In this document: positions 1-64,000 of the stretch, one piece after another | Layout: every line of letters begins with the position of its first letter | Position numbering within the stretch: position 1 is the stretch's first letter | Source of the DNA: Ranitomeya imitator | Lineage: Eukaryota | Reading direction: 5' to 3' | DNA length: 64,000 nt | Assembly (NCBI RefSeq): GCF_032444005.1 | Contig: NC_091286.1 | Location: 545,724,001-545,788,000 of the forward strand | Program-made: the position numbers and the translations under genes | Notes under the pieces: model-generated | What the model saw: only the letters and a program-made list of their open reading frames with translations | Databases searched by the model: none | What the model was told of the DNA's origin: nothing

Positions 1-127
1 GAAGGACACGGAGCTGCGCCTGCAACCTATGCGGTAGCCTTCTAAGAAAGGACAAGAAAGGAAGTGTGCCGTAGTGAGTGAGCACAGAAGTCATAGCAAC
101 CAGAGTAAAACACCAGTGGGAGACCAG

Positions 128-1433
128 GAAACCTGGAAATTATAGGCCAGTAAGTCTAACCTCTATTGTTGGTAAAATATTTGAAGGGTTTCTGAGGGAT
201 GTTATTCTGGATTATCTCAATGAGAATAACTGTTTAACTCCATATCAGCATGGGTTTATGAGAAATCGCTCCTGTCAAACCAATCTAATCAGTTTTTATG
301 AAGAGGTAAGCTATAGACTGGACCACGGTGAGTCATTGGACGTGGTATATCTCGATTTTTCCAAAGCGTTTGATACCGTGCCGCACAAGAGGTTGGTACA
401 CAAAATGAGAATGCTTGGTCTGGGGGAAAATGTGTGTAAATGGGTTAGTAACTGGCTTAGTGATAGAAAGCAGAGGGTGGTTATAAATGGTATAGTCTCT
501 AACTGGGTCGCTGTGACCAGTGGGGTACCGCAGGGGTCAGTATTGGGACCTGTTCTCTTCAACATATTCATTAATGATCTGGTAGAAGGTTTACACAGTA
601 AAATATCGATATTTGCAGATGATACAAAACTATGTAAAGCAGTTAATACAAGAGAAGATAGTATTCTGCTACAGATGGATCTGGATAAGTTGGAAACTTG
701 GGCTGAAAGGTGGCAGATGAGGTTTAACAATGATAAATGTAAGGTTATACACATGGGAAGAGGGAATCAATATCACCATTACACACTGAACGGGAAACCA
801 CTGGGTAAATCTGACAGGGAGAAGGACTTGGGGATCCTAGTTAATGATAAACTTACCTGGAGCAGCCAGTGCCAGGCAGCAGCTGCCAAGGCAAACAGGA
901 TCATGGGGTGCATTAAAAGAGGTCTGGATACACATGATGAGAGCATTATACTGCCTCTGTACAAATCCCTAGTTAGACCGCACATGGAGTACTGTGTCCA
1001 GTTTTGGGCACCGGTGCTCAGGAAGGATATAATGGAACTAGAGAGAGTACAAAGGAGGGCAACAAAATTAATAAAGGGGATGGGAGAACTACAATACCCA
1101 GATAGATTAGCGAAATTAGGATTATTTAGTCTAGAAAAAAGACGACTGAGGGGCGATCTAATAACCATGTATAAGTATATAAGGGGACAATACAAATATC
1201 TCGCTGAGGATCTGTTTATACCAAGGAAGGTGACGGGCACAAGGGGGCATTCTTTGCGTCTGGAGGAGAGAAGGTTTTTCCACCAACATAGAAGAGGATT
1301 CTTTACTGTTAGGGCAGTGAGAATCTGGAATTGCTTGCCTGAGGAGGTGGTGATGGCGAACTCAGTCGAGGGGTTCAAGAGAGGCCTGGATGTCTTCCTG
1401 GAGCAGAACAATATTGTATCATACAATTATTAG
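128..1433 (+). pseudogene. CR1 ORF2 reverse transcriptase fragment (endonuclease missing, frame open to TAG at 1431-1433)
   Basis: ORF 78..1433 of the track; homology starts near KPGNYRPVSL and the upstream codons belong to the host LTR-like sequence. Confidence 0.9.
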
Positions 1434-1551
1434 GTTCTGTAGAAGGACGTAGATCTGGGGATTTATTATGATGGAATATAGGCTGAACTGGATGGACAAA
1501 TGTCTTTTTTCGGCCTTACTAACTATGTTACTATGTTACTATGTTACTATG
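128..1551 (+). mobile_element. 5'-truncated CR1-type LINE (RT region, 3' UTR and (CTATGTTA)n tail)
   Basis: RT motifs NYRPVSLTS, YLDFSKAFD, GVPQGSVLGP and FADD; C-terminal LFSLEKRRLRGDLI typical of CR1/L2; octamer tail at 1521-1551. Confidence 0.93.
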
Positions 1552-2321
1552 AGTAGGCTGCCTCCCACTGAGCGCAGATCCAGTAGCCGGAACACCGAGG
1601 GAGTAATAGACTCTATGCTTTACTTCATAGACCAGCAGGACAGTCGATTCCAAGTTGGCTGCCCGACCTAAGAACCTAAGCAGACAAGGTGGCAACGCGG
1701 AGGAGGGGCGACGCTAGGGTCCCTATAAAATAGCCTCAGGCCACCACCGTCATACGGGTTTGTCCTATCCATCTGGGGGACAGAGAAGAGTAACAAGAGT
1801 GAGGACCCTATGGGAGCTAATGCACGTAGGGACCTACTACGTTACTGTGCGCAAGGGGAAGGCTACTGATTTCCACCTGGATAGGGGGACTCTGGAATTG
1901 CCATCAGACCGGCCGGACTCTGCCTACCCTGTCATCCGGCACCCTGGACTGTGGATGCTGAAGCCCTCAGTAAAGGTAAAGAGACTGCACCCATTGTGTC
2001 CTCGTTATTCACCGCGCCTTGCACCATCCACCATCACCATCTACACTTCTGGGAAGCCATGGGGATATACTTCACCTGTGGGAAGGTATACCATCTAGCT
2101 GCCATTCCATCACCCCAGCGGACCCCTAAGCAGTGTCAGTCACCCTGACCGAATATCACAGGTGGCATCACGAACACTACCGTTATCTACAAACTCTAGC
2201 CCCTTTTATTGGGCGCCCCTCATAGGGCCACGGTCCGGGTTAGGCCACCGTGACATCCCAGCAATGGGAACTGAAGCACCCGGTACCGAGTACCCCATTG
2301 CCCTTACGTGGGGGCGATCCA

Positions 2322-4080
2322 TATGCACAGTATGATGTCCTCATAGCTCCTCTATTTACAGTATGATGCCCCCATAGCTCCTCTATACACAGTATGATGG
2401 CCCTCCACAGCTCCTTTATATACAGTATGATGCCCCCACAGCTCCTTATATACAGTATGATGACCCACAGCTCTTTATATACAGTATGATGTCTCCATAG
2501 CTCCTCTATGCACAGTATGATGTCCCCACTGCTCCTTATATACAGTATGATGGCCTCGCAGCTCCTTAAATACTGTATGATAGCCCACAGCTCCCTTCCC
2601 ACAGTATGATGTCCCCATAGCTCCTCTATGCACAGTATGATGTCCCCACAGCTCCTTATATACAGTATGATGTCCCCATAGCTCCTCTAAAAAAGCAAAC
2701 TTTTATTGACACATCAATAAAAACAATTAAAACGGTATCATACCGACATCCCCACGTACACCCGCCAAAGCAATACAATACAAGCAAGTGAAGGCGCCAA
2801 TAATCACAAATGCTGAATAGCAATGAATAACACAGCATACTAATCAATGTCCCGTCAGGCACAACATATGTATAGCTGAACCAAGATGGTGTGAAGAGTA
2901 TAGTTAGCACCCCCACAGAATAAACACAAATACTGCCAACTGAGAGACAAGGATAAACCCATATAGGTCAATGTGGCGTATAGAAACGAGGAGGCGCCTA
3001 GGCGACTGGGTCCAGACACAGTGGTGGTAGAAGAACTGGACAGTGTGAAAACAATAAATGTGCATCCGCAGCAATGCCCATGTATCAAAATATAACTACC
3101 ACCTAGAAGGAGAGTGTATCCAGGTCCCAGGTCCGGCCAGACAGAACAGCTATACATATGTTGTGCCTGATGGGACATTGATTAGTATGCTGTGTTATTC
3201 ATTGCTATTCAGCATTTGTGATTATTGGCGCCTTCACTTGCTTGTATTGTATTGCTTTGGCGGGTGTACGTGGGGATGTCGGTATGATACCGTTTTAATT
3301 GTTTTTATTGATGTGTCAATAAAAGTTTGCCTTTTTATTTATCTTCATTCTGTGGTGTGCAATTATATGAAGTGGTTTCCTTTTTTTTCTTTATTTTTTC
3401 TTCGTGGTTCCATACCGCTTCTTTTGCACCCCGTATGATGACCCACAGCTCCTTATATACAGTATGATGTCCCCATAGCTCCTCTATGCACAGTATGATG
3501 TCCCCACAGCTCCTTATATACAGTATGATGCCCTCACAGCTCCTTAAATACTGTATGATAGCCCACAGCTCCCTTCCCACAGTATGATGTCCCCATAGCT
3601 CCTCTATGCACGGTATGATGTCATCACAGCTCCTTATATACAGTATGATGTCCCCATAGCTCCTCTATGCACAGTATGATGTCCCCACAGCTCCTTATAT
3701 ACAGTATGATGCCCTCACAGCTCCTTAAATACTGTATGATAGCCCACAGCTCCCTTCCCACAGTATGATGTCCCCATAGCTCCTCTATGCACGGTATGAT
3801 GTCATCACAGCTCCTTATATACAGTATGATGTCCCCATAGCTCCTCTATACACAGTATGATGGCCCTCCACAGCTCCTTTATATACAGTATGATGCCCCC
3901 ACAGCTCCTTATATACAGTATGATCACCCACAGCTCCTTATATACAGTATGATGTCCCCGTAGCTCCTCTATGCACAGTATGATGTCCCCACAGCTCCTT
4001 ATATACAGTATGATGCCCTCACAGCTCCTTATATACTGTATGATAGCCCACAGCTCCATTCACACAGTATGATGTCCAGG
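2322..4080. repeat. 30-32-bp minisatellite (ACAGTATGATGTCCCCAYAGCTCCT[CT]TATAT-like), interrupted at 2689-3432
   Basis: Dozens of visible tandem units; a related unit recurs at ~49960-50310. Confidence 0.92.
2689..3432. mobile_element. Insertion with ~190-bp inverted arms (2689-2878 and 3147-3336); possibly a Penelope-like fragment with an inverted end
   Basis: The same peptide appears on opposite strands in ORFs 2656..2916(-) and 3058..3438(+); the arms differ at about 2 positions; spacer 268 bp. The Penelope assignment is inference. Confidence 0.6.
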
Positions 4081-5162
4081 ACAGCACTCCTCTCACAGTC
4101 CCCATAATGTGAAAACCATAAAGGTTACTCTCACCTGATCCTGATTCCCTGTCCACAGCAGCCTGGATCTCTTCTTGTCAAGTGTATAAACAGTGGGCGG
4201 CACAGGCGATGCCGTGCATGTAGTGATGTCACCTTAATGGTGTGTTACAGCGTGCCAACTACACTATTGAAGTTCTCTTATAAGGATTTATTAGGGTTTT
4301 GTGTTTTTATGAAAATAAATTTTCATCACTATATGTTGAAAAATTCAACAACTTTCTTTTATCCTGTGCATCTAAAATTGCTCATGATTTCTCAGATTTG
4401 TGTTTGATGTCAGTGGATAAGAACATTCTCCTTTACATTCAGCAGCTAATAATCGCATGCAAACAGTTCTGCTCCCAGGTAAGAAATGGAGACACTATAT
4501 CCAGTATAGGCAATGGTCTGCAAGCTAAGCAGCCTAGACTGAGACATTAGCAAAGATTTCACATATTTCTTCTGCTGACCTATATAGCATATCTTAAAAT
4601 GTATTTACATAATTGTCATTACTCACATTTCCTGCTCTACAACACTATTAAAGCTGATGCAAACAAACACATTAATGATTAAGGTTATATGAATATGCAA
4701 TATAGAAAACACTGAAAGCACATCCCAATAAAGAACAGCAGCACCACAATGAACGACAACAAAAAAGGCAATTTATTCATTGTGTGCAACATTTCAACAC
4801 AAGAAGTTCTTTGCAGGCTTAAAAAAGTTCTCTTTGGGGTTAAAACATCTTACATGGTGGAAAAACAACACTATTTTCGGATTTCAATTGGATAACTACA
4901 CTAGTTCCTTTTTGAAATACATTCTTGAGTTCCGATACCAGGGCATTAAATACAGTCATCTTATATTTCTATCTACTATCCACTATATGCACAATCTCTC
5001 TTCTGTATAGACGCTTTTATACAGGGGTGCACATAGGAATCATGGAGTCTCAGAGAGAGAATTCATCTTGTACAAAAAAAAAATTACAAAATTTGGTGCA
5101 GTAGGAGGGGTCACGCCATGTAGGCGCTGTCCCAAAATGATATATGTGCCTACCAACATTGA

Positions 5163-5529
5163 GGCTATGTGCACACGTTCAGGAATGTCTGCAGAATTTT
5201 CCTGAGCAAAACCGGACTCCCAGCGCAGGAAATCCGCTCACGCTTTTCTCACATTTTTTGCGCTTTTTTTGCGTTTTTTCCCGGACCTCCCGAATGCAAT
5301 AATATAGCGGCAAAACCACGAAAATCCGCAAAATTAATGAACATGCTGCGCTTTTTTCCGTGATGTGTTTTTTTCTAAAAAAAAAAAAACGCAGCATGTG
5401 CACAAAAATTGCGGAATGCATTAAAAATTATGTATGCTTAATGTAAGTGTTTTTAAGCATTTTTGCAGCGGAAAACTGCTGGAAAAATGCGGAAAAAACG
5501 CAAAAAATCCTGAACGTGTGCACATAGCC
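5163..5529. mobile_element. Harbinger/Tourist-type MITE
   Basis: TIR GGCTATGTGCACACGTTCAGGA at both ends; flanks TGA and TTA; non-coding. Confidence 0.85.
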
Positions 5530-5634
5530 TTAAGCACAGGAAGAGGGACATACAGTATATGGCTGCATGTACATATAAATAGGTCCTCTCTCCTCCTGTA
5601 CCAGTTGTGACTTGTATTGTTCAAGATTATTGTA

Positions 5635-5685
5635 CTTGTTTAGCGCCATGGAATAAATGGCGCTATAATAATAAATAATAATAAT
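5635..5685 (+). repeat. SINE/LINE-type 3' tail (AGCGCCA...TGGCGCT hairpin plus AAT-rich tail)
   Basis: Short hairpin followed by (AAT)n; a reverse-oriented relative lies at ~18557-18600. Confidence 0.35.
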
Positions 5686-6567
5686 GTGTTATGCACTATT
5701 ATAGGGCAATATAGTGTTAGTATTCAGTATATATCATATATTCCCCAGGTAGTACCCAGGATCGTAGGGTTATTTGTGAGGCTAAGTGTTCGCAGGGGCT
5801 ACACTCTGCACGTTTTTATCGCAGCAGAGATTGTTTTCTTAGTCAAAACAGTATCCTAAAAGTACAGTTATATGAAAAAGTTTGGGCACCCCTATTAATC
5901 TTAAGCTTAATGTTTTATAAAAATTGTTTTTTTTTTGCAACAGCTATTTCAGTTTCATATATCTAATAACTGTTGGACACAGTAATGTTTCTGCCTTGAA
6001 ATGAGGTTTATTGTACTAACAGAAAATGTGCAATCTGCATTCAAACAAAATTTGACAGGTGCATAAGTATGGGCACCCCACCAGAAAAGTGACATTAATA
6101 TTTAGCAGATCCTCCTTTTGCAAAAGTAACAGCCTCTAGTCGCTTCCTGTAGCTTTTAATGAGTTCCTGGATCCTGGATGAAGGTATTTTTGACCATTCC
6201 TCTTTACAAAACAATTCCAGTTCAGTTAAGTTTGATGGTCGCCGAGCATGGACAGCCCTCTTCAAATGATCCCACAGATGTTCAATGTTCCTCTGCATGA
6301 TTGCCTGAGAAGATTTGGAGCGGTGTTTTGGATCATTGTCTTGCTGAAAGATCCATCCCCTGCGTAACTTCAACTTTGTCACTGATTCATGAACATTATT
6401 GTCAAGAATCTGCTGATACTGAGAGGAATCCATGCATCCCTCAACTTTAACAAGATTCCCGGTGCCGGCATTGGCCACACAGCCCCAATGCATGATGGAA
6501 CCTTCACCAAATTTTACTGTGGGTAGCAAGTGTTTTTCTTGGAATGCTGTGTTTTTTGGTCACCATG

Positions 6568-7544
6568 TGTTAGGGCTAGCGGAACGCACCAAATAATAAG
6601 ACTGATAGTGTACGGTGCGTTCGTAGCCCGGGGTCCACCGTGCAGAGATGGAACCTGCTGCTGAGTAATGACGGACTATATGGCGGTACTCATAAGTATA
6701 CTCGCGTGGGTTAAACTTCACCCAACGTGAAGGAAGCGATCCTGTTGCGTCACAGGATCGCGGTACCGCACATAGAAGGCGAGCAAGCAGTCAGCGAACT
6801 TAACCCCAACTAGGATTGAAGTCCGATTAGACCACTTGCTGACACAACACCGCAACAGGGTGTGTTAGGCAACTCTTATAATTAGAGCACCGAAGTGCGA
6901 ACTGTGCCGTGCTGGCAGGCACCACTAAGCACCCAGACGTGGGTCAGGAAGCGCACTACTGGCACGTGGCGCCGCACTGGCGGTCACAGCAACAGACGCT
7001 GATACGTGTGTGACACGTTGAGTGATTTGTCGGGCGCTAGATAGCAGCCATACTCCATACGCGAACAGTCATACAATAGGGTAGGGGTATTTAATGAACG
7101 ACTTGCACTCACAACAAACACACGTATTCAATTGTACACTAGCGCATGGCCGTGCGGTCATGCGCAGTTTATATAGTTGCAGCACAGGAAGTGGCCACAG
7201 AAACTTTGCCCTTCCAAGACCTGCCAAGAGGTCCAATGGAATGTGCTGCAGAGCCTGAGCACATGACCCTCGATCTCCAACGGGAGATCTTGCCCTGGGC
7301 ATGCTCAGTGTGCGCAAACAAGGACTTAGTCCCAGGAAGGTCCGCTCGCCGCTGACCAGCACTGACTTCAATGGCAGGAGCTGAAGAAGCAGCAGTAACT
7401 CTCTGTACAGAGTGAGAGCGAGCAAGACACTGGGAGCGACGTCCCCGCTGAGCAGACTCCACTGCGGCCGGAGGAGAATGGGAGACCGCAACGGAGACGG
7501 ATCGAGATTCCCCCTGTGCAGCAGATGAAACTCGACTCCTAACA
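6568..7544 (-). repeat. Gypsy 3' LTR
   Basis: TG...CA termini; about 6 substitutions relative to the 5' LTR found by eye. Confidence 0.95.
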
Positions 7545-7562
7545 TTACCCCCACTCCTAGGG
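7545..7562 (-). promoter_or_regulatory. Polypurine tract
   Basis: Minus strand reads ...AGGAGTGGGGGTAA directly before the 3' LTR. Confidence 0.75.
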
Positions 7563-10339
7563 CCCCCCCCCTCCTTGGGCCTCGCTACGCTCGAAGGCAG
7601 CAATGAGCTGTGGGGCCCGAATGTTTTCAGCAGGCTCCCAAGACCTGTCCTCTGGACCATAACCCTTCCAATCCACCAAATAAAACTTTTTGCCGCGTAC
7701 CACCTTGCACGCCAAAATAGCGTTCACCTCGTAATCGTCCGTAGACAAACCCGATGTCCCAGCAGATGACTCGGAAAACCGGGACATGTATACGGGTTTC
7801 AAGAGGGACACATGAAAGGTGTCGGTGATACCCAAGCGTGGAGGAAGAGCCAGGCGGTAGACCACAGGATTAACCTGTTCGAGAACCTTGAAGGGACCCA
7901 AGTAGCGAGGAGCAAACTTAGTGGACTCAACTCTCAGCCTGATGTTACGGGCGGAGAGCCACACCAAGTCGCCAGGGGCAAAAGTCGGAGCGGGGCGCCG
8001 ATGAACATCGGCGGAGGACCTCATTCTCTCCTTGGAGGCCCGAATGGCATCCTGCGTGCGATCCCAAATGTCCCGTGCCTCCACAGCCCAGTCTGCCACC
8101 CTGGGATCAGCGGAAGACACAGGCATGGGCACAGGAACACGCGGATGCTGGCCATAATTTAAGAGGAATGGAGTCTGACCGGTGGAGTCGGCTACGGCAT
8201 TGTTAAGTGCAAACTCTGCCCACGGTAGCAAGGATGCCCAGTCATCCTGTCTGGCAGAAACAAAATGTCACAGATATGTGACCAAGGTCTGGTTGGCCCT
8301 TTCTACCAACCCATTCGTCTCGGGATGATATGCCGAAGAGAGATTTAACTCAATACTGAGTAGACGACATAGCTCCCTCCAGAATCGAGACGCAAACTGG
8401 GGACCCCGGTCACTAACAATTTTGTCTGGCATATCGTGTAAGCGAAAGATATGCTTGATAAACAAGACAGCCAACGCCCGTGCAGATGGTAGCCGTGGAA
8501 GAGGCACCAAATGCACCATTTTGGAAAAATGATCGGTGATCACCCAGATAATGGTGCAATTACGAGACTTGGGTAAGCCAACCACAAAGTCCTTCCCGAC
8601 CATCTCCCAGGGCCTGTCAGCCACGGGCAGAGGATAAAGCAAACCAGCTGGCCGTTGCCGAGGAGTCTTGTTCCTGGCGCAAGAGACACACACCCGAACG
8701 TACTCCGCGACATAACGAGCCATATGCGGCCACTAGTATGTCCTCGCCAGTAACTCTGATGTCCTTTTAGTACCAAAATGTCCACCCACCCTGGACGAGT
8801 GCGCCCAAGAGAGAACCTCCGGTCGCAAACTAGATGGAACAAAAGTCTTGCCCGGGGGCACAGACTCCAGCGAAACCGGGGCCACGGTTCTCAAACCCTC
8901 GGTGGGGACAATAAGCCGAGGCTCCTCCTCCTCCTCCGCAGATGACACAACGGAGCGAGAGAGAGCGTCGGCCCGAATGTTCTTCTCCCCAGAAAGGAAA
9001 TGGAGGGTGAAATGAAACCGGGAGAAGAACAAGGACCATCTGGCCTGGCGAGAATTCAACCGCTGAGCTGTCTGCTGATACACCAAATTTTTGTGATCTG
9101 TGAAGACTTGGAAGGGAAAACGTGCTCCCTCCAAGAGATGTCTCCACTCCGAGAAAGCCAACTTCATGGCTAGCAACTCCCTGTCCCTGATGGAATAATT
9201 CCTCTCTGCTGGTGCGAAGGTCTTGGAGAAAAAGAAGCAAGGATGCTTCCGACCTTTGAGCATCCTTTTGGAAGAGGACTGCTCCAGCACCAACAGAAGA
9301 GGCATCCACCTCCATGATAAATGGCTTATCAACATCGGGGCGATGAAGAATGGGAGTGCTAGCGAAGTGTGACTTTATAGAGATAAAGGCCTTGGAGACC
9401 TCCTCAGACCACAATTTGGGATTCGCCCCCTTCTTGGTGAGGGCAACCAAGGGAGCTACCAAAGTTGAGAAATGCGGGATGAACTGGCGATAATAATTGA
9501 TGAACCCCATAAAGCGCTGCACCGCTTTAAGAGAATGGGGTTCCTGCCAGTCCATCACAGCCTGTAGTTTGGCAGGATCCATAGCCAATCCCTGGGCTGA
9601 GATGATGTAGCCTAGGAAAGGTAAGGACTCCTGCTCAAAAATACACTTCTCCAACTTGGCATAGAGGGAGTTTGCCCGTAGGAGGTCGAAGACTTTGCAA
9701 ACATCTCTCCGGTGGGAGTCAATATCTGGAGAGTAGATGAGAATATCATCCAGATAGACTACGACCGAGGTGGAAAGCATATCCCGGAAGATATCGTTCA
9801 CAAAGTCTTGGAAAACGGCTGGGGCATTACAGAGCCCAAAGGGCATCACCAGATATTCATAGTGCCCATCCCTGGTGTTAAAAGCCGTCTTCCAATCGTT
9901 CCCCTCACGGATGCGAATCAGGTTGTAAGCACCCCGCAGATCTAATTTAGTAAATACCCTTGCTCCCCGAAGCCTATCGAACAGTTCAGATATCAAAGGC
10001 AAAGGGTATTTATCAGGGCTGCCACTAGGAATTTCAGGGCCCCATACTGGCAAAATTTTCAGGGCCCCTTAAGACTCCGCCCAGGCTCCACCCCAGCCCC
10101 GCCTCCACCCCTCGAACTGTCAACAGCCCCACCGCTGTCTCTTGCCAAAACTCCACTTCTCACAAATCACACATTAACAGTTCCCATTACCAGATCAAAC
10201 ACATAGCCAGCAGCTTTTGTTTTGGCCAAAAGGTTTTTTTAAATTTGAGACGACAACAAGGTAGACTCTTTTGGCCGAGCCCTACTCTACTCTAATCTAT
10301 TAAACATTTGTTAAAATATGCAATACAATTTAGGTGTAT

Positions 10340-10720
10340 TTTTATTTATTTTTCAATTGACCAATAATACCACATACAAGGGACAAATACCACAACACCA
10401 TGACCAGACACCATATTATCACCACATAGTGACCTATAATACTATCTACAAGGAACAAATACCGCCACACCATGTGCAGACCACATATTACCACCACAGT
10501 GACTGAACAATATCACATACAAGGGACAAATACCACCGCAGCATGTCCAGACCACATATTACCATCACATGGTGACCAACTACATACAAGGAACAAATAC
10601 CAACACAACATGAACAGACCACATATTACCACCACACAGTGACCGAATAATAGCACATACAAGGAACAAATACCGCTACACCATGGCCGGACAACATATT
10701 ACCACCACATTGTGACTGAA
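10340..10720. repeat. Irregular ~67-81-bp tandem repeat inside the hAT
   Basis: Recurring ACCACATATTACCA and ACATACAAGGRACAAATACC blocks. Confidence 0.75.
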
Positions 10721-10769
10721 TAGTACAATACTGATCATTAATAAAAAAAAAAATACTATCACCATAAAT

Positions 10770-11200
10770 GCCATTATACACAGGAGATCTGTACTTAGTA
10801 TGCAGTGTGTGTACAGGTAATACAGTGGTCGCCGATGCCATTATACACAGGAGCTCTTCATATAGTGTCAGTGTACATGTAATACAGCGATCACTAGTGA
10901 CATTATACACAAGAGCTCTGTATATAGTGTATAGTGTACATGTAATACAGCGATCACTAGTGACATTATACACAGGAGCTCTGTATATAGTGTATAGTGT
11001 ACAGATAATATAGTGATCACTAGTGACATTATACACAGGAGCTCTGTATATAGGGTACAGTGTACATGTAATACAGCAATCACTAGTGACATTATACAAA
11101 GGAGCTCTGTATATAGTGTATAGTGTACAGATAGTATAGTGATCACCAGTGACATTATACACAGGAGCACTGTATACAGTATACAGTGTATGGTGTCAGT
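10770..11200. repeat. 63-bp minisatellite
   Basis: TCACTAGTGACATTATAC recurs at 10891, 10954 and 11017. Confidence 0.85.
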
Positions 11201-11859
11201 GTACAGGTAACATACTCACCAGTGACGTCTCTAGCTAAAGTCCTTCATCTTTGCGTTTCTTTTTAATCCAGCGCAGACCGCTATCACTTCTTTCTGCCAG
11301 GACTCGTCTCATCTGCATAAAATAACACAGTTATCTAGAGCACCGCTTCCAGAGCACATTCCCCATTTTTTCCCTTTCTTCTACACTACACATCTGACTA
11401 CAGACGTTCACCCACCATTAATATATAATTGGTTATTATGCAACCCACCATTCCAAATATAAATTATAATCCGCCACTGTGCCCCCACTATCTGTATATA
11501 GCCACTTTCCTCATTTAATATATAAATTAATTAGCACCTGTATTCTTCCAATTTATTACCAGTTACTTTATCCTCAACGAACCCACTATGTACCTCCCGC
11601 TCTAACCCTTACCCCAATTCATTATAGTTACATGCCCCTTCTGCCTCAATTCATTGCCACGTCTTCTCTCTCTCCCACCCTCTATTCATTATCAATTGAT
11701 CTTCCCCACCCTCAAAATTCATTATTTGCTCTCCTCACCTTCAATACATCATTTGCTCTTCCCACCCCCAAGTTCAATTCAATTGCTGTCCACGTCCCTC
11801 ACACTCACTTCATGTGCAGTCCCCATCACCCCCACTTCATCATTTAGTCCCCTATCATC

Positions 11860-13830
11860 ATTTAGTCCCCTATCCCCCCCGTCACTTCATCTGCAGTCCC
11901 CCTTACTTCATCATTTGCAGCCCCCTATCATTTCATCATGTGCAGAACCCCCTCAAACACACTTCATCATCTGCAGTCCCTATCACTCCCACATCATTAC
12001 CTATCCCCATCCCCCCCACATCATTTGCAATTCCCATCACCCCCACATCATTTGCAGTCCCCATCTCCCACATCATCATTTGCAGTCCCCATCACCCCCA
12101 CATCATTTGCAGTCCCCATCACCCCCACATCATCATTTGCAGTCCCCCCACATCATTTGCAGTCCCCATCACCCCCCATCATCATCTGCAGTCCCCATCA
12201 CCCCCACATCGTTTGCAGTCCCCCAACATCATTTGCAGTCCCCATCACCCCCACATCATCATTTGCAGTCTCCATCACCCCCACATCATTTGCAGTTCCC
12301 ATCACCCCCACATCATTTGCAGTCCCCATCACCCCCACATCATTTGCAGTCCCCATCACCCCCACATCATCATTTGCAGTCCCCCAACATCATTTGCAGT
12401 CCCCATCACCCCCACATCATCATTTGCAGTCTCCATCACCCCCACATCATTTGCAGTCTCCATCACCCCCACATCATTTGCAGTTCCCATCACCCCCACA
12501 TCATTTGCAGTCCCCATCACCCCCACATCATCATTTGCAGTCCCCCCACATCATTTGCAGTTGCCATCACCCCCACATCATCATTTGCAGTCCCCATCAC
12601 CCCCACATCATCATTTGCAGTCCCCCAACATCATTTGCAGTCCCCATCACCCCCACATCATCATTTGCAGTCCCCCAACATCATTTGCAGTCCCCATCAC
12701 CCCCACATCATCATTTGCAGTCTCCATCACCCCCACATCATTTGCAGTCCCCATCACCCCCACATCATTTGCAGTCCCCATCACCCCCACATCATCATTT
12801 GCAGTCCCCCAACATCATTTGCAGTCCCCATCACCCCCACATCATCATTTGCAGTCCCCCAACATCATTTGCAGTCCCCATCACCCCCACATCATCATTT
12901 GCAGTCTCCATCACCCCACATCATTTGCAGTCTCCATCACCCCCACATCATTTGCAGTTCCCATCACCCCCACATCATTTGCAGTCCCCATCACCCCCAC
13001 ATCATTTGCAGTCCCCATCACCCCCACATCATCATTTGCAGTCCCCCAACATCATTTGCAGTCCCCATCACCCCCACATCATCATTTGCAGTCTCCACCA
13101 CCCCCACATCATTTGCAGTCCCCATCACCCCCACATCATCATTTGCAGTCCCCCAACATCATTTGCAGTCCCCATCACCCCCACATCATCATTTGCAGTC
13201 CCCCAACATCATTTGCAGTCCCCATCACCCCCACATCATCATTTGCAGTCTCCATCACCCCATCATTTGCAGTCTCCATCACCCCCACATCATTTGCAGT
13301 TCCCATCACCCCCACATCATTTGCAGTCCCCATCACCCCACATCATCATTTGCAGTCCCCCAACATCATTTGCAGTCCCCATCCCCCCCACATCATCATT
13401 TGCAGTCCCCATAACCCCCACATCATTTGCAGTCCCCATCACCCCCACATCATTTGCAGTCCCCCAACATCATTTGCAGTCCCCATCACCCCCACATCAT
13501 CATTTGCAGTCCCCATAACCCCCACATCATCATTTGCAGTCCCCATCACCCCCACATCATTTGCAGTTCCCATCACCCCCACATCATCATTTGCAGTCCC
13601 CATCACCCCCACATCATCATTTGCAGTCCCCCCACATCATTTGCAGTCCCCATCACCCCCACATCATCATTTGCAGTCCCCTATCCCCCCTTCACTTCAT
13701 CTGCAGTCCCCCTTACTTCATTTGCAGCCCCAATCATTTCATGTGTAGTACCCCCTCAAATACACTTTATCATTTGCAGCCCCCTATTATTTCATCATGT
13801 ACAGTACTCCCTAAAACACACCCCATCATC
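11860..13830. repeat. C-rich 20-30-bp minisatellite (CATCATTTGCAGTCCCCATCACCCCCA)
   Basis: About 1.9 kb of tandem variants; it generates stop-free pseudo-ORFs in all three plus frames. Confidence 0.95.
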
Positions 13831-15984
13831 TGCAGTCTCACTCCCCCCCACCTCACCTATTAAAAAAACAAAAATGTTTTTTATACTTACCTCAGTCGTT
13901 CCCGGGGCGTTTAGTGTTTCCAGCAGTGAAGCAGCAGCTAGAATGTATGTGCTGCTGAGAGGACCTGACAGGAGCCCCTACATTCTAGCACATTCACTAC
14001 TGAGACGGCTAGAATGTATGGGCTGTAGTCAGGACCTGCAGGGAGCCCATACACTCTAGCCACAGCCGAGCAGGAGCTGTGCAGCCGACTAGGTGAGACG
14101 GCCGTGCACAGCTCCAAAAAGGCTCCCGGGCCCCAGCGCCGCAGTGCACAGTATTTTACTACATGATGGGGCCCGATCAGTAGAAGCACAACAGTGGGGC
14201 CCCGGATCTGCGGGCCCCTCTGTGTACTGCTGCTGACCGGGCCCCATACAGCAGTAATGGCTGTAATGCCCTGATGGCGGCCCTGGTATTTATTCTTAAC
14301 GGTGATGGCGTTAAGACCCCTGTAGTCTATGCATGGACGCAATTCCCCACTCTTCTTCTGCACGAAGAAGAACCCTGCCCCAGCAGGTGACACTGACTTC
14401 CTGATGAACCCTCTTGCCAGATTTTCCTGGATGTACTGTGACATTGCCTCCGTGTCCGGGAGAGATAGCGGATAGACTCGACCCTGAGGAGGCTCAGCAC
14501 CAGGCAAGAGGTCAATAGGACAGTCATAGGGGCGATGGGGCGGAAGGGTCTCCGCCGCCTTTTTGGAGAATACGTCTGCATACGACCAATACTGCTTGGG
14601 GAGAGAGGAAAGATCTGCGGGTACCTCAGTTGTAGCTACCTGAACGCACTCCCTCTGATACCTACCCCCACAAGATTCACCCCATCCCAGAATTCTGCCT
14701 GAGGACCACTCGATATGAGGAGAGTGGTACCGTAGCCAAGGTATTCCCAACAGGATCTCATCAATTCCCTCTGAAATGACGAGCAGAGAAATAATCTCCT
14801 GATGAGATGGCGACATGGACAGAGTAAAAGGGATGGTCTGGTGAGTTATCTGTGAGGGCAGAGTCGACCCATTCACCACTCGTACCGTTACAGGTTGAGC
14901 TAGCATAACCAGAGGTATTGCGTGGCGTTGGGCGAAGGCAGAACACATAAAATTGCCCTCCGCCCCAGAATCCACGCAGAGCTCTACCGAGTGGGAGAAT
15001 GAGCCTATGGTAATTGTCCCCTTAAAGGACAATTTAGAGGCAAACGTCGCCGTGTCTAGTGTACCTCCACCTACGACCACTAGACGCTGACGTTTCCTCG
15101 ACCGCTGAGGACATCTGGTGGCTAAATGTCCAGACTGCTGGCAAACATGACAGACCCTGAGTGCACAAGCGGTCCGGGACTTAGGTCCCGCTTGTGACAC
15201 TTCCCTGGCCTCATGTGACTCAGGAACCAGGACTGGAGATTCCAGAGGTTTGGCGAAAGTAGGAGCCAGCCGAAACCTCTGCCTACACTGGGCTCGCTGT
15301 AACCTCCGCTCGTTAAAACGGAGGTCATTTCGAGTGGAGACTGTTATTAACTCCTCCAGTGTGGCAGGAATCTCCTTAGTGGCCAGAGCGTCCTTTACAT
15401 GGTCAGCCAAGCCCCTCCAGAATATGGGGATAAGAGCTTTATCCGACCATTCCAGCTCAGATGCTAAAGTGCGGAATTGGACGGCAAAATGACTGACCAA
15501 GGACTCACCCTGAGTTAATGCCAGCAGTTGGAGCGCAGTGTCATGGGTGACTTGAGGTCCTAGAAAGACCTGTTTTAAAGTGCTCAAAAACAGAGGAGCA
15601 CTCTGCACCACATGATCGCCACGCTCCCACAGCGGCGTAGCCCATTCCAACGCCCTGTCCGACAAAAGAGACACAATAAATCCCACCTTAGCCCGCTCTG
15701 TGGGGAAACGTGCAGCCAGAAGCTCGAGATGAATAGAGCACTGACTCACGAATCCCCTACAAAATTTGCTATTACCAGAAAATTTTTCTGGCAGCGGGAG
15801 GCGAGAAAATGTCGGAACAGGGGTGGCAATGGACAAAGTTGCTGCAGCCACGCTGGCAGCCTGTACAGCAACTGCGGTAACATCCACAGCTGAGGTTGCG
15901 CTCTCGAGAGCCGCCAACCTACCCTCCAGCTGCTGTATATACCGCAGGGATTGCTGTTTGTCCGTCATCACTAGCCAGACCCTG

Positions 15985-15995
15985 GCGCTAGTGTA
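15985..15995 (-). promoter_or_regulatory. Self-priming primer-binding site (minus strand TACACTAGCGC)
   Basis: Lies 1 nt inside the 5' LTR boundary, lacks the TGG of a tRNA PBS, and is exactly complementary to LTR positions 16564-16574. Confidence 0.8.
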
Positions 15996-15996
15996 A

Positions 15997-16973
15997 TGAT
16001 AGGGCTAGCGGAACGCACCAAATAATAAGACTGATAGTGTACGGTGCGTTCGTAGCCCGGGGTCCACCGTGCAGAGAAGGAACCTGCTGCTGAGTAATGA
16101 CGGACTATATGGCGGTACTCATAAGTATACTCGCGTGGGTTAAACTTCACCCAACGTGAAGGAAGCGATCCTGTTGCGTCACAGGATCGCGGTACCGCAC
16201 ATAGAAGGCGAGCAAGCAGTCAGCGAACTTAACCCCAACTAGGATTGAAGTCCGATTAGACCACTTGCTGACACAACACCGCAACAGGGTGTGTTAGGCA
16301 ACTCTTATAATTAGAGCACCGAAGTGCGAACTGTGCCGTGCTGGCAGGCACCACTAAGCACCCAGACGTGGGTCAGGAAGCGCACTACTGGCGCGTGGCG
16401 CCGCACTGGCGGTCACAGCAACAGACGCTGATACGTGTGTGACACGTTGAGTGATTTGTCGGGCGCTAGATAGCAGCCATACTCCATACGCGAACAGTCA
16501 TACAATAGGGTAGGGGTATTTAATGAACGACTTGCACTCACAACAAACACACGTATTCAATTGTACACTAGCGCATGGCCGTGCGGTCATGCGCAGTTTA
16601 TATAGTTGCAGCACAGGAAGTGGCCACAGAAACTTTGCCCTTCCAAGACCTGCCAAGAGGTCCAATGGAATGTGCTGCAGAGCCTGAGCACATGACCCTC
16701 GATCTCCAACGGGAGATCTTGCCCTGGGCATGCTCAGTGTGCGCAAACAAGGACTTAGTCCCAGGAAGGTCCGCTCGCCGCTGACCAGCACTGACTTTAA
16801 TGGCAGGAGCTGAAGAAGCAGCAGTAACTCTCTGTACAGAGTGAGAGCGAGCAAGACACTGGGAGCGACGTCCCCGCTGAGCAGACTCCACTGCGGCCGG
16901 AGGAGAATGGGAGACCGCAACGGAGATGGATCGAGATTCCCCCTGTGCAGCAGAGGAAACTCGACTCCTAACA
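15997..16973 (-). repeat. Gypsy 5' LTR with TATATAAA box (16604-16597)
   Basis: 977-bp near-identical copy of 6568-7544. Confidence 0.95.
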
Positions 16974-17875
16974 CCATGCATAACGCCTTTTTGTATGACC
17001 AAACAACTCAATCTTGGTTTCATCAGTCCATAGGACCTTCTTCCAAAGAAATTGGCTTCTCCAAATGTGCTTTTGCATACCTCAGCCGACTCTGTTTGTG
17101 GCATGCTTGCAGAAACGGCTTCTTTCGCATCACTCTCCCATACAGCTTCTCCTTGTGCAAAGTGCATTGTATAGTTGACCGATGCACAGTGACAACATCT
17201 ACAGCAAGTTGATGCTGCAGCTCTCTGGAGGTGGTCTGAGGATTGTCCTTGACTGATCTCACCATTCTTCTTCTCTGCCTTTCTGATGTTTTTCTTGGCC
17301 TGCCACTTCTGGCCTTAACAAGAACTGTACCTGTGTTCTTCTATTTCCTTACTATGTTCCTCACAGTGGAAAATGACAGGTTAAATCTCTGAGACAGCTT
17401 TTTGTATCCTTCCCCTGAACATCTATGTTGAATAATGTTTGTTTTCAGATCATTAGACAGTTGTTTTGAGGAGCCCATGATGCCACTCTTCAGGGGAGAT
17501 TCAAACAGGAGAACAACTTGCAAGTGGCCACTTTAAGTAGCTTTTCTCATGATTGCATACACCTGGCTATGAAGTGCAAAGCTCAATGAGGTTAGAGAAC
17601 CAAAAAAAGTACTTTAGTAAGTCAGTAAAAAGTAGGTAGGAGTATTTAAAACAAGAAAATGATAAGGGTGCCCACACTTATGCACCTGTCAAATTTTGTT
17701 TGAATGCAGATTGCACATTTTCTGTTAGTACAATAAACCTCATTTCAAGGCAGAAACATTACTGTGTCCAACAGTAATTAGATATATGAAACTGAAATAG
17801 CTGTTGCAAAAAAAAAAAACAATTTTTATAAAACATTAAGCTTAAGATTAATAGGGGTGCCCAAACTTTTTCATA

Positions 17876-17882
17876 TACAGTA
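17876..17882. other. Tc1/mariner excision footprint TA-CAG-TA inside the right TIR
   Basis: The left TIR predicts TCATA-TA-ACTG; the right TIR reads TCATA-TA-CAG-TA-ACTG. Confidence 0.75.
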
Positions 17883-18727
17883 ACTGTATTTCTTTAATCC
17901 CGAGGCGATCTTTCTATCATTAATATAGATTCCCTCGGGTGGTAGTCAGGCCTGTGTTTTTTGTACTATTATCTTTTATATTTATTTGTCACACTTTTTC
18001 TTGTTTTTGTTGCGCACACTGTGTCACCTTCATTTGGTAGATAATTGGTTTTTTTTGTTTTATCAACTCAATAAAAGTTATATTTTAGAGAGGGTTTTCT
18101 AGCAGTAAGCAGGTGTTTCTTACCCTTTAATACATTGGATATTTGTAAGACTACAGTATTATTCCTCTTACAGTTCCTCGAATAGTATGACGCCCCATAC
18201 AGTCCCCCACACAGTATTATGGTCATCGTGCAGCATCTGGACTGATGCTCAGTGCAGCAGGTGCAATCTAGTGACATCTTCACTCGCTACACTGAGTCTA
18301 TGACACTGATTTATTAACCCCAACATACCGTATGACTCTCCATGCCCTTAATTTATGGACTTTATTCCTAGAGAATTAACTTTTTGCCTCTTGTATATTT
18401 TTAATGATAACTATGGTAATTTAAAAAAAGCAAAAAGAAATGAACCAGTAATGTAAAATATGTGTTGTGTAGTCATTTTAATGTAGACAGAAGGATTCAC
18501 AAATTAACAATGAAAATGTAATTCACAGAAGTGACCACAAGAGGGAGCAAATTATTCTTATTATTATTATTATTATTTATATAGCGCCATTAATTCTATG
18601 GGAGCAAATATAGCACTACATACAGGAAATTGGCAGTATTTAGGATAAAGTCCAACTGTTCTTCATGTTCTTTATACTTTCTATTACAGTATATCTGGTT
18701 CAAATCTTGAAAAGTAAATTTCCTTTT

Positions 18728-18742
18728 TTATGCTTGATCAGG
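18728..18742 (-). CDS. tm4sf18: TM4SF18 coding exon 5 (PDQA*)
   Basis: Pyrimidine tract plus GCAG acceptor, then CCT GAT CAA GCA TAA in phase 0; matches the short terminal exon expected for this family. Confidence 0.75.
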   Translation of the reverse strand, partial: PDQA

Positions 18743-19207
18743 CTGCAAAAGAAACATTATTATCATAATTATCATTACATATTATATAGATAGATCTTAA
18801 AGGAGTTGTCAACCTTATTTTTTCTAAAGGTCACCCCTCCCATCCCCCCTCCAGAAAAAGAAGTGATATTCAGCACCTTGAATCCCCTACATTTTCAGTT
18901 CTGATGCTGCCATTCTCCACTTCATGCTGCTGTAATGAAGTCCAGACAGGGGAACATGTGACTAACAGCAACCAATCAATAGCTGAGATATGTCAGTGAT
19001 TGGCTGAGCAATCATTTCCTTTATGTTAAGGAGTAGAAAGATGCAAAAACCAGAGAGGGACACCTGAAAGCATCAGAATGAGAGCAGGGGGAGCAATGAG
19101 GTGAGAATATTCAATAATGGCCATACTAACCATTTTTTTTTATTCTAAAGTGAACAAGCATTTTCATTTTTAATAGTTGATGTTGAAAATTCAATTAATA
19201 TTGTTAC

Positions 19208-19388
19208 CTGTGCTAAAATCTTATGCGTCCCACACAAGGCGATCATACAATCATGTATGGCTTTACAGAAGCAAATCATCACTTGAAGGGCACTGAGTGC
19301 AATTAGGATGGAGAATAAAATGATGTTCCACTCCACAACCTTGCTTGGTTCTAGACACTGAGACCAGGAGGAATAATCCACAAGGTAC
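19208..19388 (-). CDS. tm4sf18: TM4SF18 coding exon 4
   Basis: YLVDYSSWSQCLEPSKVVEWNIILFSILIALSALQVMIC...ILAQ; AG acceptor in phase 2, GTAAC donor; 181 nt. Confidence 0.93.
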
Positions 19389-19434
19389 CTGGAATAAAAC
19401 ATTAATATATCACTGAAAGCACAGAATATAAACA

Positions 19435-21165
19435 CAATGGGGAAAAAAGTATTTAGTCAGTCACCAATTGTGCAAGTTCTCCCACTTAAAAAGATGAGAG
19501 AGGCCTGTAATTGACATCATAGGTAGACCACAACTATGAGAGTCAAAGTGAGAGAACAAATCCAGAAAATCACCTTATCTGATTTGGAGAAATTTATTTT
19601 GCTAATTATGGTGGAAAATAAGTATTTGGTCATTAACAAAAGTTAATCGCAATATTTTGTTATATATCCTTTGCTGGCAATGACAGGGGTCAAACGTTTT
19701 CTGTAAGTCTTCACAAGGTTGGCACACACTGTTGGTGGTATGTTGGCCCATTCCTCCATGCAGATCTTCTCTAGAGCAGTGATGTTTTGATCCTGTCGCC
19801 AGGCAACACGGACTTTCATCTCCCTCCAAAGCTTTTCTATGGGGTTGAGATCTGGAGACTGGCTAGGCCGCTCCAGGACCTTCATATGCTTCTTTTGAAG
19901 CCACTCCTTCGTTGCCCTGGTGTGCTTGGGATCATTATCATGCTGAAACACCCCGCCACGTTTCATCTTCAATGTCCTTGTTGATGGAAGGAGGTTTGCA
20001 ATCAAAATCTCATGATGCATGGGCCATTCATTCTTTTATGTACACGTATCCGTCGTTTTGGTCCCTTTGCAGAGAAATAGCTCCAAAGCAAGATTTTGCC
20101 ATCCCCATGCTTCACAGTAGATATGGTGTTCTTTGAATGCAACTCTGCATTCTGTCACCTCCAAACACGACGAGTTTTGATTCTTCCAAACAGCTCTACT
20201 TTGGTTTCATCACACCTTATGACTTCTCCTAATATTCTTCTGGATAATCCAAATGCTCTCTAGCAAACTTCAGACGGACATTGTATCATACAATTAGGTT
20301 CTGTAGAAGGACGTAGATCTGGGGATTTATTATGATGGAATATAGGCTGAACTGGATGGACAAATGTCTTTTTTCGGCCTTACTAACTATGTTACTATGT
20401 TACTATGTTACTATGTTACATGGACATGCCCTGACAAGCAGGGGGACACGTCTGGCACTGCAGGATCTGAGTCACTGGGGCGTAGTGTGTTACTGATGGT
20501 AGCCTTTGTTACAGTGGTCCCAGCTCTATGCAGGTCATTCACTAGGTTCCCCCGTGTTTTTCTGGGATTTTTACTCACCGTTCTTGTGATCAATTTGACC
20601 CCACGGGGTGAGATCCTGCGTAGAGCCCCATATTGAGGGAGATTATCAGTGGTCTTGTATGTCTTCCATTTTCTTATTATTGCTCCCACAGTTGATTTCA
20701 TCACACCAAGATGCTTGCCTATTGCAGATTCAGTCTTCCCAGCCTGGTGCAGGGCTACAAGTTTGTTTCTGGTTTCTTTCGACAACTCTTTGGTCTTCAC
20801 CAGAGTGGAGTTTGGAGTGTGACTGTTTGAGGTTGTGGACAGGTGGCTTTTATACTGATAATAATTTCAAACAGGCGCCATTACTACAGGTAATGAGTGG
20901 AGGACAGAGGAGCCTCTTCAAGAAGAAGTTACAGGTCTGTGAGAGCCAGAAATCTTGCATGTTTTTAGGTGACCAAATACTTATTCTCCACCATAATTTG
21001 CAAAATAAATCTTGCCAAATCAAACAAGGTGATTTTCTAGATTTTTTCCTCATTTTGACTATCACAGTTGTGGTCTACCTATGATGTAAATTACAGGTCT
21101 CTCTCATCTTTTAAGTGGGAGAACTTGCACAATTGATGGCTGACTAAATACTTTTCCCCCCACAG
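19435..21165 (-). mobile_element. Tc1 transposon (family B, copy 1), defective
   Basis: TIRs CA(G/A)TGGGGAAAAAAGTATTTAGTCAG; transposase fragments MKTKELSK... and FQHDNDPKH...[10 protein letters not shown]; TA at 21166-21167; contains a CR1 3' fragment. Confidence 0.92.
20278..20419 (+). mobile_element. ~140-bp CR1 3' end (3' UTR plus (CTATGTTA)n tail) inserted in the Tc1
   Basis: Near-identical to 1412-1551. Confidence 0.9.
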
Positions 21166-21237
21166 TAGCATGTACAAAATGCAAGGATGAGGCCTCACCT
21201 AGGAATTTACAATTCTAATTCTAAGATATTCAGCGTT

Positions 21238-21905
21238 CAGCTGAGAGTTGGGTACAGCTGAGCTGAGAGTTGAGAGCAGCAGAGCTAAGAGTTGAGAACA
21301 GCTCAGCTGAGAGTTGGGAACAGCTGAGCTAAGAGTTGGGTACAGCTGAGCTGAGAGTTGGGTACAGCTGACCTGAGAGTTGGGTACAGCTGAGCTGAGA
21401 GTTGGGTACAGCTGAGCTGAGAGTTGGGAACAGCTGAGCTAAGAGTTGAGAACCGCTGGGCTGAGAGTTGGGTACAGCTGAGCTGAGAGTAGAGTACAGC
21501 TGAGCTGAGAGTGGGGTACAGCTGAGCTGAGAATTGAGTACAGCTGAGCTGAGAGTTGAGCACAGCTGAGCTGATAGTTGGGTACAGCTGAGCTGAGAGT
21601 AGGGAACAGCTGAGCTGATAGTTGAGTATAGCTGAGCTGAGAGTGGGGTACAGCTGAGCTGAGAATTGAGAACAGCTACGCTGGGAGAGTAGAAGACAGC
21701 TAAACTGAGAGATGGGTACTGCCTAGCTGACAGTTAGGTACAGCTGAGCTGAGAGTGGGGTACAGCTGAGCTGAGAATTGAGAACAGCTGAGCTGAGCGT
21801 TGAGTAAAGCCTAGCTGATAGTTGGGTACAGCTGAGCTGAAAGTTGGGCACAGTTGAGCTGAGAGCTGGGTACAGCTGAACTGAGAGTTGATACAGGTAA
21901 GCTGA
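21238..21905. repeat. 22-bp minisatellite (CAGCTGAGCTGAGAGTTGGGTA)
   Basis: About 30 visible tandem copies. Confidence 0.92.
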
Positions 21906-23196
21906 GCATGTCATGTGGAACATTATATGGTGACACCATGATCATGTGGGTTTAGTTTTACCTTGGACTATAGGTAAGCATTCTGAAAGGTTTTATATAG
22001 TTAGTACTAGAGTTGAGCGACCTTGACCTTTTTAGAGTCGAGCCGGGTTTCGCGAAACCCGACTATCTCAAAAGTCGGGTCGAGTGAAATCGGCCGATTA
22101 TGACGTAAAGTCGGGATCGACCGAAACACGAAACCCAATGCAATTCAATGGGGCAGCATAGTCGGCAGTAAGTGGGGGCCAGGAAAACACCTAGAGTGCC
22201 CATTTTAATGTCAAAACCATCCATTCTTCTTAATGAAGCTTGTCAAGCGTAATTTACCTTATAATAATTGGAAGGCATTTGAAATTGGGGGTCATTTGGC
22301 TAAAGTTGTGGTGGGTAAGGCTGGTTCAAGTAATTAGTGGGCCCAGGAAATCTGGACCACGTCACGGCAGTGGAGCAGGGAGAGGTAAGTATTTCAACTT
22401 TGCAAGTGCTGTGAACCTGAGCAAGCAGGGGGGGCCCACTCGTTGGCATTGGCACTGGCACAGGGCCCCTCAAAGTACAGCGGTGTGTTTGCACGGCGGG
22501 GGCGCCTCCCACCGGCAGCAACACTTTTGCGTACTATGAGAGGCCCTGTGCCAGTGACGTCGCCAACTAGTATTCCTCCCCCCACCTGATGAAGGAACCT
22601 GCACTTTCATCTGCACCTTCCTCTTTGTCCCCGTGTAAGGTGGTATGGTATGCGGGAAGAGCAACCTGACTTTCAGCAGGGTCACAATGTTGTTGTGTAG
22701 CGTGCACGGGGAATGTTGCGTTATGGGTCAATGTATCAGCAGACTCATCTATCACTGGCTGGGCAATGGGCAGGATGAGGAGGAAACACAGATATAGGCC
22801 CAAATAATAAAGTGGGCTAAATGCAGTTCAAAATTGGTAACACAGGAATAACCAGGGGGCATTGCAGTGGAGGACAACTGGAATGAGAGGCTGACACAGA
22901 GAGTAGGCCCAAATCAGTAAGTAGTCGAAATGCAGTTCAAAATTGGCAACCGTAGTAAACAGGCGGCACAGCTTTGTTCAGTGGAGGAGAACAGCAAGGA
23001 GTGGCAGACACCGATAGTAGGCCCCAACCCAACTAGTAGGCCAAATGCAGTCTAACATTAACAACTACTTAACGAGCGCCTGAAAACGGAATTTCAGGAC
23101 AGGAAACCAGGAGAACAGCAAGGAGCGGCAGACACTGTTAGTAGGCCCCAAACCAACTAGTACGCCAAATGCAGTTGTTCCATTTAACCACAATTT

Positions 23197-24040
23197 AACG
23201 AGAGCCTGAATATAGAAGCTCAGGAAAGGCAACCTGGAGAACACCTTGGAGTGGAACACACCATCTCTCTCCACCCCATACCCATTTTGTAGGCCTAATG
23301 CTGTGTAGTTTTCTACAACTACTAAACGAGAGTCGGAAGACCGAAGCAATGGCAAGGCAACCTGGGGAACACCTTGGAGTGTAACACACCATCTCTCTCC
23401 ACCCGATACCCATTTTGTAGGCCTAATGCAGTGTAGTTTTCTACAACTACTAAACGAGAGTCGGAAGATCGAAGCAATGGCGAGGAAACCTGGAGAACAC
23501 CTTGGAGTGTAACACACCATCTCTCTCCACCCCATACCCATTTTGTAGGCCTAATGCTGTGTAGTTTTCTACAACTACTAAACGAGAGTCGGAAGACCGA
23601 AGCAATGGCAAGGCAACCTGGGGAACACCTTGGAGTGTAACACACCATCTCTCTCCACCCCATACCCATTTTGTAGGCCTAATGCAGTGTAGTTTTCTAC
23701 AACTACTAAACGAGAGTCGGAAGACCGAAGCAATGGCAAGGCAACCTGGGGAACACCTTGGAGTGTAACACACCATCTCTCTCCACCCGATACCCATTTT
23801 GTAGGCCTAATGCAGTGTAGTTTTCTACAACTACTATACGAGAGTCGGAAGATCGAAGCAATGGCGAGGAAACCTGGAGAACACCTTGGAGTGTAACACA
23901 CCATCTCTCTCCACCCCATACCCATTTTGTAGGCCTAATGCAGCCTACTTTCCGACAACTACTAAACGAGAGCATGAAGATCGAAGCTCAGGAAAGGCAA
24001 CCTGGGGAACACCTTGGAGTGTAACACACCCTCTCTCTAC
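23197..24040. repeat. 128-bp tandem repeat (~6.5 copies), with degenerate ~125-bp units upstream from ~22790
   Basis: ACGAGAG recurs in units starting at 23197, 23325, 23453, 23581, 23709, 23837 and 23965. Confidence 0.95.
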
Positions 24041-24079
24041 ACCACGGAAGGGCTGATTCTTAGGAAGGAAGGCTGTCGG

Positions 24080-24156
24080 AAAGAAGCAGGGCGCGTCCGA
24101 GGGTGATTATATTCTTATTAGGTATATACTCACCCTCGGACGCGCCCTGCTTCTTT
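24080..24156. other. Perfect 27-bp-stem hairpin with 23-nt loop
   Basis: AAAGAAGCAGGGCGCGTCCGAGGGTGA (24080-24106) and its exact reverse complement (24130-24156). Confidence 0.9.
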
Positions 24157-24495
24157 ATTTGTAATGAATGTTTATTTGCAATGTGGTTTTGACTTACTCT
24201 ATTTTTTTGGTAAATAATGATTTTATTATTTTCATTGTTTTGCATCTTCTTGGCAATAATATAAAGAAGACGCGACAGGACAACACTCGGTGGATGCCAT
24301 ATCTGTGTTTTAAATTGAAAAAAACTTTCAGTTAACTACTTGCAGGAGAAAGTTATTGTAGCTGGTGGCCATTTTTAGTACTGTACCAGATTTTTGTTGT
24401 ATGTGTTTGTTTTTAATGTTAAAATGTCTGCATTTGATATCTCTCCAGTATTTTCTTTTTTATAAGCAAAATACTTATTTTTATATTTTCTGATG

Positions 24496-27400
24496 TTGGT
24501 TCAAGGGGTACACGGGCAGCAGTAGACAGGTCAGTGGAGGCCTAGTGGAAGGAGGGACCGCAGACAGGCTTCGAAGCCCTAACATAATAAATTGGGCTGG
24601 CTGTAGGCAATTTAAAATTGGTTCCAGGGGAACCCGGGCAGCAGTAGACAGGTCAGTGGAGGCCTAGTGGAAGGAGGGACCGCAGACAGGCTTCGAAGCC
24701 CTAACATAATAAATTGGGCTGGCTGTAGGCAATTTAAAATTGGTTCCAGGGGAACCCGGGCAGCAGTAGACAGGTCAGTGGAGGCCTAGTGGAAGGAGGG
24801 ACCGCAGACAGGCTCCGAAGCCCTAACATAATAAATTGGGCTGGCTGTAGGCAGTTTAAAATTGGTTCCAGGGGAACCCGGGCAGCAGTAGACAGGTCAG
24901 TGGAGGCCTAGTGGAAGGAGGGACCGCAGACAGGCTTCGAAGCCCTAACATAATAAATTGGGCTGGCTGTAGGCAATTTAAAATTGGTTCCAGGGGAACA
25001 CGGGCAGCAGTGGCCTGGTCAGTGTAGTAGTAGTGGAAAAACGGGCCGCAGACAGGCTTCGAAGGCCTAACATAACAAAAATTGGGATGTAGGCAATTTA
25101 CAATTGGTTCCAGGGGAACACGGGCAGCAGTAGACAGGTCAGTGGAGGCCTAGTGGAAGGAGGGACCGCAGACAGGCTTCGAAGCCCTAACATAATAAAT
25201 TGGCCTGGCTGTAGGCAATTTACAATTGGTTCCAGGGGAACACGGGCGGCAGTAGACAGGTCAGTGGAGGCCTAATGGAAGGAGGGACCGCAGACAGGCT
25301 TCGAAGCCCTAACATAATAAATTGGGCTGGCTGTAGGCAATTTAAAATTGGTTCCAGGGGAACCCGGGCAGCAGTAGACAGGTCAGTGGAGGCCTAGTGG
25401 AAGGAGGGACCGCAGACAGGCTTCGAAGCCCTAACATAATAAATTGGGCTGGCTGTAGGCAATTTAAAATTGGTTCCAGGGGAACCCGGGCAGCAGTAGA
25501 CAGGTCAGTGGAGGCCTAGTGGAAGGAGGGACCGCAGACAGGCTTCGAAGCCCTAACATAATAAATTGGCCTGGCTGTAGGCAATTTACAATTGGTTCCA
25601 GGGGAACACGGGCGGCAGTAGACAGGTCAGTGGAGGCCTAGTGGAAGGAGGGACCGCAGACAGGCTTCGAAGCCCTAACATACTAAATTGGGCTGGCTGT
25701 AGGCAATTTAAAATTGGTTCCAGGGGAACCCGGGCAGCAGTAGACAGGTCAGTGGAGGCCTAGTGGAAGGAGGGACCGCAGACAGGCTTCGAAGCCCTAA
25801 CATAATAAATTGGGCTGGCTGTAGGCAATTTAAAATTGGTTCCAGGGGAACACGGGCAGCAGTGGCCTGGTCAGTGTAGTAGTAGTGGAAAAACGGGCCG
25901 CAGACAGGCTTCGAAGGCCTAACATAACAAAAATTGGGATGTAGGCAATTTACAATTGGTTCCAGGGGAACCCGGGCAGCAGTAGACAGGTCAGTGGAGG
26001 CCTAGTGGAAGGAGGGACCGCAGACAGGCTTCGAAGCCCTAACATAATAAATTGGGCTGGCTGTAGGCAATTTAAAATTGGTTCCAGGGGAACCCGGGCA
26101 GCAGTAGACAGGTCAGTGGAGGCCTAGTGGAAGGAGGGACCGCAGACAGGCTTCGAAGCCCTAACATAATAAATTGGGCTGGCTGTAGGCAATTTAAAAT
26201 TGGTTCCAGGGGAACCCGGGCAGCAGTAGACAGGTCAGTGGAGGCCTAGTGGAAGGAGGGACCGCAGACAGGCTTCGAAGCCCTAACATAATAAATTGGG
26301 CTGGCTGTAGGCAATTTAAAATTGGTTCCAGGGGAACCCGGGCAGCAGTAGACAGGTCAGTGGAGGCCTAGTGGAAGGAGGGACCGAAAACAGGCTTCGA
26401 AGCCCTAACATAATAAATTGGCCTGGCTGTAGGCAATTTACAATTGGTTCCAGGGGAACACGGGCGGCAGTAGACAGGTCAGTGGAGGCCTAGTGGAAGG
26501 AGGGACCGCAGACAGGCTTCGAAGCCCTAACATAATAAATTGGGCTGGCTGTAGGCAATTTAAAATTGGTTCCAGGGGAACCCGGGCAGCAGTAGACAGG
26601 TCAGTGGAGGCCTAGTGGAAGGAGGGACCGCAGACAGGCTTCGAAGCCCTAACATAATAAATTGGGCTGGCTGTAGGCAATTTAAAATTGGTTCCAGGGG
26701 AACCCGGGCAGCAGTAGACAGGTCAGTGGAGGCCTAGTGGAAGGAGGGACCGCAGACAGGCTTCGAAGCCCTAACATAATAAATTGGCCTGGCTGTAGGC
26801 AATTTACAATTGGTTCCAGGGGAACACGGGCGGCAGTAGACAGGTCAGTGGAGGCCTAGTGGAAGGAGGGACCGCAGACAGGCTTCGAAGCCCTAACATA
26901 ATAAATTGGGCTGGCTGTAGGCAATTTAAAATTGGTTCCAGGGGAACCCGGGCAGCAGTAGACAGATCAGTGGAGGCCTAGTGGAAGGAGGGACCGCAGA
27001 CAGGCTTCGAAGCCCTAACATAATAAATTGGGCTGGCTGTAGGCAATTTAAAATTGGTTCCAGGGGAACACGGGCAGCAGTGGCCTGGTCAGTGTAGTAG
27101 TAGTGGAAAAACGGGCCGCAGACAGGCTTCGAAGGCCTAACATAACAAAAATTGGGATGTAGGCAATTTACAATTGGTTCCAGGGGAACACGGGCAGCAG
27201 TAGACAGGTCAGTGGAGGCCTAGTGGAAGGAGGGACTGCAGACAGGCTTCGAAGCCCTAACATAATAAATTGGGCTGGCTGTAGGTAATTTAAAATTGGT
27301 TCCAGGGGAACCCGGGCAGCAGTAGACAGGTCAGTGGAGGCCTAGTGGAAGGAGGGACCGCAGACAGGCTTCAAAGCCCTAACATAATAAATTGGGCTGG

Positions 27401-30400
27401 CTGTAGGCAATTTAAAATTGGTTCCAGGGGAACCCGGGCAGCAGTAGACAGGTCAGTGGAGGCCTAGTAGAAGGAGGGACCGCAGACAGGCTTCGAAGCC
27501 CTAACATAATAAATTGGCCTGGCTGTAGGCAATTTACAATTGGTTCCAGGGGAACACGGGCGGCAGTAGACAGGTCAGTGGAGGCCTAGTGGAAGGAGGG
27601 ACCGCAGACAGGCTTCGAAGCCCTAACATAATAAATTGGGCTGGCTGTAGGCAATTTAAAATTGGTTCCAGGGGAACCCGGGCAGCAGTAGACAGGTCAG
27701 TGGAGGCCTAGTGGAAGGAGGGACCGCAGACAGGCTTCGAAGCCCTAACATAATAAATTGGGCTGGCTGTAGGCAATTTAAAATTGGTTCCAGGGGAACC
27801 CGGGCAGCAGTAGACAGGTCAGTGGAGGCCTAGTGGAAGGAGGGACCGCAGACAGGCTTCGAAGCCCTAACATAATAAATTGGGCTGGCTGTAGGCAATT
27901 TAAAATTGGTTCCAGGGGAACCCGGGCAGCAGTAGACAGGTCAGTGGAGGCCTAGTAGAAGGAGGGACCGCAGACAGGCTTCGAAGCCCTAACATAATAA
28001 ATTGGCCTGGCTGTAGGCAATTTACAATTGGTTCCAGGGGAACACGGGCGGCAGTAGACAGGTCAGTGGAGGCCTAGTGGAAGGAGGGACCGCAGACAGG
28101 CTTCAAAGCCCTAACATAATAAATTGGGCTGGCTGTAGGCATTTTAAAATTGGTTCCAGGGGAACCCGGGCAGCAGTAGACAGGTCAGTGGAGGCCTAGT
28201 GGAAGGAGGGACCGCAGACAGGCTTCGAAGCCCTAACATAATAAATTGGCCTGGCTGTAGGCAATTTACAATTGGTTCCAGGGGAACACGGGCGGCAGTA
28301 GACAGGTCAGTGGAGGCCTAGTGGAAGGAGGGACCTCAGACAGGCTTCGAAGCCCTAACATAATAAATTGGGCTGGCTGTAGGCAATTTAAAATTGGTTC
28401 CAGGGGAACCCGGGCAGCAGTAGACAGGTCAGTGGAGGCCTAGTGGAAGGAGGGACCGCAGACAGGCTTCGAAGCCCTAACATAATAAATTGGGCTAGCT
28501 GTAGGCAATTTAAAATTGGTTCCAGGGGAACACGGGCAGCAGTGGCCTGGTCAGTGTAGTAGTAGTGGAAAAACGGGCCGCAGACAGGCTTCGAAGGCCT
28601 AACATAACAAAAATTGGGATGTAGGCAATTTACAATTGGTTCCAGGGGAACACGGGCAGCAGTAGACAGGTCAGTGGAGGCCTAGTGGAAGGAGGGACCG
28701 CAGACAGGCTTCGAAGCCCTAACATAATAAATTGGGCTGGCTGTAGGTAATTTAAAATTGGTTCCAGGGGAACCCGGGCAGCAGTAGACAGGTCAGTGGA
28801 GGCCTAGTGGAAGGAGGGACCGCAGACAGGCTTCGAAGCCCTAACATAATAAATTGGGCTGGCTGTAGGTAATTTAAAATTGGTTCCAGGGGAACCCGGG
28901 CAGCAGTAGACAGGTCAGTGGAGGCCTAGTGGAAGGAGGGACCGCAGACAGGCTTCAAAGCCCTAACATAATAAATTGGGCTGGCTGTAGGCAATTTAAA
29001 ATTGGTTCCAGGGGAACCCGGGCAGCAGTAGACAGGTCAGTGGAGGCCTAGTAGAAGGAGGGACCGCAGACAGGCTTCGAAGCCCTAACATAATAAATTG
29101 GCCTGGCTGTAGGCAATTTACAATTGGTTCCAGGGGAACACGGGCGGCAGTAGACAGGTCAGTGGAGGCCTAGTGGAAGGAGGGACCGCAGACAGGCTTC
29201 GAAGCCCTAACATAATAAATTGGGCTGGCTGTAGGCAATTTAAAATTGGTTCCAGGGGAACCCGGGCAGCAGTAGACAGGTCAGTGGAGGCCTAGTGGAA
29301 GGAGGGACCGCAGACAGGCTTCGAAGCCCTAACATAATAAATTGGGCTGGCTGTAGGCAATTTAAAATTGGTTCCAGGGGAACCCGGGCAGCAGTAGACA
29401 GGTCAGTGGAGGCCTAGTGGAAGGAGGGACCGCAGACAGGCTTCGAAGCCCTAACATAATAAATTGGGCTGGCTGTAGGCAATTTAAAATTGGTTCCAGG
29501 GGAACCCGGGCAGCAGTAGACAGGTCAGTGGAGGCCTAGTAGAAGGAGGGACCGCAGACAGGCTTCGAAGCCCTAACATAATAAATTGGCCTGGCTGTAG
29601 GCAATTTACAATTGGTTCCAGGGGAACACGGGCGGCAGTAGACAGGTCAGTGGAGGCCTAGTGGAAGGAGGGACCGCAGACAGGCTTCAAAGCCCTAACA
29701 TAATAAATTGGGCTGGCTGTAGGCATTTTAAAATTGGTTCCAGGGGAACCCGGGCAGCAGTAGACAGGTCAGTGGAGGCCTAGTGGAAGGAGGGACCGCA
29801 GACAGGCTTCGAAGCCCTAACATAATAAATTGGCCTGGCTGTAGGCAATTTACAATTGGTTCCAGGGGAACACGGGCGGCAGTAGACAGGTCAGTGGAGG
29901 CCTAGTGGAAGGAGGGACCGCAGACAGGCTTCGAAGCCCTAACATAATAAATTGGGCTGGCTGTAGGCAATTTAAAATTGGTTCCAGGGGAACCCGGGCA
30001 GCAGTAGACAGGTCAGTGGAGGCCTAGTGGAAGGAGGGACCGCAGACAGGCTTCGAAGCCCTAACATAATAAATTGGGCTAGCTGTAGGCAATTTAAAAT
30101 TGGTTCCAGGGGAACACGGGCAGCAGTGGCCTGGTCAGTGTAGTAGTAGTGGAAAAACGGGCCGCAGACAGGCTTCGAAGGCCTAACATAACAAAAATTG
30201 GGATGTAGGCAATTTACAATTGGTTCCAGGGGAACACGGGCAGCAGTAGACAGGTCAGTGGAGGCCTAGTGGAAGGAGGGACCGCAGACAGGCTTCGAAG
30301 CCCTAACATAATAAATTGGGCTGGCTGTAGGTAATTTAAAATTGGTTCCAGGGGAACCCGGGCAGCAGTAGACAGGTCAGTGGAGGCCTAGTGGAAGGAG

Positions 30401-33400
30401 GGACCGCAGACAGGCTTCAAAGCCCTAACATAATAAATTGGGCTGGCTGTAGGCAATTTAAAATTGGTTCCAGGGGAACCCGGGCAGCAGTAGACAGGTC
30501 AGTGGAGGCCTAGTAGAAGGAGGGACCGCAGACAGGCTTCGAAGCCCTAACATAATAAATTGGCCTGGCTGTAGGCAATTTACAATTGGTTCCAGGGGAA
30601 CACGGGCGGCAGTAGACAGGTCAGTGGAGGCCTAGTGGAAGGAGGGACCGCAGACAGGCTTCGAAGCCCTAACATAATAAATTGGGCTGGCTGTAGGCAA
30701 TTTAAAATTGGTTCCAGGGGAACCCGGGCAGCAGTAGACAGGTCAGTGGAGGCCTAGTGGAAGGAGGGACCGCAGACAGGCTTCGAAGCCCTAACATAAT
30801 AAATTGGGCTGGCTGTAGGCAATTTAAAATTGGTTCCAGGGGAACCCGGGCAGCAGTAGACAGGTCAGTGGAGGCCTAGTGGAAGGAGGGACCGCAGACA
30901 GGCTTCGAAGCCCTAACATAATAAATTGGGCTGGCTGTAGGCAATTTAAAATTGGTTCCAGGGGAACCCGGGCAGCAGTAGACAGGTCAGTGGAGGCCTA
31001 GTAGAAGGAGGGACCGCAGACAGGCTTCGAAGCCCTAACATAATAAATTGGCCTGGCTGTAGGCAATTTACAATTGGTTCCAGGGGAACACGGGCGGCAG
31101 TAGACAGGTCAGTGGAGGCCTAGTGGAAGGAGGGACCGCAGACAGGCTTCGAAGCCCTAACATAATAAATTGGGCTGGCTGTAGGCAATTTAAAATTGGT
31201 TCCAGGGGAACCCGGGCAGCAGTAGACAGGTCAGTGGAGGCCTAGTGGAAGGAGGGACCGCAGACAGGCTTCGAAGCCCTAACATAATAAATTGGGCTGG
31301 CTGTAGGCAATTTAAAATTGGTTCCAGGGGAACCCGGGCAGCAGTAGACAGGTCAGTGGAGGCCTAGTGGAAGGAGGGACCGCAGACAGGCTTCGAAGCC
31401 CTAACATAATAAATTGGCCTGGCTGTAGGCAATTTACAATTGGTTCCAGGGGAACACGGGCGGCAGTAGACAGGTCAGTGGAGGCCTAGTGGAAGGAGGG
31501 ACCGCAGACAGGCTTCGAAGCCCTAACATAATAAATTGGGCTGGCTGTAGGCAATTTAAAATTGGTTCCAGGGGAACCCGGGCAGCAGTAGACAGGTCAG
31601 TGGAGGCCTAGTGGAAGGAGGGACCGCAGACAGGCTTCGAAGCCCTAACATAATAAATTGGGCTGGCTGTAGGCAATTTAAAATTGGTTCCAGGGGAACA
31701 CGGGCAGCAGTGGCCTGGTCAGTGTAGTAGTAGTGGAAAAACGGGCCGCAGACAGGCTTCGAAGGCCTAACATAACAAAAATTGGGATGTAGGCAATTTA
31801 CAATTGGTTCCAGGGGAACACGGGCAGCAGTAGACAGGTCAGTGGAGGCCTAGTGGAAGGAGGGACCGCAGACAGGCTTCGAAGCCCTAACATAATAAAT
31901 TGGGCTGACTGTAGGTAATTTAAAATTGGTTCCAGGGGAACCCGGGCAGCAGTAGACAGGTCAGTGGAGGCCTAGTGGAAGGAGGGACCGCAGACAGGCT
32001 TCAAAGCCCTAACATAATAAATTGGGCTGGCTGTAGGCAATTTAAAATTGGTTCCAGGGGAACCCGGGCAGCAGTAGACAGGTCAGTGGAGGCCTAGTAG
32101 AAGGAGGGACCGCAGACAGGCTTCGAAGCCCTAACATAATAAATTGGCCTGGCTGTAGGCAATTTACAATTGGTTCCAGGGGAACACGGGCGGCAGTAGA
32201 CAGGTCAGTGGAGGCCTAGTGGAAGGAGGGACCGCAGACAGGCTTCGAAGCCCTAACATAATAAATTGGGCTGGCTGTAGGCAATTTAAAATTGGTTCCA
32301 GGGGAACCCGGGCAGCAGTAGACAGGTCAGTGGAGGCCTAGTGGAAGGAGGGACCGCAGACAGGCTTCGAAGCCCTAACATAATAAATTGGGCTGGCTGT
32401 AGGCAATTTAAAATTGGTTCCAGGGGAACCCGGGCAGCAGTAGACAGGTCAGTGGAGGCCTAGTGGAAGGAGGGACCGCAGACAGGCTTCGAAGCCCTAA
32501 CATAATAAATTGGGCTGGCTGTAGGCAATTTAAAATTGGTTCCAGGGGAACCCCGGCAGCAGTAGACAGGTCAGTGGAGGCCTAGTGGAAGGAGGGACCG
32601 AAAACAGGCTTCGAAGCCCTAACATAATAAATTGGCCTGGCTGTAGGCAATTTACAATTGGTTCCAGGGGAACACGGGCGGCAGTAGACAGGTCAGTGGA
32701 GGCCTAGTGGAAGGAGGGACCGCAGACAGGCTTCGAAGCCCTAACATAATAAATTGGGCTGGCTGTAGGCAATTTAAAATTGGTTCCAGGGGAACCCGGG
32801 CAGCAGTAGACAGGTCAGTGGAGGCCTAGTGGAAGGAGGGACCGCAGACAGGCTTCGAAGCCCTAACATAATAAATTGGGCTGGCTGTAGGCAATTTAAA
32901 ATTGGTTCCAGGGGAACCCGGGCAGCAGTAGACAGGTCAGTGGAGGCCTAGTGGAAGGAGGGACCGCAGACAGGCTTCGAAGCCCTAACATAATAAATTG
33001 GCCTGGCTGTAGGCAATTTACAATTTGTTCCAGGGAAACACGGGCGGCAGTAGACAGGTCAGTGGAGGCCTAGTGGAAGGAGGGACCGCAGACAGGCTTC
33101 GAAGCCCTAACATAATAAATTGGGCTGGCTGTAGGCAATTTAAAATTGGTTCCAGGGGAACCCGGGCAGCAGTAGACAGGTCAGTGGAGGCCTAGTGGAA
33201 GGAGGGACCGCAGACAGGCTTCGAAGCCCTAACATAATAAATTGGGCTAGCTGTAGGCAATTTAAAATTGGTTCCAGGGGAACACGGGCAGCAGTGGCCT
33301 GGTCAGTGTAGTAGTAGTGGAAAAACGGGCCGCAGACAGGCTTCGAAGGCCTAACATAACAAAAATTGGGATGTAGGCAATTTACAATTGGTTCCAGGGG

Positions 33401-36400
33401 AACACGGGCAGCAGTAGACAGGTCAGTGGAGGCCTAGTGGAAGGAGGGACCGCAGACAGGCTTCGAAGCCCTAACATAATAAATTGGGCTGGCTGTAGGT
33501 AATTTAAAATTGGTTCCAGGGGAACCCGGGCAGCAGTAGACAGGTCAGTGGAGGCCTAGTGGAAGGAGGGACCGCAGACAGGCTTCAAAGCCCTAACATA
33601 ATAAATTGGGCTGGCTGTAGGCAATTTAAAATTGGTTCCAGGGGAACCCGGGCAGCAGTAGACAGGTCAGTGGAGGCCTAGTAGAAGGAGGGACCGCAGA
33701 CAGGCTTCGAAGCCCTAACATAATAAATTGGCCTGGCTGTAGGCAATTTACAATTGGTTCCAGGGGAACACGGGCGGCAGTAGACAGGTCAGTGGAGGCC
33801 TAGTGGAAGGAGGGACCGCAGACAGGCTTCGAAGCCCTAACATATTAAATTGGGCTGGCTGTAGGCAATTTAAAATTGGTTCCAGGGGAACCCGGGCAGC
33901 AGTAGACAGGTCAGTGGAGGCCTAGTGGAAGGAGGGACCGCAGACAGGCTTCGAAGCCCTAACATAATAAATTGGGCTGGCTGTAGGCAATTTAAAATTG
34001 GTTCCAGGGGAACCCGGGCAGCAGTAGACAGGTCAGTGGAGGCCTAGTGGAAGGAGGGACCGCAGACAGGCTTCGAAGCCCTAACATAATAAATTGGGCT
34101 GGCTGTAGGCAATTTAAAATTGGTTCCAGGGGAACCCGGGCAGCAGTAGACAGGTCAGTGGAGGCCTAGTAGAAGGAGGGACCGCAGACAGGCTTCGAAG
34201 CCCTAACATAATAAATTGGCCTGGCTGTAGGCAATTTACAATTGGTTCCAGGGGAACACGGGCGGCAGTAGACAGGTCAGTGGAGGCCTAGTGGAAGGAG
34301 GGACCGCAGACAGGCTTCAAAGCCCTAACATAATAAATTGGGCTGGCTGTAGGCATTTTAAAATTGGTTCCAGGGGAACCCGGGCAGCAGTAGACAGGTC
34401 AGTGGAGGCCTAGTGGAAGGAGGGACCGCAGACAGGCTTCGAAGCCCTAACATAATAAATTGGCCTGGCTGTAGGCAATTTACAATTGGTTCCAGGGGAA
34501 CACGGGCGGCAGTAGACAGGTCAGTGGAGGCCTAGTGGAAGGAGGGACCGCAGACAGGCTTCGAAGCCCTAACATAATAAATTGGGCTGGCTGTAGGCAA
34601 TTTAAAATTGGTTCCAGGGGAACCCGGGCAGCAGTAGACAGGTCAGTGGAGGCCTAGTGGAAGGAGGGACCGCAGACAGGCTTCGAAGCCCTAACATAAT
34701 AAATTGGGCTAGCTGTAGGCAATTTAAAATTGGTTCCAGGGGAACACGGGCAGCAGTGGCCTGGTCAGTGTAGTAGTAGTGGAAAAACGGGCCGCAGACA
34801 GGCTTCGAAGGCCTAACATAACAAAAATTGGGATGTAGGCAATTTACAATTGGTTCCAGGGGAACACGGGCAGCAGTAGACAGGTCAGTGGAGGCCTAGT
34901 GGAAGGAGGGACCGCAGACAGGCTTCGAAGCCCTAACATAATAAATTGGGCTGGCTGTAGGTAATTTAAAATTGGTTCCAGGGGAACCCGGGCAGCAGTA
35001 GACAGGTCAGTGGAGGCCTAGTGGAAGGAGGGACCGCAGACAGGCTTCAAAGCCCTAACATAATAAATTGGGCTGGCTGTAGGCAATTTAAAATTGGTTC
35101 CAGGGGAACCCGGGCAGCAGTAGACAGGTCAGTGGAGGCCTAGTGGAAGGAGGGACCGCAGACAGGCTTCGAAGCCCTAACATAATAAATTGGGCTGGCT
35201 GTAGGCAATTTAAAATTGGTTCCAGGGGAACCCGGGCAGCAGTAGACAGGTCAGTGGAGGCCTAGTGGAAGGAGGGACCGCAGACAGGCTTCGAAGCCCT
35301 AACATAATAAATTGGGCTGGCTGTAGGTAATTTAAAATTGGTTCCAGGGGAACCCGGGCAGCAGTAGACAGGTCAGTGGAGGCCTAGTGGAAGGAGGGAC
35401 CGCAGACAGGCTTCAAAGCCCTAACATAATAAATTGGGCTGGCTGTAGGCAATTTAAAATTGGTTCCAGGGGAACCCGGGCAGCAGTAGACAGGTCAGTG
35501 GAGGCCTAGTAGAAGGAGGGACCGCAGACAGGCTTCGAAGCCCTAACATAATAAATTGGCCTGGCTGTAGGCAATTTACAATTGGTTCCAGGGGAACACG
35601 GGCGGCAGTAGACAGGTCAGTGGAGGCCTAGTGGAAGGAGGGACCGCAGACAGGCTTCGAAGCCCTAACATAATAAATTGGGCTGGCTGTAGGCAATTTA
35701 AAATTGGTTCCAGGGGAACCCGGGCAGCAGTAGACAGGTCAGTGGAGGCCTAGTGGAAGGAGGGACCGCAGACAGGCTTCGAAGCCCTAACATAATAAAT
35801 TGGGCTGGCTGTAGGCAATTTAAAATTGGTTCCAGGGGAACCCGGGCAGCAGTAGACAGGTCAGTGGAGGCCTAGTGGAAGGAGGGACCGCAGACAGGCT
35901 TCGAAGCCCTAACATAATAAATTGGGCTGGCTGTAGGCAATTTAAAATTGGTTCCAGGGGAACCCGGGCAGCAGTAGACAGGTCAGTGGAGGCCTAGTAG
36001 AAGGAGGGACCGCAGACAGGCTTCGAAGCCCTAACATAATAAATTGGCCTGGCTGTAGGCAATTTACAATTGGTTCCAGGGGAACACGGGCGGCAGTAGA
36101 CAGGTCAGTGGAGGCCTAGTGGAAGGAGGGACCGCAGACAGGCTTCAAAGCCCTAACATAATAAATTGGGCTGGCTGTAGGCATTTTAAAATTGGTTCCA
36201 GGGGAACCCGGGCAGCAGTAGACAGGTCAGTGGAGGCCTAGTGGAAGGAGGGACCGCAGACAGGCTTCGAAGCCCTAACATAATAAATTGGCCTGGCTGT
36301 AGGCAATTTACAATTGGTTCCAGGGGAACACGGGCGGCAGTAGACAGGTCAGTGGAGGCCTAGTGGAAGGAGGGACCGCAGACAGGCTTCGAAGCCCTAA

Positions 36401-39400
36401 CATAATAAATTGGGCTGGCTGTAGGCAATTTAAAATTGGTTCCAGGGGAACCCGGGCAGCAGTAGACAGGTCAGTGGAGGCCTAGTGGAAGGAGGGACCG
36501 CAGACAGGCTTCGAAGCCCTAACATAATAAATTGGGCTAGCTGTAGGCAATTTAAAATTGGTTCCAGGGGAACACGGGCAGCAGTGGCCTGGTCAGTGTA
36601 GTAGTAGTGGAAAAACGGGCCGCAGACAGGCTTCGAAGGCCTAACATAACAAAAATTGGGATGTAGGCAATTTACAATTGGTTCCAGGGGAACACGGGCA
36701 GCAGTAGACAGGTCAGTGGAGGCCTAGTGGAAGGAGGGACCGCAGACAGGCTTCGAAGCCCTAACATAATAAATTGGGCTGGCTGTAGGTAATTTAAAAT
36801 TGGTTCCAGGGGAACCCGGGCAGCAGTAGACAGGTCAGTGGAGGCCTAGTGGAAGGAGGGACCGCAGACAGGCTTCAAAGCCCTAACATAATAAATTGGG
36901 CTGGCTGTAGGCAATTTAAAATTGGTTCCAGGGGAACCCGGGCAGCAGTAGACAGGTCAGTGGAGGCCTAGTAGAAGGAGGGACCGCAGACAGGCTTCGA
37001 AGCCCTAACATAATAAATTGGCCTGGCTGTAGGCAATTTACAATTGGTTCCAGGGGAACACGGGCGGCAGTAGACAGGTCAGTGGAGGCCTAGTGGAAGG
37101 AGGGACCGCAGACAGGCTTCGAAGCCCTAACATAATAAATTGGGCTGGCTGTAGGCAATTTAAAATTGGTTCCAGGGGAACCCGGGCAGCAGTAGACAGG
37201 TCAGTGGAGGCCTAGTGGAAGGAGGGACCGCAGACAGGCTTCGAAGCCCTAACATAATAAATTGGGCTGGCTGTAGGCAATTTAAAATTGGTTCCAGGGG
37301 AACCCGGGCAGCAGTAGACAGGTCAGTGGAGGCCTAGTGGAAGGAGGGACCGCAGACAGGCTTCGAAGCCCTAACATAATAAATTGGGCTGGCTGTAGGC
37401 AATTTAAAATTGGTTCCAGGGGAACCCGGGCAGCAGTAGACAGGTCAGTGGAGGCCTAGTAGAAGGAGGGACCGCAGACAGGCTTCGAAGCCCTAACATA
37501 ATAAATTGGCCTGGCTGTAGGCAATTTACAATTGGTTCCAGGGGAACACGGGCGGCAGTAGACAGGTCAGTGGAGGCCTAGTGGAAGGAGGGACCGCAGA
37601 CAGGCTTCGAAGCCCTAACATAATAAATTGGGCTGGCTGTAGGCAATTTAAAATTGGTTCCAGGGGAACCCGGGCAGCAGTAGACAGGTCAGTGGAGGCC
37701 TAGTGGAAGGAGGGACCGCAGACAGGCTTCGAAGCCCTAACATAATAAATTGGGCTGGCTGTAGGCAATTTAAAATTGGTTCCAGGGGAACCCGGGCAGC
37801 AGTAGACAGGTCAGTGGAGGCCTAGTGGAAGGAGGGACCGCAGACAGGCTTCGAAGCCCTAACATAATAAATTGGCCTGGCTGTAGGCAATTTACAATTG
37901 GTTCCAGGGGAACACGGGCGGCAGTAGACAGGTCAGTGGAGGCCTAGTGGAAGGAGGGACCGCAGACAGGCTTCGAAGCCCTAACATAATAAATTGGGCT
38001 GGCTGTAGGCAATTTAAAATTGGTTCCAGGGGAACCCGGGCAGCAGTAGACAGGTCAGTGGAGGCCTAGTGGAAGGAGGGACCGCAGACAGGCTTCGAAG
38101 CCCTAACATAATAAATTGGGCTGGCTGTAGGCAATTTAAAATTGGTTCCAGGGGAACACGGGCAGCAGTGGCCTGGTCAGTGTAGTAGTAGTGGAAAAAC
38201 GGGCCGCAGACAGGCTTCGAAGGCCTAACATAACAAAAATTGGGATGTAGGCAATTTACAATTGGTTCCAGGGGAACACGGGCAGCAGTAGACAGGTCAG
38301 TGGAGGCCTAGTGGAAGGAGGGACCGCAGACAGGCTTCGAAGCCCTAACATAATAAATTGGGCTGACTGTAGGTAATTTAAAATTGGTTCCAGGGGAACC
38401 CGGGCAGCAGTAGACAGGTCAGTGGAGGCCTAGTGGAAGGAGGGACCGCAGACAGGCTTCAAAGCCCTAACATAATAAATTGGGCTGGCTGTAGGCAATT
38501 TAAAATTGGTTCCAGGGGAACCCGGGCAGCAGTAGACAGGTCAGTGGAGGCCTAGTAGAAGGAGGGACCGCAGACAGGCTTCGAAGCCCTAACATAATAA
38601 ATTGGCCTGGCTGTAGGCAATTTACAATTGGTTCCAGGGGAACACGGGCGGCAGTAGACAGGTCAGTGGAGGCCTAGTGGAAGGAGGGACCGCAGACAGG
38701 CTTCGAAGCCCTAACATAATAAATTGGGCTGGCTGTAGGCAATTTAAAATTGGTTCCAGGGGAACCCGGGCAGCAGTAGACAGGTCAGTGGAGGCCTAGT
38801 GGAAGGAGGGACCGCAGACAGGCTTCGAAGCCCTAACATAATAAATTGGGCTGGCTGTAGGCAATTTAAAATTGGTTCCAGGGGAACCCGGGCAGCAGTA
38901 GACAGGTCAGTGGAGGCCTAGTGGAAGGAGGGACCGCAGACAGGCTTCGAAGCCCTAACATAATAAATTGGGCTGGCTGTAGGCAATTTAAAATTGGTTC
39001 CAGGGGAACCCGGGCAGCAGTAGACAGGTCAGTGGAGGCCTAGTAGAAGGAGGGACCGCAGACAGGCTTCGAAGCCCTAACATAATAAATTGGCCTGGCT
39101 GTAGGCAATTTACAATTGGTTCCAGGGGAACACGGGCGGCAGTAGACAGGTCAGTGGAGGCCTAGTGGAAGGAGGGACCGCAGACAGGCTTCGAAGCCCT
39201 AACATAATAAATTGGGCTGGCTGTAGGCAATTTAAAATTGGTTCCAGGGGAACCAGGGCAGCAGTAGACAGGTCAGTGGAGGCCTAGTGGAAGGAGGGAC
39301 CGCAGACAGGCTTCGAAGCCCTAACATAATAAATTGGGCTGGCTGTAGGCAATTTAAAATTGGTTCCAGGGGAACCCGGGCAGCAGTAGACAGGTCAGTG

Positions 39401-40789
39401 GAGGCCTAGTGGAAGGAGGGACCGCAGACAGGCTTCGAAGCCCTAACATAATAAATTGGCCTGGCTGAAGGCAATTTACAATTGGTTCCAGGGGAACACG
39501 GGCGGCAGTAGACAGGTCAGTGGAGGCCTAGTGGAAGGAGGGACCGCAGACAGGCTTCGAAGCCCTAACATAATAAATTGGGCTGGCTGTAGGCAATTTA
39601 AAATTGGTTCCAGGGGAACCCGGGCAGCAGTAGACAGGTCAGTGGAGGCCTAGTGGAAGGAGGGACCGCAGACAGGCTTCGAAGCCCTAACATAATAAAT
39701 TGGGCTGGCTGTAGGCAATTTAAAATTGGTTCCAGGGGAACACGGGCAGCAGTGGCCTGGTCAGTGTAGTAGTAGTGGAAAAACGGGCCGCAGACAGGCT
39801 TCGAAGGCCTAACATAACAAAAATTGGGATGTAGGCAATTTACAGTTGGTTCCAGGGGAACACGGGCAGCAGTAGACAGGTCAGTGGAGGCCTAGTGGAA
39901 GGAGGGACCGCAGACAGGCTTCGAAGCCCTAACATAATAAATTGGCCTGGCTGTAGGCAATTTACAATTGGTTCCAGGGGAACACGGGCGGCAGTAGACA
40001 GGTCAGTGGAGGCCTAGTGGAAGGAGGGACCGCAGACAGGCTTCGAAGCCCTAACATAATAAATTGGGCTGGCTGTAGGCAATTTAAAATTGGTTCCAGG
40101 GGAACCCGGGCAGCAGTAGACAGGTCAGTGGAGGCCTAGTGGAAGGAGGGTCCGCAAACAGGCTTCGAAGCCCTAACATAATAAATTGGGCTGGCTGTAG
40201 GCAATTTAAAATTGGTTCCAGGGGAACACGGGCGGCAGTAGACAGGTCAGTGGAGGCCTAGTGGAAGGAAGGACCGCAGACAGGCTTCAAAGCCCTAACA
40301 TAATAAATTGGGCTGGCTGTAGGCATTTTAAAATTGGTTCCAGGGGAACCCGGGCAGCAGTAGACAGGTCAGTGGAGGCCTAGTGGAAGGAGGGACCGCA
40401 GACAGGCTTCGAAGCCCTAACATAATAAATTGGGCTGGCTGTAGGCAATTTAAAATTGGCTCCAGGGGAACACGGGCAGCAGTGGCCTGGTCAGTGTAGT
40501 AGTAGTGGAAAAACGGGCCGCAGACAGGCTTCGAAGGCCTAACATAACAAAAATTGGGATGTAGGCAATTTACAATTGGTTCCAGGGGAACCTGGGCAGC
40601 AGTAGACAGGTCAGTGGAGGCCTAGTGGAAGGAGGGACCGCAGACAGGCTTCGAAGCCCTAACATAATAAATTGGGCTGGCTGTAGGCAATTTAAAATTG
40701 GTTCCAGGGGAACCCGGGCAGCAGTAGACAGGTCAGTGGAGGCCTAGTGGAAGGAGTGACCGCAGACAGGCTTCGAAGGCCTAACATAA
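24496..40789. repeat. 122-bp satellite array (~133 monomers) with higher-order repeat structure marked by a 120-bp variant monomer
   Basis: Period 122 (TCGAAG-equivalent positions at 24571, 24693, 24815); 12 variant monomers with spacings of n x 122 + 120. Confidence 0.97.
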
Positions 40790-41251
40790 GAAAAATGTCA
40801 ATACAATGGTATTGACAGTGCCAGGCATTGAAGGATGTCAGCGCATAGACTAAACATTGGTGGAGCTGTGAGAGAAAATTTTGCAAGTGGTAGAGCACTG
40901 TTTGACCTGGGGGGGGGGACTGTCTTGTGGCCGGCGGTACAGGCCCAGGGCCCCTCATATTACAACGGTGTGTCTGACGTTGGGTGCGCACCACCACCGC
41001 CAGACACTTTATTGTACTATGAGGGACCTAGTGGCAGTGCCGTCGACCAAAAGCGGGCACACCCACCTCTTCAGACAAACAGTACTCTCACGGGTGCTGG
41101 CGCCAAGTGGCGATACCACGGCCCCGTGTGGGGACTTTGGCCATCTAGGGAGGTGTTAACATGTCGGATGCTGGACAATCAGGTGCTGCAAATTACAAGA
41201 TTGGAAAAGTCGTTCAGAATAGTCCACAGGCAAGACCTTTACATAGGAAAG

Positions 41252-44200
41252 CTAGGTGTCAGCCGGGCAAGGTGGGGCAAAAGATTTCGAAATCCAGTTG
41301 TGGTTCATTTTAATGAAGGTTAGATCATCTACATTTTGGGTAGCCAGACGAGTCCTTTTTTCTGTTAGTATTGAACCTGCAGCACTGAATACTCTTTCTG
41401 ATAGGACACTAGCTGCCGGGCAAGCAAGCTCCTGCAATGCATATTCTGCCAATTCTGGCCAGGTGTCTAATTTTGATGCCCAGTAATCAAATGGGAATGA
41501 CGGTTGAGGGAGAACGTCGATAAGGGATGAAAAATAGTTAGTAACCATACTGGACAAATGTTGTCTCCTGTCACTTTGAATTGATGCTGCAGTACCTGTC
41601 CTGTCTGCGGTCATAGCAAAATCACTCCACAACCTGGTCAGAAAACCACTCTGGCTAACGACACTTCTGATTTCTGCCCCTCTAACACCTCTGGTCTGCT
41701 GGCCCCTGCAGCTCGTGTTAGAACGATCACGGGCGCTGTGTGCAGGGAATGCCAGAAGCAAACGGTCAACAAGAGTTGATTGTTTGGTTGCTAATATTAG
41801 TTCCAAGTTCTCATGTGGCATTATATTTTGCAATTTGCCTTTATAGCGAGGATCAAGGAGGCAGGCCAACCAGTAATCGTCATCGTTCATCATTTTTGTT
41901 ATGCGTGTGTCCCTTTTGAGGATACGTAAGGCATAATCCGCCATGTGGGCCAAAGTTCCAGTTCTCAAATCTGTGGTTGTGCTTGGTTGAGGGGCAGTTT
42001 CAGGCAAATCCACGTCACTTGTGTCCCTCCAAAAACCAGAACCCGGCCTTGCCGCGCCAACAATTTCCACTGGCCCCGGAAAAGCTTCCTCATTAAAAAT
42101 ATAATCATCCCCATCATCCTCCTCGTCCTCCTCCTCCTCTTCGCCCGCTACCTCGTCCTGTACACTGCCCTGGCCAGACAATGGCTGACTGTCATCAAGG
42201 CTTTCCTCTTCCTCAGCTGCAGACGCCTGATCCTTTATGTGCGTCAAACTTTGCATCAGCAGACGCATTAGGGGGATGCTCATGCTTATTATGGCGTTGT
42301 CTGCACTAACCAGCCGTGTGCATTCCTCAAAACACTGAAGGACTTGACACATGTCTTGAATCTTCGACCACTGCACACCTGACAACTCCATGTCTGCCAT
42401 CCTACTGCCTGCCCGTGTATGTGTATCCTCCCACAAAAACATAACAGCCCGCCTCTGTTCACACAGTCTCTGAAGCATGTGCAGTGTTGAGTTCCACCTT
42501 GTTGCAACGTCTATGATTAGGCGATGCTGGGGAAGGTTCAAAGAACGCTGATAGGTCTGCATACGGCTGGAGTGTACGGGCGAACGGCGGATATGTGAGC
42601 AAAGTCCACGCACTTTGAGGAGCAGGTCGGATAACCCCGGATAACTTTTCAGGAAGCACTGCACCACCAGGTTTAAGGTGTGAGCCAGGCAAGGAATGTG
42701 TTTCAGTTGGGAAATGGAGATGGCAGCCATGAAATTCCTTCCGTTATCACTCACTACCTTGCCTGCCTCAAGATCTACAGTGCCCAGCCACGACTGCGTT
42801 TCTTTCTGCAAGAACTCGGACAGAACTTCAGCGGTGTGTCTGTTGTCGCCCAAACACTTCATAGCCAATACAGCCTGCTGACGTTTGCCAGTAGCTGCCC
42901 CATAATGGGAGACCTGGTGTGCAACAGTGGCAGCTGCGGATGGAGTGGTTGTGCGACTGCGGTCTGTGGACGAGGTCTCGCTTCTGCAGGAGGAGGAGGA
43001 GGAGGGGGTGCGAATGGCTACAGCCAACTGTTTCCTAGACCGTGGGCTAGGCAGAACTGTCCCAAACTTGCTGTCCCCTGTGGACCCTGCATCCACCACA
43101 TTTACCCAGTGTGCCGTGATGGACACGTAACGTCCCTGGCCATGCCTACTGGTCCATGCATCTGTTGTCAGGTGCACCTTTGTGCTCACAGATTGCCTGA
43201 GTGCATGGACGATGCGCTCTTTAACATGCTGGTGGAGGGCTGGGATGGCTTTTCTGGAAAAAAAGTGTCGACTGGGTAGCTCGTAGCGTGGTACAGCGTA
43301 GTCCATCAGGGCTTTGAAAGCTTCGCTTTCAACTAACCGGTAGGGCATCATCTCTAACGAGATTAGTCTAGCTATGTGGGCGTTCAAACCCTGTGTACGC
43401 GGATGCGAGGCTAAGTACTTCCTTTTTCTAACCATAGTCTCATGTAGGGTGAGCTGGACTGGAGAGCTGGAGATCGTGGAACTAGCGGGGGTGCCGGTGG
43501 ACATGGCAGACTGAGAGACGGTGGGAGATGGTATTGTTGCCGCCGGTGCCCTAGATGCAGTGTTTCCTACTACGAAACTGGTGATTCCCTGACCCTGACT
43601 TCTTTGGCCTGGCAAAGAAACCTGCACAGATACTGCAGGTGGTGCAGAAAATGGTGGCCCTACACTGCCGGAAGGGATGTTGCGTTGATGACTAGCTTCA
43701 TTGGCCGAGGGTGCTACAACCTTAAGGGACGTTTGGTAGTTAGTCCAAGCTTGCAAATGCATGGTGGTTAAATGTCTATGCATGCAACTTGTATTGAGAC
43801 TTTTCAGATTCTGCCCTCTGCTTAAGGTAGTTGAACATTTTTTGACAGATGACTTTGCGCTGATCAATTGGATGTTGTTTAAAAAAATGCCAGACTGCAC
43901 TCTTTCTAGCATCGGATACCTTTTCAGGCATTGCAGACTGAGCTTTAACCGGATGGCCACGCTGTCCTCCAACAGGTTTTGACTTTGCCACGCGTTTTGG
44001 GCAAGATACGGGCCCGGCAGATGGAACCTGTTGCGATGTTGATGCCTGCTGCGGCCCCTCCTCCTCCGCTTCAGAACTGCTGCCGCCTGCACCCTGTTCC
44101 CCCAATGGCTGCCAATCGGGGTCAAGAACTGGGTCATCTATTACCTCTTCTTGTAGCTCGTGTGCAACTTCGTCTGTGTCACCTTGTCGGTCGGTGGTAT

Positions 44201-44816
44201 AGCGTTCGTGATGGGGCAACATAGTCTCATCAGGGTCTGATTCTTGATCAGCACCCTGCGAGGGCAATGTTGTGGTCTGAGTCAAAGGACCAGCATAGTA
44301 GTCTGGCTGTGGCTGTGCATCAGTGCACTCCATGTCAGATTCAACTTGTAATGGGCATGGACTGTTAACTGCTTCACTTTCTAAGCCAGGGACGGTATGT
44401 GTAAAGAGCTCCATGGAGTAACCCATTGTGTCGCCTGCTGCATTCTTCTCTGTTGTTGTTTTTGCTGAAGAGGACAAGGAAGCGACTTGTCCCTGACCGT
44501 GAACATCCACTAACGACGCGCTGCTTTTACTTTTACCAGTTTCACGAGAGGAGGCAAAAGAGCTAGAGGCTGAGTCAGCAAGATAAGCCAAAACTTGCTC
44601 TTGCTGCTCCGGCTTTAAAAGCGGTTTTCCTACTCCCAGAAAAGGGAGCGTTCGAGGCCTTGTGTAGCCAGACGACGAACCTGGCTCCACAGCTCCAGAC
44701 TTAGGTGCAATATTTTTTTTCCCACGACCACCTGATGCTCCACCACTACCACTACCCTCATTACCAGCTGACAATGAACGCCCCCGGCCACGACCTCTTC
44801 CACCAGACTTCCTCAT
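41252..44816 (-). pseudogene. BED-finger hAT transposase, ~1187 aa if the single +1 frameshift at 43838-43843 is corrected
   Basis: BED finger split across two ORFs (AVWHFF...VICQK | CSTTLS...MHRHLTTMH); catalytic motifs LTTDAWTS, VSDNGRN, CLAH, TRWNS, LLDPRYK, SERVFS; hAT dimerisation domain. Confidence 0.9.
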
Positions 44817-45019
44817 TGTTTTAAAAACGTTACCAAACTAACGGTATTTGTTGCAGTCACACAACTTACACGGTGAGCTATAACTTCAGTATGATTTAGC
44901 TACCCCTTTACAGGTGGGTGAGACCACAACGAAAATCAGGCACAATGTTACACACTCTGTTGTTGGTGGCAACAAATGAGAGAGATGCCACACACGCAGG
45001 ACTGTCACTGAAGCGCAAA

Positions 45020-46330
45020 TGTAAATATTAATCTCCCACTGATTTGTGTTTTTTTTTTTTAAAAAGGAGACTTTAGAAAAAAAAAAAAAAATGATTTTTT
45101 AAGGAAGAATTTATAAACCAAATAAAATGAAATGATTTTTTCAGGGAGAATTTAGAAAACAAATAAAACATAAAATAGCCTTTCTAGGGCCCAGTGAGTG
45201 AGAGAGGACGCACACAGGAGTCAGGAGTGGCACACAAGCCCAGAGGCCAATATTTATCTCCCACTGATTGATTTAGTGATTTTTTCAGGTAGATTTTGGA
45301 ACCCAAATCAAGCAAAAAAATTAATAGGCTTTCTATGGCCCACAATTGGAGAGAGAGAGATGGCACACCCAGGAGTCAAGACTGGCACACAAGCAGAAAG
45401 GGCAATATTAATCTCCCACTGATTTGTTTTTTTTTTTTTTTTTCAGGGAGACTTTAGAAAAAAAAATACAAAAAAAATGATTTTTTTCAGGAATAATTTA
45501 GAAACCAAATAAAATAAAATGATTTTTTCAGGGAGAATTTAGAAAACAAATAAAACAAAAAATAGGCTTTCTAGGGCCCACTGAGTGAGAGAGGATGCAC
45601 ACAGGAGTCAGGAGTGGCACACAAGCCCAGAGGCCAATATTTATCTCCCACTGATTGATTTAGTGATTTTTTCAGGTAGATTTTGGAACCCAAATCAAGC
45701 AAAAAAATTAATAGGCTTTCTATGGCCCACAATTGGAGAGAGAGAGATGGCACACCCAGGAGTCAAGACTGGCACACAAGCAGAAAGGGCAATATTAATC
45801 TCCCACTGATTTGATTATTTTTTTTTTTTTCAGGGAGACTTTAGAAAAAAAAAATACAAAAAAAATGTTTTTTTTCAGGAATAATTTAGAAACCAAATAA
45901 AATAAAATGATTTTTTCAGGGAGAATTTAGAAAACAAATAAAACAAAAAATAGGCTTTCTAGGGCCCACTGAGTGAGAGAGGACGCACACAGGAGTCAGG
46001 AGTGGCACACAAGCCCAGAGGCCAATATTTATCTCCCACTGATTGATTTATTGATTTTTTCAGGTAGAATTTAGAACCCAAATCAACCAAAAAAATAAAT
46101 AGGCTTTCTATGGCCCACTATCTGAGAGAGAGAGATGGCACGCTTAGGACTGGCACACAAGCCCAAAGGCCAATATTAATCTCCCACTGATTGATTTATT
46201 GATTTTTTCAGGAACCCAAATCAAGCAAAAAAATAAATAGGCTTTCTATGGCCCACTGAGTGAGAGATGACACAGACAGGGATGGCACTCTAGCAGAAAT
46301 GCCAATCTTAATCTCCCACAAAAAAAAAAA
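45020..46330. repeat. 387-bp tandem repeat (~3.4 copies), A/T-tract rich
   Basis: Identical small ORFs at 45198 and 45585; a third unit starts near 45972. Confidence 0.9.
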
Positions 46331-46748
46331 AAAAGGAACTGTCCTTCAATTACTATCTCCCTGCAGTAATCTCAGCCAGGTATGGCAGGCAGCAATAAGG
46401 AGTGGACTGATGCACAAATTAAAAAAGTGTGGACAAACAAACAAGATAGCTGTGCAGAAAGGAAGGAACAAGAGGATTTGTGCTTTGAAAAAAGCAGTTG
46501 GTTTGCACAGCGGCGTACACACAGCAATGCAGCTATCAGGGAGCCTTCTAGGGCAGCCCAATGAGCTACAGTGCTGAGGGGAAAAAAAAAAAATGTAGCT
46601 TCCACTGTCCCTGCACACCGAAGGTGGTGTTGGGCAGTGGAAATCGCTACAGCACAAGCGGTTTGGTGGTTAATGGACCCTGCCTAACGCTATCCCTGCT
46701 TCTGACGAAGCGGCAGCAACCTCTCCCTAGGCTCAGATCAGCAGCAGT

Positions 46749-46896
46749 AACATGGCGGTCGGCGGGAACTCCCCTTTATAGCCCCTGTGACGCCGCAGAC
46801 AGCAAGCCAATCACTGCAATGCCCTTCTCTAAGATGGTGGGGACCAGGACCTATGTCATCACGCTGCCCACACTCTGCGTTTACCTTCATTGGCTG
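46749..46896 (-). promoter_or_regulatory. Candidate hAT transposase promoter
   Basis: Minus-strand TATAAA at 46780-46775, CCAAT boxes near 46807 and 46891, YY1-like AACATGGCGG at 46749-46758; points from the right end toward the ORF. Confidence 0.5.
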
Positions 46897-48085
46897 AGAA
46901 ATGGCGCTTTTCGCGTCATTGAAACGCGACTTTGGCGCGAAAGTCGCGTACCGCATGGCCGACCCCGCACAGGGGTCGGATCGGGTTTCATGAAACCCGA
47001 CTTTGTCAAAAGTCGGCTACTTTTGAAAATGTTCGACCCGTTTCGCTCAACCCTAGTTAGTACAATACAATTGCTTGCTGCCAAATGATTGAGTTATCTT
47101 GTCAGCTCTGCTGCATCTGAATGCATATAGATTATTTCACTCCATTTCCTGATCTATGAGCAATATTGTGTGCACTTAGCTGAATATTTCATCATACAAA
47201 AGTCGCATATTATTTACTACTCAAAGACTTCACTGTGTTTGTACTAAATATCCTCTCCTTTGACACTTAGGGACTAAGCCAATTTTGCCAGTTTTGAGGA
47301 GCAGAATATTTTATTAATTTTTCCTTTTACGAATCATAATTTTCATATTTCTTGCTTCACATTTTCTCCTAAAAGTACACAGACAGCTGTCTGTCCTAAC
47401 ACCAGTAAATATTGCCAGATGGCCATGGGGACTTTCAGTAGACCTTGGGCTTTTTGACTATGATAGGTATAAGCTTCAATCACGTTAAAAAGTTTTGTGT
47501 TAAAACGGAGGTTCCACTCACTTTATCCATCTTTATGCAGTGATAAGGGTTGTGGCATTTGCAGGGTTAACCTGTTGAGGTTCTTCTGATTTGCTCCATT
47601 ACGGTAGGATTGTACATGTGTATTACTTTTAAATGCCAGGCTGCGTTTTCAGGTGCTTAAAGGGGTATTCTTTTGTTATGAAATTGGTATAGTTAGATGA
47701 ACAGCGTCACAATAAGACAGTTTGCAATTGATTTGCTTTTATATCTGCTTTCATTCTCTTGCTTTAAGAGCTTTTATCTTATGTAGCATACAGCTTATTG
47801 AAAAGGAGCTCTGCCACCAAAACCTGGCCAAGGATGCACAGAAGTTACATTCCAGGAGAGGAGTTAACTCCTGAGATACCAGCCACCTCTCTCCAGGCGA
47901 CTAATTTCTATACAGCAGTTAGCTCCTCACCTTCCCCTTGACTGTCAGCTACTAACCTGTTATCAATCTTGAGTAATCACAAACTCCCATCCTGGCCCTC
48001 ACCATCACCAGTTTTCACTTATGCAATTTTTGCTTATTCAAAGGCACTGTTATCTCTAGATGCAAATTCAGAGCAAGCACTGTTA

Positions 48086-48447
48086 GGCTATATTCACACT
48101 TTGCGGATTTTGCTGCGGATCCGCAGCGGATTTGACCGCTGCGGATCCGCAGCAGTTTCCCATGAGTTTACATTTCAATGTAAACCTATGGGAAACAAAA
48201 AACGCTGTGCACATGCTGCAGAAAAATCCGCGCGGAAACGCTGCGGATTACATTCCGCAGCATGTCACTTCTTTTCTGCGGATTTTCACCTGCTCCAATA
48301 GAAAACTGCAGATGAAAATCCGCAGAAGAAAACGCAGTAAAAACCGCGATAAATCCGCAGTAAAAACCGCGATGGGTTTTCACTGCGGATTTTGCAATTC
48401 TGCTGCGGAAAAATCCGCAGTGGAATCTGCAGAGTGTGAACATAGCC
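48086..48447. mobile_element. Harbinger-type MITE
   Basis: TIRs GGCTAT(A/G)TTCACACT; TTA on both sides (48083-48085, 48448-48450). Confidence 0.88.
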
Positions 48448-48808
48448 TTAATGTGTTTCAGCAGTTTGATGAAGCTATTGCACCAGAACTGGCACTCACA
48501 GAGGAGTACTCCCCAGTAATAAGGAAGTAAGGAGACTGGAGACCAGTGTGCTGCTCAAGGCACAACTTGAAAATAAGCCTTTAAAGAGGTTATACCCGTT
48601 CAGAAAAACCCAACACACATCCTTGGGTGCTGTTGATGTGACATCAGCATGGCAGCCAATTCCAGACACTGGAAGCAGCAGCAGAGACTCGGCGCTTGAC
48701 TTGGGAAGGTTTAAGGGAAGGTTTAAGCCCAGTTTTTTTTTATAACAGTCATCGCCTGGGAGCCAACATTTTCTGCTTTCTACACATTTAATTAGAAAAG
48801 GAACGTAC

Positions 48809-48951
48809 CCTCCAGCTGTGTTCACAAAGGGGTAACTCCATCCAGTCTCTGTCTTGCAGTATGGGCCCTGAGACAATCCCAGTGAGGAGATAATCAAGGA
48901 ATATCCAGAAAACAACACACCCAGAAGAGCGAAAATTGCAGACCCCAGTCT
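48809..48951 (-). CDS. tm4sf18: TM4SF18 coding exon 3
   Basis: RLGSAIFALLGVLFSGYSLIISSLGLSQGPYCKTETGWSYPFVNTAG; TTTCAG acceptor in phase 0, GTACGT donor in phase 2; 143 nt. Confidence 0.92.
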
Positions 48952-49959
48952 CTGAAATATAACAAATAGTTGACATGTGATCGGGCCTTACAATCAGCTT
49001 TATTCCTCTGAACAGAACATATAATGAAAAAATAGTATCTGAATCTAACATCATCGCATCTAGTTAATAGTAATGCGTACAGTGGGGAAAAAAGTATTTA
49101 GTCAGCCACGAATTGTGCAAGTTCTCTCACTTAAAAAGATGAGAGAGGCCCAGAGGCGTAGCTAGGGTTTTAGCTTAGGGGAGGCGAAAAATCTGAGTGG
49201 GCCCCTAACCAGGTACCCCTGACTACAGCTATGTGGTGCACCCTAATTGTGAGCATAGAGGAACATCAGCAGATGACCGCACTCTGACTGAAAAAAACAT
49301 CTTTTTAGACAAAAACGAACACTGATATTACTATATGGAGACCATATAGTGGTAGATACCAGTCCTGCAGACCATATAAAAGATCACTGGACAGTTTTAG
49401 ATGGTGACTTACAGCTGATGGGCTTTCTTATGGAGTTGTTCACTTTTCCCATCTTTTCCATCTGGCCCAGAGCAACGTAAGAACTTCTCCAGCCAGGATT
49501 TGTCTGCAGAGACTACAACAAAGACACATCATACGTCCCACATTTCCAGCACCGTCCATATCTATTCCCAACCTGCACAAGCTAATAATTCTGCTGATAC
49601 CGCAATACAGAGCCGCTGCTGCTGTATGTGTCCCTATTACTGCACCTGCTGTGTAGTACAATAATGGTGCCGCCCCACATAAAAATGCCACCACTGTGCC
49701 CCTTACATAGTAATAATGACTCCTTTGTGCTCTCTAGATAATAAAATTCACCCCTAGAAAACACTAATGCCCTGTGCTAGTGCCCTCCACATTTTGTGCC
49801 TAAAAAGTAATAATACCACATATGAAATTTTGATGGTCTCAGTGCTCTGAGTGCCCCAATAACAATAATGTTTAAGTGCCCACTTAACATTTAATAATGT
49901 CCCCTAAGTAGCCTCCATGTACAGCTTGACTACGAGCTTGTATACTACTCGTATTGACT

Positions 49960-50310
49960 ACTCGTATACACAGTATGGTGGGCCCACAGCTTTCCTATAC
50001 ACAGTATAATGCCCCTACAGCTCCTCTATACACAATATGATGATTCCACAGCTTCCCTATGCACAGTATGATGTCCCCACTGCTCCCCTATACACAGTAT
50101 AATGAGCACACAGCTCCCCTCTACACAGTATGATGATTCCACAGCTTCCCTGTACACAGTTTGATGTCCCCACTGTTCCCTTATACACAGTATGATGAGC
50201 CCACAGCTTTTCTATACACAGTATAATGCCCCCACAGCTACTCTATAGACAATATTATGATCCCACAGCTTCCCTATACACAGTATAATGCCCCCACAGC
50301 TCCCCTATAC
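49960..50310. repeat. ~32-bp minisatellite related to 2322-4080
   Basis: ACACAGTATRATGCCCCCACAGCT units. Confidence 0.8.
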
Positions 50311-50462
50311 AAAACACAGTATATAGTTAATAGTGTTCTGACACCGTGCGTCGGCTGCACTGAGAGTCATGATGCCAGGAGGAAATTAACTTCGTTCCTC
50401 ACTGCAGCCTAGGGGGCGGCGCCGTACTGTTTCAGTCACAGCAGCTGTAACTGCGCCTCTTA

Positions 50463-50764
50463 GGGTATGTGCACACGTTGCGGATAACATTGCGGACTTT
50501 TCCGTTCGGATTCTGAAAAATCCGCAGGTAAAAACACCCTGCGTTTTACCTGCGGATTCCCAGCGGATTTACTGCATATTTTGTGCAGATTTCGCCTGTG
50601 TTTTTACACCTGCGGAATTGATATGCTGCGAAAAAATACAACGCAGCGTTTCCGCGCTGTATTTTCCGCAGCATGTGCACTGCGGATTTTGTCTTCCATA
50701 GGTTTACATGGTACTGTAAACCTGATGGAAATCCGCTGCGGATCCACAACGTGTACACATAGCC
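50463..50764. mobile_element. Harbinger-type MITE (first of a tandem pair)
   Basis: GGGTATGTGCACACG ... CGTGTACACATAGCC; TTA on the left, TAA on the right. Confidence 0.82.
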
Positions 50765-50767
50765 TAA

Positions 50768-51404
50768 GGCTATGTGCACACGTAGGAAGGGTCCCTGCGG
50801 GTTCTCCCGCAGCGGATTTGATAAATCTGCAGGGCAAAACCGCTGTGGTTATCCCTGCAGATTTATCACGGTTTGTCTTGCGGTTTCCGCTGCGGGATTA
50901 CTCCTACTATTGATGCTGCATATGCAGCAATATGCAGCATCAATAGTAATGTTAAAAATAATTAAAAAAATGGTTATATACTCACCCTCTGACATCCCGA
51001 TCTCCTCGGCGCTGCACGTGGCGGTCCGGTTCCAAAGATGCTGTGCGAGAAGGACCTTCGTGACGTCACGGTCATGTGACCGCGACGTCATCACAGGCCC
51101 TGCTCGCATAGCAACCCTGCCACCGGACGGCCGCATGCAGTGCTGAGAGGTGAGTATATCATGATTTTTTATTTTAATTCCCCATTCGGGAAGTAAGCGG
51201 ATCAATGCATTCCTATGTGTGCAGAATCGCCGCGATTCTGCACAAAAGAAGTGACATGCTGTGGATTGTAAACCGCGGCGTTCCCGCGCGTTTTTTTCTG
51301 CAGCATGTGCACAGCGTTTTCGGTTTCCCATAGGTTTACATTGAACTGTAGACTCATGGGAAACTGCTGTGGATCCGCAGCTGCAGAAACGTGTGCACAT
51401 AGCC
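50768..51404. mobile_element. Harbinger-type MITE (second of a tandem pair)
   Basis: GGCTATGTGCACACG ... CGTGTGCACATAGCC; TAA on the left, TTA on the right. Confidence 0.82.
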
Positions 51405-51564
51405 TTAAAGCGCCACTCCAGCGGTGAAATAACAAAAAATGCTGCAGTGATGCTTTAAATGTGATGCAGCTCATGGCTTACCCAGCTGATAAGTATAATA
51501 TGCCCCCTACCTCCCCTTCCCAGAGAACAACTATTACATGTGATGGAGTGCATATAGTCTCTTA

Positions 51565-51939
51565 GGCTACTTTCACACTAGCGTTTTCTGCAATCCGTCA
51601 CAATGCGTCGTTTTGCAGAAAAAACGCATCCTGCAAAAGTGATTGCAGGATGCGTTTTTTCCCCATAGACTTGTATTGACGACGCGTCGTGCTTTGGCGG
51701 ACCGTCGGGAGCAAAAAACGCTACATGTAACGTTTTTTGCTCCTGACGGACCGCTTTTTCCGACCGCGCATGCGCGGCCGGAACTCCGCCCCCACCTCCC
51801 CGCACCTTACAATGGGGCAGCGGATGCGCCGGAAAAATGCATCCGCTGCACCCATTGTGCAATGCAGCAAACGCTAGCGTCGGAATCTCTCCCTGATGCA
51901 TTGCGACCGGGAGATTCCGACGCTAGTGTGAAAGTAGCC
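51565..51939. mobile_element. Harbinger-type MITE
   Basis: TIR GGCTACTTTCACACTAGCG at both ends; TTA TSD. Confidence 0.88.
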
Positions 51940-53765
51940 TTAACAAAACCATATAATAATCAGCCCCTCAGTGTTGTTGCCCCTCACCCACCTCGGACCT
52001 CACAATACCCTTATCTTCTCACATTCACCCCCCCCAGTGCCCTGTCCCCCTCCCCCACCTAAGCCCCCACAACACCCCCATCCTCTCACATTTACCCCCC
52101 AGTGACTGACATGCCTATCAATTTAATGCATTTTATCCCCAGAACAGCACTTACCAATGACGTTTGCAGCAGGACCAGGAAGTATCTGAGTGAAATGCAG
52201 GTGGGCACTAGGACCCAGCGTGCCTGCCCTGAGCCAATCCCAGCGTGCACACGGAGGGAACTTGGGAAGAAACCTTTAGCCTGGGAGGAGGTCGGTCAGC
52301 ACAATACAGTGCAGGAGGGAGATTTGCAACTGGCCACTGTGCTGCCAGCGTGCAGAATCTCCGTCAGGCAAGAGAGCAGGCATTTTGCTGCTCTCCTCCT
52401 GTGCTGTATTGTGCCTCATCACGGAAGTGGCAGTGCCGGCTCCCAGTGGGCCCCTTCATGTGACAGGGCCCGGGGCGATGGCCCCCTCTGCCCCCCCAGT
52501 AGCTACGCTACTGGAGAGGCCTGTAATTGACATCATAGGTAGACCACAACTATGAGAGTCAAAATGAGACAACAAATCCAGAAAATCACCTTGTTTGATT
52601 TGGCAAGATTTATTTTGCAAATTATGGTAGAAAATAAGTATTTGGTCACCTAAAAACATGCACGATTTCTAGCTCTCACAGACCTGTAACTTCTCCTTGA
52701 AGAGACTCCTCTGTCCTCCTCTCATTACCTGTAGTAATGGCGCCTGTTTGAACTTGGTATCAGTATAAAAGCTACCTGTCCACAACCTCAAACAGTCACA
52801 CTCCAAACTCCACTTGGGTGAAGACCAAAGAGCTGTCGAAGGACGCAAGAAACGAAATTGTAGCCCTGCACCAGGCTGGGAAGACTGAATCTGCAATAGG
52901 CAAGCATCTTGGTGTGATGAAATCACCTGTGGGAGCAATAATAAGAAAATGGAAGACATACAAGGCCACTGATAATCTCCCTCGATCTGGGGCTCCACGC
53001 AGGATCTCACCCGGTGGGGTCAAAATGATCACAAGAACGGTGAGCAAAAATCACAGAACCACACGGGGGGACCTAGTGAATGACCTGCATAGAGCTGGGA
53101 CCACTGTAACAAAGGCTACCATCAGTAACACACTACGTCCCAGTGACTCAGATCCTGCAGTGCCAGACGTGTCCCACTGCTTAAGCCAGTACATGTGCGG
53201 GCCCGTCTGAAGTTTGCTAGAGAGCATTCGGATTATCATATGAAGGTCCTGGAGTGGACTAGCCAGTCTCCAGATCTCAACCCCATAGAGAACATTTAGA
53301 GGGAGTTGAAAGTCCATGTTGGCCAGCGACAGGCCCAAAACAGAAGAGATCTACATGGAGGAATGGACCAACATACCACTAACAGTGTGTGCCAACTTTG
53401 TGAAGACTTACAGAAAACATTTGACCCCTGTCATTGCCAACAAAGGATATATAATAAAATATTGAGATGAACTTTTGTTAATGACCAACTACTTATTTTC
53501 TACCATAATTTGCTAAATAAAACTTGCCAAATCAGACAAGGTGATTTTCTGTATTTGTTCTCTCATTTTGACTCTCATAGTTGTGGTCTAACGATGATGT
53601 CAATTACAGGCCTCTCTCATCTTTTTTAGTGGGAGAACTTGCACAATTGGTGTCTGACTAAATACTTTTTTCCCCACTATATATAATTACATATCTTACA
53701 TGGACGCCATAGAAATGAATTGTCCAATCATGTACAAGGCAGAAATCAAAATATATCATACTCAC

Positions 53766-53861
53766 AGAACAATGCATGCGGTACACATGTTTTTCAGCAC
53801 AGCAAGTTGAGCTGCATTTATAGAAATCTACCAACAGGAGGACAATGGATAAAATGATCAT
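53766..53861 (-). CDS. tm4sf18: TM4SF18 coding exon 2
   Basis: MIILSIVLLLVDFYKCSSTCCAEKHVYRMHCS; TACAG acceptor, GTGAGT donor; 96 nt in phase 0/0. Confidence 0.88.
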
Positions 53862-54471
53862 CTGTAATGAGAATAAACCAGGCATAAAAAAATATTTTAA
53901 AGAATATTTTTATTATTAAAGACATAGTTTTGTGCATAGTTTTAAGATTGAGAGGAATCTCAAGTCCTTTGTGTTCAGCCTAGAGCCTAACTTGTTGATC
54001 CAGAGGAAGGCAGATGCTAATTACCTCATACTAGGGGAAAAAATGTTTCCCAACTCCACATCTGCGGATTAACATCCCATCACACAATCTAGTGCTCAAG
54101 GACCTCCTTGAACCTGTGGCAGAGAGTTCCATATTCTCACTGCTCTTAGGCCATGTTCACACAGTGCGTTTTTTACCGCGGAACCGCGGCGGTTTTGCCG
54201 CTGCGGTTCCGCAGCTGTTTTCCATGCAGGGTACAGTACACTGTACCCTATGGAAAACAGGACACACTGTGCACATGGTCCGGAAATTGTTAAAAAAAAG
54301 ACGCGCTGAATAGCTCCCGGAAAAAAGAAGGAGCATGTCAATTCTTTTTCCGGAGCCGCAGCGGTTCTGCACCCATAGACCTCCATTGTGAGGTCAAAAT
54401 CGCAGTAAAACACGCAGATCAAAAATATATCTGCGTGTTTTACTGCGGTTTGATGTGCAGAACCGCTGCTG

Positions 54472-54523
54472 CAGGAAGTTCGGGGAAGCGGGCGGAAGTG
54501 CGTGGGCGGAAGTCCGTGGGCGG
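54472..54523 (+). promoter_or_regulatory. Candidate TATA-less promoter of the MADF gene
   Basis: Three ETS-like [CG][CA]GGAAGT motifs (54472, 54492, 54506) interleaved with three GGGCGG boxes, 40-90 nt upstream of the ATG at 54563. Confidence 0.55.
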
Positions 54524-54562
54524 CGTGTGTGGTCCTGACTGTATCCCGAAGAGACTGTCACC

Positions 54563-57500
54563 ATGGAGGCATACCGTTGCATGGGGATCGATGTCGGGCG
54601 TCTGATTGATTTGGTAAGTCTGTGTGTCCGTCCCCATGCGACGATATGCCTCTATTGTGCTAAGTCGCCGTATCGGACTACTACTCCCATCCGGTATTTA
54701 GGATGGGAGAGTTGTCCCTGTGTCCGGCGACTTAGCACAATACTAAAGTTCACACCAAACACAAACACACAATACACAAACATGACACACAGTACAGTAC
54801 ATACAACACATAACATAGAGTATATACTCACCATACACCACACTTGTAGGCGAAGCCCTCGATCCTCAATGAAAAAATCCCAAAATAATAAAGCAAATCC
54901 ATACTCCCTGTCCGCAGAATCCATAACCGAGTGTCCCACGCCGATCTCCTGCTCTCCGGTGATACACTGCCAGGAGCGAAGCTCCTAGCAGTGTATCGCG
55001 TACTGTCCCGGAGCTCAATGGCGCCGGCGTCTCGGTTAACGGCAGTACAGCTGCGTTGAACTTTCCCACGCAGCACTGCCGTTAAGCGAGAGTACCGGGG
55101 TCAATGACCGCCGGTAAACTCGCTCGCGCATGCGCAGTGACACACCGACAGGAACTATGGCTCCTGTCAGTGTGTTGCTGCAGCCGTGGAGAGCAGACAC
55201 ATCTCTGGATGTGTCTGTTCTCCATGGAAGATCTTCGTGGGACCCTCGATGGATTTCTGCGGACAGGGCCAGGGAGTATGAATTTGTTTTTTTGTTTTGC
55301 CTTTTTTTCAGGTCGAGGGTCTTCAGGATGGATTGAGCGTGCAATAAAAGAATTGTCAAAAAGTGTGTGTCTTTATTTCATTAAAATATTTTTTCTAGTG
55401 TTTGTGTTTTTTTTTTTAACCCTTTCATTGGCTTAATAATGGATAGGCGTCTCATTGACGCCTCTCCATTATTAACCGGGCTTAATGCCACCTTACAATA
55501 GCAAGGTGGCATTAACCCCTCATTACCCCATATCCCACCGCTACACGGGAGTGGGAAGAGAGGGGCTAAGTGCCGGAATTGGCGCATCTTTTTGATGCGC
55601 CTTTTCCGGGGCGGCTGCGGGCTTATATTTGTAGCCAGGGGGGGGCAAATATCCATGGCCCCTTTCCTAGGCTATGAATATAAGCCCACGGCTGTCTGCG
55701 TAGCCTTTCTGGCCTAAAAATATAGGGGGACCCCAACACGTTTTTTTTCGGGGCCCCCTATATTTTAGTGCCAGAAAGGCTACGCAGACAGCCGTGGGCT
55801 TATATTCATAGCCTGGGAACAGCCATGGGTATTTTAACCCCTTCCCGGGCGTCAAATATTGGCCCACAGCTGTCTGCTTAGCCTTTCTGGCCTAAAAATA
55901 TAGGGGGACCCCAACACGTTTTTTTTTTTCGGGTCACCCTATTTTTTAGTGCCAGAAAGGCTACGCAGACAGCTGTGGGTTAATATTCATAGCCTGGGAA
56001 CAGCCATGGGTATTTTAACCCCTTCCCGGGCGTCAAATATTGGCCCACAGCTGTCTGCTTAGCCTTTCTGGCCTAAAAAAATAGGGGGACCCCAACACAT
56101 TTTTTTTTTTTAGGGGGGTCCACATATATTATAGTAAACCTTAGGATTAATAATTGATCGGCGTCTTATTGACGCCTCGCCATTACTAACCGTGCTTAAT
56201 GCCACCTTACAATAGCTTTAGGGGTAGGGTTAGGATCCCTGTAGGGTTAGGGTTAGGATCCCTTTAGGGTTAGGGTTAGGATCCCTTTAGGGTTAGGGTT
56301 AGGATCCCTGTAGGGTTAGGGTTAGGGTTAGGGTTAGGATACCTGTAGGGTTAGNNNNNNNNNNNNNNNNNNNNNNNNNNNNNNNNNNNNNNNNNNNNNN
56401 NNNNNNNNNNNNNNNNNNNNNNNNNNNNNNNNNNNNNNNNNNNNNNNNNNNNNNNNNNNNNNNNNNNNNNNNNNNNNNNNNNNNNNNNNNNNNGGTTANN
56501 NNNNNNNNNNNNNNNNNNNNNNNNNNNNNNNNNNNNNNNNNNNNNNNNNNNNNNNNNNNNNNNNNNNNNNNNNNNNNNNNNNNNNNNNNNNNNNNNNNNN
56601 NNNNNNNNNNNNNNNNNNNNNNNNNNNNNNNNNNNNNNNNNNNNNNNNNNNNNNNNNNNNNNNNNNNNNNNNNNNNNNNNNNNNNGGTTAGGGTTAGTAT
56701 CCCTGTAGGGTTAGGGTTAGGATCCCTGTAGGGTTAGGGTTAGGGTTAGGGTTAGGATCCCTGTAGGGTTAGGGTTAGGGTTAGGATCCCTGTAGGGTTA
56801 GGGTTAGGGTTAGGATCCCTGTAGGGTTAGGGTTAGGATCCCTGTAGGGTTAGGGTTAGGGTTAGGGTTAGGATACCTGTAGGGTTAGGGTTAGGGTTAG
56901 TATCCCTGTAGGGTTAGGGTTAGGATCCCTGTAGGGTTAGGGTTAGGGTTAGGGTTAGGATCCCTGTAGGGTTAGGGTTAGGGTTAGGATCCCTGTAGGG
57001 TTAGGGTTAGGGTTAGGATCCCTGTAGGGTTAGGGTTAGGATCCCTGTAGGGTTAGGGTTAGGGTTAGGATCCCTGTAGGGTTAGGGTTAGGATCCCTGT
57101 AGGGTTAGGGTTAGGGTTAGGGTTAGGATCCCTGTAGGGTTAGGGTTAGGATCCCTGTAGGGTTAGGGTTAGGGTTAGGATACCTGTAGGGTTAGGGTTA
57201 GGATACCTGTAGGGTTAGGGTTAGGATCCCTGTAGGGTTAGGATCCCTTTTGTGGTTGTGTTATGTTTAGGATCCCTTTTGGGGTAGAGTGCTTAGGGTT
57301 ATGAGCCCTAACCCTACCCTAACTATTTCACTTTATAGTGTGTTTTTTAATGAATGTTGTTGATTGTCGCACGAACCACTCAGGATTGACGGCGACAGAG
57401 CTAGTGGTAAAACAACTGCACACAAGCGTTTTTATTGGTGTTTGTGTTTTCAGTTTGTGCTTGTGTTCAGTTATTAGGGGTTACTTTGAAATATTTCCAG

Positions 57501-58703
57501 CAATTGTGTAACATTACTTGGTCGCGCTATAGATTATGAGATGACACTATTGTATTTATTGTAGGTTCGGGATTATCCGGCCTTGTGGGACCCAGCCGAT
57601 GAATCCTACAAGGATAAATATTTCCGGGAACTAGCCTGGACCAAAATTGTACGAGACCTTATCCCAGATTGGGACAAGTATCCAGGGAGTACACAGCAGC
57701 AAATTGGTAATTTTAATTAAATTTATTTAGTAAACCTTGAGTATATTAAAAATATAATTTGTTTAGATCTCACAAAAAATGTTGTATTTTGTAACCTTTT
57801 TTTGGTAGATAACGATGTGAGGAAACGGTGGCGCTCAATCAGAGACCGTTTCACGAAGTTCCTGAACGAATGTTCTAAGAGTGGCTCTTCGCCGAGCAAA
57901 AGTAAATTTCCATTTAGCGAAGAGCTGCAGTTTCTTGTGTCCAGTAGGACATTGAGAAAGTAAGTTAAAATCCACTCCACATGATTATTTAAATATAATA
58001 TGTTGTGCGAAAAATTGATGTTTTTTTTTTCTCCAACAGGACGGAAGGAAACATGTCGGTAGCTGATTTGGAGGACAGCGACAAAGAGGATGGAGCAGGC
58101 AGTTCCTCTGGAGTGGGAGGGACCATCTCTACCTCCACTCCCACAGCTTCTGCTGAATCAGCATCCACTTCAGCAGCTGCTGCATCAACATCTAGTTCAG
58201 CAGCTGCTGAAGCATCTGATTCCGCAGAAGCTGTGAGAGTGGAGAAGAGAGCTGTCTATCCGGTGGCAGCAGAGAAAAAAAAAAAAAAAACAAAGAAAAA
58301 CCAAGATGACCAAACTGTCCAAATCGCTTGCGACACGTTAGATCTATTAAAAAAATCTAGTTCTGATGACCACTGCGACTCCTTCGCAATAACTGTGGCA
58401 AGAAAAACACGCTCCCTGCCACCGGATAGACAATCTCTTTTCATGTCCATGGTCCAGATGTCCCTCACTGCTCTGGAGGACCCTGCTCCGATATCTCCAT
58501 ACAATGAAGTTCTGATGGGGGTGTTGGGACTTTTCAGGCCCCGACACCGAACACCGGAAACACAAGCTACCAGACCCCAGTATTTGGCCCACAGCCAAGT
58601 TACTTCTGGAGATAGAGGAAGTTCGCAGCATATGGGGGGAGCATCATATCAATCAGAGGGATCAAATTTCCTCTATTCTCCAGAATATACTTTTCTGAAT
58701 TGA
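54563..58703 (+). CDS. Harbinger Myb/SANT-like (MADF) DNA-binding protein, 335 aa; exons 54563-54613, 57565-57706, 57809-57959, 58040-58703
   Basis: All introns are GT-AG with matching phases (0, 1, 2). The spliced product reads MEAYRCMGIDVGRLIDLVRDYPALWD...AW...VRKRWRSIRDRF (MADF signature) with a BESS-like DSFAITVARKTRSLPP; 1008 nt with no stop or frameshift. Confidence 0.9.
55670..56100. repeat. Tandem ~180-bp foldback units in MADF intron 1
   Basis: Perfect 44-bp arms at 55670-55713 and 55770-55813, repeated downstream. Confidence 0.8.
56218..57322 (+). repeat. Telomere-like array: (TTAGGG)1-4 alternating with TTAGGATCCCTGTAGGG; short CCCTAA inversion at 57307-57322
   Basis: Directly visible; interrupted by N blocks at 56355-56493 and 56499-56685, so the true length is unknown. 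Confidence 0.92.
56355..56685. other. Undetermined bases (assembly gap or masking) within the telomere-like array
   Basis: N runs of 139 and 187 nt separated by GGTTA. Confidence 0.95.
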
Positions 58704-59210
58704 ACATGGGCAAAAATTTTCAGTGGCACCGAGTTTTTTTTGGTTTGTTTTTTAGCTCCAGTTGCCGGTTGGCTTTGAAAGGGGCTTTTTTTTGTTTTTT
58801 CTAATTGAAAAATCTTTTGTAAATATTGCAAAGAATTTGTGTTCTTTTAAATATATTACATTTCAAACAGACTATTCTCTTCTTTATTACAATGCGGTCA
58901 AGGCCGCTATCCTGGGTTTATGGGCTATCAATTAGTGGTTTATGTGTTGATGTGTTAACAATTGTATACGTCATATTGCTATTATTTTCATAAAACACCC
59001 AATTTTTTGTAGCCAAAAAAAAAAAAAAAAATTAATTACACCCAAATAGATTTTTTATTGATATTACAATCAATTATTTAACACAGTTTTTTTGGTAACA
59101 TGAAACAAAAAAATTTTTTTTCAAACTTTTGTGTTGGTTGCTGGCGTTTCTCATTCTTCGGGATGTTGTCAAAACTGTTATCAGCGATGTCGGCAACATT
59201 TCTGGGGGGG

Positions 59211-61523
59211 TCAGTGTAGATGCATCCTTCTCTGCTGGTCAGGCTGCTCAACACCAGCACAGGAGTATTGCCAGTGCACGGCACCTTCAGGACTCATAAA
59301 GTAGTCAGTGAAGGATTCTCTCACACGCACACCAGAGTTGGACGGCCTACCCAGACCCCCGTTGTCAACTGGATTAAATACTGGCTGCTGGTACTCCACA
59401 TCAACGTCAGTGTTGTATTCACGAGCATAGTTGTGGAGTACACAGCAAGCCTTTATCACAGCATCAACGGTGTCTGTGTCCAACTGAATGGCAGTGTGAA
59501 AGATCCTCCACTGACTAGTCATGATCCCAAAGGTGCATTCCACATATCTGCGTGCACGACTCAGCCGATAATTAAAAATCCTCCGTCGGGCATCCAGTCC
59601 CCTTCGTGGGTATGGGCGCAGCAGGGTTGTCGTTAAGGGAAACGCCTCATCCGATACCATCACGAACGGCACTGGATGTGTGGAACCCGGCAAAGGTCGT
59701 GGGGCTGGGAGCGTGCCGCCATCTCGAAGAATTTGCATCCCAATCTGTGACGTTCGCAACACCCGAGAATCCCCAGTACTACCATAGGCACCAACGTCAA
59801 TGGCAACAAATTTGTAATGGGCATCAGCCACCGCCATCAGGACCACTGAAAAATACTTCTTATAATTAAAGAAGCGTGATCCTGATCGTGGTGGCTGCTG
59901 AACCCGAACATGTTTACCATCGACTGCACCTATGCAGTTTGGGAAATTGGCCACAGACTGAAAGCCTGCTGCAACCTGCAGCCAAGTCTCCTCGGTTGGG
60001 GAAGGCATCACCATGGGCTGCAACTTCTGCCAGATGACGGTACATGTACACCTCACAATGTTAGAGATGGTAGATTTACCAACTCTAAATTGGAGGTGCA
60101 GGGATGTATAGCTCTCTCCTGTGGCCAAAAATCTGAAAAGAAACAAAAAAGAAAATTAGAAATGTCACACAAAAAGGTAATTACAACATGTCACAAGTTA
60201 AGGCCGCTATTATATGCGTCCAGCACCATTCAATAATGCTGGCATTAACACCCAGCACAACACAAAGGGTGTAAAAAACATTAATAAAAGGCCTGATGGG
60301 ACTTGTGCACACACGCATGCGAGATATGACCAAATGTTGCATGGTAATCCCCGGACCTGCTGCATGCACTCCGTTGTGGAGCGTGCGGCTCCATGTATTG
60401 GTATGTGGGTGCAGACTCCGCTCCAGAGTGCAGGCGGCAGAGCCGGGGTTTACCATGCAACACTCGCCCGTATCTCACGTGTGTGTGTGTATGTGTGCCC
60501 CCTGTCCAAAAAGAGGACTGGGTGGGTTTAATCACACATACTGGACACACACACAAGTAAAATACAGACCTAACAACATTCCCCCCAAAAATTGTTACTT
60601 ACCGCAAGGTGATGAGCAGCCTTTCTTCAGCAGAGATGGACTTCCTCATCACTGTGTCTTGCAGTGTTAAATGGGGTGCCAGGATGGTAAGCAGTCTGTC
60701 AAAGGCAATAATTGGTAACCGACAAAACGATATAAATTTTTCAGGATATCTGAAAATTGCAAAAGAACAACAAAAAAGGGTTACTTCACAAGTATTGCTA
60801 GCCAAAAAAGGTAAATTAGTCATTCTATATATTTCTACTTACCTCCTCAAATCATTGTACAGCACATGAAAGTGCCCCTTCTCAGTTCGGTCTTCTACAA
60901 GCGGGTGCACCCACAATCGTTTCTGCACACGTCTTCTCGGCCGCCGCTAAATAGAAAAATAAAAAAATATTTCGTAAACACAACAATTAGAAAAATATAT
61001 CAAACATGCAAGGAAAACAATGTCGATTATGTAAGGATACGTGTCCACATTCAGGAAGGCCCACCCCATTCTAGTACGCAATGATGCCAGATGTGTTCAT
61101 TGTACAAATCCAGCATCATCACACCCGACGTATAGGGTCCTCTTTTATTCATTGCGGAGCCGCAGTTTCACAACAAGGAACACAGACATGCTGTGATCAT
61201 AAAAGACGCGCAGCATGTCCGGAGTCGCAGGGCTGACGGATGACACACAGTGGACACGTGATTTCATGACATCACCTCCAGTATGCTGACATGTGGACGC
61301 TGCATGTTTGGCGCTGCGGCCACACGCAGCGCCAAACATACAACGTTTCCAGAATGTGGACAAGTACCCATAACCCAATATATAAAACAAACAGACATCT
61401 GCTTACCTGACGTGCATGTCGATTCAGAATTAGAAGCATCAACCCCAGGATCGCAATCCGGTGTGGCGTGCGGAGCTGGATCCGTGGGCTGTCATCTGGA
61501 CGACGCTCTGCACGTCCACTCAT
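59211..61523 (-). CDS. Harbinger DDE transposase (HARBI1/DDE_Tnp_4-like), 429 aa; exons 61523-61407, 60946-60843, 60749-60603, 60132-59211
   Basis: GT-AG introns with phases 0, 2, 2; N-terminal RRPRRRVQKRLWVHP...LYNDLRRYPEKF; catalytic AVDGKH, VSDEAFP, RRYVECTFG; 1290 nt with no stop. Confidence 0.92.
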
Positions 61524-61665
61524 TTTGATGTGTAAGTTCCAAAATGGAGGATGGAAGAAGAAAAGGGTTGGACAAGGAAATGACATCATTTTTTTTTTTT
61601 CTTCCCCCCACTGCAGTAAACTTTATTTCTGTCAAACACAGACAATCTGCAGACAAAACTGCATC

Positions 61666-61737
61666 AAAAAACGCACTAAAAAACGCACTAAAAAACGCAC
61701 CAAAAAAACGCACCAAAAACGCACCAAAAAACGCACC
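61666..61737. repeat. Six tandem subterminal AAAAA(A)CGCAC[TC] motifs
   Basis: The exact reverse complement AGTGCGTTTTTT sits just inside the left TIR (54163-54174). Confidence 0.85.
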
Positions 61738-62620
61738 TGCGTTTTCTGCAGAGACCTGCGGTTTCAGTCAGGAAAAAAAAAGGATGGAAATCCTGAACGT
61801 GTGAACATACCCTTACAGTAAAGAATCACCATTAAACCTTCTTTCCTCTAGAACAGGGATGTCAAACTCAAATACACAGAGGGCCAAAATTAAAAGCTGG
61901 GACAAAATTGTGGGCCAACCTTGATATTTATTAAAAAGATGTTTACACTTGAGGGCGTTATTCCTTATCATCGAATATAACAATGAGTTTTTTTTAATGT
62001 GGAAACAAACTTAAAGGGGTTGTCTCACGAACAAAGTACATTTTAGTTAATAGATCTTAGAATAAAATATTGGAATAATATGTTATGTAAGAGCAGTTAA
62101 AAGGATATGGCCCAATGGCCTAATTTAAAAAAGTTATCACAAAGGATAGAAAAACTTATAATAAAAAGTATGATGCAAACAAAAGTGCCCCCAAACACAG
62201 TATGATACACCCACAGTGAATTCCTCCATGCGCACGGGGTGAAACTGAGTCACTTCTCATGGGCAAGCAGTGAGACAGGGTAGTCAGGAGGTCCGAGGTC
62301 ACTTACCAGGAGGGCTCGAAGTACAGAGGGATAAGTCAAAGGCATGGTCAGGAAACAGTCCAGGGTCAAATGCTAGGAGGGTCCATCAAAACCAGGGGGC
62401 ACAACAAACATATAGTCAGAAGCCTATTCCAGGGTCAGACAACTAAAGTCAGAGTATCAAAAGCAGTAGGGAGAATCCACATGAGAAGTCACAAAAAACC
62501 CTATGTCTGGCACCAGGGTCAGAGGAAAGAGATACAGCGCTAAGCAAACACATCCAGCTTAGGCAAAGCTACAACTGACATTGCACAGTCCGTGAAAAAG
62601 GTATGCGGGTGGCACTTGCC

Positions 62621-62666
62621 ACAGGCTTGAGAAAGGTTCACATCTTTTTGGGCCGAAACGTCGCTG
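62621..62666 (+). ncRNA. Candidate minimal type I hammerhead ribozyme in a Penelope-like end fragment
   Basis: Core UUGAGAA(A), 6-bp stem II GGUUCA/UGGGCC, GAAAC, then GUC cleavage triplet at 62660-62662; stem I is weak. Confidence 0.5.
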
Positions 62667-62823
62667 CTAAGATGGGCTAATTAAATATATATTTTTTTCA
62701 CTACAAACGGTGTGCTGCCTCTGATTTTTGGAGCTCTACAATTGAGGTTTGATATCTGCATGGGGGGCTCTGCACCCTGACTCTCTTTTCTTTTGTGCTG
62801 CTCTTGTTTTTCCTTTTCTAGAT

Positions 62824-62826
<3 letters not shown>

Positions 62827-62897
<71 letters not shown>
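62827..62897. repeat. (GATA)n microsatellite
   Basis: About 18 perfect tetranucleotide units. Confidence 0.97.
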
Positions 62898-63066
62898 GCC
62901 GGCAAGTGCTTGTTACCTGGTAGCAGTCATATGTGTAAAGTCCTAATCTTATAGAAAACTTCCCGTCTTGCTCACTAGTCTTCCCTATTTTCTAATTCCC
63001 ACATAGCTTCACATTATTAAGTGTACTCAGCAGTAAATGCAATAAGACATATAACATGATACTTAC

Positions 63067-63243
63067 CAAAATGCCCCCAAAACAGATACCTTGGAAATAC
63101 CAGACATAATTTGTGATCTGATTGTTGGCAGCATACGTGTTCTCCCCATTTGGAAAGTATAGCAGGATATTCACAACAATGCTCCATACGGCCAGAGGAA
63201 TAACAGCAAGAATGGAATATTCTGAGCAATTCTTAAGAAACAT
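63067..63243 (-). CDS. tm4sf18: TM4SF18 coding exon 1
   Basis: MFLKNCSEYSILAVIPLAVWSIVVNILLYFPNGENTYAANNQITNYVWYFQGICFGGIL, then GTAAGT; 177 nt. The L6-family signature NILLYFPNG and the WSI.VN / TNYVWYF.GICF pattern are those I recognise from TM4SF18. Confidence 0.92.
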
Positions 63244-63468
63244 CTTTGAATAGCAACGAACTAATAGACAGAGCGGTCGGGCTTGTATAACATCACTATG
63301 GTTTCTGCAAGTGGTTGAGTAAGTGGACAAAGCAGCAGCTGAACGAGCAAGTTGCTGGGAGATGAACCAGCACACACAATCGCTGACTCACAAACAGTAC
63401 AGCAGACACATAAGTGACGGTAGTATTTATGGGAGATCTGGACTGAAGAAGAAACCGCAACTACTTAA

Positions 63469-63900
63469 AGGGAACCGTCACCCCCCCGCCCCCCCCAGGC
63501 GTTTGAAACTAAAAGAGCCAACTTGTGCAGCAGTAATGCTACATTCTGACAAGATGGCTCTTTTAGTAATTGGTGCTGTAACTGCAGAAATAATCAGTTT
63601 TGTAATTTGTCCTAAATACCTGTCTTCAGTCCTGGAGGCAGGCCTTTCCCCCCTGCTGCAGACGCCACACAGCTGTCGCTCAAGTCTTCTTGGCGCCGGG
63701 CGCCGCCTCCTCAGCGCTGTTTTGAAATCAGCCGGCGCCTGCCCTCTTTTGTCATGCCTGGGGCAGGCGCAGTGAGCGCTGCCCGTCTGTCCTCATATGC
63801 AGTCTCGCTGACTGCGCCGGTGCGGCCGCCCTGCCTGTGAATCCCAGCCCCACAGTGCGAATAAATCAGAAGACACTGCGGGGCTGAGGGCCACATCTTC
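63469..63900. mobile_element. Probable TTAA-flanked (Kolobok/T2-type) MITE, right end not located
   Basis: TTAA-AGGGAACCGTCA start at 63465; GC-rich internally palindromic body. Confidence 0.4.
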
Positions 63901-64000
63901 TCACTCCCCGTTCCTCCCTGGTCCTGTGTGGACAGTGGGTGTCTGTGTAAAACTGCACCAAGCTGACCTTTCGTGCCCCCATGGGGTGCAGAACGTTGGT

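Follow-up and report, generated by a model that had tools for sequence, protein, structure and literature searches.

The window, the whole 64,000-nucleotide stretch of Ranitomeya imitator DNA analyzed here, contains part of a TM4SF/L6-family gene and, within it, a 25-kb transposon. Three host exons match the L6_membrane profile, in profile order and all on the minus strand:

63055-63204, minus strand: host exon, L6_membrane profile positions 15-61 (profile match)
48820-48957, minus strand: host exon, L6_membrane profile positions 85-131 (E 2.8e-12)
19196-19393, minus strand: host last coding exon, L6_membrane profile positions 135-190 (E 1.2e-17)

As the exons at 48820-48957 and 19196-19393 flank the element, it sits in the last coding intron of the gene. 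It is inserted in the same orientation as its host, the transposase also being encoded on the minus strand. An earlier, sequence-only reading had placed the insertion in an intron of tm4sf18; the intronic position and the TM4SF/L6 family stand, and the L6_membrane exons carry the gene name to family level only. The element spans 22008-47055 (25,048 bp), bounded by a target site duplication (TSD) and terminal inverted repeats (TIRs):

22000-22007, no strand: left TSD copy GTTAGTAC, identical to 47056-47063
22008-22020, plus strand: left TIR TAGAGTTGAGCGA, inverted-end match
47043-47055, minus strand: right TIR, reverse complement TAGGGTTGAGCGA, inverted-end match
47056-47063, no strand: right TSD copy GTTAGTAC, identical to the left copy

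The 8-bp TSD is perfect, lies immediately outside the ends, and agrees with nTnnnnAn, the target pattern of Ac-type hAT elements. The TIRs match over 13 bp with one mismatch, and their likeness ends past base 13. Within the 64-kb window the TIR pattern occurs at two sites only, the ends of the element (0.07 expected). The repeats start TAGAG and TAGGG, as is usual for hAT TIRs, which are about 10-25 bp long and open 5'-YARNG. Given the TSD and TIRs, and consecutive exons of a single host gene on either side, 22008-47055 is one hAT insertion. The TSD and TIRs are as first described, and the observation of a giant, array-bearing hAT element with its own transposase is confirmed almost completely.

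Terminal regions and transposase

The TIRs are followed inward by CpG-rich subterminal regions, and two copies of a further module, X, lie deeper in the element:

22021-22257, no strand: left subterminal region, CpG-rich, with AAGTCG/AGTCGG motifs and a palindrome at 22043-22062
22428-22581, plus strand: module X1, an imperfect hairpin with 51-nt arms, direct repeat of X2
40936-41050, plus strand: module X2, direct repeat of X1, separating array B from the transposase gene's 3' end
46806-47042, no strand: right subterminal region, with palindromes at 46924-46949 and 46981-47000 and AAGTCG motifs

The left and right regions hold 10 and 12 CpG per 100 bp, respectively, against 2.7 for the whole window. 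The outermost 250 bp at the two ends together contain the motif AAGTCG six times, where 0.06 would be expected in each 250 bp. Palindromes CCGGGTTTCGCGAAACCCGA (22043-22062) and TCGGGTTTCATGAAACCCGA (46981-47000) sit about 35-55 bp inside their respective ends. These had been described as mirrored; they are present at both ends, but the surrounding 35-bp module (22044-22078 and 46982-47016; 89% alike) runs in direct orientation. Modules X1 and X2 are 77% alike (22451-22566 vs. 40936-41050).

The transposase is encoded in two overlapping open reading frames:

43776-44816, minus strand: upstream frame (346-aa ORF), encoding the N-terminal region and the BED finger's first half
41252-44137, minus strand: downstream frame (961-aa ORF), encoding the BED finger's second half, the catalytic core and the hAT dimerisation domain

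The dimerisation domain matches PF05699 (E 1.5e-11; 44.4 bits, cut-off 21.4), and an alignment to Hermes spans the VSDNGRN, CLAHTLN, TRWNST, and SERVFS blocks; TTDAWT was identified by eye as the first-Asp block. The C-terminal dimerisation domain and DDE core blocks join the 8-bp TSD, the short TIRs, and the dispersed copies described below in identifying a hAT element. The most similar proteins, at 81-97% identity, are ZBED-like models from Ranitomeya. The BED finger is split by a single frame change at the A-run 43838-43843, and its second half scores 18.3 bits against zf-BED, below the cut-off of 20.6; this bears on the integrity of the present copy, not on hAT membership. In R. variabilis, the homologue P0013 continues in frame across this site. 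The frameshift is probably real rather than a homopolymer error. With the catalytic motifs and dimerisation domain present and one frameshift, the transposase is near-intact, as had been proposed.

Internal tandem arrays

Between the terminal regions lie three tandem arrays, which flank the transposase gene on either side:

22786-24043, plus strand: array A, about 10 units of 109-128 bp
24044-24495, plus strand: spacer separating arrays A and B, a hairpin followed by an AT-rich stretch
24496-40793, plus strand: array B, 134 monomers, 16.3 kb
28749-32553, plus strand: exact duplicate within array B, identical to 35207-39011 (3,805 bp, lag 6,458)
44977-46319, plus strand: array C, 387-bp units, upstream of the transposase start

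Together the arrays, with units of 109-128, 122/120, and 387 bp, make up 18,899 of the 25,048 bp (75.5%), in line with the three quarters estimated earlier. Array A is graded, from degenerate 109-126-bp units at its left to 128-bp units that are 94% alike at its right. The spacer hairpin (24080-24156) has a perfect 27-bp stem (z -13.5), and the stretch that follows is 71% A+T. The 387-bp units of array C are A+T-rich and composed of 155-bp and 41-bp sub-repeats.

Array B has the character of a satellite, being a long, homogeneous head-to-tail array with a higher-order repeat. Its monomers comprise 122 of 122 bp and 12 of a 120-bp variant, with 30 distinct sequences among the 134. The modal higher-order repeat consists of 13 monomers (1,584 bp), copies of which are 96-100% identical; repeat lengths are irregular (7, 10, 12, 13, and 15 monomers), and private variants occur at the right edge. 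The 3,805-bp identity forms the core of an internal duplication of ~5.4 kb (about 28640-34010 vs. 35100-40470). The 13-monomer repeat and this duplication, with its 3,805 identical bases, point to recent and local amplification of array B.

An origin of array B outside the family, as a foreign satellite or as a second element nested in an ordinary hAT copy, is highly improbable. Its edges are sharp, a search of its flanks recovered no monomer remnants, and the AT-rich spacer with its hairpin stands between arrays A and B, all of which would suit such an origin. However, inspection of the edges at 24496 and 40793 found neither a TSD nor a TIR, and boundaries of its own had been seen beforehand as a possible objection to the satellite belonging to the element. 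Both the spacer and the beginning of B occur in many copies and are conserved between organisms, and the mass of B is commensurate with that of the hAT ends rather than larger by orders of magnitude. By local alignment (score 27; shuffles 9.2 +/- 1.4), the B monomer is also distantly homologous to the oldest units of array A.

The arrays have been suggested to act as transposase-binding sites or a transposase sink, as a small-RNA source, or as a heterochromatin seed in the intron. Their retention across species at fixed element positions is consistent with a function, as are the single copy of the subterminal hexamer AGTCGG in each young A unit and the 119 AATAAA on the plus strand of B, against none on the host-gene and transposase strand. 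However, the subterminal motif was sought in the B monomer and is absent, a lone hexamer within an amplified 128-bp unit counts as just one event, of about 6% probability, and contig joints indicate that copy number varies freely, as that of neutral repeats would. Such functions appear quite unlikely, and the array is probably neutral within the intron.

Family abundance and array growth

Contigs from public frog runs were compared with the left 3 kb of the element, comprising the left end, array A, the spacer, and the 122-bp monomer. In run X1 (organism A) single-copy depth is 9-13 (13.4 over 19101-19300, the region of the host last coding exon), and one contig (record 8; depth 8.9, without differences) starts in the single-copy flank and extends 22 nt into the left TIR. 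At the left end the depth in this run climbs from about 10 to about 1 million, as befits a mobile element. Summed depths are 1.0-2.0 million for the hAT left end, 0.5-2.5 million for array A, 0.86-0.95 million for the spacer, and 0.26-3.15 million for array B. The left 3 kb is thus at about 10^5 times single-copy depth, a rough ratio, as summed contig depths are not equal to copy numbers, and it belongs to a very abundant family.

Near-identical left-end, A-to-spacer, and spacer contigs are found in at least three other frog organisms. Contigs from organisms C and E show 0-4 differences from 22113-23135 and 24127-24523, spacer contigs from organisms B, C, and E show 0-2 differences, and record 30 of run X5 spans the A-to-spacer junction. 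A contig of run X10 enters array B by only 28 nt, below the 31-nt threshold; 20-56% of sampled words from one B higher-order unit are present in runs of five other organisms. As the depths of A, spacer, and B are of the same order as that of the left end, and near-identical pieces occur in other frogs, the arrays are supported as part of the family's body plan rather than a foreign or independent satellite. The depth ratio argues against a satellite far outsizing the hAT family. The proposal of a satellite-carrier hAT family is supported by the same matching depths and by the recurrence of the left 3 kb in other frogs.

Internal repeat copy number varies among family copies: contigs of run X1 contain joints that skip 125, 126, 261, 493, and 513 bp within arrays A and B (1-2 contigs each). 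The mass of B per left-end mass, a rough measure from contig depths, amounts to about 6 monomer equivalents for X1 and to some 14-35 for the other runs, versus 134 in the present element.

Overall, the element is probably a complete young copy of a very abundant Ac-type hAT family of dendrobatid, Ranitomeya-like frogs; the arrays would be the family's own sequence, and array B of this copy would have grown by nested steps. Cut-and-paste transposition would have placed it in the last intron of the TM4SF/L6 gene. The family layout would run from a TIR through a subterminal binding-motif region, module X, array A, hairpin and AT-rich spacer, and array B in the left half to module X, the transposase gene on the reverse strand, array C, a subterminal region, and a TIR in the right half; as a family standard, it is drawn from summed contig depths and a few short contigs covering the left 3 kb. 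If this layout is standard, the array DNA belongs to the element itself. Arrays A and B probably share descent from one ancestral unit, about 110-120 bp long. Array B probably reached 134 monomers by unequal exchange or replication slippage in nested rounds, from monomer to 13-monomer higher-order repeat to ~5.4-kb segmental duplication. At least this final step most likely took place at the present locus, and most growth of B probably came later than the insertion. Arrays had been expected either to travel with the element or to expand in place; both appear to apply, a short-to-moderate array being typical of the family and the nested duplications representing local growth here.

Alternatively, the entire 25 kb, including the 16-kb array and its higher-order repeat, may have pre-existed in the donor and moved as one unit, in which case the family would spread long arrays ready-made. 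The perfect TSD, the CpG-rich, undecayed ends, and a left end that matches the family majority at all but about 5 of 700 sites would all fit this course, and the medaka hAT element Tol1 can carry about 22 kb in experiments. However, because the 3,805-bp internal duplicate is exact, the last growth step must be very recent, the mean B mass per left end is far under 134 monomers, and no donor with this repeat order was seen. Transfer of the finished array is a tentative alternative, somewhat unlikely on balance.

An assembly artefact, in which the assembler looped through a repeat, giving a false array length, or joined two different hAT copies via shared satellite, is decidedly unlikely. Exact 3.8-kb repeats within an array are also expected from assembly error, and together with near-exact repeats of ~5.4 kb in a 16-kb array they are hard for reads of 15-20 kb. 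Summed depth puts the family at roughly 10^5 copies, and the sole frameshift lies in a homopolymer run, a typical site of long-read error. However, since the 8-bp duplications are identical and the host exons on both sides are consecutive, in correct order and strand, a misjoin is very unlikely. The left junction is confirmed at single-copy depth, and the irregular repeat lengths and private right-edge variants appear natural. With one of its internal repeat arrays grown to 16 kb, the element illustrates a way for DNA transposons to seed satellite-like DNA throughout a giant genome.

Comparison with known systems

Ac-type hAT elements include Ac, hobo, Hermes, and Tol1/Tol2, and are the source of vertebrate ZBED genes. 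The present element resembles them in its 8-bp TSD fitting nTnnnnAn, short TIRs opening TAG(A/G)G, repeated subterminal hexamers, BED finger, DDE core, and hAT dimerisation domain, and in being alignable to Hermes. Unlike an ordinary hAT of a few kb, it is 25 kb long, and 75% of it consists of internal tandem arrays flanking the transposase gene on both sides. Array B is like alpha-satellite-type arrays in its head-to-tail ~120-bp monomers, its 13-monomer unit with 96-100% identity, and its larger segmental duplications. In contrast to these, it is only 16 kb long, intronic, and inside a transposon, and a centromeric or heterochromatic role is not implied here.

FEDoR, a dispersed repeat of Rana temporaria, is about 3.5 kb long, with 22-bp monomers and no ORF; it is bounded by TSDs and inverted repeats, and about 150 bp of it are similar to hAT (PMC12054243). 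Both are frog elements with TSD/inverted-repeat bounds and several tandem-repeat blocks at fixed positions, and in both a constant AT-rich insert (72% A+T in FEDoR, 71% here) splits two blocks of one repeat family (PMC12054243). The likeness noted is one of architecture, and unlike FEDoR the present element is of autonomous type, with 120-390-bp units and a 16-kb array (PMC12054243). A bolder and, in our view, unlikely proposition is that one autonomous poison-frog hAT lineage routinely moves as 12-25-kb units and is the main vehicle of 110-390-bp satellite arrays with higher-order structure, amounting to several per cent of a 6-7-Gb genome, with non-autonomous relatives, ranid FEDoR among them, as decayed derivatives sharing this architecture. 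If this were true, arrays might persist by helping the element, for instance in spacing, transposase binding, or evasion of silencing.

Known array-carrying transposons include the Xenopus miDNA4 and Xstir MITEs, oyster and Drosophila Helentrons, and Tetris of Drosophila virilis (PMC12628747, PMC4079207, PMC7492417). As in those carriers, internal arrays of variable copy number ride in a mobile element, can expand, and spread genome-wide (PMC12628747, PMC4079207, PMC7492417). A 2025 review of tandem-repeat-carrying transposons nowhere mentions hAT. While the known carriers are non-autonomous MITEs, rolling-circle, or foldback elements, the present one encodes its own hAT transposase and holds an array with higher-order repeats. 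Transposons that carry arrays are thus already known from Helentrons, MITEs, Tetris, and FEDoR; an autonomous hAT that does so at this scale is a novel version of this known type.

Ends of the element and its place in the host gene

The hAT element (22008–47055, 25,048 bp) is bounded by a target-site duplication (TSD) and terminal inverted repeats (TIRs), and has exons of a TM4SF/L6-family gene on either side.

Element boundaries and host exons
22000–22007 and 47056–47063, no strand: TSD GTTAGTAC, identical copies directly outside the element ends
22008–22020, plus strand: left TIR TAGAGTTGAGCGA, directly inside the left GTTAGTAC
47043–47055, minus strand: right TIR TAGGGTTGAGCGA, directly inside the right GTTAGTAC
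63055–63204, minus strand: L6_membrane exon (Pfam profile match, positions 15–61)
48820–48957, minus strand: L6_membrane exon (Pfam profile match, positions 85–131)
19196–19393, minus strand: L6_membrane exon (Pfam profile match, positions 135–190)

The 8-bp TSD and 13-bp TIRs described from the sequence alone were recovered exactly at these positions. Within the 64 kb, the end pattern TAGRGTTGAGCGA (≤1 mismatch) matches only the two element ends, against 0.07 matches expected, and no further copies or fragments of the element were found elsewhere in the window. The TSD conforms to nTnnnnAn, the target consensus of Ac-type hAT transposons; the terminal repeats conform to 5′-YARNG, the usual form of hAT ends. 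Both subterminal regions are rich in CpG (10–12 per 100 bp vs. 2.7 window-wide), and 6 of the 15 AAGTCG occurrences in the window fall within the two terminal 250-bp stretches. At either end a palindrome lies ~35–55 bp from the tip. These palindromes had been described as mirrored; their presence at each end holds, but the mirroring does not, as the enclosing 35-bp module (22044–22078 vs. 46982–47016, 89% alike), although its core is palindromic, is repeated in direct orientation.

The host exons were first found with a probe sequence. Their order and strand place the element in the intron that separates two neighbouring exons of a single TM4SF/L6-family gene, for which tm4sf18 is a candidate name, and show it to be co-oriented with that gene, bearing out the intronic insertion proposed earlier. 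The element fills 25 kb of the 29-kb intron, and the insertion looks neutral at this locus. A misjoin of ends from two different hAT copies is very unlikely, given the consecutive flanking exons and identical TSDs.

Internal arrays and coding capacity

Three tandem arrays occupy 18,899 of the 25,048 bp (75.5%), matching the estimate of about three quarters made by the sequence-only reading.

Internal features of the element
22786–24043, plus strand: array A, 1.26 kb; degenerate 109–126-bp units on the TIR side grading into 128-bp units, 94–100% alike
24080–24156, plus strand: hairpin after array A, perfect 27-bp stem, DNA fold z −13.5
From the hairpin to 24495, plus strand: A+T-rich stretch (71%, base composition)
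24496–40793, plus strand: array B, 134 monomers (122 of 122 bp, 12 of a 120-bp variant)
43776–44816 and 41252–44137, minus strand: two overlapping transposase ORFs, jointly ~3.56 kb
44977–46319, plus strand: array C, on the upstream side of the transposase start; 387-bp units that contain sub-repeats of 155 and 41 bp

Arrays A and B are flanked by two directly oriented copies of a ~115-bp hairpin-forming module (22451–22566 vs. 40936–41050, 77% alike); placed more broadly at 22428–22581 and 40900–41075, the module is about 115–150 bp long. A gathering search of Rfam over 20–49 kb returned no RNA families. The AGTCGG in each young unit of array A was considered as a sign of a transposase-binding block and rejected as evidence, since it represents one hexamer amplified along with the unit. 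The roles of transposase sink, small-RNA source and heterochromatin seed proposed in the sequence-only reading are unsupported. Host gene and transposase both have the minus strand as their sense strand; AATAAA occurs 119 times on the plus strand of array B and 0 times on the minus strand, and with the array flipped the host pre-mRNA would hold more than 100 poly(A) signals.

The downstream transposase ORF (41252–44137) encodes PF05699, the dimerisation domain of hAT transposases (E 1.5e-11), and its alignment with the Hermes transposase spans the blocks VSDNGRN, CLAHTLN, TRWNST, and SERVFS. The first-Asp block, TTDAWT, was seen in the transposase translation. A Ranitomeya variabilis protein, P0013, matches the upstream ORF through VICQK and then continues in the downstream ORF at KCSTTL, a pattern that indicates a single frame change at the A-run 43838–43843, halfway through the BED finger. 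Homopolymers are the commonest site of long-read errors, so the frame break at this A-run may be a sequencing error. The description of a near-intact BED-hAT transposase is upheld for the dimerisation domain and the Hermes blocks, and qualified for the BED finger, which the one frame change, if real, splits.

The nearest database proteins are gene models of Ranitomeya imitator (≤97%) and R. variabilis (81–90%), with remoter relatives across frogs (e.g., Dendrobates tinctorius, 74%). In a protein search with the C-terminal 282 residues, close matches were NCBI frog models only. Many of the R. imitator models (P0001, P0003, P0005, P0038, P0053, and others) join pieces of the element's transposase to host domains, including Ras, fibronectin III, P450, and reverse transcriptase; such fusions may be either annotation artefacts or exonised transposon pieces.

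Array B: ancestry and probable growth

Aligned locally, the B consensus scores 27 against the oldest A units (22796–23010; shuffles 9.2 ± 1.4), and BLAST aligns B to A at 65% identity across 115 nt; both arrays thus derive from one ancestral unit. No remnants of the B monomer scored above shuffles in the spacer (24044–24495, between A and B), 40794–41251, either element end, or array C. Boundaries belonging to the satellite itself had been named as evidence against a carrier element; neither a TSD nor a TIR was found at the sharp edges of array B.

The 134 monomers comprise 30 distinct sequences, and the 120-bp variant is 82% alike to the 122-bp monomer. Centrally in the array the variant returns at every 13th monomer (1,584 bp), and at the edges its spacing is irregular (7, 10, 12, 15, and 6 monomers). 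Self-identity at the 1,584-bp lag is mostly 0.96–1.0. On a larger scale, ~28640–34010 is duplicated at ~35100–40470, including 3,805 consecutive identical bases (28749–32553 = 35207–39011). Such nested, near-identical duplications argue for stepwise local amplification, in which the array would have grown through unequal exchange or slippage; its earlier steps may have preceded or followed the insertion. Judged from sequence identity, the last step may be very recent, or the identity may be maintained by conversion.

Abundance of the family in public sequencing runs

Sampled words from the left flank and left end were present at 67–78% in runs from organism A (source organisms are given letter codes) and at 34–43% in runs from five other organisms. 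Sampled words of a single array B higher-order unit were present at 94–96% in the best organism A runs and at 20–56% in organisms B, C, E, F, and G, even in data sets of 5–6 million letters.

Contigs from four runs (X1, X5, X10, and X25; X1 is from organism A) were placed on 19101–25100, covering the left part of the element and its flank. Summed contig depth does not equal copy number, and is taken as an order of magnitude (~10^5 copies) and as ratios only.

Summed contig depth in run X1
Host exon: 13
Single-copy stretch, 21301–21900: 9–25
hAT left end: 1.0–2.0 million
Array A: 0.5–2.5 million
Spacer: 0.86–0.95 million
First five B monomers, 200-bp bins: 2.0, 0.26, and 3.15 million

Several frog species harbour the hAT family in very many copies, and the family depth of A, spacer, and B supports the earlier proposal that it carries arrays. 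Contigs from organisms C and E differ from 22113–23135 and 24127–24523 at 0–4 positions. A single contig (X5 record 30) crosses the A-to-spacer junction, and another (X10 record 16) leaves the spacer and covers 28 nt of array B, slightly short of the junction threshold of 31 nt. At single-copy depth, X1 record 8 extends 22 nt past the flank-to-TIR junction with 0 differences. Over the single-copy flank, runs of organisms B, C, and E gave no coverage. Joints omitting 1–4 repeat units within A and B (1–2 contigs each) suggest copy-number differences between family copies. The element itself differs from the family majority at ~5 sites in its first 700 bp.

Dividing B mass (24496–25100) by per-base depth of the left end, with each contig counted once, gives a rough arithmetic estimate of array length.

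Array B monomer equivalents per left end
X1: ~6
X25: ~14
X5: ~24
X10: ~35

These rough ratios indicate that the abundance of the 122-bp repeat corresponds to a modest array in most copies rather than to a major independent satellite. By the same rough measure, the 134 monomers in this element exceed the family average, and its array A (1.26 kb) lies near it. The sequence-only reading had posed travel with the element and expansion in place as alternatives; family depth and the nested duplications suggest that both apply, the arrays moving as a short seed and growing in place. The bin containing the 120-bp variant (24901–25100) is the deepest of the B bins in all four runs, and loose contig ends in organisms C and E resemble this variant. 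It is perhaps the more frequent, or the more ancient, kind of monomer in the family.

Other repeats were observed in the window. Between the last host exon and the element, 19301–21100 is a very high-copy repeat (X1 summed depth 0.2–1.3 million), also seen in organisms B and E, with many sites unlike the family majority. Adjoining the insertion site, 21239–21906 holds a 22-bp tandem array (~30 units, 82% alike), whose single-copy depth (9–25, X1) marks it as a local array outside any dispersed family. A 31-bp unit (ACAGTATGATGTCCCCACAGCTCC...) is arrayed at 2327–2689, 3433–4077, and 49965–50311, probably as an array inside a different dispersed element. The 8-bp microsatellite ACTATGTT (~4 units) occurs at 1522–1551 and 20386–20419, 18.9 kb apart, pointing to two members of a single repeat family. 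Also present are an indel-rich 27-bp array, CATCATTTGCAGTCCCCATCACCCCCA (11965–13711, ~65 units, 78% alike), and telomere-like TTAGGG/GGATCC composite arrays (54149–61812) with N runs at 56355–56493 and 56499–56685; the database protein P0064 matches weakly at 59904–60071.

At this locus, an autonomous-type hAT has its own internal repeats built into a 16-kb array with higher-order structure, within a gene. The practical import of this single locus is modest. If true genome-wide, the architecture would provide a concrete, datable route for seeding satellite-like DNA throughout euchromatin, explain the contribution of DNA transposons to giant dendrobatid genomes, and serve as a natural experiment on how large a transposing hAT can be.

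Most of the documented ties between transposons and satellites involve Helitrons/Helentrons, MITEs, and foldback elements. Expansion and spread of arrays carried by a transposon is established for Helitrons/Helentrons, the Xenopus MITEs miDNA4 and Xstir, and the foldback element Tetris, and a 2025 review of such links among these sources does not mention hAT (PMC12628747, PMC4079207, PMC7492417). Poison-frog genome papers find hAT abundant (3.9% of D. tinctorius, 255 Mb in O. pumilio), and the passages searched describe no array-carrying hAT architecture. Among published elements the closest is FEDoR from Rana temporaria, 3.5 kb long and delimited by TSDs and inverted repeats. Inside it lie four repeat blocks, two of which belong to one family and are separated by an AT-rich insert whose length is constant; it lacks an ORF, and 150 bp are similar to hAT (PMC12054243). 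In design, the element described here resembles an autonomous-type version of FEDoR.

What the first reader, a model, noticed from the sequence alone, without database searches (positions are those of the whole stretch)
24496..40789. Alpha-satellite-like higher-order repeat (modal 13-mer, 1584 bp) in the transposon-borne array
Seen: a 120-bp variant monomer (GTGGCCTGGTCAGTGTAGTAGTAG...) at 25011, 25863, 27081, 28543, 30127, 31711, 33295, 34757, 36585, 38169, 39753 and 40483. Spacings of 852, 1218, 1462, 1584, 1584, 1584, 1462, 1828, 1584, 1584 and 730 all equal n x 122 + 120 (7, 10, 12, 13, 13, 13, 12, 15, 13, 13 and 6 monomers). Diagnostic variants (GTAGGTAATT, TTCAAAG, AGTAGAAGG) recur in similar order after most variant monomers. 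Each standard monomer holds a perfect 12-bp palindrome GGCTTCGAAGCC and the dyad CAATTT-A-AAATTG; the recurring TTCGAA>TTCAAA change fits CpG methylation. Inference: HOR organisation, typical of centromeric satellites, is arising inside a DNA transposon.
Basis: partly seen in the sequence, partly recalled or inferred. Interest (0 to 1): 0.75.

Follow-up and report, generated by a model that had tools for sequence, protein, structure and literature searches.

The report
Higher-order satellite inside frog hAT transposon
A 16-kb head-to-tail repeat inside a 25-kb jumping gene of a poison frog really is built in nested layers (122 bp, about 1.6 kb, about 6.3 kb), but this is what uneven recombination does to any young repeat array, and nothing links it to centromeres.

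Summary
Window 24496-40793 is 133 monomers plus a 96-bp stub: 121 of 122 bp and 12 of a 120-bp variant ("D", about 17% diverged). The D spacings are exactly those reported, with motif starts one base lower. Monomer order is non-random with or without D. Four 13-mer units differ by 0-9 of 1584 bases. Above them lies a 4-unit block duplication (6214 vs 6458 bp, 99.8% alike).

The array lies inside a hAT transposon at 22008-47055, with 13-bp inverted ends (12/13) and a perfect 8-bp target duplication GTTAGTAC. Its BED-hAT transposase is broken by one extra base at 43838.

The monomer is home-grown: degenerate relatives sit at 22795-23018 in the same element. The family is highly multi-copy in Ranitomeya. 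D-like monomers and the array's left junction occur in other species' runs.

Array edges carry 5 times more private substitutions than the centre. That fits a young transposon-borne satellite layered by unequal exchange.

"Alpha-satellite-like" is only an analogy. There is no CENP-B box and no centromere evidence, and apart from D the monomers are 97.8% alike. The CpG argument rests on at most 2 events. The dyads are intact in only 41 of 133 monomers.

The scan has already noted giant satellite-bearing hATs, and one HOR in a transposon, elsewhere in this genome.

The parts
22000..22007 (.). left copy of the 8-bp target-site duplication GTTAGTAC
   Evidence: read directly; identical to 47056-47063
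22008..47055 (-). whole hAT element, 25,048 bp (transposase on the minus strand)
   Evidence: 13-bp terminal inverted repeats TAGAGTTGAGCGA / TAGGGTTGAGCGA (12 of 13), subterminal AAAGTCG/CGAAACC motifs at both ends, perfect 8-bp TSD
22795..23175 (+). three or four degenerate 109-124-bp units related to the 122-bp monomer
   Evidence: local alignment of the monomer to 22795-22903 scores z=10.9 over shuffles (about 78% of aligned columns identical, nearly full length); 22904-23018 scores z=4.3; families D3/D4
23226..24043 (+). 128-bp x 6.4 array; no detectable similarity to the 122-mer
   Evidence: z=-0.5
24496..40793 (+). 122-bp satellite array, 133 monomers plus a 96-bp stub
24984..27053 (+). 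left-edge short units (7-mer, 10-mer) of older form, D followed by C/AG/plain triplets
   Evidence: more private substitutions
27054..33267 (+). block 1 of the super-repeat: HOR units H3-H6 (12, 13, 13, 13 monomers; 6214 bp)
33268..39725 (+). block 2 of the super-repeat: HOR units H7-H10 (12, 15, 13, 13 monomers; 6458 bp)
   Evidence: 12 substitutions and 2 monomer gaps against block 1; H5 and H9 identical over 1584 bp
39726..40793 (+). right-edge short units (6-mer, D + 1 + stub) resembling the left edge
41252..44816 (-). hAT transposase gene (BED finger, RNase-H-like core, hAT dimerisation domain) in two frames
   Evidence: Pfam Dimer_Tnp_hAT 1.5e-11; homologues carry PF02892, PF27039 and PF05699; both ORFs abut at residue 325/326 of Ranitomeya variabilis protein P0005
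43838..43838 (-). one extra base that splits the BED finger (CQK|C) and the reading frame
   Evidence: most contigs of four other runs lack one base here (table 4)
45024..46192 (+). 387-bp x 3.1 array on the 5' side of the transposase
47056..47063 (.). right copy of the target-site duplication GTTAGTAC

Best explanation
This is a young, non-coding satellite carried inside a hAT DNA transposon of a Ranitomeya poison frog. A roughly 110-125-bp unit native to the element's 3' region was amplified into a 122-bp array. Repeated out-of-register exchange then copied ever larger multi-monomer pieces. The mechanism could be unequal sister-chromatid crossing-over, replication slippage, or template slippage during gap repair. 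The resulting layers are C/AG/plain triplets, then units of 7 to 15 monomers headed by one diverged 120-bp monomer (modal 13-mer, 1584 bp), then a 4-unit block of about 6.3 kb. Turnover is concentrated in the middle, so the centre is nearly identical and the edges keep older, shorter, more mutated units. The HOR pattern is a by-product of array dynamics, not a sign of centromere function. Shown here: anatomy, statistics, transposon boundaries, family multiplicity. Inferred: the exchange mechanism and the timing relative to insertion.
For: Array and monomer typing. Periodicity beats shuffles with and without the D monomer. HOR copies differ by 0-9 of 1584 bases, and 10 of 12 D monomers are identical. 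The block duplication H3-H6 / H7-H10 is 99.8% alike, with shared rare substitutions at lag 51-53. Edges carry 0.41 private substitutions per monomer against 0.077 in the centre, p=2.4e-4. TIRs plus a perfect 8-bp TSD enclose the array, and the transposase is a hAT one. The monomer is homologous to degenerate units in the same element. There is no long ORF, no Rfam family and no unusual single-strand fold (z=-0.48). Thousands of contigs from organisms A, B and C lie on 4.8 kb of the element, including D-like monomers, and a contig of organism D carries the array's left junction. Only 20 singleton substitutions occur in 16.3 kb (0.12%), against at least 0.43% private differences in the element's non-array part. 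The literature establishes TE-borne arrays and HOR by co-amplification of adjacent monomers (PMC5615363, PMC9659126, PMC4079207).
Against: It is therefore not shown which layers arose before or after this insertion. Only contigs, not raw long reads, could be laid, so the assembly of the array is not independently checked. Three 6-bp-arm dyads per monomer exceed shuffles (p about 0.001), which leaves room for a sequence-specific role. The lag-3 triplet layer is visible by eye but not significant (z about -1.4).
Confidence: 0.8

Rival explanations
1. One reading: an emerging centromeric-type satellite. HOR organisation would mark a sequence on its way to, or already in, centromere or CENP-A chromatin, seeded by a transposon.
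For: HOR and a layered pattern of young centre and older edges resemble alpha-satellite arrays. The monomer family is abundant in several Ranitomeya runs. TE-derived centromeric satellites are known, for example SGM in Drosophila guanche (PMC9659126).
Against: The array is 16 kb, bounded by TIRs and a TSD, and sits in a TE-rich stretch with Gypsy, Tc1-like and Harbinger elements. There is no CENP-B-box core. Non-D monomers are 97.8% alike. The scan has noted 10-20-kb arrays of unrelated origin on other pieces of this genome, so array growth looks genome-wide rather than locus-specific. These are unchecked notes. No positional or chromatin data exist.
Confidence: 0.05
2. Assembly artefact: the periodic variant or the 6.3-kb block duplication was created by mis-assembly of a simpler array.
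For: Long, near-identical repeats are error-prone. H5 and H9 are identical over 1584 bp. No raw long reads could be laid.
Against: D occurs 12 times in several different contexts and unit lengths. The two blocks differ by 12 substitutions and 2 monomer insertions, which a false duplication would not produce. D-like monomers flanked by standard monomers occur in independent runs of three other organisms. The likely source runs hold 0.92-0.93 of the sampled words.
Confidence: 0.05
3. Functional binding-site array: the three dyads per monomer are sites for the element's BED-hAT transposase or a host factor, and the array is kept as a sponge or as silencer or heterochromatin bait.
For: Dyad content exceeds dinucleotide shuffles: score 18 against 0.7 +/- 2.4, p about 0.001.
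Against: The commonest variants hit the dyads (columns 17, 78, 113, 115 and 120). Only 80, 106 and 76 of 133 monomers keep each dyad, and 41 keep all three. The monomer shares only scattered 8-mers (one 10-bp run) with the subterminal regions and lacks their repeated AAAGTCG/CGAAACC motifs.
Confidence: 0.07

Closest known systems
Tandem-repeat-bearing DNA transposons that seed satellites (Tetris foldback element of Drosophila virilis, TR-MITEs of bivalves, Helentron CgHINE of oysters)
   Same: A tandem array native to the element sits between its ends and travels with it. The array is homogenised, and the element family is multi-copy (PMC4079207, PMC9659126, PMC5615363).
   Different: This is a hAT of autonomous type (transposase gene present, though frameshifted in this copy). 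The array is far longer (133 monomers, 16.3 kb, 65% of a 25-kb element) and shows three nested repeat levels. Arrays outside the element were not looked for.
Alpha-satellite higher-order repeats of primate centromeres
   Same: Multi-monomer units are repeated at 99.4-100% identity, the centre is young and the edges older, and unit length varies through monomer gain and loss.
   Different: The monomer is 122 bp, not 171 bp. Within-unit divergence is about 2% except for one monomer at 17%, whereas alpha-satellite monomers within a unit differ far more (my own knowledge). The scale is 16 kb, not megabases. There is no CENP-B box, and no evidence of centromeric position.
Other giant satellite-bearing hAT elements noted by this scan in the same genome (s1-280605, s1-271918, s1-294801, s1-295213)
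   Same: The architecture is shared: a hAT transposase flanked by home-grown arrays. One note reports an intact 1191-aa transposase, which matches the length this copy would have without its frameshift.
   Different: Those are AI notes on other DNA. I could not compare sequences, so membership of the same family is not shown.

Membership tests
hAT superfamily DNA transposon | 8-bp target-site duplication | tested here: met
   GTTAGTAC at 22000-22007 and 47056-47063, 8 of 8
hAT superfamily DNA transposon | short terminal inverted repeats | tested here: met
   13 bp, 12 of 13 complementary, at 22008 and 47055
hAT superfamily DNA transposon | transposase with BED finger, RNase-H-like core and C-terminal hAT dimerisation domain | tested here: met
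   PF05699 at 1.5e-11. Homologues at 74-97% identity carry PF02892 or PF27039, and more distant full-length ones (40-43%) carry PF02892, PF27039 and PF05699 together. The reading frame is broken once, at 43838.
Higher-order repeat (HOR) satellite organisation | multi-monomer unit repeated in tandem, with same-position monomers much more alike than different-position monomers | tested here: met
   Same position 1.09 differences against 5.40 for different positions per 122 bp. HOR copies differ by 0-9 of 1584 bases. Shuffle tests.
Higher-order repeat (HOR) satellite organisation | substantial divergence among the monomers of one unit | tested here: inconclusive
   Only the D monomer is diverged (about 20 of 122). 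The others are 97.8% alike.
Centromeric satellite (alpha-satellite-like) | location at the centromere / CENP-A chromatin | not testable with these tools
   No chromosome position, FISH or ChIP data.
Centromeric satellite (alpha-satellite-like) | CENP-B-box-type motif | tested here: not met
   The core TTCGNNNNANNCGGG has 0 matches in the window. A frog need not use this motif, so this weighs little.
Transposon-borne satellite (Tetris / TR-MITE type) | array lies between the element's ends and is shared by other copies of the family | tested here: met
   The array lies within the TIRs and TSD. A contig of organism D carries the same left junction, and the monomers are multi-copy in organisms A-D.
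Transposon-borne satellite (Tetris / TR-MITE type) | the same repeat also forms long arrays outside the element | not tested
   Whole-genome DNA of the frog assemblies was not available.

The most novel reading that the evidence does not exclude
A still-mobile vertebrate hAT family carries, reshapes and disperses a ready-made HOR satellite. Each excision and gap-repair cycle reshuffles the array. Dispersed copies act as seeds from which long heterochromatic, or even centromeric, satellites of poison frogs grow. This would help explain why 10-20-kb arrays are noted so often in this 6-7-Gb genome.
Probability: 0.1. Interest if true: 0.7.

Novelty: new member of a known kind. Interest (0 to 1): 0.35.

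Why it matters
The element is a closed system. The array's outer limits are fixed by the transposon ends and a dated insertion event. Comparing copies of the family within and between Ranitomeya species could therefore measure how fast a satellite builds higher-order structure, and whether transposition-linked repair drives it. It also warns against reading HOR as a centromere mark, and it adds to the picture of poison-frog genome growth by transposons that carry their own satellites. Conceptually it extends known transposon-to-satellite cases rather than revealing a new mechanism.

Tried and rejected
- The search of earlier findings by sequence and by HOR words gave nothing.
- An Rfam scan of 22000-26000 gave only sub-threshold miRNA-like hits on the 24080-24156 hairpin and nothing on the monomer.
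- The single-strand DNA fold of the monomer is not unusual.
- The 128-bp array is not detectably related to the 122-mer.
- A 3-monomer sub-period is visible in the type string but not significant at lag 3.
- Outgroup polarisation of D against the standard monomer was inconclusive.
- Depths from Logan contigs cannot be used as copy numbers, so no abundance estimate is given.
- Literature searches found no description of satellites in dendrobatid hAT elements. The library is partial, so this is weak evidence of novelty.
Full report
**1. Observation**

Tandem Repeats Finder reports a single array at 24496-40793 with period 122, 133.8 copies and 94% matches.

A sequential decomposition gives 133 monomers, 121 of 122 bp and 12 of 120 bp, plus a 96-bp stub.

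The 120-bp monomer ("D") differs from the consensus at about 20 of 122 columns. Ten of the twelve D copies are identical. The other monomers are 97.8% alike. They differ mainly at nine columns: 17, 23, 52, 78, 101, 104, 113, 115 and 120.

**2. Is the order more than chance?**

- Mean difference between monomers 13 apart is 3.16, against 5.62 for all pairs. The best lag in 2000 shuffles of monomer order never fell below 3.64.
- With D fixed and only the other monomers shuffled, the observed statistic is 1.0 against 1.98 +/- 0.12. The periodicity therefore does not rest on D alone.
- In the five 13-mers, same-position monomers differ by 1.09 bases and different-position monomers by 5.40.
- Units starting at monomers 47, 60, 100 and 113 differ by 0-9 of 1584 bases, and units 47 and 100 are identical.
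- A whole-array shift scan puts 1584 bp above 122 bp as the best self-match.

**3.

Units H3-H6 (27054-33267, 51 monomers) and H7-H10 (33268-39725, 53 monomers) are a block duplication. They differ by 12 substitutions and two inserted monomers, which is 99.8% identity. A rare substitution is shared at lag 53 (column 105 A in monomers 61 and 114) and another pair at lag 51 (66A and 68A in monomers 16 and 67).

Below the 12-13-mer, a C/AG/plain triplet recurs by eye but is not significant at lag 3.

Both edges hold shorter units of the same older form, D followed by triplets. They lack the column 113, 52 and 104 markers of the central units (the column 78 and 115 variants occur once, in monomer 130). 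Edge monomers carry 0.41 private substitutions each, against 0.077 in the centre (p=2.4e-4). Turnover is therefore central and recent, and the edges are relics.

**4. Context: the array is cargo of a hAT transposon**

The ends are TAGAGTTGAGCGA at 22008 and its near-perfect inverse ending at 47055. A perfect 8-bp duplication GTTAGTAC flanks them. Subterminal AAAGTCG/CGAAACC motifs occur at both ends. The element is 25,048 bp, and the 122-bp array is 65% of it.

On the minus strand, 44816-41252 encodes a hAT transposase with the Pfam hAT dimerisation domain. The closest proteins are Ranitomeya imitator and R. variabilis "ZBED-like" models at 74-97% identity, carrying zf-BED or the ZBED1 RNase-like domain. 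More distant full-length homologues (40-43%) carry both of these plus the hAT dimerisation domain. That also identifies the genus.

The gene is in two frames in this copy. Both ORFs abut at residues 325/326 of the R. variabilis protein P0005, inside the BED finger (CQK|C). Most contigs from four other runs lack one base at 43838. This copy therefore has a private 1-nt insertion and cannot make full-length transposase, unless that base is an assembly error.

**5. Origin of the monomer**

The monomer aligns over almost its whole length to a degenerate unit at 22795-22903 in the same element (z=10.9 against shuffles), and more weakly to the next unit (z=4.3). It does not align to the 128-bp array or to control stretches. 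The satellite is therefore home-grown from the element's own 3' region.

It has no ORF of 130 aa or more, no Rfam match and no unusual single-strand fold.

**6. Other genomes and individuals**

Only Logan contigs were available.

- Laid on 40212-45000, thousands of short contigs from organisms A, B and C fit at 90% or better, about half of them at 99% or better in organism A. The family is highly multi-copy and young.
- Loose ends in organisms B and C show D-like monomers with small differences.
- A contig of organism D carries the array's left-junction sequence next to a monomer start.

The element-plus-array architecture, and the D/standard dichotomy, therefore predate this copy.

At least 18 positions in the 4.2-kb non-array part differ from nearly all other contigs (at least 0.43%). 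The 16.3-kb array has only 20 singleton substitutions (0.12%), where 70 would be expected at 0.43%. This suggests that most of the array was generated or homogenised within this copy's own lineage. Those private differences could still be subfamily markers, so timing relative to insertion stays open.

**7.

- *Dyads.* The 12-bp palindrome and the 6-1-6 dyad are real, and there is a third dyad, GGTTCC-AGG-GGAACC. Together they exceed dinucleotide shuffles (p about 0.001). However, the commonest variants fall in them. They are intact in 106, 76 and 80 of 133 monomers, and all three are intact in 41. The monomer shares only scattered 8-mers (one 10-bp run) with the subterminal regions and lacks their repeated AAAGTCG/CGAAACC motifs. 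Nothing indicates selection on the dyads.
- *CpG.* TTCGAA>TTCAAA occupies only two HOR positions, so it is at most two events. Of 30 distinct changes, 3 are CpG transitions against 0.49 expected (p=0.014). That is ordinary CpG decay.
- *Centromere.* No CENP-B-box core occurs. Position and chromatin are untestable here.

**8. Mechanism**

The nested periods, the variable unit lengths (6-15 monomers), the near-identity of central copies and the mutated, shorter edge units are the expected signature of repeated out-of-register exchange in a tandem array. HORs arise by co-amplification of adjacent monomers (PMC5615363).

For a cut-and-paste element, an additional route is template slippage during repair of the excision gap from the sister copy. 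Gap repair after excision is described in PMC9659126. Its link to array change is my inference.

**9. Comparison and novelty**

Transposons carrying internal tandem repeats that seed satellites are well documented. Examples are Tetris (PMC4079207), and TR-MITEs and Helentrons (PMC9659126, PMC5615363).

I found no paper on such hAT elements in dendrobatid frogs. The scan itself has already noted several giant satellite-bearing hATs, and one "HOR inside a transposon", on other pieces of this genome, along with many unrelated 10-20-kb arrays. These are unchecked notes.

This is a clean, unusually large and well-layered example of a known kind. It is not a new kind, and it is not evidence for centromere biology.

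**10. Limits**

- No other full copy and no raw long reads could be examined.
- Contig depths are not copy numbers.
The N runs at 56355-56685 were left alone.

Noticed in passing
window 43838 (minus-strand transposase): This copy's transposase has one extra base inside the BED zinc finger. Most contigs of four other runs lack it, so the family consensus is open-reading but this 25-kb copy is not.
   Followed up: yes
window 22451-22566 and 40936-41050: A 115-bp unit that is itself a hairpin (51-nt arms) occurs twice in direct order inside the hAT at 78% identity. The two copies bracket all the left-hand arrays, which hints at an old internal segmental duplication.
   Followed up: partly
window 24080-24156: A near-perfect hairpin (38-nt arms, 92%) lies between the 128-bp and 122-bp arrays. 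It gives only sub-threshold miRNA-precursor-like Rfam hits.
   Followed up: partly
window 41004 to 44795 (run X4): One contig joins these two points, skipping 3790 bp that hold the transposase. This may indicate internally deleted non-autonomous relatives. Support is weak (20 nt on the shorter side).
   Followed up: no
window 7557-15971: Ty3/Gypsy gag-protease, RT-RNaseH and integrase-chromodomain pieces lie on the minus strand. They are split by a 3.9-kb block of three different arrays (140 bp, 63 bp, and 27 bp x 65) at 10358-13835.
   Followed up: no
window 19438-19632 / 20970-21162: A Tc1-like element with inverted ends of about 200 nt sits just left of the hAT. A 22-bp x 30 array at 21239-21906 abuts the hAT insertion site.
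   Followed up: no
window 45024-46192: A 387-bp x 3.1 array lies on the 5' side of the transposase, so arrays sit on both sides of the gene, as the scan noted for other hATs of this genome.
   Followed up: no
window 24496-40793: The + strand of the array is 62% purine (GC skew +0.25, AT skew +0.23). This is a strong strand asymmetry of unknown consequence.
   Followed up: no

Follow-up and report, generated by a model that had tools for sequence, protein, structure and literature searches.

A structurally complete, possibly active two-gene Harbinger element in Ranitomeya imitator

The 64,000-nucleotide stretch of Ranitomeya imitator DNA analysed here, hereafter called the window, contains at positions 54149-61812 a Harbinger element of 7,664 bp, which sequence analysis found to be structurally complete and to carry two genes. 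We put at about 85 % the probability that it is a single, complete copy from an autonomous two-gene PIF/Harbinger family of this frog, one that was amplified recently. It is of an ordinary kind, a further member of PIF/Harbinger, and possibly active. The genes had been described in the initial annotation as hidden, which is true of the ORF track of that scan but not of RefSeq, where both genes at the locus are already modelled with the same CDS limits. The element is an insertion in intron 1 of a host gene of the TM4SF/L6 type, the RefSeq model of which spans the element (first coding exon checked on the right side, 63243).

Ends, genes and long intron of the element

The termini and the repeated motif next to them are as follows.

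54146-54148, no strand: left target-site duplication (TSD) TTA, read directly, the same as 61813-61815
54149-54162, plus strand: left terminal inverted repeat (TIR) GGCCATGTTCACAC, 12/14 against the reverse-complemented right end
54164-54173, minus strand: single subterminal copy of AAAAACGCAC, an exact match, inverted relative to the six right-end copies
61655-61737, plus strand: right subterminal tandem repeats, AAAAACGCAC(C) six times, from repeat and motif search
61799-61812, minus strand: right TIR, GGGTATGTTCACAC in minus-strand reading, 14 nt, 12/14 against the left end
61813-61815, no strand: right TSD TTA, read directly

The 3-bp TSD of TWA type (TTA) and the short TIRs (14 nt) are those of PIF/Harbinger elements. 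The 17-nt pattern of TSD plus TIR occurs 11 times in the window, mostly as inverted pairs, against 0.06 expected. The right terminus is backed by contigs of presumed RNA origin which exit at 61813/61815 into several different flanks, and other copies in such contigs have TTA or TAA as the terminal TSD. The observed/expected ratio of CpG is higher within the element (0.59-1.05) than in the flanks (0.16-0.31), which argues that the element is young. No Rfam match at the gathering score was obtained for 53500-62500.

Exact matches to AAAAACGCAC occur once on the minus strand (54164), six times on the plus strand (61667-61736) and nowhere else; with one mismatch allowed there were 15 matches against 3.4 expected. 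The motif is a candidate binding site for the MADF protein. Across 54149-54620 the CpG observed/expected ratio is 1.05, against 0.16 in the left flank, and the promoter of the MADF gene presumably lies in 54178-54562. This region includes a G+C-rich palindrome (54178-54212) and a repeat of GGGCGGAAGTCCGT (2.4 times, 54490-54523); the palindromes were taken from a bacterial-type promoter scan, the promoter calls of which are irrelevant here. The two genes are convergent and are composed of the following parts.

54178-54562, plus strand: 5' region of the MADF gene, CpG-rich, presumed promoter
54563-54613, plus strand: MADF exon 1, 51 nt, 17 codons, with the start codon and the first four MADF-domain residues
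54614-57564, plus strand: MADF intron 1, GT at 54614, AG at 57564
57565-57706, plus strand: MADF exon 2, MADF profile positions 5-36
57809-57959, plus strand: MADF exon 3, MADF profile positions 44-84
58040-58703, plus strand: MADF exon 4 including the stop codon, from exon reconstruction
58704-59210, no strand: spacer between the convergent 3' ends, 507 bp (508 bp stop to stop)
59211-60132, minus strand: transposase exon 4, DDE_Tnp_4 catalytic domain and C-terminus
60603-60749, minus strand: transposase exon 3, part of the helix-turn-helix region
60843-60946, minus strand: transposase exon 2, from exon reconstruction
61407-61589, minus strand: coding part of transposase exon 1 (61523-61407 in the 429-aa version)

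Each gene has four exons, and all introns are GT-AG. The MADF gene has a CDS of 1,008 nt encoding 335 aa (0 internal stops) and the transposase gene a CDS of 1,290 nt encoding 429 aa. The initial annotation of a complete two-gene Harbinger was thereby borne out: the 335-aa and 429-aa frames are open and spliceable through three GT-AG introns per gene, the 14-bp TIRs (12/14) lie between TTA at 54146-54148 and at 61813-61815, the DDE triad described as intact is present, and the 51-nt MADF exon 1, placed about 2.95 kb from exon 2, is separated from it by an intron of 2,951 nt as assembled, 326 N included.

The MADF domain (PF10545) was detected with Pfam in exons 2 and 3, and the second gene thus encodes a protein of the Myb/SANT/MADF class, as in other PIF/Harbinger elements. 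The full profile (1-84) corresponds to residues 14-107 of the RefSeq protein P0121, which is 99.4 % identical to the MADF protein of the window, so that the domain begins with four residues encoded in exon 1. The RefSeq CDS at the locus begins exactly at 54563 (span 4,141 bp, 335 aa), and the exon 1 peptide is also found in other copies and in the Dendrobates tinctorius protein P0132. Exon 4, 100 % identical to P0121 along 220 aa, encodes an Ala/Ser-rich stretch, a run of lysines (from the A16 tract at 58275-58290) and a C-terminal part that is conserved. A BESS-like motif is apparent by eye in the C-terminal part of the protein; it had no Pfam match and is not claimed. The protein differs from the family majority at 3 positions, all outside the MADF domain.

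In the transposase, DDE_Tnp_4 (PF13359) was found with E=7.8e-32 over the full profile (1-158). Residues D194, D244 and E321 are the majority residues among 120 homologues, and from family knowledge rather than structure we take them to be the catalytic triad; a sequence search of the PDB gave no solved-structure relative. The protein has 451 aa when read from the upstream in-frame ATG at 61589, which is the RefSeq start, and 429 aa from 61523. The 5' UTR contains a short upstream ORF and reaches at least 61702, presumed-RNA contigs extending to 61664-61702. An AATAAA for the transposase mRNA is located in the spacer (59059, minus strand), and contigs end near 58995 for the plus-strand gene and near 59045 for the minus-strand gene.

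The length of MADF intron 1 includes the 326 N as an estimate. The intron carries hairpin/MITE-like inserts (54653-54742 and 54870-55310), a composite block of repeats that includes a 181-bp tandem (55430-56217) and a telomere-like (TTAGGG)n/GGATCCCTGTAG satellite (56218-57322). The assembly gap (56355-56493 and 56499-56685) is inside this satellite, 1,741 nt past exon 1 and 879 nt ahead of exon 2, and therefore no reading frame depends on it. The gap thus falls in a tandem array that family copies have in common, where mis-joins classically occur, and the join at 56355-56685 might fuse a left part, with the left end and exon 1, to a right part from a different copy; TTA on both sides is weak evidence of one insertion, since the family always targets TWA. 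Such a chimera is nevertheless very unlikely. The same satellite flanks the gap on both sides in the same orientation, and the sequence of left end, exon 1, long intron, exons 2-4 and transposase is the normal family order at other loci. The host-gene model also runs across the element, with the right-hand coding exon at 63243 as the part checked, but it is derived from the same assembly and is not independent support. As far as this is testable, the earlier treatment of 54149 and 61812 as ends of one element stands.

Ten ORFs around the left end and in intron 1, considered as parts of a third gene, had no credible Pfam match. RefSeq has only two element genes at all six loci where the identical transposase is encoded, in keeping with a family of two genes only, although a third gene of short exons is still conceivable.

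Family copies, transcripts and splicing

The RefSeq protein P0133 (451 aa), 100 % identical to the transposase of the window, has six coding loci, spread over four chromosomes, in assembly GCA_032444005.1. The gene measures 2,379 bp at each of them, and five of these loci also have a convergent MADF gene, 508 bp away (stop to stop). Sibling copies have a MADF gene of variable span, 3.4-8.2 kb. Identity of the transposase at six loci indicates very recent transposition by the same architecture, long intron included. Clustering at 90 % grouped 43 and 21 transposase sequences and 33 MADF sequences, and many of the full-length members share 98.6-100 % identity with the transposase of the window. 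Several identical or near-identical full-length copies are thus present at different loci, as is expected of an active element. The copy is consequently one of many rather than unique. RefSeq annotates about a hundred family proteins that are nearly identical, so the two genes of a single transposon family account for about a hundred 'uncharacterized protein' genes of this frog. In a word search for insertion polymorphism with a 100-nt junction query, represented by only six sampled words, nearly all runs held 2 of these.

HARBI1 and NAIF1 are domesticated vertebrate Harbinger genes, single-copy and without TIRs or TSDs. A host gene pair of this type, rather than a transposon, would account for the introns and expression of the two genes and for their annotation as ordinary protein-coding genes. 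This explanation is exceedingly improbable, as TIRs and a TSD are present where a single-copy gene, syntenic across species and without either, would be expected, dozens of near-identical copies are found on different chromosomes (the identical protein at six loci), and presumed-RNA contigs pass from the right end into several different flanks.

Splicing was assessed from contigs, not reads, of four runs presumed to be RNA; the evidence is at the level of the family, near-identical siblings being indistinguishable. Contig and window sequences agree at 99.4-100 %. Of the six splice junctions predicted, five were confirmed to the base, namely 57706/57809 (4 of 4 runs) and 57959/58040 (three runs) in the MADF gene and 60132/60603, 60749/60843 and 60946/61407 (each in 4 of 4 runs) in the transposase gene, in the introns of which contig depth was near zero. 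The remaining junction of the six that had been predicted, MADF exon 1-exon 2, was not seen; the stretch compared with the contigs left out the satellite and the gap, and this splice lies outside that stretch. Contigs from runs X2 and X15 cross the acceptor at 57565 unspliced and retain the 3' part of intron 1. An in-frame TAG (57562-57564) directly precedes exon 2, so unspliced RNA across 57565 cannot encode the MADF domain, which is impossible without the exon 1-exon 2 splice. A search for transcript-derived protein fragments, with the first 64 residues of the MADF protein as query, gave no match. RefSeq does model the splice here and in several further copies, while in some others it has alternative first exons or a start at the exon-4 Met, giving proteins without the MADF domain.

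The copy might accordingly be structurally intact but dead or silenced, either because nested repeats and satellite block the splicing of exon 1 or because the family is silenced, and would then be a young fossil with open frames that reflect age alone. The intron 1-retaining contigs over the exon 2 acceptor in two runs, with no exon 1-exon 2 joint listed, are consistent with this, as are the contig depth of the MADF exons, 4-10 times below that of transposase exon 4, and the RefSeq models lacking the domain. The length of intron 1, filled with nested repeats, satellite and an unread gap, also speaks against the main reading. A dead or silenced copy is a serious possibility, though one that we doubt more than we believe. 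The exon 1-exon 2 splice is part of the RefSeq models at this locus and several copies, and the exon 1 peptide has been kept in P0132 of D. tinctorius although the exon-4 region is only 38 % identical. The identical transposase at six loci, moreover, points to very recent transposition, with MADF spans of 3.4-8.2 kb in all.

Mobility of the family

The element is a complete, very young copy from a family the genes of which are transcribed and, at five of the six predicted junctions, spliced. It is thus well placed as a candidate vertebrate transposon that is still mobile, and this copy, or its family, may still transpose. The initial annotation as a 'potentially active' autonomous element is reasonable, since the family is young and expressed; activity itself is what we infer. 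It is unlikely, though far from negligible, that the family is transposing now in R. imitator and that the telomere-like satellite of the MADF intron is also part of the mobile unit. If both were true, every transposition would start a new interstitial array of telomeric repeats, variable in length (sibling MADF spans 3.4-8.2 kb), and a naturally active vertebrate Harbinger would be usable without reconstruction.

By homology with Harbinger3_DR and rice Ping/Pong, on which every step of the following scheme is based, both convergent genes would be transcribed from opposite ends and spliced. The MADF protein would bind subterminal motifs, for which AAAAACGCAC is the candidate (six at the right, one inverted at the left), and would also bind the transposase and carry it to the nucleus and to the element ends. 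The DDE transposase (D194, D244, E321) would then cut at the 14-bp inverted repeats, and the element would be reinserted at TWA with duplication of 3 bp.

With its siblings and the spliced transcripts, the copy is a candidate that could be taken directly into a two-component transposition assay, and the family is a candidate for studying the persistence of DNA transposons in a very large, repeat-rich frog genome. The understanding of how Harbingers work is unchanged by the element.

Comparison with known systems

Four MITE pairs in the window have the same terminus class as the element. The local MITEs have a terminus of 14-25 nt in common with it and are 69-78 % identical to its left end along a stretch that does not exceed about 190 nt; they are its relatives rather than its derivatives. 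As only the terminus and a stretch of at most 78 % identity are shared, the proposal in the initial annotation that the element drives the local MITEs is plausible and nothing stronger. In rice, Ping/Pong-mPing (PIF/Tourist) combines an autonomous two-ORF element with MITEs that share its termini and a TWA target. Presumed-RNA contigs sharing just the last 41-48 nt of the right end of the frog element exist, and together with the local MITEs of the same TIR class they suggest a comparable autonomous/MITE relationship. Unlike mPing, no MITE in the window is a deletion derivative of the frog element (similarity to it does not exceed 78 % identity or a length of about 190 nt).

With HARBI1 and NAIF1 the element shares the two protein families, and Bufo gargarizans proteins annotated as HARBI1 are among the matches (about 56 % identity); unlike these genes, it is multi-copy and has TIRs and a TSD. 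Recent Harbinger bursts, with expressed transposase and Myb-like genes, have been described in the amphibian genome of Pleurodeles waltl (PMC5741667). The frog element is of a different lineage, with no more than two genes in RefSeq at any of the six loci, and its family has a modest copy number, tens of gene-bearing copies.

Harbinger3_DR of zebrafish, the vertebrate Harbinger studied best, was reconstructed from inactive copies and its activity demonstrated (Sinzelle et al. 2008, as summarised in PMC9710019); it has a DDE transposase, a Myb/SANT/MADF-type protein, short TIRs and a 3-bp TSD. Its Myb-like protein recognises a short motif in the subterminal region and is required for nuclear import of the transposase. 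All these parts recur in the frog element, together with a 10-nt subterminal motif that is repeated. Harbinger3_DR is active by demonstration, whereas the frog element is a candidate known from sequence and transcripts. The two also differ in that the genomic copy of the frog element is itself open, with identical transposase genes at six loci, and in that it has three introns per gene, and a long first MADF intron with nested repeats and a telomere-like satellite.

Structure and coding capacity of the element

The PIF/Harbinger element at 54149-61812 is 7,664 nt long, including 326 N. It is complete and young, and belongs to a Harbinger family that is annotated but has not been characterised. 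Its left end opens with GGCCATGTTCACAC and its right end, on the opposite strand, reads GGGTATGTTCACAC (12 of 14 nucleotides identical). TTA immediately flanks the element on the left and on the right. The terminal inverted repeats (TIRs) and the TTA target-site duplication (TSD) agree with the initial annotation. Every sequence-level feature that defines PIF/Harbinger is present in the element. No third gene was found: RefSeq has two element genes at each locus with the identical transposase where both are modelled, and ten ORFs from the left end, its surroundings and MADF intron 1 yielded no credible Pfam hit. Domesticated host genes were ruled out by the multiple copies, the TIRs and the TSD. 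The features of the locus are as follows.

54563-54613, 57565-57706, 57809-57959 and 58040-58703, plus strand: exons of the MADF gene, with GT-AG introns
56218-57322: telomere-like composite satellite of about 1.1 kb in MADF intron 1, with the gap 56355-56685 inside
56355-56493 and 56499-56685: N runs (assembly gap) inside this satellite
61523-61407, 60946-60843, 60749-60603 and 60132-59211, minus strand: exons of the transposase gene
62992-63375, minus strand: first coding exon of a TM4SF/L6-membrane-type host gene, ATG at 63243

Predicted splicing of the MADF gene gives an uninterrupted frame of 335 codons with a 51-nt first exon, the same figures as initially proposed. The MADF domain (Pfam) falls in exons 2 and 3. 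The 99.4 % identical R. imitator RefSeq protein P0121 carries the complete MADF profile (1-84) across residues 14-107, so that exon 1 contributes the first four residues of the domain. Compared with the family majority, the MADF protein of the window has three differing positions, none of them within the domain. Its lysine run is encoded by a pure A16 tract (58275-58290), a coding site prone to slippage and assembly error, and sibling proteins vary by whole lysines at this run.

The transposase frame has 429 codons, or 451 if started at the in-frame ATG at 61589. Exon 4 matches the whole Pfam profile DDE_Tnp_4 (E=7.8e-32), and D194, D244 and E321 are the majority residues among 120 homologues and lie in the motifs expected for Harbinger transposases. 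The initially proposed length of 429 residues was correct. The large introns contain one inverted-repeat insert apiece (61032-61372 and 60308-60489). In one, the arms are 26 nt long and separated by about 290 nt; the other is a near-palindrome whose arms measure 79 nt. The insert ends resemble the GG..TGT.CACA terminus of the Harbinger class, and the inserts may be old nested MITEs now carried along by the element.

The assembly gap begins 1,741 nt past MADF exon 1 and stops 879 nt ahead of exon 2, so neither gene relies on it for its frame. On both sides of the gap the satellite repeat, with units of (TTAGGG)2-4 plus GGATCCCTGTAG (23/29 nt), runs in one orientation, with five units before the gap and 20 after it, all on the plus strand. 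At sibling loci the parts occur in the same order as in the window, which supports the join across the gap indirectly. MADF gene spans among the siblings range from 3.4 to 8.2 kb, so the satellite array or its neighbours may vary among copies. Intron 1 also contains a composite repeat block (55430-56217; a 181-bp unit x2.4, with internal palindromes), bracketed by two direct copies of 70-73 nt with about 90 % identity.

Copies, age and host locus

The top protein matches for the element genes were RefSeq proteins of Ranitomeya imitator. The 451-amino-acid transposase P0133 is 100 % identical to that of the window over all 429 residues. GCA_032444005.1 encodes it at six places, distributed over four chromosomes; the gene spans 2,379 bp at each, and a convergent MADF gene lies 508 bp away at five of the six. 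The window genes have the same span and spacing. At one of these places a 335-amino-acid MADF CDS spans 4,141 bp, equal to 54563-58703, and the start of a TM4SF/L6 gene matches the first coding exon of that gene in the window (ATG 63243, minus strand), which identifies this place as the window itself. Both genes are consequently already modelled in RefSeq with the CDS limits initially predicted; the limits stood, and the genes are hidden from the ORF track only, not from RefSeq. The element sits in intron 1 of the TM4SF/L6 host gene, which has the same orientation as the transposase gene.

Clusters at 90 % contained 43 and 21 distinct transposase sequences and 33 MADF sequences, and included members from R. 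variabilis. For many of the full-length members, identity to the transposase of the window is 98.6-100 %. Of six sampled words from a 100-nt query across an insertion junction, nearly all runs searched contained two. The CpG observed/expected ratio is 0.59-1.05 in the element and 0.16-0.31 in the flanks, a pattern that would fit a recent insertion into a vertebrate genome with methylation. Amphibians are already known to have had recent, expressed bursts of Harbinger elements (PMC5741667). The literature searched contained no account of the family for Ranitomeya; its sole mention was a total for the repeat class in a genome paper since retracted (PMC8457190).

Transcription and splicing

Logan contigs from four sequencing runs of several studies (three guessed to be RNA, one of unknown kind) were aligned to 57330-61900 only, avoiding the satellite and the gap and covering five of the six splice junctions. 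The MADF junctions 57706/57809 (four runs) and 57959/58040 (three runs) and the transposase junctions 60132/60603, 60749/60843 and 60946/61407 (four runs each) were exact to the base, and the skipped segments were bounded by GT..AG on the correct strand. Contig depth was zero in both large transposase introns in three of the four runs, which argues for processed RNA rather than DNA as the source. Run X1 had additional RNA depth across 61155-61307. Long contig pieces differed from the window by 0-0.6 %, and the RNA is not assignable to the window copy because the siblings are near-identical. Five of the six predicted junctions were thus matched at the family level, the sixth (54613 to 57565) lying outside the aligned stretch.

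Two contigs (runs X2 and X15) cross the acceptor at 57565 unspliced from MADF intron 1. RNA of this kind is unable to encode the MADF domain, given the in-frame TAG at 57562-57564 and the lack of a Met in exon 2. Exon 1 is backed indirectly by RefSeq models at the window and other loci, by domain completeness and by peptide conservation: its peptide is kept in a Dendrobates tinctorius protein with just 38 % identity in the exon-4 region. A protein search found no transcript-derived protein fragments supporting exon 1.

At the right terminus, contigs match to 61813 or 61815 and then diverge into several different sequences, so other insertions have this same end position, either with TAA or with TTA. 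Further contigs match only the final 41-48 nt, which points to shorter relatives sharing this terminus. RNA contig depth is very high in the right flank (61816-61900), with a maximum of about 14,600 in run X1, and loose contig ends lie at 61854 and 61891-61895; a short part of this flank is thus from a repeat that is abundant and expressed.

Related repeats and proposed mechanism

The 17-nt TSD+TIR pattern matches at 11 sites in the window, where 0.06 would be expected, and the majority form inverted pairs 300-640 bp apart, i.e. MITEs of the terminus class of the element. Four such pairs, with TWA duplications, have GGCTATGTKCACAC termini:

5160-5532: MITE
48083-48450: MITE
50460-50767: MITE
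50765-51407: MITE, adjacent to the preceding one, with TAA in common

No partner was detected for a terminus of this type at 51562. Over 22 terminal nucleotides, the MITE at 5163-5529 agrees with the right end of the element at 21. Internally, the MITEs resemble the element along no more than about 190 nt of its left end (69-78 % identity), and they were accordingly rejected as its deletion derivatives. The proposal that the element drives the local MITEs is plausible at most: they are relatives of the same TIR class and might be cross-mobilised. A 16.3-kb satellite (24496-40793; 134 copies of 122-bp units, 94 % matches) lacks the terminal repeats of the element at its borders.

The motif AAAAACGCAC occurs as six exact tandem copies at 61667-61736 and once inverted, adjoining the left TIR; a window-wide search found no exact copy elsewhere. 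By analogy, it is a candidate binding motif for the MADF protein. On the model of Harbinger3_DR and rice Ping/Pong, applied by homology and following the summary in PMC9710019, the MADF protein would bind subterminal motifs and carry the transposase to the nucleus and to the element ends, where the DDE enzyme would cut at the TIRs and then reinsert the element at TWA.
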